A stretch of 63,735 nucleotides of DNA, counting the filler, from Lenisia limosa (taxonomy: Eukaryota > Protista > Breviatea): assembly GCA_001655205.1 (NCBI GenBank). It is 16 parts of 16 records of this genome, joined end to end, with 100 filler letters (N's around TTAATTAATTAA, not from the genome) between each part and the next. Parts side by side here need not be neighbours in the genome. Positions count along the whole stretch, not along the records: positions 1 to 2,548 come from LPNZ01001713.1; positions 2,649 to 4,304 come from LPNZ01003938.1; positions 4,405 to 6,641 come from LPNZ01006370.1; positions 6,742 to 13,481 come from LPNZ01000458.1; positions 13,582 to 18,559 come from LPNZ01007192.1; positions 18,660 to 20,025 come from LPNZ01002609.1; positions 20,126 to 22,025 come from LPNZ01001860.1; positions 22,126 to 23,680 come from LPNZ01003812.1; 8 more parts are not named here. One strand, 5' to 3'. Made by a program: the position numbers and the translations under genes. How positions within the stretch are numbered: position 1 is the first letter of the stretch; each line of letters starts with the position of its first letter. Positions 1 through 63,735 of this stretch are shown in pieces. Under the pieces are notes generated by a model. It saw only the letters and a list, made by a program, of their open reading frames with translations. It did not search any database and was not told where the DNA came from.

Positions 1-1715
1 ATAAGTTCTGACACGGATATGGGCTTTATCTTAGTTAATCGTGTCAGGACTTATCATGGTCAGTGTGCATATTATGCATGAATGATATATAGAAATGAGA
101 AATAAAAACAAGGCTGTATCTGGCCGAAGCCGTCCACACTATCACGTTAATACATGATATTGGATTAAATATTAATTCCCCCAATCATTTACCAGTAAAA
201 ATGACAGTAATAAAAGGAAGTATTTCGCAGCCCATCAGAGTTTAAAGAGAATTATAGATAGTATTAATTCAAAATTATTGCCACAGCGCTCACTGTTTCT
301 GCAAGAAGGTCAATATTCAGCGGGGGGGGGGGTAAATCAGATACAATAGATATTGTCACATGATATTCCTACTTTTGAGAAGGTGGATTTGNNNNNNNNN
401 NNNNNNNNNNNNNNNNNNNNNNNNNNNNNNNNNNNNNNNNNNNNNNNNNNNNNNNNNNNNNNNNNNNNNNNNNNNNNNNNNNNNNNNNNNNNNNNNNNNN
501 NNNNNNNNNNNNNNNNNNNNNNNNNNNNNNNNNNNNNNNNNNNNNNNNNNNNNNNNNNNNNCGGAGGAGAGGCATCCCCTTTCTTTAACTACCATTACAC
601 CCCCCCTTACAATACAGGGATTTTTCAGGAACTCGCTCTGCCGTCCAGGAGGCAACCCTCCCCCCAGCCTAGAGGATGAGCAGCTGGAATGATGTGTGCT
701 AGGAGAAATACAATATATGTGGACAATATATGTGGGCATGTATTAAGTGTTATGAATCATTCTTCCCCTCAAAATGGTATTGTGTAGAAATATTGGATTG
801 AATAGCACAGAGGTGAGAAGTCAAACGCTTACTTTTTCATGTTTGAGATCTTCTGCTCTCTCTTCTCTTTTGTTGCTCGTCTGTCTTCTTTTTTTTATTT
901 TGTTTTTTTCTCTGCTGATCTCAGACAATGTGATGTGATGAGCTCATCAGGAAGCAGGAAGAGCCTCAGCAACTTGAAAAATAAAATGGGGGACGACATG
1001 ACCAGTTTCAACATGATCGCCTTTTCGCCTGAAAAATTTGATTTGAAGCAAGCATTGTATAAACAAGAGTGTAGATTATAAAAAAGTGGAAGCGGGAGGT
1101 AGTTTGAGTTGGCAGAGATGTTTTGTTGGAGGTACGCTGTCAAGCTACATTACCACACTTCTTAAGCCTGCTTTGCACAGTAAGCCCCTCATGTTAGCTA
1201 TTCCCACTCTTTTGTTTTCTAGCGCACCCCCCCTCCCCTATCTCCTAACACATCTCTCACCAGTTTTGTTTTTTTTGTTGTGTGGAATATCCCTATTTCT
1301 TCCTTTCTTTTTTTTTNNNNNNNNNNNNNNNNNNNNNNNNNNNNNNNNNNNNNNNNNNNNNNNNNNNNNNNNNNNNNNNNNNNNNNNNNNNNNNNNNNNN
1401 NNNNNNNNNNNNNNNNNNNNNNNNNNNNNNNNNNNNNNNNNNNNNNNNNNNNNNNNNNNNNNNNNNNNNNNNNNNNNGTTATCAACCATAGTGTGTTGTC
1501 AGCCAACAGAGTTGATTATGTGTTTCATAAATGTTACATTTACTTCACACAATCCCACAGTTAGATCACTTTGCATTGTTTGCTTCAATAAATCTCTTCT
1601 TTGTTGTAGCATTTGATTTCTTCATAAGGGTCATGTTCAGTCCACAAAATTCACTCATTTTTGGTTGTGGTTATGGCATCTTACAATGACAGAGTCGGAG
1701 TGAAGCACGCCAGCG

Positions 1716-2387
1716 ATGGAGAATCGCGGAGGCTCAGAAAGTGAAGTACAGAAGAAGCGCGAAAGCGGCAGAGACATGACGAAGGAGCTGCCAAAAGCCA
1801 AACAAATGAACAATGGAGCTGAGAAGAAGCTGAATGACAAGATTCTGACTGAGGAAGTCAACTTCAAGTCACTGGAAAGCAGTGGAAAGGAAGAGTTTAT
1901 TCAGCGGCTTCTTTGGAAGAAAGACCATGGAGGGCTGACTACACAGGAGATCAAAAGCCTGAGAGGATGTCGAATATCTTTAGGGCGCTCACAGAAAATG
2001 AACCAACAAAGGAGAAGTGCTGAAGTTACTGAGAAGAAAGAAGAAGGTAGACAGTCGCAGGATGAATTTGAGAAAGCTATGCAGGTCAGCTCACAAGACT
2101 CCGATTTTGTACCCTCTCCACCAAATAAGAGAACCAGAAGGGCCTCACGAAAGCCGGTAAACTACAATCGACTTCACGAAGATTTGGATGATGAACCAAT
2201 CATGAATGAGTATCCTTATATTGCTGAGGGTTTCGTAATAAGCGGCCAGGAATATGTAGATAAGAGCGATTTAGACAACGAGGTGACAAATGCTTTAGAC
2301 GATAATGACACGCAGGCGGTGAAGGCACATCTCGATGAACAAACTCGAAAAGAAATGGAGTCTCTTGGTGAGGGGTTGGGTAAATAA
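1716..2387 (+). CDS. Hypothetical charged protein (223-aa open stretch; may be one exon of a larger gene)
   Basis: Long uninterrupted K/E/D-rich ORF with a basic cluster KRTRRASRKPVNY. No domain recognised. Confidence 0.55.
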   Translation: MENRGGSESEVQKKRESGRDMTKELPKAKQMNNGAEKKLNDKILTEEVNFKSLESSGKEEFIQRLLWKKDHGGLTTQEIKSLRGCRISLGRSQKMNQQRRSAEVTEKKEEGRQSQDEFEKAMQVSSQDSDFVPSPPNKRTRRASRKPVNYNRLHEDLDDEPIMNEYPYIAEGFVISGQEYVDKSDLDNEVTNALDDNDTQAVKAHLDEQTRKEMESLGEGLGK

Positions 2388-2775
2388 TGCTGGGGAGGTA
2401 CGCAGAAAGCTGAGCACAGAGTTGTAAGGTAAATAATTGGGTGAATTATTATTATACTATAATCCAATATCTCTATCAGCGTGATTGTGTGGACGGCCTC
2501 GGCCAGATACAACCCAATTTTTATTTCGCATTGTTATATAGTATCATANNNNNNNNNNNNNNNNNNNNNNNNNNNNNNNNNNNNNNNNNNNNTTAATTAA
2601 TTAANNNNNNNNNNNNNNNNNNNNNNNNNNNNNNNNNNNNNNNNNNNNTTGGCAAATTTTTCGAAAAAATACAAAAATAAAAAAAGAAGCCAAAATCAAC
2701 TCTGTTGGCTGTGAAAAATAAGATTAATGAACGGAAAAGGGATTCAATAAGATATTCCTGACTTGGGTAACAATC

Positions 2776-3630
2776 CTAATATAAAGAAGTAGAGGGAGGG
2801 CAAAAAGAAAAACTAAGTTGAGAGGAATAATAAATCCCACTATCTGGAAGACGACCTGAAAATAGCCCACCTTCATCACTGTCGGTGAGATACTCGGAAA
2901 TATGACCCTCTTCAAACACGGCCTCCTCCAATCGGGAAGTTGCCTGTTTTGGAAGGTTGGAGGCCGGAATTTGTGAGTTGGGACTTTCCTTATTTAGAAG
3001 AGACGCGTTGGTTGATGTTGAAGATTGAGGAGTGAATGACACAACTGATGTATCCATTGCCATTGTACCTNNNNNNNNNNNNNNNNNNNNNNNNNNNNNN
3101 NNNNNNNNNNNNNNNNNNNNNNNNNNNNNNNNNNNNNNNNNNNNNNNNNNNNNNNNNNNNNNNNNNNNNNNNNNNNNNNNNNNNNNNNNNNNNNNNNNNN
3201 NNNNNNNNNNNNNNNNNNNNNNNNNNNNACAACAAAAAAAGACAAGTAAATTTGAGTATTTAATTTGGTGGAGAAAGAGGTTAGAGTCGGTAATATACAT
3301 AATATATCATATATTAGCTATGTATACTCCAGTTCCTAAATTATGCCGTTTATCATATTTTACTTAGATTCGAAAAAAGACTGAATACTTCAATAAATCT
3401 CGAAAACTGTCGATATTTTGATGGTCTTTTTCGAACCTAGGTGAAGCCCTCTTCCAAACAACATCATAGTTCTATTCACATTTTATTTAGGAATATTTGA
3501 GATTTGACGAGGGCCATTATGACAGCTCACCAGAATGCGGAGTACCTAGGGGAACGGTTGAATTTGGCGCCAATTCAGAAGTGGCCGAAAAACTGGGCTT
3601 AGGAGGGACCTGGGTTTCCGCTTCAGATCT
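2776..3630 (-). CDS. Partial multi-exon S/P-rich hypothetical protein
   Basis: Exon after a family-A acceptor (ctcccccag|atctgaagcg, SEAETQVPPKPSFSATSELAP), and an open S/P/E-rich exon at about 2850-3070. Confidence 0.4.
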
Positions 3631-4404
3631 GGGGGAGTAAATTGGAATTTATGAAACAAAAAAAAGAAAAGCCCAAAGTCGACTATGTTGACTAGCAACA
3701 CACGTGGCTTAAAAAAACAAATCATGAAGCTGGTGAACTCAAGTTTGCTTATGATATTTTTATATCGAAGCGTGAGTGAGCCCCTAGCAGAAGTGTGTTG
3801 TGATTTTGTTTTCTAGTACCTAGGGCGTTCGAAAAAGATCGGTAACTATCGATAGTTTTCGAGGATTATTCGAGAAATTCAGTCATTTATCGGACTGAAG
3901 TGAAGCTCAACTAGCAACCCCATGTATTATTCATAAATCCCAAGATTATAACTTATATTTATCCCCTCTCCCCACAGTGCAGAAAGATCGGAAGCGGACG
4001 TTATCATGTTGTCACCCTATTCAATTAAACGGTAAATATGAAACACAAAAACACCCAAAATCAACTCTGTTTAAAGCAGACGAGGGTTGAAAACCACAAA
4101 TCAAACAAAGCCCAAGCCAGTAACCCACACCATCAACGAGTAGGAGATTTATTAAAAAAAATTTTAAAGAAATTACAGATTCAAAGTCAATCACTAAAAT
4201 TGACTTGGGCGCATCAACTTAGGAGTCTTGTGAAAACATTGGAATTCCCGTATGTTACATGGAAATCCCATGAAATTTTATGGAAATTCGAAGAAATTTA
4301 TGGGNNNNNNNNNNNNNNNNNNNNNNNNNNNNNNNNNNNNNNNNNNNNTTAATTAATTAANNNNNNNNNNNNNNNNNNNNNNNNNNNNNNNNNNNNNNNN
4401 NNNN

Positions 4405-4556
4405 CTCCGATCATACCTATCACTCCTATCACGCCTATCACTCCGATCACACCTATCATACCTATCACTCCTATTACCTAGTGCCTCTATCACTCCGATC
4501 ACACCTATTACCTATTACCTATTACTTCTATCACTCCTATCACACCTACCACTCCG
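4405..4556. repeat. Minisatellite of 7-9 bp units (CCTATCACT / CCGATCACA / CCTATTA)
   Basis: Directly visible tandem variants at a contig start. Confidence 0.9.
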
Positions 4557-5652
4557 TGCGTATCCAAATGATAAACTTGTTTTGCACCTCACATTAAGAA
4601 GTCGAATATCTGATATGATGTGTATATAATATATATATATATATATATCATATACAGAGCACAACTAGTATTTTTACTTACTTTGTTTTTACACGAATGT
4701 TCCCGTCTTGAATAGACGACATACTATACGCCGTCCTTTGTCGTAGTTTGATAGTGTACCGCTTTGGTCAGATCTCTTTTGTATTTCTCAACAAACCCAC
4801 CGCCCACCCAGAAAATTGTTTTACCGCCTCAGCTGACGCGGAACCACTTCATAAGGAACTCAGAAACCCGAAGCTCCAGAGGCTCATTCTGTTCGTCAAT
4901 GGTGCTCGTGACCAATGGTGGGGCAATAACGTCTTATGGGTGGTATTCTATTTCGAGATTATCAAATAAGAGCAGGTCAAGGCCTCTATCCGTTCTTTTC
5001 TTTCTTGATGTAATAGACCTATTCCTGATGGCTGATGGGATGGTGTCTGATGTGATTATAGTTTTACGGGAAAGTTCTTTCAGATTTGAAATCTTTAAGG
5101 AATGTCTTTTTATATATGATATTGACTGTATTACTCAGCGAACCCAAGATATACTTTGGACTATTTGTCCTCTAATGGTACAGGGAAGCGGTGCAGCGAC
5201 TTGAGCAAGCTAAGAAAGAGCCGGAATTCTCAGAGTTCTGTGAACAACTCCTTCACACTATCGGAAGGCATCCTGTTGAAGAGTACTAAACCTGCATTAA
5301 CCATCAGCCTAGTAGCTGGAGGAATTGGCCCAGTCTTCAGCCTCGTTATGTGACAAGTATTGCCACCCTAATGTGGTCAGTGATGCTGATAATGATGTTA
5401 ATGCTATGTTCTGATTTCAACCCACCGTGAAACTGAGGTTCCATATTTGGTTTTTTCTGGGTCTTCTTCGGCTCTTGTCCCGGCCGCCAACTCAGAGGCT
5501 TCCTTTCCGGCCGCGTGGCCCTGGGCTTTCTTGTGGGCTTGTCTTTGGTGATGCTGGATTGGATCGAATCTGGAGAGGTTAATGGGAATTAGAAATAAAG
5601 AAGATGAGAATAGTAAGGATATACAATGATAACCAGCACTACTCAACAGATA

Positions 5653-5730
5653 CAGTGACCGGGATAAGTCTTGACCGATTTGCTCTATGATTTCCCAAGG
5701 AAAATAGGTCAAGACTAATCCCGATCACTG
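5653..5730. mobile_element. Family B MITE, Tc1/mariner-pogo type (also 13588, 27613, 37102, 50479, 53354, 62905; variant at 1-55 and ~43810)
   Basis: About 78 bp, TIR CAGTGACCGGGATAAGTCTTGACC...GGTCAAGACTTATCCCGGTCACTG, flanked by TA on both sides in the best copies. Confidence 0.88.
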
Positions 5731-6564
5731 TACATGCATGTTCAGCAGAAATCCCTGCCCAAACCGTTTTGGATGTGGCATGCACCCCCTCCTACTGAGA
5801 TACATAGTGGATGTAGTAGCCATTGAGGCGACTTCTTCCGACGCCGTTGGCATTGTCATCATACTGAGGATTGAAGACTCAACCTGAGAGAGTGGTGAAA
5901 TGTGAACCCTTTCTCTAAAAAGAAGCTAACACAAACAGGATGCTGATTCGAAACGTACCCCCTCTCCCACTTTGGAAGCAGATGAGGTGGACTTCTTATT
6001 TGTACTGGACATTTGACTCAGAAGGTCCTGGCGCTGCCTGGCTTGTGACTGTGTTGATGGGGCCTGTGCGGGTTAGGTTTACTGCCTCTTTCCACTCCTT
6101 CCTGTCATTTTGTATNNNNNNNNNNNNNNNNNNNNNNNNNNNNNNNNNNNNNNNNNNNNNNNNNNNNNNNNNNNNNNNNNNNNNNNNNNNNNNNNNNNNN
6201 NNNNNNNNNNNNNNNNNNNNNNNNNNNNNNNNNNNNNNNNNNNNNNNNNNNNNNNNNNNNNNNNNNNNNNNNNNNNNNNNNNNNNNNNNNNNNNNNNGTA
6301 TCTGCTGGCTCGGTCGGGGCTGTGGGCTTGCCTGGGCGTCACGTGACACTTCCGACCAAAGGTTCCGACCGGATGAGGGTCGCGGGGCGGCTTTGGTGGG
6401 TGATTTCGGTAGTGTTGTTCTGGAAGAGACGGAGGGCCGGAAGACCTGGATGGATAATGTAATAATGTAACAGACTTTTCTATCATAATCAGCTTCATAT
6501 TACACACCGTTTTCATTTTACACTATCTCATATTACTGTGTTTTAACTCACCCTCACCCCCTCT

Positions 6565-6641
6565 CTAGTTCTGATCCCCTCCACCTCGCGAACAAGCTGG
6601 CTGTAGTTCTGATCCCCTTCACCTCGCGAACAAGCTGGCTG
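6565..6641. repeat. 38-bp tandem repeat running into contig end
   Basis: tagttctgatcccct(c/t)cacctcgcgaacaagctggctg occurs twice. Confidence 0.85.
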
Positions 6642-7240
6642 NNNNNNNNNNNNNNNNNNNNNNNNNNNNNNNNNNNNNNNNNNNNTTAATTAATTAANNN
6701 NNNNNNNNNNNNNNNNNNNNNNNNNNNNNNNNNNNNNNNNNCACCTACTCTGCTTGATTAGAGTGCTTTCCTCCTTCTTGCACTCTATCTGTGCGCTTTG
6801 CTTTCAACAAAACGCTAACTCTGCTACACTCTGCTCTTTTCTCTTCCTTTTCCCACTTTTCCAGAACGGGCGAAACGGGTGTATAGAATACCACTCGATA
6901 TGTCGCGGCCTCGCTCCCGGAACCAGCGGAACCCACCATGGGTAGTATAAGGAAGACCAAAAGAGATATATACACCCCATGGAACCCACCATACGGTAGC
7001 AGGGACGCACTGATATGTGTTGTTTGGTTTTTTGGTTTAGTTCAACAGTCAATAATATACTGTCAATATCAAGTCAATATGGTTCTGACATGGTTGAGGA
7101 TAGTTGTTGTGTTACAATGTGTCTGGTAGTGATATCTTCCCTGTGCAGCGCTGATGATTGTTGAAACACTAATTGAAAACTTGAAAACAGTAATTAACTT
7201 CCATACAGTAAATACACATAAAACAAGAAAAACACAAAAC

Positions 7241-9156
7241 TTAATCGAATTCGAGGTACTAAAACAGTGAGAAATGGTGAGAAGAGACAGATAAAATCCA
7301 TACGCCCCTTTCCCCATACGGTAACGGGTGCCAAGCCTTGAACACCGCTCAGCTCAGCAGTGCACCACCCATCGTCATGCTTCTCAACAACAACAAGACG
7401 ATCTCCGGCAGCGAAGGTCAGCTCCGTGTCGTCTTCACCGGTGTAGTCGTACAAGGCTGGCAGAGAGTAAGATGGATAAGAAGAAATGAAGAGGGTTGAG
7501 GAGTAGCAAAAGTTGAGAATATACGCAAACGCAAAAACCCAAAGGCTATCCTCTTGAGCAATGAGTGGAACAGGTTTGCGACCAGAAGACACAGACATGG
7601 AGCCTACCGGTCGCCATAGAAGAGGCACCTCCACCACCGGAAGCGGGAGGAGCAGGGGCAGGCGCGTCACCAGTGTATTGGCTGGCCATGGCTTTCATCT
7701 GCTCGGCGCTGAGGCCTTCCTTCTTCTCCATCACCTCGAAAGTCTACTCAGTCAGCCAAATCCCCAAGCAAGGTCAACCAACCTCAACCTCCTTCTCAAT
7801 CAGATATTGGTCTTCGCTATGCTCGGAAATGAAGTTATCAAGGTCTTGCTCTGGAGAAACAACCTCGACGGATTGGAACATGGTATCTGAAGAGTGAGGC
7901 CAAACAAAGGACTAACCTGTAGCTGTGGTGATGGCAGGAGCAATGGAAGAGACTGCTTCAGAGAAGGCATAGAGGCTATCGCGAGAGCAGTTGACACGGC
8001 TCAGTTCAAGCTGTTCAAGTTCTAAACAATCAAACCCAAAAGCTGAAGAACGCCCAACCTTCAAGAAGTCTGGGCATGTTCTCGGTGTAGTATGAGTCCT
8101 GGGTGGCGTTGAGGACTCCAACGGTCTTTTGGTATTGGCCTTCCTTGTTGTCAACGTCCTTAGACAGACTCTGGAGTTTCTTGGCAACATCACTTCCTGC
8201 TCCATTGGCAAGCTTGGCTGAAATGTCAATGAATGTGAAGTTGACCTCAACAGCAACACTCATTTCTGGAAATATAGGCACAAATAACTCACCCTTAGCA
8301 GCCTCAATGTCATTTTGAAGCTTGACACAAGAGTTCTTGGCACTGTTGAATGCTTGGTGGATGAGAGTTATTTACAAAAAAAAAACGGGCAGATTGGCCT
8401 TATCCATATTAATCTCCCAGGGTGAAAACTGTAAAAAAAAAACTGTAAAAAAACCCCCAAAAAAACCATGTATTATCCTTGTATTTTCCAAAAAGACAAA
8501 GTTGTTGAAGGCGATCCATGTTATTTCTTGAGGCACTTACGCCAATCTCAGCAAATTCAATAAACCAAAATCAATATCCGAGGAGGAATAGAAGAGAAGA
8601 TGCCTTCCCCTCAAACAAGATAAAGCCGACTTCAACTCCTTCAAAGACTTCTGTCCGTCCTTAAGCAGGGCAGCAGTTGGTTTGTCATGCTCCTTAATGA
8701 ACTCTGTCATCTTTTCTGAAACCTAGAGACAGTTAATTGCACCGACAATTGTTTTAAGGAATCCTACGTTGACTTGAATTTGATCTCCAACAGAGGCATG
8801 AGCGTTGGCCAATTCAGTAACTTGAACTTTAATCTGTCCCCAAGACTCGGAAAGAGTACCATTATCGTAATTAATACCAACAGGAGCTCCTAGAACCATA
8901 AATCAACCATGTATATGTATTAAGCAAACCCTTCTTCTTGCTAAGCTTCTTGTCGTCGCTGGCAACAAGCTTCAATAGAGAATTGGCGTAATTTTTCTCT
9001 ATATTTGGGTAAATAACATATATTCTTTCAGAGATACGTACCAATTTTGGCATATTCAGCCATAAAACTGTTGAGAGCAGAGTTTGCAGCTTGTCCTTCC
9101 TTCACCTTGACCTCAATGGCCTCAAATCCTCCAACAAAATCATCACTAAACTTCAT
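7241..9156 (-). CDS. F-BAR (FCH) + C-terminal SH3 domain protein (PSTPIP/PACSIN/Cdc15-like architecture), many short introns
   Basis: Spliced start MKFSDDFVGGFEAIEVKVKEG...AEYAKIEKNYANSLLKL (FCH-like). The end is a canonical SH3, ALYDYTGEDDTELTFAAGDRLVVVEKHDDGWC...GLAPVT|YLEFD*, with TAA at 7241-7243. GT-AG introns, some only ~40 nt. Confidence 0.85.
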
Positions 9157-9479
9157 CCTGAAGGTTCACGAAAAAAAGGGGGATAAAAATGAAACTGTAA
9201 AACTTCTCCAACTCCCTCTCTTGCTCTCTATAACAATCCCAAAACACCAACAGCTCACAAATCCACCTAAATTGCTAAACTCCAAAAAGAAATTTAATTG
9301 AAAAGAAAAATGATCCTTGTGATCAAAAAGCTCAAACTTTCTATATTGGGATATGTCATTCAACTCTTTTTTCAGTTGCACCTAAATTAAGCAAGAAAAA
9401 AGGAAGAAATAAAGAACGTAAAAGAGTCAGTCAAAGAAAGTGAAAGAAAGTATCCTCCTTCTCATCACATCCGTCGTCC

Positions 9480-11000
9480 ATTCTTGAATTTGGGAAATGG
9501 AAGACAATTGTGATTACATAGAATCAAGGAAAAGTAAAGAACCCACAATTCAAGTTGGTCTTGGTTGCAATATATAACTTTTAGGATTACGTAACTTCCG
9601 CCCTCCAAAGTTTGCAAGTTGTCAGTGTAAGGAGGAGTCATGTTCACTTGACTTTCAAAAAAAAACAAGCAAATCAAAAATTGAATACGTTTGTGTCTAC
9701 TTATTGATCTACATTACTGCATTTCAGAACTTTCAAAATTTTAGACATTATATCTCTCTTTCATGTTTAAGGATTGTCATGAGTTGTTTATGAGTCTCTC
9801 TGTAATTCTGAAAGATGTCAGTCATAGCGCAAAGGTAGGTAATAAATAATACAATAAAAATCATAACATAACATTTTTCGGGTTACATGAACTAGCAGAG
9901 TCCAACTACAGCCAGTTCATTGTGCTTCAACATTGGCGACAACATTTCAGCTCTTGCCTCGTAAGCTTCTGCAATAATAAAGCAAATTAATAAATCTAGT
10001 CATATGCAGCAAATGGACTGTGAGGCAATACAACAAGGTGGGAGGGAAGGTGTTATCAAGGTGGGGGGGAAGGCGTTTATTTCTAATTGTTTAGATTGCA
10101 AGGAGCTTGAAAACAACTGTAAAATGCTTGTGAAGCACTGTCGAAAAATCGCATCGTTTACGACGAGACGTGAAATCAACAATGATGTGAGAGAATATCC
10201 GTTCATCCTGTAGATTCTGGCACATGCCAATGTTCTTGAAACCTTAGCCAAACAGACGTCCATAATGGGAAGAATGGCGTCTTCATCAGGACAATACGCA
10301 GAAGTGAGTGGTTAGCAATAACTCTTTCAGGTTGGCGAAGTAATGAGAAGATTAACTCTTGAAATCGGGCTTACAATCCATTTCTTGGACATCTTGCATA
10401 TTTTGGAGGTTGGATTGTACCATCTCACAAACAACCAGATGGCAGAAAGTGGTGACGTATGGATTAGAAAAATGAAAGAAATAGAGAAAACAAGCCACAA
10501 AGCATACTCAAGCTTGGTTTGCTTCGCTTTATCACTCACTATCAAGATTCTGAAGCGACCACTAATGACAAGTAGTAGTATTTTTGACTCTTTGGTATCC
10601 TCCCCCAAGATAGCTAAATATGAAGAGACATTTGAAGAGAAGCCCGTAAGTATTATTGTTTGTTACCTTTACCAATTGGAACAGGATGACAAAGAACGCA
10701 CAACTGAGCCTAACAACAACCAATCTCAGACACCTGAAAAGAAAGATTATTTCACTCAAACAAAACCAATCACCAAAGCTTCACAAGAATGTCAAAAATC
10801 AGCAACTTTTGCAGATGGGGTAAGGCACATGAAACAAATAATTGTGTAGTGGAATCAAGCTTCAACCAAGACACTGGACTGGTGTTCACAGACCGCAAAA
10901 AAGGGAAGTAACCATGTCGCTACCCAAGTAAGCGAACTCTTCTTATTCAAATGTCAAGACAATCGAAAAGCAAAAGCAAAATGCAGAGACGCAATGCTGC
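9480..11000 (-). CDS. Probable multi-exon hypothetical gene; structure unresolved
   Basis: Several open minus-strand stretches bounded by GT/AG (e.g. QVNMTPPYTDNLQTLEGGSY; DEDAILPIMDVCLAKVSRTLACARIYRMNG). No domain recognised. Confidence 0.3.
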
Positions 11001-13763
11001 CCAGGTCACCGCCTTGCCAGCGGTCCAATCAAAACCACCACTAACTCATCAACCGGACTGGGCTTGATTCTCAAAACCACTGTAGCGACCGGACCTGATG
11101 AACCTTTCAAACAGCATCCCGTGTCATATGACACTGGCAAGCTACTGAGCGAAGAGCTGGACCGGTCACACTGCAGCCCAACAATTCCCACCGTTATTGG
11201 GAACCGCAAAAGGTGAGCATTCTTGACAACTCACTCTTGTAGTTCAGCCTTTCATGGTCAAATCTTCAACATCACTCAACTTCCTCTTCATCATAGTAAA
11301 CATAACTCAATTTATCATGTGACATTTGTAGATGAACCATCAAATCAGAAATACATCCACCCTGATATCAATATAATCCATTCACCCAATAAATCCCCAT
11401 TTGTACCAGAATCCCCATTTGTTCCTGTTTCTCCAAGAGGCGTGCGCCAAACCAAGTAGGAATACTCCTTGACTGAAACCCTCAGACCCATACGCCCAAG
11501 CAACCCTGCTGCCCGCGCTTTTGTCCTTCCAACAAGAGCGTTGAGTCTTCCTCTTCCCGACAGGTTTGTTTTTTCATGTTTTTCATTCACATGCATTCCA
11601 GTCCCCAAGCTCCCCCATCTCCAATGCACTCTCCTTGGAAGAAAGACGAGAAGCGAAGCTACCCGATTGACTGTCCCTCTTCCCTTGTAGCATTTGATGT
11701 AAGTTCTTACACGTAGCTTACCATGAAGGCAACTGACAGTTCTTTTCCAAATACCTCTTTAAACCGAAAGCCACGCACACTTGCCCATGTTCGAAGGTGG
11801 GTCGGCTAACCAAAAACGGTTCTGCTCACCAATATAGCGCAAGAGCTTCAAGAGAACGAAGGAAATCAATTTCAGGTTAGACCCACATCCCCCTTTTGTG
11901 AATTTGATATTTGCAGAAGGGCTCAAGATACCACCACCAAGCATGAGCCAACAGCAGCATATTCATCCAAGGTATGTTTGAGATATAAATTTAACCTGTC
12001 AAGTTTGAAAAACTCCCCATATCTTTCTGAAGAAGAAAAAAATTATCTTAAAGGCAGTTCTGTGTAAGAAATGCTGAAAAAAGATGTCACTTTTAGAACG
12101 GCAACTTTTGGGCAACCCATCAATCTGAAAAATCTTGATATTCCATCAACCACTTTCGAAACACACAACAACCAAGGTTTGAATGTTTCTCTCATTAGGA
12201 TCACAAAGTCCAAAGGCAAAAACTCCTTTAACAGAAAAGAAGAAGCCCACTTTTTTGAAAAAAGTAAGGCTACTTTCAATTCATACCCCAGATCTCCAAT
12301 CCGTACCAAAGAAATGCCTCAAAATCAAAGCCTCAAGAGGCGTCACCATCAGTACGAAATCTGTCTATTTGAACCCATAACATCATTGCTCAGGGAAGAT
12401 ACCACCGAAACAGCCAAAAGAAGCCAGGTCTCCCGAAAGAAGCAACACCTCGACGAAGCAGCAGAGCAGCCAGTCAAATCTCAGCAAAAAGCTCTCCACA
12501 ATCAAGTTCTCCAAGTATGACTAGGTGCAGCACCTTTCAATATTAACACAAGACTAATGTTGTACAAGTGCTATTGAAATTTACAGCCTAGGACAACCCA
12601 GCCCCGCACTAGAAATCCTCATTCGATCCAGAGCAGCCACCTCCCGCGTCCATTATTCCACACAAGTCATTGGTACAACCCCACCCTGTGGTGCGGGTTT
12701 AGTTAGGCCACACTTTGATAGCAAGCCATTAAGTGACGTCAGCAAGAAAGTGGGCTTCATCAGAACACCATATGACCTTGTAGAACCAAGAAAGTGAACC
12801 ATTTCTTGATAACAAAGCAATGAATATCACAAGGGACCCTTATGTGCCCGTCATTGGTCGACCCAATTTTAAGTTGCAATAATTGTTTTCCTCTGTTTCT
12901 TTATTATTATATTAAATTAGAATAGAATAGATTATGTCCCCATCATACTTTGGAATAATATTTTAACATTGGGCAGTTGGTCCTTCTTCAGTAACCTAAA
13001 TCAAACTAGTGAAGAAAAAAAAGGATGTATTTATATAATTAAATTGAATAACTTTAGCCCCTTCAGAGCCCAGCTTACTTGCTGTTTCATGTCATCTATC
13101 AGTTAGTAGGCCACCCTTGGCAAAAGTTTGGTGATTGAAATCGTCTGTCTTCTAATGTGAAATATTGTTTCTCCTCAACGAGAAGAGGTAATAAGAGGTA
13201 AGTAAGCGAAGGCCCAATGTGACGGGGAGTAAAACGAAGGAAATTTCGATGAAGAATATTGGCGTAAACTAATCATCTGAAACTCTAAACAAACAAAAAA
13301 CAAAAAACAAGCAACAACAAACAACCAACGCAAAAACTAGAAAAAGCCATATGACAAAAACACAAAAACAAGCCCGAGCCAGCCTTCGAAGAGTCCCACC
13401 ACCGCTCGATCACCCAAACGTACCTGTAAGGCGTTAAAAAGTTGAGAACAACAAAACAAACAAAGTCCAGGCCAGTCGCTTNNNNNNNNNNNNNNNNNNN
13501 NNNNNNNNNNNNNNNNNNNNNNNNNTTAATTAATTAANNNNNNNNNNNNNNNNNNNNNNNNNNNNNNNNNNNNNNNNNNNNAATATACAGTGACCGGAAT
13601 AAGTGTTAACCTCTTTTCCTTGGTAAATCATAGAGCAAATCTGTCAAGACTTATCCCGGTTACTGTCGTCAACAGTGAGGTTGGTATTGAGTGTCTTAAC
13701 CTCCCCTTAATAGCATATCGTATGTATACATAGTATTGTACATAAACTACCCCCGGCACGCAG

Positions 13764-16204
13764 TCACACCTCCACGCTTTGTTTGCAGAGCGAAATGGTC
13801 TCCTTCAGCGCGGCAACTTCGTCGGAGGTGACAAGAGCCTGGTCGGCTTGTTTGAGTTTCGCCAGCTCGACTTGCGAATCTTGGAGCATGTGTTTGTACT
13901 AGGGAAATAAATGGGTGTGATGGAGGTGTTTGTACAGAGGGGGATAAATTGGTGTATTAATGTGTTTGTACTAGAGCTTCCCTTTCGGTTCCAAAAGCCG
14001 GCTAAATATCGATCTTTATCGGAGAGTTATCGAAGATTCAGCCATTTTTGGAACCGAATGTGAAGCTCCAGTTGATAAATTGGTTTAGATTGGAGAATGT
14101 GTTGGTAGTAGAGGAATAATGAACATACTAGAGGAGGGACACATGAGTGTATTACATTGCGGAATGCGATTTAGTTGATAACATTTAGTAATAGGGGAAT
14201 TTGTAACAATCCACACAGTGATAGACTTCAAAATAACAAAATAATAATAAAGCAGACAAAGCATAGCCCTCATCTATTTGAATAATATGCATAAAAAACC
14301 CGTCCCCCAACTAATAATCAACTCAACCGCCAGATCTCTATGATCCTTGTTTCAATAGAGACTTGACTGCAAAACAATCAACCCCCCCCCCCCCCCCCNN
14401 NNNNNNNNNNNNNNNNNNNNNNNNNNNNNNNNNAGCCGCATTGGCGCTCTACAAAATAAGGCAGGAATAGGACGCACAAGTGGATGCCAAACATACCTTC
14501 ATTAATAAGAATGATAATATTAATTGAAACATAATGGAGTTGCACAGTTCATACCTCTTTTGCTGTCAGAAATCGTTCTTCAAGCATGGTCCGAACTTCT
14601 ATTTCAGATTTTAAATCTTCTTCAAGCCTCTACAGGGGGGGGGGGGTAAAATTATGAAAGAAAAAAAAAAGGCCAAATCAACTCTGTTGGTGACAACACA
14701 CGAGAGNNNNNNNNNNNNNNNNNNNNNNNNNNNNNNNNNNNNNNNNNNNNNNNNNNNNNNNNNNNNNNNNNNNNNNNNNNNNNNNNNNNNNNNNNNNNNN
14801 NNNNNNNNNNNNAAAACACGATGATTGAAAACAGAAAAACAAAGTACCGCATCCCATCGCTCCAACAAAGCCCAAGCCAATCGCCTCTGCAGCACCGCAT
14901 CCCATCTCTCCCACGCCCACTAGTTTGCTTTCCAGCGTCGTCTCGGCCTTGTGCTTCCATTCCCTTATGATGTCACCAAGGTCGTTGGTCACTTTAGAGG
15001 CCTATGGAGAGAGTAAAATTGGAAAATTTATGAAGCAAAAAAGCCGTTGGCTGACAGCACACTATGGAGGGAGTAAAAGACAATTTTGAATCAAGAGAAA
15101 CAACAAAAAACACAAAGTATTAAAGAGTTATGAATCAATGAGGAGGAAAGTAGGAAGGGTGGAGGGAAAGTGGGGAGGGTGGAGGGGGAACAGCTTTTAT
15201 CGCGAACCAAAAAATAAAAAAAAACCCAAACAAAAAAACAAAAACGCAATAACGGAAATTTTTCAAACAAAATAAAACCCTAAACCAACTCTGCTGGATG
15301 TAGAGATGAGAAAAAATGTATATCTGGCTGAAGCATGGATATTGGATAATATATAAACTCATTTAATCATTTGCCGAAATTTCGTGAGGGTTTGATGGCA
15401 AAAGAATAAAAACAAAGCCTCACTACGCATCGACTTGGGGATTTTCATGTTTTATTTGGGTATCCCATAAAGATCTTCAAATTTCAAAATAATTACATGG
15501 GTTTCCCATGTAGATAAAGGGAATCCGAAGTCAATGCGTCCAAATACAGCGGGGGAAATTAATACAAGATATTGATTCGCAAAAACACCCCATATATAAG
15601 CTGTTTATATTTATTCCTTATATTAAGGATGGAGAGGTAGTAACTCGTTTTATAAGAGTATGCAGAAATACATATTCCCATTCCACCCTACTCGATAGAG
15701 GGAGGAGAAAGGGGTACAATAGACAATAATCCATGGATTATAGGTATTTTACACGATATAATATGCCCTAAGTTGGGCAAAGGAAAGAGGGGAGTAATAG
15801 ATGCGAGATCAGAGTTAATTTGGTGAACCTACATCTGAGGAAAACTGGGATACAATAGCGTCAGTATACTCAGTCTTGGCAAGCTCAATTTCAGAAGCAA
15901 TCTTCTCACGCTCTTCAGCAACTGCCTGGCTCACTCGTCGCTCAAGCGACTCATACAGGCTCTCTTTCTCCTTCTTAAGTTCTTCATTTTCCTTAGTCTT
16001 AGCTTGAAGCATCTGGTAGTTCTTCTGAAGCATGCTTTTCATCTTCTGATGTTTTTCTGCGAGAGAGTCGTCACTTGCTTGGGCGTGGGGCTTTTTTCCT
16101 GGTTTAACTTCTGCATCCATCGTTGATTGTAACAATAAATGGACCAAAACTGATAAAACTTGAAAACACCTTTTAACCTGTGTATTGGTCGCAGGGTCCC
16201 CCAT
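13764..16204 (-). CDS. Coiled-coil hypothetical protein, multi-exon
   Basis: Heptad-rich exons EKHQKMKSMLQKNYQMLQAKTKENEELKK..., ASKVTNDLGDIIREWKHKAETTLESKL|RLEEDLKSEIEVRTMLEERF..., YKHMLQDSQVELAKLKQ... The two exons flanking intron 14630-14920 join in phase 0. Confidence 0.65.
15424..15545. mobile_element. Family F MITE-like element (second, truncated copy at about 4205-4304)
   Basis: Inverted ends acgcatcgacttggg ... ccgaagtcaatgcgt. The copy at 4205 shares gcgcatcaacttagg and the ttccc/atg core. Confidence 0.55.
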
Positions 16205-16284
16205 TTCTTGTTTACTTAAATTGTTTTCATTATTTTGCTTCAGTCCCTTTCCAAGCCGCTTAATACTCTTTTGTTAGCAGCACC

Positions 16285-17917
16285 ATGGGTCGCAAGAAGA
16301 GAATCGGCCGTCGGCACTTCAAAGAAAAGGACGCCGTATGTTGCTTTCACCTCTCTTGCTTTCCTCGCTTTTCTTGCTGTTCTTTTTGACGTATATGTAG
16401 AACGACTACCGTTTCGAGAGATTCCAAGGAGATGCGGCTCAAGCAATCCTTGACCCCACTGTGTTTGATGAGTACGTGGAAGATCATATTTGTTCTTCTT
16501 CCTGAGCCATATACCACTGTTTTGCTCTTCTTTGTTTCATATTCTTTATTCTACTCTTCTTTTGTGACCCAATTAATGGAAGGGGTAAACAATATTTTCT
16601 TTGCTGCACAGATCTTGTCTTCTTGCCTGCTTTTGAAACCACGAGGCCTCACCAGATTGTTTTTGATAACAAGAATAATTTACATTCATAAAAGGGAAAT
16701 AAATAAATACTGGAGGTTTCATAATTAACCTGTTGCCTTTATTACTTGGACTCCGTGCTTCTCCGTGCAATTGATTTTAAAGGTGAATTTCCAAACAGAT
16801 TGCAATGAAAACTCCATTTCATATATTTACATTAACCATTTCCTCAAAATTTCGTTGCACGGAGTCCTACTTATTAATGTTCTGCTTCTTTGCAGTATAG
16901 TTCACCTGATACGGCTTTGCAGGTCATTAAAGCCCCCCTCCCCCTCTCCCCTCCATTTTAAATTGCAGGGACAGGCCTGAGCTTTGTTTCGTTTGTTTTT
17001 TTCAACCCTCGTGTGTTTCCCAATTGCTGAGCTCAGAGAGTTGATTCTGGCGTTTTGTAGTTTCATAAATTTCCAATATACTCAATTGAACACTGCTTTT
17101 AGGTTTTCTCTATCTCATCTACCACCATTATCCAATATCTCTGATAATAAGTGTGATGACGGCCTCAGCCAGATGACGCTTGTTTTTATTTCGCATTTCC
17201 GCCCATTTTAACATCGCAGCAAAGGCATTCTCTATGACGCTGAAAAAGCCGCTGCTGAGAGTGCACGTGATAAGGCTGAATATGAGGCGCTTAACACGCA
17301 GGAGCCTTCTAAGCTGTGGGTTCTTGGAGGTCAAGGGCCTCGCCACTTGTTTGTATTAAGTGATCGCATATAGTCTTTCCCTATGTCCGAAAAAGACCGG
17401 GTAAATATCGATATTTATCGGGGATTTATCGAAAAATTCACTTTTTTGGGACCGTAGGAAGCAGTAGCTATTGTTCTAAGCAATTGGGACAGATATCCGA
17501 CCAAACTTGCGGTGACATTTAAGCTACTTTCCCCCCTAGAATTTAACATAGAGTTTGGTCAGTACAAACTATCGAAAAGCATCGAGGATTTATCGAGTAT
17601 TTCAGTCATTGATGGATCGGAGTGAGGCCTGAACTATGAGCAAAGGGGCTGCGGTTTTATGAACCAGTATTTGGTTAAAAAAAATGTCCACGATTCATAT
17701 CATAGTTGATTTATAGGTCATATTTTTTTAAAAAAAAATGGCCCTCATTTTTCATAAATTTTCTACCTTATCTCACCTACCCCTAGGTCGAAGAAGAAGC
17801 AGAAGAGATTCGATCAACTTGAGAAGAAGCAGGAGCTGAAGAAGAAGAGGAAGCACATCATGGAGACGATTGAGTGGGAGAGGGACTTTCCTTTAACCAC
17901 AGAAGCCAGCATTTAAA
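16285..17917 (+). CDS. Basic, K/R-rich hypothetical protein, multi-exon; divergent from the coiled-coil gene
   Basis: caccATGg start, MGRKKRIGRRHFKEKDA|NDYRFERFQG..., KGILYDAEKAAAESARDKAEYEAL..., last exon SKKKQKRFDQLEKKQELKKKRKHIMETIEWERDF...*. Confidence 0.5.
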
Positions 17918-18157
17918 CCTGGGTGATAAAAGCAGGAAGAGACTAAATCGCTTGATATTTATTTAGTATAGTTTGTGTACTAATCATTATCATATAATCT
18001 GACATTATGTATAAGACTTGTATTCGCAGAGTATTACATATGACCGATATAGTATAATATGATAATGTAATAATATGATATTATTTTTTTTGCGTCATTC
18101 TTAATGTTAATGTCATGATGAACGAGGTTACTTCAACAAATTAGTAATTCATACTAC

Positions 18158-18203
18158 GAAACTGCGAATGGCTCCTTAAATCAGTTATCGTTCACTCGAT
18201 AGT
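18158..18203 (+). pseudogene. Isolated 46-nt fragment of 18S rRNA 5' domain
   Basis: gaaactgcgaatggctccttaaatcagttatcgttcactcgatagt closely matches the conserved eukaryotic SSU stretch GAAACTGCGAATGGCTCATTAAATCAGTTAT. Flanks are not rDNA. Confidence 0.75.
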
Positions 18204-19391
18204 GACCCGTTTTAGGAGTTCCGCCCTTTCAAAAGAAGCACAAGATGACTTGATCCCCTTCACTGCTGTGGCTATGGTAGAGGGGGGTTAACTTTTTTTG
18301 TTTCTCATGATTGTATGAAATACGTATGTTGAGGTCTATTTTGCACTTTAAGAGGTTTATAACATATATTTATTGGTATTATTTGGCCAAATTTGTTTGT
18401 GTTGAACATATATTGATATACCTTGCTTTCTTTCTTATTAAATAGTAAAACTTGGTGATAATTTCTCCAACTTGTTAAAATATGACTCCCCCCCTCCCCC
18501 CACTGAAATTTCAATAATTATTACGAAATTTATTTCAAATGAAAACCCCAGAGCCCTGANNNNNNNNNNNNNNNNNNNNNNNNNNNNNNNNNNNNNNNNN
18601 NNNTTAATTAATTAANNNNNNNNNNNNNNNNNNNNNNNNNNNNNNNNNNNNNNNNNNNNGTACACCCCCCACAATGAAGAGGTGCCCATAGTGACGCTCG
18701 AGTCTATGGGAGGATCAAAAACGGACTCATGGCTGCAGGCCGCAGCTAGATTACCAGGTAGGCCTGGCTTGATTATTGGGTCCGACTTGATTATTGGGTG
18801 GGGCTACTGATGTTAATAGCAAAAAGGGTTTTTTTTTTGTTTGTTTGTTTGCTTGTTTATTTCATCAATTCCATTCTCTTTTACACGCCGCTATGTACGC
18901 TTTCCTTTATTTCCTAACCCCCCAGGATGGGTGACCCACACCTCGTCCTTCAAACAAAGCTCACGATATCAGTTCCATCTTAAAAAGTAGTTGTAATGTA
19001 GCAGTAGATTCCATCCACGGATCCCATGAATACGGATGATATTATTTTCAGATTTTCACGGCTTTTCCATCCCTTTCCCCAGCGGTAAACTTATAATCCT
19101 GCCGAGGATTGTCTTGCCAATCACCCCCAACTCCTTGTAAAATCCGAAGGTAATGCACTCGTGCTCCGTTGAAACCTTAATTGTGATAGTAAACGGCCAG
19201 TGTTTTATGGAAAGGAGCAACATCTTCAATTCAAAATAATCAGAACAAACATCAAAGACCTTCATGGAAAGGGGCAGCATCTTCATTCAACATAATAATC
19301 AGAACAAACATCAAAGACCTTCCCAACCCGAATGAAGAACCTTAAAAATACATGATAAGATAATGCTACAGAGAAGAAAGATGGAAGAAAG

Positions 19392-20025
19392 CTATGCGCC
19401 CTTGAGGTAACAGAGCCACGGAGCAGGGGCCTTGTTGGAATGGATGGTGAGATGCGCGGTGGCGGCGGCGGCGGACGTGGCGTTGCTATCCTTTTTGAAA
19501 GTCACCGAAAGCTGCAGTGTTAACGTAAAGCCAATGTTTGATATTAAGGAAAAAGAAGTCTGGCCAAGAAGACAGTGGCATAGAAGAAAGTGACCCAATC
19601 GTTTAATGCAATTCCGTTTAATTTACAATTCCGTGTTACATAGAGCCGTAATCCCACCTGGACGGTCTGCTTCGGCTGGATAGTCTCCTGTGACGGTTTG
19701 ACAGTGAACATGGGGTTGTCTACACTGAATGTGTAGGTTTCGGGTCTTGCTAACACGGATCGGAAAGGAACCTTCACTGCCTGGCCGGATTTGACCACTA
19801 CGGGGCCCTATATGGGGTGAGCGTATTGGTCGGACAAGTGAATCGTTTCAGCAATATTGTAATGAGGAATTCCCTGCAGTCCGAAAAAGACTGGTTAAAT
19901 ATCGAAATGAAAATTCACGCAACCATGTATGAGTGGTGCTGTATGGCGGTATTGGGACAACCGTTTTAGCACCGTACAATATGCGCCCTTGCCAACCATC
20001 GGTTTCGGGAGGCCCGAAGAGCCCC
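19392..20025 (-). CDS. HYDIN: Hydin (central-pair protein) C-terminal exons, partial
   Basis: Spliced ...GLPKPM|GPVVVKSGQAVKVPFRSVLARPETYTFSVDNPMFTVKP...|LSVTFKKD...LTIHSNKAPAPWLCYLKGA*. Matches my recollection of the Hydin C-terminus (PKPQGPF..IPFKNVF..F.VDNPAF...WVYYLKG). Confidence 0.75.
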
Positions 20026-20125
20026 NNNNNNNNNNNNNNNNNNNNNNNNNNNNNNNNNNNNNNNNNNNNTTAATTAATTAANNNNNNNNNNNNNNNNNNN
20101 NNNNNNNNNNNNNNNNNNNNNNNNN

Positions 20126-21895
20126 CAGTACCCACCTGGGGGGGGGGTGAGTAAAATTGGGAAATTTATAAAACAAAAAAAGCCCAAAATCAACTGTGAG
20201 GGTTGATATCAACAAAAACAAACAAAGCCCAGGCCAGTCGCTCCGCATCCCATCAAGGGGGGTGGATAATGATGGTGCTATTAAAGCCAGGGGGGGTAGG
20301 GGGTAGCACAGATCGATTTAACCAATATTAAAAAACAAACAAAAAAGTTAGTTTATAAAAAAGAATAAATATTCGTACCTGGGGGCAGTAGCACAGGTCC
20401 AGATCCTCAAGATCAGTGACCTTGCCGCCGTACTGAATGGCAGTGGCGATGACGTCACAGCGGCGTTCAATGGACTTGGGCCCGACAAGCTGGGCTCCCA
20501 GGATGCGGCCGGTTTCCGGATCAAAGATCACCTAGGGGGTGAGAGAGAGAGAGAGAGGGATGATTTTAAAACATACAATTTCATATATGATATGCATATA
20601 GTATGTCATCCCAACGGTCCCAAAAAAGACGGAATCTCTCGATAAATATTTTAGACTTTTTTGAACCGTCAAAAAAAGCCCTACTTAACCACAGCCTTCA
20701 CACAGCTTCAATTCAGGACAAACCTTAGTGGCCATGAAGATAGCACCAGGGTAGTACTCAGCATGGTCGAAGGGGTGAAGGTGGACAACCTGGGGGAGTA
20801 AAATTGGATAATTTTTGAAACAAATAAAAATAAGCCTACAATCAACTCTGTTGGCTGACAACACAAGAGAGTTGATAACAACANNNNNNNNNNNNNNNNN
20901 NNNNNNNNNNNNNNNNNNNNNNNNNNNNNNNNNNNNNNNNNNNNNNNNNNNNNNNNNNGGTTACCTGTTCATAAAAGAGACCTCCTCACCTTGTGGTTGA
21001 TACCCATGTTTCTGCAGTCACGTTCATTAAGACCAGTGCAGGCGGCTCCGATTCCCAACGTGTAAACAACCTGGAAATTAGGAGGACGTTACAATGCGAA
21101 CTTGATAGAGTACTATATGGATCATTTAAGTTCACTGACGATTTCAGTATATTGAGGACCGAAGTAAAGCAAGTAATTAAGGGGGAAAAGTCCCGGACGT
21201 TCCCCTCTTACACCGGTTCCAAGGGCTCCAGGCATGGTCATTGGGACACCCATAGCATTAGCGCCTGCGAATATGAGAATGAACACATCTTTCTGCTGGG
21301 GGCTTTTTCGAACTAAAAGGAAGCCCCATGTAATTAATAAATCCGCAAGAAAAATCCTTCAAAGACCCCCTGGGTTCACCCTGCGAACTTCACTGGCGCT
21401 TCACTTTGATCATGAAAAGACAGATAATATATCGATCTGTATCGTATCGAGGAATCATAGGGAAGTCTTCTGTATTTAGAACCGGAGTGAAGCGCAATTT
21501 AACGTGTAATTTTTTCAAAAAAAAAGAGAAAAGATGTCAGAGAGCGAATCCGCAAGAAAAATCCTATAAAGTCCCCCTGGGTTCACCCTGCGAATTTCAC
21601 TGGAGCTTCACTTTGATCATGAAAAGACAGATAATTTATCGATCTGTATCGTATCGAGGAGTCGTCTGTATTTAGAACCGGAGTGAAGCGCAATTTAACA
21701 TGTATTTTTTTTCAAAAAAAAGAGAAAAGATGTAAGAGAGCGTTATGATGTATGTTTTCGTATTCTAGCCTAGTATGTATTTTGTTTATTGGTATTCTTC
21801 CTATTTGGTATTTTGTTATACGATGTATCATTGCGTACCAGCAACACGGCCCTCCTTGTTGGCAGGGGCGGCAAGGAAGTTACGTCCGCGCTCCC
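20126..21895 (-). CDS. Bacterial-type NADH oxidase / CoA-disulfide reductase family flavoprotein, C-terminal part, at least 5 introns
   Basis: Spliced GERGRNFLAAPANKEGRVAG|ANAMGVPMTMPGALGTG|VVYTLGIGAACTGLNERDCRNMGINHK|VVHLHPFDHAEYYPGAIFMATK|VIFDPETGRILGAQLVGPKSIERRCDVIATAIQYGGKVTDLEDLDLCYCPQ|VGT, the typical pyridine nucleotide-disulfide oxidoreductase dimerisation region. Confidence 0.9.
20137..20262 (-). mobile_element. Family A intronic element, unmasked reference copy (>20 copies in window)
   Basis: Consensus in gene sense: GATGGGATGCGGTGCTGCAGAAGCGACTGGCCTGGGCTTTGTT..GTTATCAACCCTCGTGTGTTGTCAGCCAACAGAGTTGATTTTGGGCTTTTTTGTTTCATAAATTTTCCAATTTTACTCCCCCAG. Other copies near 1480, 2680, 3630, 4050, 14630-14920, 15002, 16975, 20790, 21915, 42130, 43040, 43480, 44345, 46858, 47695, 53680, 54169, 55030, 55385, 56640, 60345, 62160, 62570, 62730, 63165. 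Confidence 0.92.
21340..21743. repeat. ~200-bp tandem duplication in an NADH oxidase intron, each unit holding a family-C-like inverted repeat
   Basis: aatccgcaagaaaaatcct...gagaaaagatgt(c/a)agagagcg occurs twice. Internal g(c/a)gcttcact...agtgaagcgc. Confidence 0.9.
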
Positions 21896-22877
21896 CTGAA
21901 GTGGCGTAAGGGGGAGGGGGGGAGTAAAATTGGAAAATTTATGAAACAAAAAAAAAAGAAGTCCAAAATCAACTCTGTTGGCTGGCAACACACGAGGGTT
22001 GATACCAACAAAACAAAGCCCAGGCNNNNNNNNNNNNNNNNNNNNNNNNNNNNNNNNNNNNNNNNNNNNTTAATTAATTAANNNNNNNNNNNNNNNNNNN
22101 NNNNNNNNNNNNNNNNNNNNNNNNNCCCCCCCCCACAATTCCGAGGCAATGAGTCAATCTCAATTTGATGCGTCCATACATCTGTATTATGATCTCCAAT
22201 AGTATATTTTACTATTAGATTGTCCGAATTGACCTGAACGAACCTCTGCCCGACACTTTCGAGTCCGCTTTTGTCCAAGCCGAATCCGAGGCTTTGAGCA
22301 GAACTGCGGTGGGACCCTTTTTGCTACATTTCTTGAATTGATTGACTCTTTTTTATTTAATATTTGATTATTTTTAAAAAAATAAATACATCTCCCCGGA
22401 TTATTTTGTTTACCCAAAAATGGCCCGATATTTACGAATTTAGAATAACCCGGCAGCAGTTCTCCCCCGCAAGCACGGTGTTTCGTTTAACGGCTTGAGA
22501 AAACTCTTCCTTCGCCCCAAATGCAAGCTCAGGAAACAGGTGGGGGTGAGGGTCTGGGGAAATTGCCGTCCTGGCAATGTTAATGTTAAGGTATGGACGA
22601 CTTTGGTTAAATGGTCTTCTCTTGTCTTGTTGGGAAAGAAATTTTGGGGTACCCTTTCATAGTTGAAGATTATCCTCCCATTTCCATAGAAGGCAAAACA
22701 CACAATACAACTAGTGATTCATGTATATATCCAAAGAAAAGACCAAAATACTCCATAATCCTCGAAAAATATCAATATTTTATGTCTTTTTTGGAATAAA
22801 GTGAAGCCCACGACGCCAAGACAATCAAACTGAATTTGAAGCCCAAACCACAAGACGCCAAGACAATCAAATTGAAT

Positions 22878-23680
22878 TTCCAGGTACTCGTTAACTCGAA
22901 AACGACAGAGCCGGCAGCTCTCGCAGTCTCTGCTCCTGAAGTGAACTTCCATCAGGTTCGAATTAGGACTATAAGGCCGCTGTTCGCTATACTGACTCAT
23001 ACATTCTTATTTCTCCCAATAGATTAGTATTCAATTTGACTGAAACGTCCTATATTTTACCAATTAGATTGCTGAGCAATTTGATGTGGAGCCGGAAGAA
23101 GAAGTTGAGGGCTTTGCTATCGGTAAGCTGGATGACCATATTACCTTTTTTATTTCGATTTTCTACATATCATATTGTTAAGGTAGTATGTGAAATATGG
23201 AGAATTTGGAATCCCATAATTGGAATGAAAACTCAAAGCGATATAAAGTTTAACTAAAAATCTAACGAAAAATTAAACAGACTTCCACTATAACACCCAA
23301 TTCAACAGACAAATTTACAGGCAATCTAACAGGCTTTTTAGATGACGGCTGCGATGACAACTTCAGTGATGGTGGCGACGGCGTGGAAGATATTATNNNN
23401 NNNNNNNNNNNNNNNNNNNNNNNNNNNNNNNNNNNNNNNNNNNNNNNNNNNNNNNNNNNNNNNNNNNNNNNNNNNNNNNNNNNNNNNNNNNNNNNNNNNN
23501 NNNNNNNNNNNNNNNNNNNNNNNNNNNNNNNNNNACAGCGTTTATTTTAGGCTTTTTTTTATTTCACAAAGATTCCTATTTCACTCCCGCCCCCAGGCGA
23601 GCTTGACCCTGACAAAGCCGTCGATATGGCTGAAGCTGCCCTCAACGGCCTCACAATGCTCGAACAGCCGCCCATGGTAC
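22878..23680 (+). CDS. Partial multi-exon hypothetical protein
   Basis: GT-AG bounded exons VLVNSKTTEPAALAVSAPEVNFHQ, IAEQFDVEPEEEVEGFAI, AFLDDGCDDNFSD, GELDPDKAVDMAEAALNGLTMLEQPPMV. Confidence 0.45.
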
Positions 23681-24040
23681 NNNNNNNNNNNNNNNNNNNN
23701 NNNNNNNNNNNNNNNNNNNNNNNNTTAATTAATTAANNNNNNNNNNNNNNNNNNNNNNNNNNNNNNNNNNNNNNNNNNNNTGGCCGAAGCCGTACCCATA
23801 TAGCTATATACGCGACATCTTCAAATCAAAGTGAGGGGTGCGGGGAGTAAAACATAACATTTGAGCAGAAAGGGAATAATAATACCATACAACACGTGCT
23901 GAGCTGTATTAAAAAACAAGGTACCCAAAAAATGTTACTCATAGATTATCCGTGAAACTGTAAACATACGATGGCAAAAAAGACATAGCCTGTAATAAGC
24001 ATTAACCAGCATGCATGATTTGATAGACCACCCCCGAAAC

Positions 24041-24767
24041 CTTCAGAGCCAGATCATCACTTTGCTGGGCCGCATAATCATAAATGGCTTTATGGGTGTC
24101 CTGTGACGCCGCTATTGTGTGAAAAGTAAGAAAAAGCCATAAATATTGTATCCCCCTCCACTCCCCATTGAAAACACATCTATCGGCAATTAAGTATTAT
24201 GAAAAAAAAATACCCCAACCATAACAGATAAACATTTTTAATTACAAAAAATAAGTACACCCCAACTAACCAGGAGCAGCAGCAGGCTTGGGGGCAGGCT
24301 TAGGGGCAGAAGCAGCCCCGAATCCACCCCTTCCTCCACGAGATGCGCCGCCAAAGCCGCCACGAGAGGGGGTTGACGAAGCTGAGGTCGGCGAAGAAGT
24401 GGAGCCTCCTCTTGTTCCCTGAAAGATATAAGCTCTGTACAGTTTTATTTTAAATAAAGTAATTAAACAGCCGCTTACACCGGCCGGAGATGCACCTCCG
24501 CGCTTTTTGAGTTGAGGGAATCCACCAGCGAAGAGTCCTCCTCCTCCACCCATCATAGGTGGTGCTCCACCGCCCATAGGTGCTCCTCCACCTCCACCAG
24601 GGCGAGATCCCCCTCCACCTCCGGACGAACCACCACCTCCAACTAAATGAAGTTAATATTACCTGTTTAAGGCTATGAAACAAACCTGAAGGCGCAGATC
24701 TGTCATTAGTTTCAGCTTTTTGAAGCTTTTTTCCCTTTTGAATCTGTGATAATAAAGAATTATTCAT
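24041..24767 (-). CDS. Verprolin/WIP-like WH2 actin-binding protein, G/P-rich, followed by the start of an SH3 domain; partial
   Basis: MNNSLLSQIQKGKKLQKAETNDRSAP (WIP-type WH2), GGGLFAGGFPQLKK (second WIP motif), and a downstream exon HKAIYDYAAQQSDDLALK (SH3 start). Confidence 0.75.
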
Positions 24768-25384
24768 TTTTGCGCTGTCACGGCAGGCAGCCGACTGTTT
24801 ATCCTTTCTCTATTGCAATTACTTACTAATACAGCTGTAATTATACTTAAAAGGTGTTTAAGACGTGAATGAACAAAAAAGAAAAAAGAGGGATTTTGTT
24901 TGCATATATTCTCCGGCCGCTCTACTTTTTTTGTTCCATGTCAGTTTTGTTGACCCGTTCCGTGGCATAATAGTATTTCCAGCTTATTTCCGTCACTTTC
25001 CCATCTTTATTTCACTTTTCTTTCTTGTCCCTTTCTGGCCAAATTGTCCAGCCAGGTCTGCTTCTCCCCGGCTCCCCAAAGTTGGCTGTTTAGATGTTTA
25101 GGTATGGTAATGGGTAATTGGGTAATGAATGGCTTCTTCGTCCTTCCCCTTCAGTGTCTCACAGTAGTATTTTTGTTGAACTAATCTTCAATAATAAGAT
25201 AGATTTACCAAACAAGCAACTTGTATAATAATGCTGAGGAACCGCCACATGGTTCTTAAATTATTGTTTTTTGTTTAATTTGAAGGCTAGGCGTAGGGGG
25301 AACTATCCACAAACAGGGTCAGGGTGGTTGGGGAGGAGGAGGGGAGGGGCAAGCAAATATTTCAAATTTAATGTTAATTTTAAG

Positions 25385-25760
25385 CAGATTCCTTGTTGGT
25401 AATATGGAGATAACTGCGTCATGATTGCAAATTCAGACATCTACCTGGCCATAGTAGTTTGAGGGAGTTGTTATTGTATATTTTTGGAATACTGTTAATT
25501 CTTAACGTTCTTAAACCGTTACAGACTTTACATGATTCCGAAATGTTCTGTTTTTGTAACAGCTGCTATTAATTCTTTTGGAACTTTATTCCTGACATTA
25601 ATTTAGAAAGAAAACCCAATTGTCGAGACGGTGCTGGTTGCACACAAGTTAGTGGATACTATGCTATTGGTTTGGGTAGCAGATTTTCATAACAATGTAA
25701 ACTTATTGCAAATTTAGAAAGGGTGCGATTTTCGCCATCCCCTCACTGACGTTAATAAGG
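25385..25760 (+). pseudogene. CCCH zinc-finger exons (C-x5-C-x4-C-x3-H), first finger apparently disrupted
   Basis: Spliced RKPNCRDGAGCTQ|KGCDFRHPLTDVNK is intact. The upstream finger reads IPCW*YGDNC...(frame change)RHDCKFRH. Confidence 0.35.
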
Positions 25761-26270
25761 TTCGCTTAATTGTAATTGTATCTTTCAACCAAATTTGTCA
25801 GTTTTGTTGTTTGAAAATATTTAGCGTCCAGTTTCATCGATATCCGACCCTTCTCCGCCTATAAAAAAAACAGAATTTTTCGAATTGTGTTTCTCATCTC
25901 TACTTCCAGACTTTCATAAGATGCAGTATAATCGCAACCCATCGCTGCTGCCTTGGTAACTCTAACCAGGATAATCAATCTCAGGGGTAGGGTTCTTCAA
26001 AATAGAGTTGCAGAAGCTAAAAAACGTAGCGAATGAGAGACTTTCTTTTGTGTTTGTGGAGACAAGACCATTCAGAATAGGAAAGGTGTATCATACAGAG
26101 GAGGGTATTATATGTATTATATCTACGCAGCAGGAAGTAATATTCATGCAAAAAGATATTAAGGCGAGAAGAAAAGAAGAGGAAAATTGAACAGATTTGG
26201 ACTTTACATGGTCATGAGAGGGTGAACAAAACTATCATTTATTTAATAATGTAAAAAAAAAATAAGTGCT

Positions 26271-29200
26271 TTAAAGCACATTCCAGGCAATCTCACTATT
26301 GATGTACGTAACACCAGGAAGCTCAACTCCATCAATGATAAACTCCATATCCGTGGTCTAAAAAAGTAAGGGTATCTCCTTGGCAATACATTAAAAACAA
26401 TTGCGTAATAATTTGCCATTTTTTAAATAAAGCAAAGTACTGACTTACTGTTGGAAACTTCAGAAATACAAGATTTTAACAGTCTTCATTTTGAATTTCG
26501 TCTCAATAAAATGAAGAATATACTTGTGCCCAGCCAAAAATACGGAAATTTATTTCTCTTTTTTACGAACTAATAACATTTTTCAATTCATGGATTCTTA
26601 CTTAATAGTTTATACCAGCAAGTTAAAGATGACAATCAAATAACTGTAAACATTTTATGAATAGCGAGGTGTTCGTTTAATTGTTATAATAGTAAGTGAC
26701 TACAATTGAAAGTCAGGAGGCGTAAAATGAGGTATGAAGGAAGGGTGTTTAGACCACCAAGTGAAGGAAGAAGAAGGAATTGCCCAATTATTTTCAATTA
26801 ATTGCCACTTGCAATTAATTCACGGAGCCCTAGTATCTCCTTGCATCGTTTCATGGAAATGTTGAGAAATCGATGATTGGATTAACAAGTAAGACATTGA
26901 TGAGTTAAGTGAGTGGTCACAACAAAACATATTAGAAGTGCCAAGATATCAAGAACATGATGCGATCAGTGTCACCGTGATCTCGCTTACTGGATCGGAG
27001 ATAGGTGGGAAAGAGGAACTAAGCTCTGAAACTTCAACACCATTCTTGACCTTCTTCCAAACTCGATACTAAAAGCGAGTCAGATCAGAAAATATCCGAA
27101 GTTTAAATACGATGATGCCTTAACGCTTAAAAATGGTTATTTGCGTTATAACCATCATACAGAAGCCATTTTGTTATAGCCTGGAAAGGTTGGTACTGTA
27201 GGATCGGACACGCTTTGAGGGACGTCAGTACCAAACGCAAGACGCTAAAAAGCAATGAATTTAATGGTTGTTATGATGAGACGGAAGTTTATCATACAAT
27301 GATGCTCAAACAAGAACAGAGAGAGCATACACGGGTGGGAATATGCAAAAAAGAGCAAACATACAACAAAGAACCCCCCCAACAAGTTCCGTATCGACAC
27401 TCCAGGCGCTCATTGAAAATTCTTGAACCTGCATAGTAAGACTGTTGCAATGTGAGTTGAGTTACAGCACTCACTATACAATTGAGTACCCTTCTACTTT
27501 CAAAAGCAAGAAATCAATAATATGTTTAACAAAATGATTTTCAACTACTTATGTAAGTGTATTGTAGGGGTGGCCGTCAAATATCTATACTTTTATCTGA
27601 TATATATATATACATTAACCGGGACAAGTCTTGACCGATTTGCAATAGATTTCCCAAGGATAATCGGTAAAGACTTATCCCGTCAACTGCATATTTGACG
27701 GCCACCCTAGCTTTAAAGCTTACAATGATCCCGTTGAAGTAGAGTGTGACATAACTTGAGCTTGATACTGTCAGCATAATGTGGTTCCACTGATCATCTA
27801 ATCTTCGGTCAATATGAGGCAGAAATAGGGAAGAAGCAAATATCCTAAAAGTATAATACTTCTGTTCTTCAAAAAATGCCATAAGAAAGCAAATGGGATC
27901 ATTCGTATTGCTTCAGCTTAAATAAAATCAAAGCGAGAGGATATACGACAAATGATTGCTTAATGTGAGCACTATCGGAGAGATTATGAGATTGTGTTGA
28001 CCACCCTCGCCAGACACTTTTCAAAATTTCAAATGCTAACCGTTTCAAAAGTAGTTAAACCACTGAGCCCACATTTGAGTTCTCCAGTATCCGAGAAGGC
28101 TCTGTTGATGATGTTGGGGGTCATGTAAAGAATGAAAGTTCGAGAAGACGTGAGGTAGAGGTAGTACTTTTCGCCAACTCCGACTTTCGCAGCGTCAAAA
28201 ATGGCATGGGCAGGGCTGCCGGTCACAGGGTAGTACCAGGACTGAAGTTATGAGGAAGGGTTGTCAAATAAAGGTAAGTTTAAGAANNNNNNNNNNNNNN
28301 NNNNNNNNNNNNNNNNNNNNNNNNNNNNNNNNNNNNNNNNNNNNNNNNNNNNNNNNNNNNNNNNNNNNNNNNNNNNNNNNNNNNNNNNNNNNNNNNNNNN
28401 NNNNNNNNNNNNNNNNNNNNNNNNNNTGTTCCCCTGTAATCACACAGCTACAAATAAGTTACTTACTTCAATTGAAGACTCGCCACCAAGGGAAACGGTC
28501 ATTGAACTGAAGGCCATGCACTTGCTTGTCTTATCGGTACACTCAAAGGTGTAATAACCATTGGCTACTTGCACTGCCTGGCGTGTGAATTACATGTAAT
28601 ATATATCATATGATACAGTATATCATTTTTAACAGTATCATATGGCTTCTGTTCTCTTTCTTAAAATGTCTCAAAATCTCGTGAACATTGATATTCAAAC
28701 TAAAGAAAGTAAAACAGTGTAAACCTAAAAAGTCAAATATCTTAATAAATATAAAAACAAAAGAGGTGGTACTCACTCTTTTATGCGATTAAAAATCATA
28801 ATTCACAATCACAATACGCAAACCCACCGATCCTTCTCCGCAGCAGAACTTCTGTCCATTCAGAACGTGGCATGTCTAGTAAAATCAAAATGAATTAAAG
28901 GGTAAAATACTCTGTCCGATATTTCTAACAGTCGAGTTATTATCATGTAAATTTCGAGGTAGAAAATATTACAATTATACTTTACATATTAGTAGCGGAT
29001 GTATGTGAAAAAAACTCTATCCGACCTACTACTTTCAAGCTCACTATTAACTACACATACTAATTAATTCTAACTACTACTGTATAGAGACATAAATTAT
29101 AACCATCTTACCCTATAGAGGTATAGCTCATTTTGAGCGGGGAGAGTGACGTTGTATACGCCGGCAGCAATATGGGACAGCAGGTCAACTGAGGTCCAGT

Positions 29201-29995
29201 CAAGAATTCCTTTTTGGGGACGGTACTGAGTGGTTAGGTTTCTAGTTTTTGATTGTGAGTATATCTAGTTTTAATACCGAACATTGAATGTCTGATAACA
29301 AAATATAATATGTAGTATATACATATCATATGTAACAGATGCCCACCTCCAAGACGGAGGAGATGTCGGATTCTGTTGTCATGCCATCTAAGGAAAACGA
29401 GAGGAGGCCGAGGTTGTACTCCAAATCGGCATGGCCCAATGCACACGATGCAGCCGTGACTGAAAGTGGGGGGGGGGGTGGTCACTCGCATCCAAGCTTG
29501 AAGTAACACTATCAGATATTTTCTGAAAAGAGAAACATGGAGCCAGATTGGCCTTATTTCAAGAAAAACCACTCCATTCGCATTTTTCAAGGGTTAATCC
29601 TGAAATAACAGTTGAAGATAGGGTTTCACCAACTCACTTTTTTTAACTTGCAAACCATCAAGTGCTAAAAAGGTCACACACAATGCTATCAGAAAAGCAG
29701 AGAATAAAAAAAAAAAAATATTAAAAAAAAAACATTTACACAAGCTCATTATTTGTGTTGAGAAGGTGGAGTGTTCAGTTTCCCCACATGTTGCCCCGTC
29801 AGAATTCATATTAACATATGCAGAGCATTGGGCGATGAGAAGGACGGCGGACGCCCTAAAATGGTTATATTGAGAATGTTAATACAATGCCAAAGTTAAC
29901 AATTTGAAATCATAAAAGAAAATTGGAAGCGATAGAGTAATGGTTTTAACTGCCGAAAGTATAGAAGCAATGGTAATGCAGGGCAAACGGACCAT
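26271..29995 (-). CDS. Probable secreted/surface protein with a LamG/concanavalin-like domain, multi-exon
   Basis: Hydrophobic leader (MVRLPCITIASILSA..ASAVLLIAQCSA), Cys-bearing exons, and LDDQWNHIMLTVSSSSYVTLYFNG, which fits the LamG-like DGQWHHV.VT...LYVDG motif. The LamG exon is firmer than the joining of outer exons. Confidence 0.5.
27567..27707. mobile_element. Family G MITE with a family B MITE nested inside
   Basis: Outer TIR GGGTGGCCGTCAAATAT...ATATTTGACGGCCACCC with TA flanks. The inner 27613-27690 matches family B. Confidence 0.75.
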
Positions 29996-31005
29996 ATGAA
30001 GAGCATTGTGTTAGTGGGAAACGGCTGTATGTGTTCCTTTATCTCCTTTGTTTATTATTATTATTATTTTATTACTATATTATTCATATATTGGGAGGTA
30101 ACAGGTGAAGGTTGCTTGTAACAGGTTATGATGATGGACCATTTATACACATAGTTTATGTTGTTGTGCTAATTTCATCGTTTCTTCCATTCTTTCCCTA
30201 TCTATTTCCTTCATATCTACCGTGTTACCTATCTACTACTATACTGAGCCTGCAGCTGAAATATGTAATTTAGTGAAACCAAATTAAGGCAATTATGCCT
30301 CAAATATATAATTTTGAGAATGTTCTAACAAAGTTCAGATCAAACAAGGCAACAGAAAGAAAGGTGAAGCTCTAGAATTATTTTTTTTAAAGTTTATCAG
30401 CGATACACTTATCTTCTAACCCTTCTAGGAAGCTCTAAGTTCCTTAAAGGAACTCTTGTTTTCAAATGTAATGAGGCTGTCCTTTTATTACCTCTCTCCA
30501 CAGCTTTCCTCCATCTAACGGTCTTTAGAATTGTGTTGAGCTCACGGCCGCATGCAAGGCCGAATGGCAGGCCGAACAAGCCGGTATGTACACAGGAGTA
30601 TCTAATAAAACATGACAAATATATAGGGTTTGTTGGTGACCTTTCAGTTCTTTGCCGCCACTTCTTATTCATAATTCCATCGTTTTCAGTCGGAAAACAG
30701 TTATGAGAGGTGTAATCGGCTTCTGGCACTTTCTTATTGATTATCAGGGCGAGCGCCCAACGCCGCCCTGTCATGGACAGCCATTATTACGGGCCTCGTG
30801 GAGTGCTGTCGTGGGGAGGCTCATGGACATAAGTCGAAGGTAGGGATGTTATTTAATGGGAGTATTAATAGAGTGCCAGGCACGGTGTAGTTTAGGCTAT
30901 TAGTGAGTGCAATGGTAATGTTCCTTGATGAAAGTAAAAGAATGCATCATGTAACAACTAATTGAAAGTAGCCTTTGTGTTTGCAACTTTCTCAAAAAAA
31001 TAACA

Positions 31006-34000
31006 ATGGAATGTCTAATTTCTCAGACCACACCTGTCGCGTCTAATTCGCTGGAGTCTGTGATCAAGCAAGCATCTGCTGGTAGGTTATACTGGTACAA
31101 TAAAATTTTCTGATAATACTGTTGGATAATTGGTTGTTAAGTCTCAATAGACCGGTATGATTATTTAGCTATCGTTTCCATTGTTTTGTCATTGGATCCA
31201 TTCAAAAATGAATATGGGACACAATGTGAAGTAGAAACTGATAAAATGGTGGTTTTTTATTATTATTATTATTTTTGCATAGATTCAGCTAATACCAATA
31301 TTTGATCTCTGTCTAATTCAGTCTTCCCTTTGACTTATTTTTTTCCAGACATGGCATTTTTAATTTACAGGTTGGCCTCACATCCCCTCTTCCTGCACCA
31401 AAGAGGTGTTGAATTTGACCATAGATGCACTTGATACTGTAAGAGGGTCAAAACCTTTTGAAGCACTTCTTTAGTATCCCACAACAATTGCTTTTATGTC
31501 TGGTGAAATTGTTCAACAGCTTTTGATTATTGTTTAGGAAGGGAAACAGAATAAGTATCTCGCCGCTTTCATTCCAAGTCTGATTGCTACATGCACGGTG
31601 CTTTTTTCCTCAGCCACGCTTCTCAGAATACATGCTGAAAAAGCCAAAGGTAGAGAATTAAATAGCAGAATGTTTTAAGCATGCTTTTCTTGAAGTATTT
31701 ACAATAACTCTGACAGAAATCATCCGGTTATCATTCGACAACCTTCACCAGGGGAAGTATAAACCGGTTTGTCAGGAATCTTGAAAGGCGAATGGCGACA
31801 GAGTTTCCAATCCTTTACTCTTCACCTCTCTATTATTTTTTTATGTAATTTCACCATTTGTGTTACTAGTAGTAACATTCTGAAATTACGCTCTTTTAGG
31901 CTGGTATTCCTAAACCATATTTGAAAGAACTACTCATCATTTTAGAATTTGGAGTATGCTTTGTGCAGGGTTATCGCACAGTCCTCAGATTTCCAACTTA
32001 AAGGTCTCACTGAGATACTTTTTCAGGTCTGTTGCCACAATCGGTTTTATTCCTTAAATATTTCTTCTTTAAATCTTCAGGCTCTGATTAACACTTTCAC
32101 TCAAACCTCCAAATTGCGCCAGAATCAACAGCTACAAGCCTTTCAAGCGCTGACTGCCCTCATCAATAACGCTCAGCGTGATAGTTCGGCCTTCATGTTG
32201 GAGGGGTTTTACCTTATGTTCTCTTTTTGATGTGAAAGTAACGAGTAAATGTGATTCCTCCTAACCATACCGTTTTTCTTAGTTTACTCCCCCCCCCCCT
32301 TTCAGTTTCGACCTTCTTCCAGCCGTCATCGGAGAGATTCTCTTTTTCCTCAAAAAAGCCGGCATCTATGACTCATCTTTTGCGGATTCCACCGCTCTTC
32401 TCGCAGCATGCTTCCAATACCTCACACCAGATCCCCCAAACTGCCAAAACATCAGCCCTCTCGACGTTGCTGAGATTCTTATCGGGGCAATCAACCAACA
32501 GCCTGACATTCTTGCGATGAAGGAGTGGGGGGTCCACTTACTGGAACAAAAGTGCCAAGACCTTTTCGTTATTTCTGTCAAATAATACGTCTATTTTTAA
32601 GAGCAATGGTTTTGTTTATGTTTCAGGTTACTCTCTGAAAATAGTTGTCCTGACTACCTCCCGAGATACCATGCTATCTTCTCTGCAGTTGCGTCAATCG
32701 CCTTTTCTTCAAGGGTTAGGGGAATCATTTGCCCTAGTGTCTCATATTTTTTTGGGTATTTACAAATTGTTTCTTTTTTATAGTTATATTTTCTTTCTGT
32801 CAGAATTGTGGTTCATCCTACAATGTAGCATTGGGAGATATACCGTCTTCACAACTCTTTGATTAGTGATGGTTGGTGGAACCTTGCATCTGATATTTTT
32901 TTCTGGCGCTTTACTTTTGCAAGCTCAAAACGTTCTTTCCTGATATATTTTTCTGATTTCAAGGTGGAGAAGGCCATAGCAATGTAAACATACAAGATAT
33001 CCGAACAAGACAAGCGCCAAACGTTTGTTGGGCTGGGGCTTGTTCATGGTTGAATTTTGATTGGAATTATAAACGTTAAACTTTCTTGTCTTTTCGCGTT
33101 TATGATTTAGCTTTTCCAAGAAGTTATTAACAACATCACCAACGTATCGGATCACAATTAGTATGTTATCGAATTCCAAGTCAAAAATGAGAGAAGTGTA
33201 GCATTTTTGTCACATTGACCACACTGTAGTCCCGCGGTTGTTTATGCGCTTTGTCGTAATCATGGCAAGTTCTTTGATTCTGATATCGTGTATCGGCTCA
33301 TTAACTCTCTCTTCGACGCAGTTTCAAAGTGGGTGGATGACTTCAACTCTTTTGATGGTTTATTCTTTGGAAATTCATCAGCATAATTGCGTGGACTATA
33401 TTCACCTAGGACGAGCGTTTTAACAAATAATTTTGTTTGACATAATCACTTGAATAAAGCAAATTTATCTAAGTATCTTTTTCTGCTTCTTGATATAATA
33501 ATATCTCTATTTTTGGGTTGTTTTGGATTCAATTGAAATCCTTGTTATAGAAAACACCTTTTCAAGAGCTACTCCCAGCTTTATACTAATGGCTGCAGTT
33601 CACGTACGTCCCCAGCTGCCTTGGTCTACCACCTCTCAAGTCTTACGTCGTTGGCTCTTGATTTTGTGGGTTGATGGGCATTTTACCTTAAATCTGTGAA
33701 ACCCCATCATCCAGTCTCCCGCATTTCAGATATTTCTCCAAAGAAACCGTGTACATTTTTTCAATCATTTCAGCTGGATTATTTTCTTTTCTCGTTGCCT
33801 TGATTAGGCAATACTATATTTGCTTCTCCTCACAATTACAGGGATCTACACCAGAATTCGACACATTTGCAGTCAAAGTTGTTTGTGGAGGGATAGACTC
33901 TTGTTTTCATAAACTTGCCCCCCCTGATTTTTTTTTTTGAAAATTCACTCCACGTCTGCTTATTAATTTAGGCTGATTCCTCAATGTGTTGGAAACGGAT

Positions 34001-35090
34001 TTTCCCACTCCTTAGGTGAGTGTTTATTTGTTTCAAGATCCCCATCGAAATAGACACTGCGCAAAGCGACCGTATTTTTTTCAACTCTCTAGTGGTGTCA
34101 GCAGCAAGAGGATCTCAACTTTAGCCGCCTCTTTCCTGGTCCTTTCCACTGAAGCTGGTTGGTGCTACATGCCACCAGACGCAACTGTGAGAGGGGTTAC
34201 TAATAACCCAGCTGGAGTGAAATTTGGAGTCTTCAATATTTTTTACATACTTAAAAATACACTCAAAGTCAGAATCCAGCGGCCTCAGGTAACACACATT
34301 GTGTTTGTTCTGCGTTTAACAACTCATATCGATATCAATTTCAAAAGAGAATACCTCATCCATTTGATCCAGGACCAACTGCTCACACTGCGATGCTTCA
34401 TGTCTACTGAGGTACCAACCCCAATGCTTTGCGCCCTTCTGATCAGTTCAATGTCTTTGTGAGCGAGATGTCAAAACTATTTGGGAGTCTTATTGGTGAT
34501 GGTACTCTGGTAGCTTGCTTAATGACAATGCAGTTTACAATTGAATTTGATACTCTACCATCTTCTAATTCAAATTTATGTTTCTATATGAACTCCCTCC
34601 ATTATTTTATTTATCGAGGACACCAACAACTGCACCGCTCTCTGTTCTGGACCCTTGGATAGCGAAGGGACTGTCAACTGTAGACGAATGGAGTGTTATT
34701 TACAACCATTTGAAAACTTCTGGGCAACCGCTGAATAAATCGAGTCTTTTGGTAGAATGTCGCCCCATCTGGTGTGCTGCGTTACTTGGTATGTGTGTGA
34801 CCGTATTTGCTCATTTCATTTCTTGATATTTAGTTGGTCTGTTATACAAATAGCTATTTCCTCACTGATACAGTTCGCATACATACAAACGGTGCTCTTC
34901 CAAGTCATATGCACAAGTTGCTCTCCACAATTCCTTCTCTTGTTGAGCTATCTTTGCCCCAGCTCTGTGTCGAGGTATGTGATGTATGTGATGTCCGTGT
35001 ACTACTCCTTTTGGATCTCGAAATTCACAATTATTTGCTATTGTATTATTTGATGGAAGGGAGGGAGAATAGACTGTTGATACTAAATTA
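31006..35090 (+). CDS. Large alpha-helical (HEAT/ARM-like) protein with many short introns
   Basis: A series of 60-200 nt Leu-rich exons between short GT-AG introns (e.g. GWPHIPSSCTKEVLNLTIDALDT; ALINTFTQTSKLRQNQQLQAFQALTALINNAQRD). Family not resolved. Confidence 0.45.
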
Positions 35091-35236
35091 ATGATAATGG
35101 AGGGGGATAAAAGGGATGCTCTTTTATTATCTGAAATCTTCTCGATGTCAGGCGATTGCATTATCATATAGGTGGGGGGACATGACCGTGTCCACTTTTT
35201 TTTTTATTTTCTTCCAGAATGTGTAGCAATGCTCTT

Positions 35237-36032
35237 TCACTTCTTCTTTCCAGCTTCAAAAGGTTGAAGTTGAGTCTTTCCAACAAATTTTAGGTCATTC
35301 CATGGTAAAACACCTGGATTTTCTTCAAAGAACTTAATTTCCTTTTCGGTAATTTGGTCACGATGTTCAGCAATCACTGCCCAAGCCTCAGCAGTTTTCT
35401 CACATGAAATATTCTCCTTGTTGGCTGCTTGAATCATATTAATTAACTCTTGAGTATTCAGTTGGCAAGAGTAGAGATCTGGCAGGGGGTTCAACGGGGG
35501 TCATGAAAGGATCATCCAGATTGGGAAGGTGCTCTGCAAGTTTCCAAGGATCAATAGAAAAGCTGGGTTCGTCCGACATGGGAACAACGATGGATGAACG
35601 GTCAAACGCCTTTTTGATCTTGCGTTGAGTCGTAGAGACTGCCAATCCTTCCAAACATGCGAGAATGGCACAACAGCGGTTAGCAGCAGCATTGGAGATG
35701 TCATCAGATTGATACTCCCGAAGGAGTGAACTGTACTGCTGGTGAAGAACGGTCTTAAGAACACCAAATGTGACAAGGTCGAGGGCTGGGTGCACTGAGA
35801 AGTGTGGGAAGGAAGAAGGTAGAGGATGATGTGATTGTCCAAGAGATACTGGAGTGCAAGAGGTGCGTATCGAGAAGTGTGTCCATCAAGAATGAAGAGA
35901 GCCCAAGTCGCCGGGTCAAGGTTTAACTGCGCTCTATCCTGAATGATCCTGGGAACCAACACTGAAAAGACATATTCTGTGAAAGTATCAACATTCTGAA
36001 AGATTAATATTAAAGCCTGTTTGCTCTTACCT
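35237..36032 (-). mobile_element. pogo/Tigger-type DDE_1 transposase, frameshifted and 5'-truncated by contig end
   Basis: WALFILDGHTSRY...NHIILYLLPSHTSQCTQP then, after a 1-nt shift, LDLVTFGVLK. This is the DDE_1 signature LILDGH...LPPHTSHLLQPLDVGVFGPLK. A second shift lies near 35490. Confidence 0.88.
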
Positions 36033-36132
36033 NNNNNNNNNNNNNNNNNNNNNNNNNNNNNNNNNNNNNNNNNNNNTTAATTAATTAANNNNNNNNNNNN
36101 NNNNNNNNNNNNNNNNNNNNNNNNNNNNNNNN

Positions 36133-36270
36133 GCCATACCTAGAACCACATAACATCCCCATACCTAGAACACCAGACACAACATATCGCCAAACCTAGA
36201 ACCACATAACATCCCCATACCACCTAGAACACCAGACACAACATATCGCCATACCTAGAACCACATTACA
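36133..36270. repeat. Dimeric minisatellite at the 5' end of a CHD intron
   Basis: Alternating units catacctagaaccacataacatccc and catacctagaacaccagacacaacatatcgc. Confidence 0.85.
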
Positions 36271-36290
36271 TATCCCCATATATCCCCAAC

Positions 36291-39200
36291 CTTGTTTCCT
36301 GCCTTCCCGCGCAAGGAAGTCCTCGATCGCAGCGTCGTCACCCTCCTCAACAAGGGTCGACTTGTTCTCCCACGTGGCCTCGCTGTAGGGCAGGCCCTCC
36401 CATTTGATGAGGTATTCGGGCTGGGAGTCGGGAACAGCTAATGGGGTTAGCTCAAGTAAGCCCCAGGTTTTGAAAGAGCAATAATTGTATTGCACAGAGT
36501 TGTAAGGCAAATGATTGGATAATATCTATTATAAGTGTGATGGTGTGGACGGCTTCGGCCAGACACAACCTTGTTTTTTATTTCTCATTGTTATAATATA
36601 TATATACACTATATAAAAACATTCAGCACAAAGTCCAGTCGAAAATTGTGGTCATTATAAGACACTCATTTAAACACTAGAAAAGAAATTCCTGAGGGTT
36701 ATTAAACTCAAAGATAGATGCCAAAAGAGAATTGAGGAATATGTAATCAGTTATGCCAGTTGTCAACACAATCACGTTTCAAGGATATAACCCACTGTCA
36801 CTCTCATGAATAATCCCCCCACCCTTATCAGCTTCAGACATGGCGATCACACGGTCGATCTTCAGATGGTTCTGAATAGCTTAACGGTGTACGGAATATC
36901 TATGGTTCTTGGTTTGACAAAAACGGACATACATTTCTCCACAGTACCAACCTGCAAAAGAAGGCGCTCCTGCTCCAAGCGGATATGGTGTCTTTCCACC
37001 TCCTCCGGGGTCATAGCTTCTTCCTTCATATTGGCCTCGTGCATATTCTGAATAATTAGTTTAACTTGCCAAAAGAATGTTCACAAGACCCCCCATACGC
37101 ACAGTGACCGGGATAAGTCTTGACTGATTTGCTATGTGATTTCCCAAAGAAAATCGATCAAGACTTATCCTGGTCACTGTACATTTGATATAAATAGAGA
37201 AGTGAAATAAAACAAGGTTGTACCTGGCCTTATTTTATAAGAGAAGCCCATGACTAAATTTGCGAACAAAAATCGATTTTTCTTTCAATTTTGGATCCCC
37301 GCCCCCACTCTGATGTAATTATTCAGCTTCTTCTCGCCCTTGAAGCCGTCGATCTTGACCTCCTCCTCTGTTCGATACTCATTATTGCGATGTGACCACC
37401 CCAGGTACTTCAGGAGAAATTCTNNNNNNNNNNNNNNNNNNNNNNNNNNNNNNNNNNNNNNNNNNNNNNNNNNNNNNNNNNNNNNNNNNNNNNNNNNNNN
37501 NNNNNNNNNNNNNNCAAGCACGACAAAAGGGCAAAATTAAGAAACAAATAAATCAATATACTTAGAAGCTAATAGGAACCTAGCTATACCCAAAAAAAAA
37601 CGAAACCAAGCTGTGCATTAGAGACATAGAACGCTAGAAATAGGGTGAATAGCAGATGCTGTTTATTTTGCTGTACAGCTACATACATATATGTCTGCCA
37701 CACATATCATACATAAATAAAAAAAAATAATTCTGGAGAAGGGATCAACCTACCATAGATGTTGGAGAACTAAACACGACCATATAATATGTAGTATAAA
37801 TTTTACGTAGTTCACCCAAAGATACTCAGATAAACATTAATATTGCTCTAACAACTGTCGAACCAAGAAGACCTGATACCCTACATACCAACTGTGTCTG
37901 TTCCTTCCCTCTTGCGGTGATCAAGAATGCGATCTATGGTCTCAACATGCTCTGCAGGGGTTAGATCTTTTGTCAATAAAGCGTGAGAAATAGTAATAAT
38001 GATGAGCGGCAACTATTTCAAGGAAATGTCTATGTGTGAATAATATCACAGATCCTAGTTTCGAAAAATGGCTTAAATCAATACTACAGGTTCTTGTCAA
38101 GGCCCACCTTCAACAACCTCCACGGTCTCCTTCACAATGATGTCGTCACTATCATAGTCTTCTTCAGGGGGTGGGGAGTCCGGCGGACTGTCGAATTTAG
38201 AATCGCGAAGATGCGAAATAGAAGAAAAAAAAAAAAAGAAGAAATATCAGACGTAAGTCACTTGATCTGCAACAGCAAAGAAAAAAAAGACGACAAAGGA
38301 GCAAAATCGGCCAAGAAAATGTATCAAAGCGCATGGAAAGAAAAAAGTTAAAGAATGTCAAAAAGGTGAAGTCAAGGAAAGCAGTTCCAGTGAAGAGAAC
38401 GAAAAAGAAGAACGACGATGTCAGGATCGACAACTGTTATCCGAATGATGAAGAACCGATGAGAAAGGGGGACAAAGGCGGGGAAGAAAGAGGTTTAGCG
38501 ACAGATAAGAGAGATCTAAGGCAAGGAGGAAGAGGAGGCCTGGGTAAAAGCAGATAAGACAATAGAAAACAGAATATAAAGAAAGGTAGCCGAATACTAG
38601 GCCATCAAAGACACGAAACAACCAAAAAGTGAACATAACACAAAAACAGCCAAAGACACTCGTGTTTCCATCAAAGCAATTGAAACAGAACACAGAAATG
38701 GCAAGGAAAAGATGGAAGGCGAGTTCAAGAAGAGAAAACCAACGTTTCAGGCTCAGGAAGCTTCTTCTTGCGGCGTTTGCGCTTGAAGTTGTCGTGATAC
38801 TCATCAGAATCGTCACTAACATGCGCAGCGTTGTCATCGGACTCAGAGGTTTCGTCAAAGGAGTCAGTTTCACTATCAGAAGTTTGAATTTTAGTCTTCT
38901 TTGGGGACGACTTCCTCGGCGGACGTTCCTCTTCGGCATCACTATCTTCTTCACCAAGCCAGCCTAGGCGATTAGAAAGAAAAATGATTTTAGTGAAAAG
39001 AATGGTCATGCATATAGTGTAAACTAGGCCGCTAATCCAATGAAATTAAAGTAATTAAACAAAGATAAGAGCATACTAGGACGTGTGCGTCGTCTGGGAC
39101 CGAGAGCTTGGAAGCTACCCTTGTGGGGAAGGTCTTCATCGTCGCCGTCGCTCGCGTTTTTATCTTCAATAATGAAATCATCCATCACCCTCGGCTTTCT

Positions 39201-40113
39201 GCCCCGAGGAGCCCCGTTCTTCGCCTTGGGCTTCTGAACTGTGAACTGACTTTGTTGGCTCTGCATGGAAGAGGTGTGAAGGGACATAAGATGTTTCTGC
39301 ATCATCTGTTGGGCCTGGGCAGCTGATTGACTTTGAAGTTGGAGCGCAACAGACTGTCTTTGATCGGGAGACAAAGTCTGGTATGAAGGCTGTTGGTTCA
39401 TTGAGTTCATTAGCTGCTGGTGGATCTTCTGTTGAAGCAGTGCTTGCTGCTGACGAAGAATGGCCGGGTTACTGAGATAAGCAGCTTGTTGAGAAGCAGA
39501 CATAGGGGTTTGCATGGACTGGGGAGGGGGAGCTGGGCGGCTTGATTGGGCTTGGACAGGGGGTTGGGGAGCAACTTGCGCTATGGGCTGAGCGGGGATG
39601 TTGGGCTGTGCTTTGGGTACTGCCGTATTCGAAATGGCCTCACTCATCGACTTGAATTGCCTTGGGGGCTGGGCAGATTGTGTTGGCATGTGAATAGGAG
39701 GAACAGCAGGAGGGGCTACAATCTAAAGAGATCAGATATGACACACTAGGTTGACAAACGGATATACAAATTTGCAACAAACAAACCTGTGATGGCTGGC
39801 GAGGTATGGCAGAATGTGGAATTAATGACGAAGAAGAAGGCGGGGTGGCAATTTGGGGAATTGCTGAAGTATGTTGACTGACTTGAGGAACGGAGAGTGG
39901 CGCATAGGGTCCGTTAACAATCGGGGGAACGTTGTTAAGCGAATGCTGAGGAAGAGGTTGGTGTTGGGGGACAATGTTTGGGAAGGAAGACGGCTGGATT
40001 GGAGCCATGAGGGACTGTGCCATTGGAACAGACGACGCTGCCTGAGGTGGTTGAACAGGAACAGCGTTTCCGCTTCCTACCACACCGCCAATGGGTGATG
40101 TAATGGAATCCAT
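36291..40113 (-). CDS. CHD-family chromatin remodeller N-terminus with tandem chromodomains (CHD1-like), 3'-truncated
   Basis: Q/P-rich and acidic N-terminal exons, then EHVETIDRILDHRK...EFLLKYLGWSHRNNEY (chromo 1), MTPEEVERHHIRLEQERLLLQ|NHLKIDRVIA, and PEYLIKWEGLPYSEATWE (chromo 2). Confidence 0.85.
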
Positions 40114-40494
40114 TCTTCTATTCAGGCAATGGGCCTTGAGAGAAGACGTGTGGATTTAGTGAAAGACTAGATTTGAAAACTGGCTTCAAACTCGATTTAT
40201 CTCTCATAAACAGCTACATACTTACTTCTTCTTCTTTCTATTTCTCTACTTGAAAATATTTTACAATTACGTTATATTTGTAACATTAGTTACATGTTTG
40301 TTCTTCTCCTTGTTTTTCTGCTTCTTCTTCTACCTCTTTCACATCAATCAAGAGTAGAGTATAGTAGTAAGTAAGTGTACTCATTAGTCAGTCATTATCT
40401 GTATTACACAGTGAATTTAGTCAAAACCGCCACCAACGTCCTCTATTGGATATAATTCCAACCAGGCTTCGACTCCTCCCTTCTTCTTTGCATA

Positions 40495-45343
<4,849 letters not shown>

Positions 45344-45899
45344 TGGTGGGCCCCGATGATTAATCAATGCTGAGAGGGGGTAATATCAAGTAAAGTGAAA
45401 TAAAAGAGATTTAATGGCAATATGGCTGTTACAATATCTCTAATAAACGTGATGGTGTGGACGGCTTTGGCCAGATACAACCTTGTGTTACTTCTCATCA
45501 GTAGTATATCACTCCATCTGTTTAAAGCGGTCATTTACCTGATAACACCATTAGGAAGCATCTGCATTCATAAAGGACGAACAAAATCGAGCCACCTGGA
45601 GCTATCTTTAAACGTTTTGATGGATATGAAACCAATACCCGGGTTCCGCCAATCAAGGGAGGGGGCTTAATGTTTTCTCTTGGCCTTTACGGCAGCGCGG
45701 CGAGCGGCCTGGGGTGTCAGGAGGGGGGGATTATATTATAAGACACTACATAGTGTATATGATATGTATGCTTATCTATATCTACATAGATNNNNNNNNN
45801 NNNNNNNNNNNNNNNNNNNNNNNNNNNNNNNNNNNTTAATTAATTAANNNNNNNNNNNNNNNNNNNNNNNNNNNNNNNNNNNNNNNNNNNNAACCCTCG

Positions 45900-47990
45900 A
45901 TAATAGCTAGGCAAGCACGAGAGACACTGAAGAATGCCGAAACCCTAAGAGTCATGCCATCTGGAAGGATTAAAAAAAGCTTCAATTGCAGAAAAAGACT
46001 TGATATAAAAAATAAGGATGAATCTGGCCGAAGCCATCCATAACATCACGCTTCTCCCATTATAAATAACAATAACCCCCCTAATATTATACCCATATTC
46101 CCCAAGTAGTACCTAGGGCTTCCCTAAGGTCGGAAAAAGACCGTTAAAATATCGATATTAATCGAGGATTTATCGAGACATTCAGTCTTTTTTCGGGACT
46201 GCAGGGAACCCCTAATATTATACCCATATTCCTCCTTCCAACCATCCATCTCATCGGTGTCATTATCGGCTGTTTCTGCTCCATCAAGATAGGCCAAAAG
46301 TCCCAAGTGTCCGATTTGATTCAAAATGTCCGAAATAATGCTGACAACAGGCTAGGAGGGGGAGGGGGGAGTAAAACGAAGGAAATTTCGATTGGCGTAA
46401 AGGTATTATTCACGAAGCAAATAATCTGAAACTCCAAACAAAAAAACAACAACACCAAAAACACAATAAAAAAACACGAGCAACCAACGCTATAACTAGA
46501 AACAAAAGGAAGGTAAGGGATTAATAATGATGAGAGTAAATTGAAACAATTATGGAATAAAAAAAAGGCAAAAATTCTGTTTGTTGACAAAACACGAGAT
46601 TATGGTTTCCTTTTAAGTTACTAGATATAACCTTCCTCTTTTGGATATAACCTTCTTCTTTTGGACATACCCTAGTTTCCTCTTTTGGGCATAGGAGGGC
46701 GTCTGCCAGGCCGGGTTGGAATCGAACCGCCGAAGTGATCAGCTGGATGAAAAGGGTTCTGGGGGGGGGGGGGGNNNNNNNNNNNNNNNNNNNNNNNNNN
46801 NNNNNNNNNNNNNNNNNNNNNNNNNNNNNNNNNNNNNNNNNNNNNNNNNNNNNNNNAAATCAACTTTGTTGGCTGACAACAAACAAGGGCAAATAACATC
46901 AAAGCAAACAACGCCCAGGCCAGTCGCTTTTGCAGCATCGCATCCCATCACCCGTGATTATTTTGACATCAAACAAAGCCCATAATAGATTAATTAACCC
47001 AAAACAACAGGTACCACCTTGTTTTATATATTTCTCATTGCTAAATATAGCTATTTAATTCACCCTCCCCTCTCACTGGGTTTTGACTTGTCCTTCGCTG
47101 TCGTTGATTGCCTTTAGAAGGGGGGCCAGGCCCTTTTCTACAGGGGATCAAAAAATGAGACAAATATCACAAAATCAATAAGCCCTTTTCTACAAGATAT
47201 GAGCATGTAAACAAAGGAGCGGTAATAGCTAAGGCTTCACTTCGGTTCAAACAAAGACTGAATTTCATGAAAAATCCTCTAAAACTGTTGCTATTTTAAC
47301 GGTCTTTTCGAACCGAAGTGTAGCCCAAGTCAAAACGCAAGTAATAATTAATAATATTCCCTTCTGTACAAAATTATAGCTACAGTACTATAATCCAAAA
47401 TCTCTTATAAAGCGTGATGGTGCGGACGGCTTCGGCCATACACAACCTTATTTTTTATTTCTCATTGCTATAATACAGATCCCCTCCCACGTAATCCAGA
47501 CACAATAGAGCCCTCACAAGCGGCCAGGCGAGCGAGAAGGTCAGTGGCAATCCCAGACGTTTCGCTGGGAGAGTCCGTGATCCATTGCACGATGGCTTGA
47601 ACGCATTTCTACATAGGATTATATGGAAAACTGCTACTATACAGTTTCTGAGGTTTGGAAAAAGGACACAGTTCTATGCAGGGGTGACAAAAAAAGCCCA
47701 AAATCAACTCTGTTGACAAGCAAGAACAACAAAACAAACAAAGCCCAGNNNNNNNNNNNNNNNNNNNNNNNNNNNNNNNNNNNNNNNNNNNNNNNNNNNN
47801 NNNNNNNNNNNNNNNNNNNNNNNNNNNNNNNNNNNNNNNNNNNNNNNNNNNGGGGGGTCTCATGAAAAAGAGAGAAAATACACGGTACTCGCGTTTTCCC
47901 CTTTACGGGCAAGGCATGCATGGCTCTCGCTGCATAGTTGACCTTTTCTGACGAATCAGAATGCCAAGAATGACGTTTTGTGCTGAGAGG
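45900..47990 (-). CDS. NUP188-like scaffold nucleoporin, internal exons
   Basis: TSGIATDLLARLAACEGSIVSGL and TLFIQLITSAVRFQPGLADALL resemble consecutive Nup188 motifs as I recall them (AIQLLKRLA..MSVYACL; ILEFLTVAVETQPGLIELFL). Confidence 0.5.
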
Positions 47991-48106
47991 CGAGNNNNNN
48001 NNNNNNNNNNNNNNNNNNNNNNNNNNNNNNNNNNNNNNTTAATTAATTAANNNNNNNNNNNNNNNNNNNNNNNNNNNNNNNNNNNNNNNNNNNNCCCCCC
48101 CCCCCA

Positions 48107-50248
48107 GCCACTACCACCTCTAAAGCCGTTCGACTTCATCTGGGAGGATGCGCAGCGAAACGCCCAAAAGGGCGGATTAAAGTGCGTGGCGCAATCGTGA
48201 CATGTGATGGAGTAATCCTGACCAATGATAGTGTTAATATGATGAGTAATTATGATTTTATTATATTATTTTATTTTGTCTATTATATTATTCACACTGC
48301 TTTAACGTGATACAGGGGATTATTTACGTACTATTTGAAGGCAACACCAATCGGAGGGCTGGTTCACACCTCGAACCCCGTTGAGCCCTATAATCCGGAA
48401 GAGGAGCACGACATTACCGATCCCGCTATCATCAGTGGGTTGCTGTTGTCGGATTGATAGAATTGTTTTAGAAGTGAAAAAACTGTCCAAACGTTATTTT
48501 GAAGCTCTTTTTGAAATAATCATTCTTCTTAGCCTCTTTTGCAATGGTCAATATTATTATTCTTATTATAATATCAGATATATCAATCTCTTGATAAATG
48601 ATTTTAGTAATACAGGAGATATTAACCATTATTCCTTTACAATGATCAAACTTGATTGCTATTTTCTTAATATCTTAAAAACGATTATTCTGATAACAGT
48701 TCTCAATCTCTTCAGAAATGATCAATGACATAACAACGGACGACGTCAAGATTATGACGCATATGGACGAGTATCTCGAGTTCAAGGAATTCATCACAAC
48801 CAGTGAGGGGGTGAAGAGAGTATATATTTGTATTTGGTGGGCTTGAAATGGTTTTTTTTTTGTGTGGAAGAAATTTGTGTATATTTGAGTGGAATACGAT
48901 GGGCCTGTGTGGGCGGCAATTGTAGGAAGGGGGGGAGGGGGGCTTGAATATGCCTAAAATTGACACAATCATTAATTATGTCCCATCGTTATGCTAAAGT
49001 CAAAAATTGCTGTTTTTCAAACCCTCTTGGTTTTTAAGTTTATGGTCGTCAGATACAATTCGGTGCTGTTTATTTCAGCAGTTAACATTGCCCCCCTCCC
49101 TCCCTCGTAACGCTACCACAAACCATTCCCCCCTTCACGGATTGCAGAGAAGAAAGAAGCTGAAGAGAAAGAGAGGAAAGAGCAAGGCCTGCCCCCTCTC
49201 AAGCCCATGGTACTCTCTTCTGACAGGTTGGATATTTTGGGCATTTTCTGTACTTGTTTAAAGAGTTGAGAACACGAGACTCCCATTGATACTTGGAGGG
49301 AGAGAAGGAGTCTCCGATATGGATGATAGTGATCAGCTTCTGACATCAGCAGTTTTAACATCCGCGGCTCTTTTAGATATCCCCAGTCCTAACTACTCTT
49401 AGGCCGATGTATGAACTAGAAGGTGAACTACCGGAGATACCAAACCTCGATTTTGATGACGATAACATTGACGATGGCTTTGTGGGTCTCGGGATGGAAT
49501 TATAATATTTCTTCTTTGATGCTGTATACTATCCTGCTGATCTGGGTTGTAATTATTGTCTCAATTGGTTGACTTAGTACTTTTACTCCTGATATGTGTC
49601 AATTGGTTGGTTTACTACTACAGTATAAACACTACAGTAAAGCCTTGACTTTTCCTTGTTTGTTGTTAGCAAATTTGTTATTGGCTTTCTTTGTTATTGT
49701 TAGTTTGACTATTTAGGAACCCTTTGATGGAGACAATGTGAGCAGCGAGGGGGGGGGGGGATGCTACTTGTAACACAATTATTATACTTTACAGCACATA
49801 CAAATTATAATAGTAAGGGAAAATTGACAGAATATTCAGCTCCTTGTGGGCGAGACTAGAGCTTCCCCACATCCACCACCCTGACTCTTTTTAGCTTGAC
49901 CTGCCTGAGGAAGACGAACAAGAAGTTAGTGCTTGTTGGGCTTTTTGTCAGATTTCATTTTATTAGAATAATATTTATGAATAACAGATTTCATGAATAT
50001 AGAACATTATCTGAGCAGGTTGTTGCTTTTTTTTAAAGTTTCAATTCGCATTATTTCTTGTCTATTAGTATTTTTTCTAGAAGTTCACTTTAATCCCCTC
50101 CAGCTTCTGGCTCAAATCAAGGCGGTGGAAAATGCGCCCATTGAGACAGAAGACACGGACTACATCGGAATTGACGTGGACGATGTTGAAGGCAAAAAGA
50201 AGGTGTTTTCAGCGAAGCAGGCGTACCACGTGGCCCTCAAGTACCAGG
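48107..50248 (+). CDS. Partial multi-exon acidic hypothetical protein
   Basis: GT-AG exons PLPPLKPFDFIWEDAQRNAQKGGLK, EMINDITTDDVKIMTHMDEYLEFKEFIT, EKKEAEEKERKEQGLPPLKP, LLAQIKAVENAPIETEDTDYIGIDVDD... Confidence 0.5.
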
Positions 50249-50801
50249 TTAGCTAGTTTGGTGTGATTAGTCTTTCATTTATGGATTGATTATTTTTGAA
50301 TGATTTTTGTTTCGAGTTGATTTGCCCGAGGGGTGGGGGGTGGGNNNNNNNNNNNNNNNNNNNNNNNNNNNNNNNNNNNNNNNNNNNNTTAATTAATTAA
50401 NNNNNNNNNNNNNNNNNNNNNNNNNNNNNNNNNNNNNNNNNNNNGCCCCCCCCCCCCCGACAAATAATATATCATATACAGTGACCGGGATAAGTCTTGG
50501 CCGATTTGCTTTGTGATTTCCCCAAGGAAAATGGTCAAGACTTATCCCAATCACTATATTATATGGAGGATATTATGATATAGCAATGAGAAATAAAAAA
50601 TAAGGTAGTATCTGGCTGACCGTCCACACCATCACGCTATTAAGAGATATTGGATTTAATATTAAGTCACCCAATCATGATAACATAAATACCACCCCCC
50701 CCCCCNNNNNNNNNNNNNNNNNNNNNNNNNNNNNNNNNNNNNNNNNNNNNNNNNNNNNNNNNNNNNNNNNNNNNNNNNNNNNNNNNNNNNNNNNNNNNNN
50801 N

Positions 50802-52101
50802 GGGCAGCAGCTCCGAAGGGTGATGCGGTGGTGGCTCCGAAGGGCGAGGTTGTGGCCGGGGCGGCTGTGGCTGGGAGGAGGTAAAACGAAGGAAATTTCA
50901 ACGAATAATATTGGCGTAATGGTACTAATCACGAACCGAATAAATCGAAACTAACAAAAAACAACACAAAAAAAAGCTGGCAAAATTGGAAGTGTAAAAA
51001 AATAAAACACAGAAGAAAAAGACAAAAAAACACAATTTGTCTTTCTGGTGGTATCCCTATGTATTTCATGTTTCCCTAGAATTTTAACATAATTATCATA
51101 TAACCCCGAATATTCTTCTTGGGAGTGGTTTTCTGAAGAGGTTTCTGAAACACGATTTTGGGAAATGAATGAGTGTTTTCCTCAACAGTAATACAGTATT
51201 TTTCTGGAACAAGATTTTTCTTGAGGAAAATTGGTCAAGGCTTACTCAGGTCAGCGTATGGATTAAAAAGGGATTTGTAGCAGTTAAGAATCTTTTGAAA
51301 CTTGGATCATGTGGAAAGTAATGAGTTTGTGTATCGATGAGAAATAAAACAAGGTTGCATCTGGCCGAAGCAGTCCACACCATCACGCTTAAAAGAGATA
51401 TTGGATTAAAGTATAATATTAATTTACCCAATAATTAGCCTCACAACCCTGTGCACACAGCTTTCCGTGATTATAAAGCAGGAAATATGATACATCTTGT
51501 TCAATATATAGATGTACATGTATGATTTTTTTGATATGCCTGTCAAAACAGCCCCCNNNNNNNNNNNNNNNNNNNNNNNNNNNNNNNNNNNNNNNNNNNN
51601 NNNNNNNNNNNNNNNNNNNNNNNNNNNNNNNNNNNNNNNNNNNATATCCCATCCAATATTGGATTACAGTATATCATTAATGCACACAGCTTTCCGTGAT
51701 TATAAAGCTGAGTCACAATACCACTTTGTCAAAAAGCCATCCAAACCATAATGATTAATTATTGAACCATCTCGCTACAAAAGATTGTTTATTCAAACGT
51801 CATGGTGAAACAGATTGGTTATACCATCATGCTTGAGATTATAGTTAAAAATCAGTTGGTTTCACTTCGTTATACTGGTCTATTGATCTGTCGCTTTAAT
51901 GTTTTCAAGAACCTAAACCACCCACGAACCTCCAAAGCTAAACGCGCCTCCAGCAGGCTTGGCCGCTGCGCCAAACGGCGATGCTGCTGTTGCTGCTGCT
52001 CCAAAGGGGGAAGCTGTTGCGGCAGCGGCTGTAGCGCCGAATGCCGGTGCCACTGTGGCTCCTGCTGCCGGAGCTGCGGGTGTTGCGCCGAAGGAGAACA
52101 T
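50802..52101 (-). CDS. FG-repeat nucleoporin N-terminus (FSFG/SPFG repeats in A/T-rich spacers), partial
   Basis: MFSFGATPAAP...APAFGA...ASPFGAA...ASPFGAAAKPAGGAFSFGGS, continuing after a family-E acceptor as TAAPATTSPFGATTASPFGAAA. Confidence 0.7.
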
Positions 52102-52254
52102 CTAGGGGGAAGCTAGAGAAGAGCTAAGGCTGGGTGTACGGGAAGTAGGCTGTTTTAGGGTCTTACTCTGCTTTATCTACTCTTATAAATTAGGTAATAT
52201 ATTCAATGTATAGCCAGCGGGCGCAAAAAAAGAGCATTATCAATAAGTAGTTTT

Positions 52255-52298
52255 GCTTTTATAGTTGGCGCCAGCGCGCTACGCGTAACTATAAAAGC
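52255..52298. promoter_or_regulatory. Perfect 12-bp inverted repeat with a TATAAAA box on each strand, in the divergent nucleoporin/ZC3H15 intergenic region
   Basis: gcttttatagtt (52255-52266), a 20-nt GC-rich spacer, then aactataaaagc (52287-52298). Confidence 0.5.
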
Positions 52299-52438
52299 AT
52301 TTTTGAAATTTTTTACAAGGTCTTTTTAAGGCTTAAGCCAAGGTAGATAGGTTTATACACGCCTAGTTATTGCATAAAGTCAAACAGTTTTCTTTGAGTT
52401 GTGTAGTTTTTCATTTATCTCTCCAACTAGACCGCAAA

Positions 52439-54068
52439 ATGGTAAGTTAGCTGGTCGGAGACGCAGTTTTAATCTCAATGTAGCCACCAAAGAAGGGAAA
52501 GGGAAATGATAAGTCCAGTAAGAGCGAGAAGAAGGCTCAGGACAAGATCATTGAAGACAAGACCTTTGGTCTTAAGAACAAGAACAAGTCCAAAAAAACA
52601 CAGGCTTACTGTAAAATGGTTGAACAGCAAGTCAAGCTTCAAGGAAAGAGCCGCAAGGATGTGAGCTTTGCTTTTCAATATGACCCCCTCGTCACCTTTC
52701 TCACTTTCTCTAGTTCAAACAGAAGGAAGACGAAGAAAAGGCCAAGCAGAAGAAGAAAGACGAGGCTCAGGCCAAAAAGGAGGAGTTGCGCAAGCTCTTT
52801 AAGCCGGTCGTGAAGCAGAAGGCTCCTGCTGGCGTTGATCCCAAGACTATCCTCTGCCAACTGCATAAAGAAGGCCTCTGTACCCTGGGAGCGAAGTGTC
52901 AGTTCTCTCACGACAAGTCGATCGCCCGCAAGTCTGTGAAACTTGACGTCTACGCTGATCGTCGTGATGAGGAGAAGAAGGAAGGTGAGGGAGGCCTGGC
53001 GTTTTTCAGGTCAGATACCACGGAATATCAAAATATCTTCAGATTTCCATGGATATTATTGTAAATAATGTGAATTCCAACTTTTCCTGAAGGATCCCAA
53101 GTCAATAGGCGGATAGGTATGCAGTTAGGGTATTGTTGTCACTTACAGAAAAGTTGTAAGGATTAGAGGGAATTATGAGTCAGCTTTGTAGTCACATACA
53201 TATGATGTGAAATGTAAAAATTATCTATAGCTATCTACATTTCATATATTATCAGGAATCATATTATAACGTGCACAAATATGAATATTATACTATAAAT
53301 CAATACATCTTCTAAGTTGATGAACCTTTAATATCTATTAAGTCTATATCATACAGTGACCGGGATAAGTCTTGACCTATTTTCCTTGGGAAATCGCATA
53401 GAAAATCGGTCAAGACAATTTTGGTCACTATATGTATATTCTCGATAAATCCTCGTTAAATATCGATATTTCATCCGTCTTTTGGAAGCTTGAGTGAAGC
53501 TCTTATCAAATCAATGTCTCAAATTTGTATATAATGGCGTGGACAGCTTCGGACAGATACTATTATCTAATATCGATTATAGCATCATAAGAAAGAGTAT
53601 ATTAAACATTGAGTTGCTTTTGGGCTTCCCGCTTCGTAAAAGAGGCTATCATTTTTATGATATACTAACCTCGTGTATTGTCAGCCAACGGAGTTGATTT
53701 GGGCTTTTTTTTTTGTTTATAAATTTTTCCATTTTACGTACGCTGGAGTGATGGGATGCGGTGCTACAGAAGTGACTGGCCTGGGCTTTGTTNNNNNNNN
53801 NNNNNNNNNNNNNNNNNNNNNNNNNNNNNNNNNNNNNNNNNNNNNNNNNNNNNNNNNNNNNNNNNNNNNNNNNNNNNNNNNNNNNNNNNNNNNNNNNNNN
53901 TTTTACCCCAAAGGCATGGAAGATTGGGATCAAGCCAAGCTGGAAGAGGCTATCAAGAAGAAGCACACAAGCGAGAATAAGAACAGACAAACCGACATTA
54001 TCTGCAAGTACTTCCTAGATGCTGTGGAGCGGAGGCTTTACGGCTGGTTCTGGGACTGTCCCAATGGC
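52439..54068 (+). CDS. ZC3H15: ZC3H15/Tma46 (DFRP1) tandem CCCH zinc-finger protein, 3'-truncated
   Basis: ATG|intron|PPKKGK...DKIIEDKTFGLKNKNKSKK...GVDPKTILCQLHKEGLCTLGAKCQFSHD...|MEDWDQAKLEEAIKKKH...TDIICKYFLDAVERRLYGWFWDCPNG are hallmark motifs. Confidence 0.93.
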
Positions 54069-54269
54069 NNNNNNNNNNNNNNNNNNNNNNNNNNNNNNNN
54101 NNNNNNNNNNNNTTAATTAATTAANNNNNNNNNNNNNNNNNNNNNNNNNNNNNNNNNNNNNNNNNNNNTGTTGTTATCAACCCTCGTGTGTGTTGTCAGC
54201 CAATAGTTGATTTGGGCTTTTTTGGTTCAAAAATTTTCTAATTATACCCCCCACCCCCAGGCCCACCAT

Positions 54270-55505
54270 AACTCTGCTGTCAATACCCTCCTGGCAAGCC
54301 TATCCGATTTCGACGTTGTCAGTGTCTCCTCCAATGTGGCTGTTTTGGACTTGACTAGGGTTGTCTCTGACGCATCAACTTTCCTGAGAGTGCGCGGGGT
54401 TTTTTCATTTGTTGGTTTGTTGATTGTTGTTTTGTTTTCTCCTTCTTCATTTATTCCTTCCTTCCTTCCTTCCTTCCTTCCTTCCTTTCTGCTTTTTTAA
54501 CGGCAAATAGCATCTGCGTACACAGATATACGCATTAATTTCCTGTTTATTTCATCATTTAGACTCGGTAGTTGGCCATATGATCATACCAATATGTTCA
54601 TAACATCATATTAAATCTTAGTACGTTAGTTGAATTTAGACTAATATAATTAATATCTGTTTTAAACGTATGTAATGGTGTCAACGACTTCGGCTAGATA
54701 CCTACTTGTTTTCCCGTCACTGGAATTTATCGAAATTATCAGTCTTTTTTGAGACAAAATTTAACCGTAATTTGGAGTCCTTTCCATAATCACCGCGTAG
54801 GTTTCTCCGGTTTCCACTGGGGCTCAAGTGGATATCCCCATTACCGTGACCACCACCTTTTCGTTGAACCTTTCGAGAATCGGTGCCCAGTGCTCGATTA
54901 AGGTTGGTAGGAGTATTTTCTGAGTTGTTTAGGGGTAGAGTTCTTTATTTAAGATTGGGGCAAGGTGTGTCTTTTTTCATTTAAGATTGTGATCGTTCAA
55001 GTGGGTATTTTTAAGGTGCACGTGGCGGTGCTGCAGAAGCGGCTGGCCTGGGCTTTGTTTGTTAGAATGATGGGATGCGGTGCTGCAGAAGCGACTGGCN
55101 NNNNNNNNNNNNNNNNNNNNNNNNNNNNNNNNNNNNNNNNNNNNNNNNNNNNNNNNNNNNNNNNNNNNNNNNNNNNNNNNNNNNNNNNNNNNNNNNNNNN
55201 NNNNNNNNNNNAATATCAAAAACGTTTGTATGGGTAGTGCTTCGTTCTAATCTAGAAAACGACGAGATTTCTTGACAAATCTTCGATATGTATATCAATA
55301 TTTTACCAGTCTTTTGGACCTTAGGAAAGCCCTGTGAAAGGAAGGCCCCTCCGGATTTTGCTTTTTAGTTCATAGTTTTCTATTTGTTGTCAGCCAACAG
55401 AAAAATTTTCCAATTTTACTCCCCCCAGGAACCCTTCACGAAGGTGGTTGCAAGACACTACGCAACAGTGCCTTCTTTTGCCTGGCCCTCCGAGTGGACT
55501 TTTGA
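54270..55505 (+). CDS. Partial multi-exon hypothetical protein
   Basis: Exons after family-A acceptors: AHHNSAVNTLLASLSDFDVV..., VSPVSTGAQVDIPITVTTTF..., EPFTKVVARHYATVPSFAWPSEWTFE. Confidence 0.4.
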
Positions 55506-55821
55506 GGTTGGGGGGAAGGCGTGTGTGCGTGCGTGCGTGTGCGTGTGTCTGTGCCTGTGTGGATGTNNNNNNNNNNNNNNNNNNNNNNNNNNNNNNNNNN
55601 NNNNNNNNNNTTAATTAATTAANNNNNNNNNNNNNNNNNNNNNNNNNNNNNNNNNNNNNNNNNNNNCAAAGAGACCGGTAAAGTAATTTTGATAAGTCCA
55701 TGTCAGATGAAATTACATTCGCGAAATTCATAGAAGTGTCCGATTTATCAAATTTGATGAGCGCAACTCTGTCCAAACAACTTGCACTTTAAAACGATTT
55801 GGTTTACATTACGCACAGCAG

Positions 55822-58132
55822 TTACATGTCATCAATGACGCTCTCCTTCTTCTTGGTCTTGTCATCCATGTAGTACATGTCTTCCTTCTTAACCTGGAAG
55901 AGTCAACCCCCATATCTTGTTATCAAAAAAAAATCTAAAAAAATTTGAACTTCAGCTTCAAAGCAATTCACCCCCAATCACCCATCAATGTTTAAAAACA
56001 CTATCACTATCATGCAAAATTATCCAGTCATGTGAAAATGACAAACTGCCAAAACTCATGATACAATATTCAGAGTCAACGAGCTGTGTGTACTCCAGGG
56101 CTTCCCTACGGTCCAAAAAAGACCGTCAAAATATCGATATTTATCGAGGTCTTATCGAGAAATTCAGTCTTTTTTGGGACCGTAGGGAAGCCATAGTGTT
56201 CCCCCCCATCAATCCTCAAATACCCACCTTGTCGCCAAATTTCTCGAGGAGAAGATCTGGTAGATCCCACGATACGTCACCTTGGATGAGAATGTGGTCT
56301 CCAACTGCAGGGTCCTGTGGGAGTAAAACGAAGGAAATTTCGATTTAGAATATTGCCGTAAAGGTACTAATCACGAACCGAATAATCTGAAACTCCAAAC
56401 AAACAAAAACAAAAAACAAGCAATAACAACATGAGCAACCAACGCTCAAACTAGACAAAACCAGATGACAAAAACTCAAAAACAAAAACAAGCCCGAGCC
56501 AGCCTTTGAAGAGTCCTACCACCGCTCGATCACCCAAACGTACCTGTAAGGCGTTAACAATAAAATCAAAACAACAACACAAAAAAACAAAACAAAGGGG
56601 CACAAGTCAAAGGTTACTTTAAAAAAATATTAAGCTGACGGGAAAGAGAAAATGGAAAGTTACGAAACAAAATAAAGCTCAAAATCAACTATTGGTTGAC
56701 AACATAACAAACAAATAAAGCCCAGACCAGTCGCTTCTTCAGCACGTGATAAATTGAGGGGAAGGGGGGGGGGGGNNNNNNNNNNNNNNNNNNNNNNNNN
56801 NNNNNNNNNNNNNNNNNNNNNNGCGAATTTGCCAGAAAATATCTTAGCCGCATCCTTCAACTTGATACCTACGGGGAAATAACAAAAAGAAAAAAAGAGT
56901 AGTTTATCAGGCTGAAACATTCCCATAATCACATTCATGAAGCTCAACCCCTATTGCCTGCATTATTTTTTATTGTTCGTTTCCTCTTTTCTTTAATAAA
57001 TAAACCTTCCTTTAATGCAAAAAAAAAAACATCATGCAAAAGGAATACTGATTAGAATAGGAAGGATTTATCCAACCGAATTTATCCAAGCCTTGAAGAT
57101 CTGTGATGCTCTTCTTCTTTCCTCTGTTCAAACGAATGATGAGGATCTCCTTCACTGCCTGAAAGGTTGTTAAAAGAGGTAAATCATGGGTGTTAAGAGA
57201 GGTAAATCACTCATGCTCTAATGGCTAAATCATAAATAAGTCGATATTCTATTCCCCGCGCTATTTATGGTGATTTGTTTATGGTATCCCTATGAATTCT
57301 TATGTTTCCCTGATATATTTGATCTTTTTTCTTTTTAAAACCAAAACCTTCCCTCCAAAACCTCCCTACCGCTTTCACAACCTTTCCTCCGGGTAAGAGC
57401 TTATCACCCTCCTTCATGTCAATTCTCTCTGAACTGGTCAGTTTTTAAAAAAGGCATTGGTAATTGAATGTAAACGAACCCATGTGATCTGGTCCGATTC
57501 CCACTTTTGGTTTGCTGCTTGCTGTGCTCTTTCTTCTTTCCAGACACTTCTACGTCCTCAATGGCTCCAGCAAGGTGGTCTAGATGATGAAACAAAAAAA
57601 GAGTGTTTGGAGATGATGAAACAAAAAAAAAGAGTAGATGGAAATGAGACACAAATTGGCAGTAGTCCACACCAAAACATTCACAGTATAGTCCTAGCCT
57701 TCATTATCATATTTATTTGGGATAGATTGATGTGCCTATAATATTAATAACCCTATCATTTGTCATCCACTATTGCGTTCACCATCAGGTTTTTAAGAGA
57801 TAATGATGTACAGTCGAGTGATGTACTTGTTTGACAAGTTGAGTGTGGATTGATTCAAAAGACAACAACTTGCTACACAAATATAATTTGGTCAAAATTC
57901 TGTCAAGGAAGCCCAGCAAGGGCAAGAAACGCAGCAATGTGACAGGGGAGTGAAGAGAATACCTGATTTATTGTTCTTCTTGGCCCATTCGACACATTCG
58001 TCGTACTTACCACCCCATTTGCAGTACTCAAAAGGGAGGGAGCAGACTAAAACGAGTAAGACGGAAAAGGTAAAAACGCCAAAACTTACCAGGGCAGTAC
58101 TCCACAAAAACACCTCCAATACGGTCAAACAT
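55822..58132 (-). CDS. DENR: DENR/Tma22 translation re-initiation factor (SUI1 domain); start could be 58132 or 58224
   Basis: Spliced VEYCPV|CSLPFEYCKWG...CVEWAKKN, KEILIIRLNRGKKKSITDLQGLDKF|GIKLKDAAKIFSGKFA..., DPAVGDHILIQGDVSWDLPDLLLEKFGDK|VKKEDMYYMDD...*. Confidence 0.9.
56098..56193. mobile_element. Family C MITE (also ~3365, 3822, 13973, 17380, 17570, 20610, 42415, 43690, 44594, 46116, 47230, 53440, 54720, 55270, 61310)
   Basis: About 95 bp, TIR GGGCTTC(C/A)CT(A/T)CGGT(C/T)C(G/A)AAAAAGAC, internal ATATCGATATTTATCGAGGATTTATCGAGAAATTCAGTC, often flanked CTA..TAG. Superfamily not determined. Confidence 0.85.
56309..56556 (-). mobile_element. Family E intronic element, reference copy (also 13225-13440, 42010-42055, 46352-46500, 50870-50960)
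   Basis: Shared TTAACGCCTTACAGGTACGTTTGGGTGATCGAGCGGTGG...GCCAATATTC..CGAAATTTCCTTCGTTTTACTCCC(N)AG. Long copies at 13225 and 56309 align over about 220 nt. Confidence 0.88.
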
Positions 58133-58239
58133 CTTAAATAAAGCCTATTAGAGGACGAAAAAACGATTATTTTTGAAAAATAATTATCCATATAACCACC
58201 CCTGTAAAGTGCTTTAAAAGCCATTCGCTTCTTCTTTCT

Positions 58240-58299
58240 TCATATAGTCTGCATATAGTCTGCATATAGTCTGCATATAGTCTGCATATAGTCTGCATA
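58240..58299. repeat. 11-bp tandem repeat (CATATAGTCTG x5) just upstream of DENR
   Basis: Five direct copies visible. Confidence 0.9.
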
Positions 58300-58936
58300 T
58301 TGTTGTTACTGTGATATTATTAAGTATTTAAGCAGAAAAGTAGGAATTTCCCTCCCCCATTTGCTGTTTGTTGGCGATCAGGTTATTCCCTCTTCTCCTT
58401 CTTAAGGTTTGGTTTGGCAATTTTGTTTAACGGGCCTCATTTTTTTTGGCAAGAATTGTATAATTTTTGAATTAAGCGACTGGTATGGTTAGTTAAACTA
58501 TGTTCCATTTCAAATAAAATTTATTTCAAAATGATTTGTTACTGTTTCTTCAGTATAGTCTCTATTAAAACCAGGAATATAAAGATCCGGCGGTTGCTGT
58601 GCAACAAAAAAACACCTCAACAGGAAAACGCCAGAATCGTATTTCTTTCCACGCTTAGCAAGTCGCCAAACCAGATTCCTTTTGAAAACTTTACCGAACC
58701 CCAAATGACATATTTTGGTTAGGAGAGCAAAAAGCCTTTACCAATTCCAATAAATCAAGGATCCGGAAGGACGGTTACATTTTGCTTTTGCCTTTTTTTG
58801 TCGCTTGTTTTGGTTACGTTATCTCAACCAAACCAAGCGACTATCAATACAATCAAAAGGGGGTTTGGTCCTACCTAGGTTATTATGCAGGGGCTATTGT
58901 CCTTATTCATGAATATAATCCTTGCAGGTATGCTGA

Positions 58937-59085
58937 GGAGGCACGCAGAAAGCTGTGTGCACAGAGTTGTAAGGCAAATGATTGGGTGAATTAATATGGT
59001 ACTATAATCCAATATCTCAGCGTGATGGTGTGGACGACTTCAGCCAGATACTTCCTTTTTTTTTTATTTCTCATTGCTGAAATAT
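58937..59085 (+). mobile_element. Family D non-autonomous repeat, ~150 bp, both orientations (also ~90, 2398, 17125, 23781, 36490, 37195, 43950, 44570, 44702, 45445, 46015, 47400, 50580, 51335, 53530, 54670, 59815, 60925)
   Basis: Consensus GAAAGCTGTGTGCACAGAGTTGTAAGGCAAATAATTGGGTGAATTAAT..TATAATCCAATATCTC..GCGTGATGGTGTGGACGGCTTCGGCCAGATACAACCTTG..TTTATTTCTCATTGCTATA. No clear TIR. Confidence 0.85.
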
Positions 59086-60440
59086 ATCAACCAAACCAAG
59101 CGACTATCAGTAAAATAAAAAGGGGATTTGTATATAATATTAGAGTTCCTCCAGTTATTATGAAATATTTTTTCTGATTCTTAATTCATGTTGTAGCCCT
59201 GGATAGATTCGAGAAACCATCCCCAGATTTATTGATATATTTTCCAACCTCAACAGGTTGGGGATGTTTGCCTTGAAACCCTTCAACCCCCCGGATCTGT
59301 TCGCTCGAAGGGCGACTCAAGATGTGTTATTGAGTGAGGGTGTAATATGGTCTTATCATACAAATAGCATTCAATACTATCTCACATATATAGAACAATC
59401 CATATCAATATCAATACCATCTAACATCGTATAGAACAATCCGGAACAGACACCCATCCCGTGACGGCAGTTTCATGTTACCCCGGCCACCACGTGGTTG
59501 CCTTGGACTTCAGCATGGTGGCGTTCGATTCGGTTCGGAACAAAGGCGCACTGAGCCGTCGGTACCCGGACTTCCGATCTTCCGATGACGTGGANNNNNN
59601 NNNNNNNNNNNNNNNNNNNNNNNNNNNNNNNNNNNNNNNNNNNNNNNNNNNNNNNNNNNNNNNNNNNNNNNNNNNNNNNNNNNNNNNNNNNNNNNNNNNN
59701 NNNNNNNNNNNNNNNNNNNNNNNNNNNNNNNNNNNNNNNNNNNNNNNNNNNNNNNNNNNNNNNNNNNNNNNNNNNNNNNNNNNNNNNNNNTGATTGTGTG
59801 AAATAACATCATTCTATAATCCAATTCTTTTAGCGTGATGGCTGGACGGCTTCGGCTAGATACAACCTTATTTTTTATCTCACATTTCTATATATGGACT
59901 AGTGTAATGGTGTGTGGAGGATAATCATGCGTTTTTCTCTTTTACCCCCCCCCCCCNNNNNNNNNNNNNNNNNNNNNNNNNNNNNNNNNNNNNNNNNNNN
60001 NNNNNNNNNNNNNNNNNNNNNNNNNNNNNNNNNNNNNNNNNNNNNNNNNNNNNNNNNNNNNNNNNNNNNNNNNNNNNNNNNNNNNNNNNNNNNNNNNNNN
60101 NNNNNNNNGTTTGCAGTCCTATCAAGAATCCCACAGACAAAAACAACTATCTGGACAGGTTTGCTTTTTCGACTCTGCTGCAACCCCAGTACTATTTGGG
60201 TTTTATCAGGTCACTGCTTAATTAATTGAGACAATAAATTTGATATTTGAAGTGGGACAAACAAAAAGAGAACGCCATTGCAAACGCTTTGATTTTGACA
60301 ATTAACCATTAATTTTGGACATATTAATTGGACACTGCAGAAGCCCCTGCCTGGGCTTTGTTTTGTTTTGTTGTTCTCTTAGCCAACAGAGTTGATTTTG
60401 AGCTTTTTTGTCATAAATTGTCCAATTTTACCCCCCCCCC

Positions 60441-61520
60441 AGCACCACGGGTACCCCCATTCTAGGAGCGCGGTTCCCCCATCGAATCGCGGCGGCGGGC
60501 ATAATCCAGGCCAACCATCCAGAGTCCTATGTTCCAGGGCCGTGCCTGATGGTAGTGTTGCAAAACGCGATGGTAGGGCCCCCGTATATTACCTGTCTTT
60601 TAAATTTACATTCACAAATCCGTCTTTTATTCAGAATTTACACCCGTTCGTTCTACATTTACACCCATATAACAGATATCTAAAACATCAGATTTATACC
60701 TGGTTTTGGAGCGACAACGAAGGGTGGACAAGAACCAAAGAGACACGTCTTTTGAGAAACACGCACAACCAGGTCGGGTGGTGCGTGGTGGCTACGTTCC
60801 GGTATTGGACCGAATGATGTGATAACCCGGGAGTTTTTTTGCGGCAAAGCAATCTTTTGATAGCTAACAGAGTTGATTTCGTTCAATGGTGGAGATTACG
60901 TAATCATGGTATTTCCAATCTTTCTTATAATCGTGATGGTTTGGACGGCTTCGGCCTGATACAACATTGTTTTATTTCTTATCGCAATGTGATATTAGTG
61001 ACATTAGTTACATTTCAGGTTACAACCGTCAAATACCTGGCCAATGACTGGTTCATTTGGACTGAAAAGGACGAAAATGGTATTTGGGGGGGGGGGGTNN
61101 NNNNNNNNNNNNNNNNNNNNNNNNNNNNNNNNNNNNNNNNNNNNNNNNNNNNNNNNNNNNNNNNNNNNNNNNNNNNNNNNNNNNNNNNNNNNNNNNNNNN
61201 NNNNNNNNNTGAATTTGCTAGAGGGGGGGGCAATTGAGTCCATTCGATTTGTTAAGCTCTGCACAGGAAAATAGAATATCACTTTAGATTCTAAATACTG
61301 GATTTCTTGCAAAATCATCGAAAACTAACGATATTAATCAGTCTTTTTCGGACCTAATCACAACCATCCAGGGTCACACATGGCGCTTGCGGCGAGGGTT
61401 TCAATCACGTCCACTTCCGACACCCCCGTATACAGCCTGGCTCGGACGCCGCCGTCAGCCCCGCCGCCGCAACTGCATCATAATGGCGATCCTGACCTCG
61501 TCTGGATCTCGAGTCACCTG
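60441..61520 (+). CDS. Partial multi-exon hypothetical protein
   Basis: GC-rich exons after C-tract acceptors (TTGTPILGARFPHRIAAAGIIQANHPESY..., VTTVKYLANDWFIWTEKDEN). No family recognised. Confidence 0.35.
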
Positions 61521-62249
61521 GGTACGGTCGAGGGGCTTGGTGGTTCTGTTTTCTCCTTTAAATTGAGAANNNNNNNNNNNNNNNNNNNNNNNNNNNNNNN
61601 NNNNNNNNNNNNNNNNNNNNNNTTAACTATCCAGGCGTGTATTCCTTCATTTCAGGTCAGCAGTTTCTGGGCACGTTGCCCCCGTCACCCCCAGGTACGG
61701 ATTGCCTCATCTTAAAATAGGTGCTATTGATAGAAGCAGGTGTTTCATCATAGAAATAAAACAAATCGAAAAGGTAAAATCGTGTAAAATACGTTGATTT
61801 AGTAGAAAATAGAGAGGTGCTATTTCTTATTAGGGAGGGGAGGGGGNNNNNNNNNNNNNNNNNNNNNNNNNNNNNNNNNNNNNNNNNNNNTTAATTAATT
61901 AANNNNNNNNNNNNNNNNNNNNNNNNNNNNNNNNNNNNNNNNNNNNCCGTGTGGGGGTGTAAGATGGAGGGAATATTTCTATTCGAACTCAAAACCCTGT
62001 TTTCGCTGCCATGAAAATAATCACAAAACAACAATATATGATATGTTTAATAAGAGTGTTTGCATAACTTTTTTCACCCGTGGTGGATGGTGTGGATGAA
62101 ATAAGCTGGAGGAAAGACTTGGGGGGTAATTTGTTCCTCATCCTCACTGGGCATTATTTGTTTTGTTGTTATCAACCCTCGTGTGTTACCAGCAGACAGG
62201 GTTGATTTTGAGCTTCTTTTTTCATAAATTATCCCATTTTACCCCCCAG

Positions 62250-63663
62250 AATGACCATGAAACTCCACATTCTGCTCTACTTGCACCCTTGGATGGACAA
62301 CTTGGCAGCCCTCCTATGTCCGCCAACAACATCAGCTACTTCGGCTAGGTTGGGGGNNNNNNNNNNNNNNNNNNNNNNNNNNNNNNNNNNNNNNNNNNNN
62401 NNNNNNNNNNNNNNNNNNNNNNNNNNNNNNNNNNNNNNNNNNNNNNNNNNNNNNNNNNNNNNNNNNNNNNNNNNNNNNNNNNNNNNNNNNNNNNNNNNNN
62501 NNNNNNNNNNNNNNNNNNNNNNNNNNNNNNNNNNNNNNNNNNNNNNNNNNNNNNNNNNNNNNNNNNNNNGTTGATTTTAGACTTTTTTTTGTTTCATAAA
62601 TATTCCAATTTACCCCCCCCCCCCTAGAGCAAGAGCGGTAATCGAGGAGCTGCTGAAGGCGCAGGTGCAAGAAAGCCGACTCACTAATTCGTTCAAAGAC
62701 AACGTGGGGTAGATTATGAGGAGGTTTTGATCCAACAGAGTTGATTCTGGGCTATTTTTGTTTGTTTGTTTCAAAAATGTTCCTTCTATACCCCCCATCA
62801 AATTATTCTCTTTTCACCTCCCAGATCTGGATTCCTCTTGGCAAGTCACAGCACTCCCTCCTCGCAGTTGCCCGCGTCCTTCTCGATGTAGGCTTAAATA
62901 TATACAGTGACCGGGATTAGTCATGACCTATTTTCCATTGGAAGTCACATAGCAAAACGGTCAAGACTATCCCGGTCAGTGTATATGATATAATATTTGA
63001 TTTTTTACTGTATACGTGTATAATCTCTTTTTGGATCGAATATGTGTGCTTAAATATATCTAATATACATATATACTATCATATGTTTATGTACATAACT
63101 AGGTATAACTTTTTGAGCCATTTGTCAAAGATGTGTGCTAAAATATATCCATTATCAACAGGCCTTTTTTTGTTTCATAAATATTCCAATTTTACACCCC
63201 CCCCCNNNNNNNNNNNNNNNNNNNNNNNNNNNNNNNNNNNNNNNNNNNNNNNNNNNNNNNNNNNNNNNNNNNNNNNNNNNNNNNNNNNNNNNNNNNNNNN
63301 NNNNNNNNNNNNNNNNNNNNNNNNNNNNNNNNNNNNNNNNNNNNNNNAACTCATCCCTTCCGTCGCGGGGGATAATTCTGCTATTATTGGTGAGGGGGGG
63401 TCAATTTCGGAAATAACTTGATAAAAGTTTTGTATTTTTGATGTGGATTGAAGAGAACACTGTTGAATAAAAATGGGAAATAACTTTTATAGTTAACAAT
63501 TAACTGATCCAATAGTTGACATTTACAAAACATATTACAGTTGGCAACAGCATACTCACACTCCAGTTGGCGAGCTGCTCCGTCTCCTCCAGAACCTGCT
63601 TTCTGACGTCTCTTCAAAGGCTTTCAAGAGCAGACATTGGCCCAAGATTCACGCTTGTGTCAG
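62250..63663 (+). CDS. Neurofibromin (NF1/Ira)-like C-terminal HEAT region, internal exons
   Basis: MKLHILLYLHPWMDNLA...R|ARAVIEELLKAQVQESRLTNSFKDN|IWIPLGK...LL and RTCFSD...HWPKIHACVR parallel NF1 motifs as I recall them (LKHLCLEYMTPWLSNL, RVTAILDKLI...IQAKIWGSLGQ, KTCL...WDDIAILAR). Confidence 0.65.
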
Positions 63664-63735
63664 GTGAGTTTTTTTGTTTTTGTATTACAGATATTTTCCT
63701 ATTTTACTTCCAAATTTCACATCCCCCCCCCCCCC

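Follow-up and report, generated by a model that had tools for sequence, protein, structure and literature searches.

Introns of unrelated genes in the stretch of Lenisia limosa DNA analysed here (63,735 nt, hereafter the window) contain copies of one short repeat, and the question that they raise is whether this repeat creates introns, as introners do, or takes over the acceptors of introns that already exist. The window consists of 16 pieces joined via 15 identical N-linkers, so genes need not continue across them. Copies of the repeat (family A) were detected by a profile search of the window with head, short body/tail and long tail modules; with the first profile, real copies reached 92 bits, against a best score of 11.2 bits in shuffled windows (n=10). 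Gene directions were taken from our own exon models (GT-AG introns, open frames) and, for NKAP, from RNA pieces; a small spliced-gene predictor was dropped because it missed the RNA-checked NKAP structure. Homology supports gene direction for ZC3H15, whose best named matches are 58-73% alike, spread across eukaryotes and include no close relative, and for a CoA-disulfide-reductase/NADH-oxidase gene only. Pfam returned no match for 16 of 18 exon fragments and weak matches only for one more, and the names NKAP, DENR, NUP188-like, NF1-like and Hydin are ones that we take to apply or that are carried over from the original prediction. The DNA-run contigs cited below are possibly the window's own source and are therefore not independent evidence.

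The search yielded 50 module matches in the window (14 head, 29 short body/tail and 7 long tail), totalling 2,957 nt or 5% of non-N bases and lying in 29 modelled introns of unrelated genes, in agreement with the high copy number originally claimed. The 14-mer quoted in the original prediction matches 14 times at up to two mismatches, against 0.8 expected, and the median pairwise identity of copies is 70% (205 pairs). Summed read depth at position 14880 is 153,483 versus ~31, which suggests thousands of family A heads as an order of magnitude only, depth not being copy number; an exact search of metagenome contigs for the head gave no matches.

A full unit runs from a GT head through a T-rich body and a branch-like TTTTAC to a C-run and a closing AG. 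It occurs as two subtypes, A1 and A2, with homologous heads (score 14 versus a shuffle mean of 5.2, p = 0.0003). The GT start, the frequent 5' truncation, the head-to-tail arrays and the two subtypes all go beyond the original prediction. The GT start is supported by few copies, namely that at 53738, both A2 copies and one DNA-contig junction:

53738-53792, plus strand: A1 head starting at a GT directly behind the TTTTAC of the preceding copy, its body lost in the gap 53793-53900
53667-53913, plus strand: two A1 copies, head to tail, that close ZC3H15 intron 52985-53913 on its 3' side (profile search, exon model, homology)
56315-56543, minus strand: complete A2 of 229 nt, from GT to AG, ending at the DENR acceptor (profile search, exon model)
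13222-13481, minus strand: second composite of A1 head and A2, ~70 nt from the modelled acceptor

The DNA contig comes from another locus and has the same kind of GT-behind-TTTTAC junction as 53738. The A2 copy at 56315-56543 is preceded by an acceptor-like AG with no exon in between (AG then GT), and the two A2 composites resemble each other in sequence upstream of the GT as well. Most copies are 5'-truncated, and copies stack head-to-tail. In a hand count that excluded gap-cut copies, ~22 have a tail and no or a partial head versus ~4 with a head and no tail, the combination of fixed 3' end and 5' truncation seen in non-autonomous non-LTR retroelements moved by target-primed reverse transcription (TPRT). 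Among the 15 of 54 joints listed from the DNA run, 10 have the tail joined to the head at varied points; because such junctions are heterogeneous, we reject rolling-circle copying of one lariat or circle as the main route.

Head and tail are linked by a 7-nt imperfect inverted repeat, seen in the sequence; with this repeat, a mostly absent head and duplications of 0-18 nt, family A departs from DNA-transposon (MITE-type) introners, which have terminal inverted repeats, both ends intact and fixed-length duplications. The head shows no sign of the derivation from tRNA, 5S or 7SL RNA that is expected of SINEs: ARAGORN found no tRNA match on family A, and Rfam gave no match at gathering score and none on family A at E up to 10 in 53600-56800. 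Predicted RNA folding is weak (z-scores -3.6 to +1.5, below -2 in one of seven A1 pieces and in none of A2), and the central 5-bp stem is 84% paired with zero compensatory changes. A conserved fold was thus rejected as weak and without covariation, and the stable predicted RNA structure that marks fungal introner-like elements was not found. No reverse transcriptase or autonomous partner was seen within the window.

All 45 family A matches of at least 13 bits, to which the strand count was restricted, lie in the sense of the host gene and none in antisense, as had been claimed for the copies that could be assigned. The accompanying claim was that the MITEs and family D in these introns follow no such strand rule. 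What we label family D (type 56085-56196), our control, has 7 copies on the same and 12 on the opposite strand to the host gene, and family B is palindromic, but family C (type 58978-59085) is also sense-biased (13:2). A common origin of family A and family C heads was rejected as not significant (p = 0.30). The copies are distributed as follows:

1478-4121, both strands: A1 copies 1478-1538 (plus) and 2714-2650, 3716-3630 and 4121-4035 (minus), all in host sense
16967-17082, plus strand: A1 lying 137 nt upstream of acceptor 17219 and beginning right behind an acceptor-like AG at 16968
20136-22025, minus strand: three A1 at acceptors 21896, 20790 and 20136 of the CoA-disulfide-reductase/NADH-oxidase gene (exon model, homology)
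23534-23596, plus strand: A1 tail at acceptor 23596 (exon model)
46352-46953, minus strand: A1 with head (46953-46856), A1 fragment, and A2 tail at acceptor 46352 (exon model)
50871-50974, minus strand: A2 tail at the acceptor of an FG-repeat gene (exon model)
54169-55428, plus strand: A1 at acceptor 54260, then heads at 55025 and 55065 and a tail at acceptor 55428 (exon model)
60335-63205, plus strand: A1 at or near acceptors 60442, 62249, 62627 and 62824, and before the gap at 63206 (exon model)

Of 24 introns that could be assessed, 19 have a last family A copy that ends no more than 22 nt from the acceptor, compared with 2 of 33 for other repeats (p = 1e-8); five further family A introns are cut by gaps and fall outside the 24. 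The three junctions quoted in the original prediction (CYCPQ|VGT, EGK|RIPRR and SKL|RLEE) are in frame; in the other five of the 24 introns the last copy lies 28-137 nt from the acceptor. A C-rich flank precedes 9 of 34 module starts, the background rate in introns being 11% (p = 0.012). Contigs of the DNA run that extend past the tail, 56 and 28 in number, show a consensus of C-run then AG, the agreement of this loose-end consensus being just 0.41-0.45, and in 31 contigs the flank before the head is pyrimidine-rich and not exon-like; no exon sequence shared upstream of heads was seen.

The 5' ends of the introns give a different picture from their 3' ends. Of the 18 introns whose 5' part can be read, 17 have a donor and first 21-955 nt unrelated to family A, so that the similarity near both splice boundaries expected of introners is confined to one. 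The headline option of the original prediction, that the element creates introns, accordingly fails in 17 of 18 and could hold for a single intron:

14630-14920, minus strand: intron almost wholly made of A1 (two heads, gap, tail), the only candidate for a whole-element intron

This intron had been described as consisting essentially of the element alone, which is true nearly from end to end, although two heads and a gap make it something other than one plain copy. Its head match begins 10 nt from the donor, and the GT is within 2 nt of the expected start of a full copy. The first 9 nt at donor 14920 score 3.5 against the head, with 4 of 28 other donors as high or higher. Three RNA contigs, examined for this intron and for acceptors 15002 and 15062, cover the head alone and no exon, an absence of cover rather than evidence against splicing. 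For the ZC3H15 intron, none of 80 loci has an intron at the family A site, but only ~4 of the 80 are split at all, almost all being intronless or transcripts; in a homolog search with ZC3H15 exon 3 as query, none of 591 candidates scored.

Further evidence comes from NKAP introns and from acceptors that are duplicated around family A:

42003-42236, plus strand: end of NKAP intron 5, with A2 tail, A1 fragment and an 18-nt duplicate (DNA contig 3, RNA contig 8)
42999-43217, plus strand: array in NKAP intron 7 of A2 tail, A1, A2 tail and A1 head, its end hidden in a gap
43466-43596, plus strand: end of NKAP intron 8, with A1 fragments between duplicated acceptors (RNA length arithmetic)
44340-44457, plus strand: A1 at the acceptor of NKAP intron 10, the exon resuming at 44458
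15002-15078, minus strand: 5'-truncated A1 between two copies of an acceptor end (exon model, DNA contigs)

Such duplications, of 15-18 nt, were found in 3 of 25 introns (permutation test p = 6e-5, designed after the three cases were known), with no clear duplication in the remaining 22, where the flank lies within a gap in ~9. In NKAP intron 5 the duplicate comprises the acceptor and 9 exon bases (42047-42064 and 42219-42236), and in intron 8 the acceptor and 5 exon bases (43466-43480 and 43582-43596, 14 of 15 alike). At 15002-15078 a 17-nt acceptor end occurs twice (15078-15062 and 15018-15002, 16 of 17 alike), both copies being present without differences in DNA contigs 7 and 8, and the upstream AG would lead into a stop codon. 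In NKAP the RNA fits use of the downstream AG in both introns: across acceptor 42227, 216 of 216 nt of an RNA contig are accounted for, and across acceptors 43591 and 44457 the RNA measures 472 nt, which equals 429 visible plus 43 in a gap with the frame kept. By length arithmetic, the NKAP RNA fits the use of three family A-associated acceptors. The second option of the original prediction, an element taking over existing acceptors, is supported by where the copies lie, how they are oriented, the duplications of host acceptors and the lengths of the NKAP RNA, and family A is mostly not an introner.

We give about an even chance to the reading that family A is an intron-shaped sense repeat that supplies intron 3' ends with a branch-like motif and an acceptor, and that spreads when excised intron RNA is reverse-transcribed into C-rich acceptors of introns already present; its RNA template and enzyme are ones that we infer. 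The C-run-AG end of the RNA would pair with the template-strand G-run at a nicked acceptor and prime reverse transcription by a borrowed enzyme, and copying would end early, giving 5' truncation, or at the GT of the intron. Second-strand repair could then duplicate 0-18 nt of acceptor and exon start, after which the downstream acceptor, fed by the family A branch motif, would win and the upstream one be skipped. Every insertion would rebuild a target, leading to arrays, and the process would yield new introns rarely, if at all. More tentatively, family A may be an excised spliceosomal intron turned retroelement that homes to 3' splice sites, having remodelled the branch points and acceptors of introns that probably number in the thousands, and having occasionally left a new one, as at 14630-14920.

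Most marks that this RNA-based reading predicts are also predicted by DNA-templated spread, in which replication or repair would halt in the G/C run of one acceptor, switch templates by microhomology to the C-run of another intron, copy leftward over a varying distance and then come back, at times copying the acceptor a second time, with the commonest neighbour amplifying itself and neither RNA nor an element-encoded enzyme involved. This would account for the sense orientation, for a 3' end that is fixed and a 5' length that varies, and for the duplications and chimeric arrays, and the shared sequence upstream of the GT in both A2 composites, the missing RNA-family and tRNA matches and the scarcity of stable structure fit as well. 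We consider it unlikely, since it leaves the GT start of full copies in two subtypes unexplained and should have spread a wide variety of intron ends, and since no exon sequence shared upstream of heads was seen. Spliceosomal reverse splicing would instead insert the lariat behind the AG of a pre-mRNA or of R-loop DNA to form stacked introns (AG|GT), with fixation by recombination and later decay of the 5' part. The GT-to-AG unit, the AG|GT before A2 and the strict sense orientation agree with it, as do the nested and buried introner copies and the reverse-splicing model in the available part of PMC3879977 and the post-splicing catalysis in that of PMC10996645. It predicts neither 5' truncation at varied points, nor junctions directly behind TTTTAC or within the C-run, nor duplicated exon bases, and appears quite improbable.

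That family A inserted into exons as a classical introner, with the 5' parts of its introns later replaced or expanded, is very doubtful given the 17 of 18 unrelated donors, the older acceptors that persist upstream of copies, the pyrimidine-rich rather than exon-like flanks before heads, and a donor at 14920 that matches the head no better than others do. In its favour are the same intron 14630-14920, nearly all element and with its GT within 2 nt of a full-copy start, together with the splice signals carried at both ends, the inverted repeat joining head and tail, and the three copies in the CoA-disulfide-reductase/NADH-oxidase gene, whose 18 prokaryotic-looking matches imply that these introns are probably younger than the transfer of the gene. 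The high copy number and the other small repeats in the same introns would suit an ordinary SINE or MITE inserting at random, with selection retaining only copies that rebuild an acceptor. Antisense, mid-intron and intergenic copies should then be tolerated, and in the window antisense is absent from family A while family D is mixed; the head is not tRNA-derived, and T-runs, which stop Pol III, occur early in the sense strand. This account is highly improbable and already largely refuted in the window.

No family of this kind was found in the literature searched. A parallel for the proposed homing is Alu, a non-autonomous non-LTR retroelement inserted by L1 through target-primed reverse transcription. 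Like family A, Alu has a fixed 3' end with 5' truncation and clusters in the tails of earlier copies; its duplications of variable length have a possible counterpart in the three seen here, and its RNA tail pairs with the target strand for priming, as proposed here. Family A differs in that C-run-AG takes the place of poly(A) in both tail and target, and the unit resembles a spliceosomal intron rather than a Pol III RNA; whereas Alu provides antisense acceptors and new exons, family A appears to replace a working acceptor in sense.

Introners, as far as described in the available portions of the survey by Gozashti et al. (bioRxiv 10.1101/2022.06.06.494994) and of PMC12130899, likewise place similar sequences with splice signals in introns of unrelated genes, and some of their target duplications include the splice site. 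Because the survey demands that copies be alike close to either end of the intron and removes secondary insertions, its pipeline would discard family A, which in 17 of 18 introns extends to the 3' end alone. Micromonas introner elements (PMC3879977, in part) also lie in sense and only in transcribed regions, with RNA-level mobility proposed; 32 of their remnants lie buried inside conserved introns, and some copies are nested or merged. These are a small minority there, most elements being whole introns at new positions, whereas insertion at the 3' end of another intron, with 5' truncation, is the rule in family A. Fungal introner-like elements and sister stwintrons (from the portions available of PMC3609843 and PMC12403724) share the intron shape, the lack of coding capacity and a short inverted repeat near both ends, but are whole introns at new positions with stable predicted folds, while family A folds weakly.

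The way in which intron sequences copy themselves is still open: mobility through RNA has been put forward for introner families that lack transposon marks, the mechanism being described as unsettled in the sections available of PMC10996645 and 10.1101/2022.06.06.494994. Family A has many copies and retains the marks expected of such a process, namely ends like those of introns, truncations, duplications and junctions, which makes the question testable in one genome. It indicates that the 3' splice signals of a genome can be remodelled by a repeat that adds no introns, and that families of this kind would escape surveys based on similarity at both ends. If the reading as a homing retroelement is true, family A would provide natural evidence for RNA-templated intron transposition and represent a class of splice-site parasites removed by the filters of introner surveys.

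Self-comparison and profile searches within the window confirmed that family A, the intron-shaped repeat under study, is a real repeat family. When split into its modules (head, short body/tail of subtype A1 and long tail of subtype A2), it gave 50 profile matches in the window, with a median identity of 70% and covering 2,957 nt (5% of the non-N bases). The 16 pieces of the window are joined by identical linkers at 15 places (the first at 2549-2648, the last at 61847-61946), each consisting of two blocks of 44 N around a 12-mer that has stops in every frame; other N runs often adjoin G/C runs or A copies. Host-gene exon models were built by hand, with host identity backed by homology only for ZC3H15 and the CoA-disulfide-reductase gene; the other names, such as NKAP and DENR, are putative assignments or come from the original prediction. 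The distribution of A is uneven from gene to gene, and the regions 23781-36032 and 4405-13200 (~21 kb) hold intron-rich genes without any A copy, whose introns are mostly short. Three other small repeat families in the same introns served as controls, and are listed with two further features:

58915-59085, 2387-2541, 51328-51465, 43901-44011 and ~13 more: family C, biased towards host sense (13 copies in sense, 2 opposite; p 0.007)
5650-5734, 37101-37184, 50476-50560 and 5 more: family B, palindromic and MITE-like
56092-56191 and 19 more: family D, a hairpin family
56543 and 13423: A2 starts, at an AG:GT junction without intervening exon, resembling a recursive splice site
20126-22025 (-): CoA-disulfide-reductase/NADH-oxidase gene, with 18 matches that look prokaryotic and at least five introns

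The predicted single orientation with the host gene held for A, with 45/45 matches of at least 13 bits in host sense in the modelled genes of the window, as did the absence of a strand rule for family D (7 same, 12 opposite); family B is palindromic. Among 29 A-bearing modelled introns, a gap cuts the 3' end in five, and the last A copy lies at most 22 nt from the acceptor in 19 of the 24 assessable ones, falling 28, 36, 70, 80 and 137 nt short of it in the others. By comparison, only 2 of 33 control copies of B, C and D lie this close (p 1e-8, some control intron ends being approximate). Contigs from other loci in the DNA sequencing run X1, possibly the window's own source, carry a consensus C-run and AG past the A tail (56 contigs at an agreement of 0.45 and 28 at 0.41), indicating that the pattern extends beyond the window.

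Acceptor use in NKAP was assessed by length arithmetic on one RNA contig rather than from junction reads. This contig (contig 8 of the polyA RNA run X2) is the NKAP transcript, with at least five pieces listed. Between listed pieces 216 nt are required, and the modelled exons with acceptor 42227 give exactly 216; the duplicate acceptor 42055 would lengthen the transcript by 172 nt. The next interval requires 472 nt, of which exons with acceptors 43591 and 44457 yield 429, the missing 43 nt being placed in an N gap with the reading frame preserved; the duplicate acceptor 43475 would make this interval too long. An intron in the NKAP 3' UTR (45346-45554), starting one base past the stop codon, agrees with the RNA contig.

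Introners are defined, in a 2022 survey (bioRxiv 10.1101/2022.06.06.494994), by similarity near both intron ends. The donor is visible in 20 A-bearing introns, two of which have a gap soon behind it, and in 17 of the 18 readable introns the first 21-955 nt are unrelated to A. We consider classical introner status very improbable for family A; of the two readings in the original prediction, acceptor takeover is supported and the introner-like one is for the most part unsupported. The sole exception (1/18) is modelled intron 14630-14920, where the head match begins 10 nt in and the GT lies at most 2 nt from the expected start of a full A copy, although other donors resemble the head as well as its first 9 nt do. 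This intron could represent a true gain, a source-type intron or an old intron of very short length. For the reductase gene, the introns are probably younger than its transfer from prokaryotes; one of them opens with 122 nt unrelated to A and need not have been made by it. One intron of this gene contains a 200-nt tandem duplication (21340-21742), and short tandem duplications occur in the donor region of two introns (46620-46690, -; 44536-44575, +).

Among the systems closest to A are the Micromonas introner elements, of which 32 remnants lie buried inside conserved introns and some copies are nested (PMC3879977), fungal introner-like elements (PMC3609843), stwintrons (PMC12403724) and circle formation after splicing, a proposed transposition route (PMC10996645). 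A literature search, with most subscription papers outside its scope, found no family in which 3' splice sites are both targeted and replaced. Family C lies in intron interiors, not at acceptors, and its long form begins at a donor-like GT that immediately follows an acceptor-like AG (58928), an arrangement also present in an RNA contig; C is possibly another mobile family with the shape of an intron.

Subtype A1 (~150 nt) opens with a GT (at 53738) and a G-rich head; a T-rich body containing a weak hairpin follows, then TTTTAC, a C-run of variable length and AG. Since TTTTAC occupies the position of a YTNAY-like motif in non-A NKAP introns, it is the putative branch site. A2 (229 nt, 56543-56315) has a homologous head with the same GT start (p 0.0003), and the 14 nt ahead of its GT are common to both copies (56543, 13423). 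One A head (4102-4135, -) has a start similar to family C's core motif. Most copies lack the head partly or wholly (~22, versus ~4 the reverse, by hand count). Copies are stacked head to tail, with tail-to-head joins at varied points in 10 of 15 displayed X1 joints; in one of these, as at 53738, TTTTAC is immediately followed by a GT. The acceptor is duplicated around the A insertion in 3/25 introns, including 5 and 9 exon bases in two cases, and two of the three duplications are present in DNA contigs without differences. The upstream copy at 43466 has no A ahead of it and so appears to be the original host acceptor. A C-rich flank precedes 9/34 module starts, several of them internal, versus an 11% background (p 0.012).

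Target-primed reverse transcription leaves a fixed 3' end, 5' truncation and duplications that vary in length; A shows the first two, with clear duplications in 3/25 introns. At any C-rich acceptor, the template strand could base-pair over 7-8 nt with an RNA ending in C-run and AG, and such pairing would account jointly for strand, position and self-targeting; an RNA that begins at GT and finishes at AG would be an excised intron. No enzyme for A copying was found in the window, and no covariation in the predicted A fold. DNA template switching at G/C runs would explain every mark of A except the GT start, and we regard it as unlikely. Reverse splicing would account for the AG:GT ahead of A2 but leaves the truncation and the duplicated exon bases unexplained, and is decidedly doubtful. 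Random insertion followed by selection is scarcely credible and, with the classical introner, fits A worst. The evidence supports A as a family that takes over acceptors of introns; its spread by target-primed reverse transcription of excised-intron RNA at C-rich acceptors is an evenly balanced proposition, and we suggest tentatively that A may be a retroelement derived from an excised intron.
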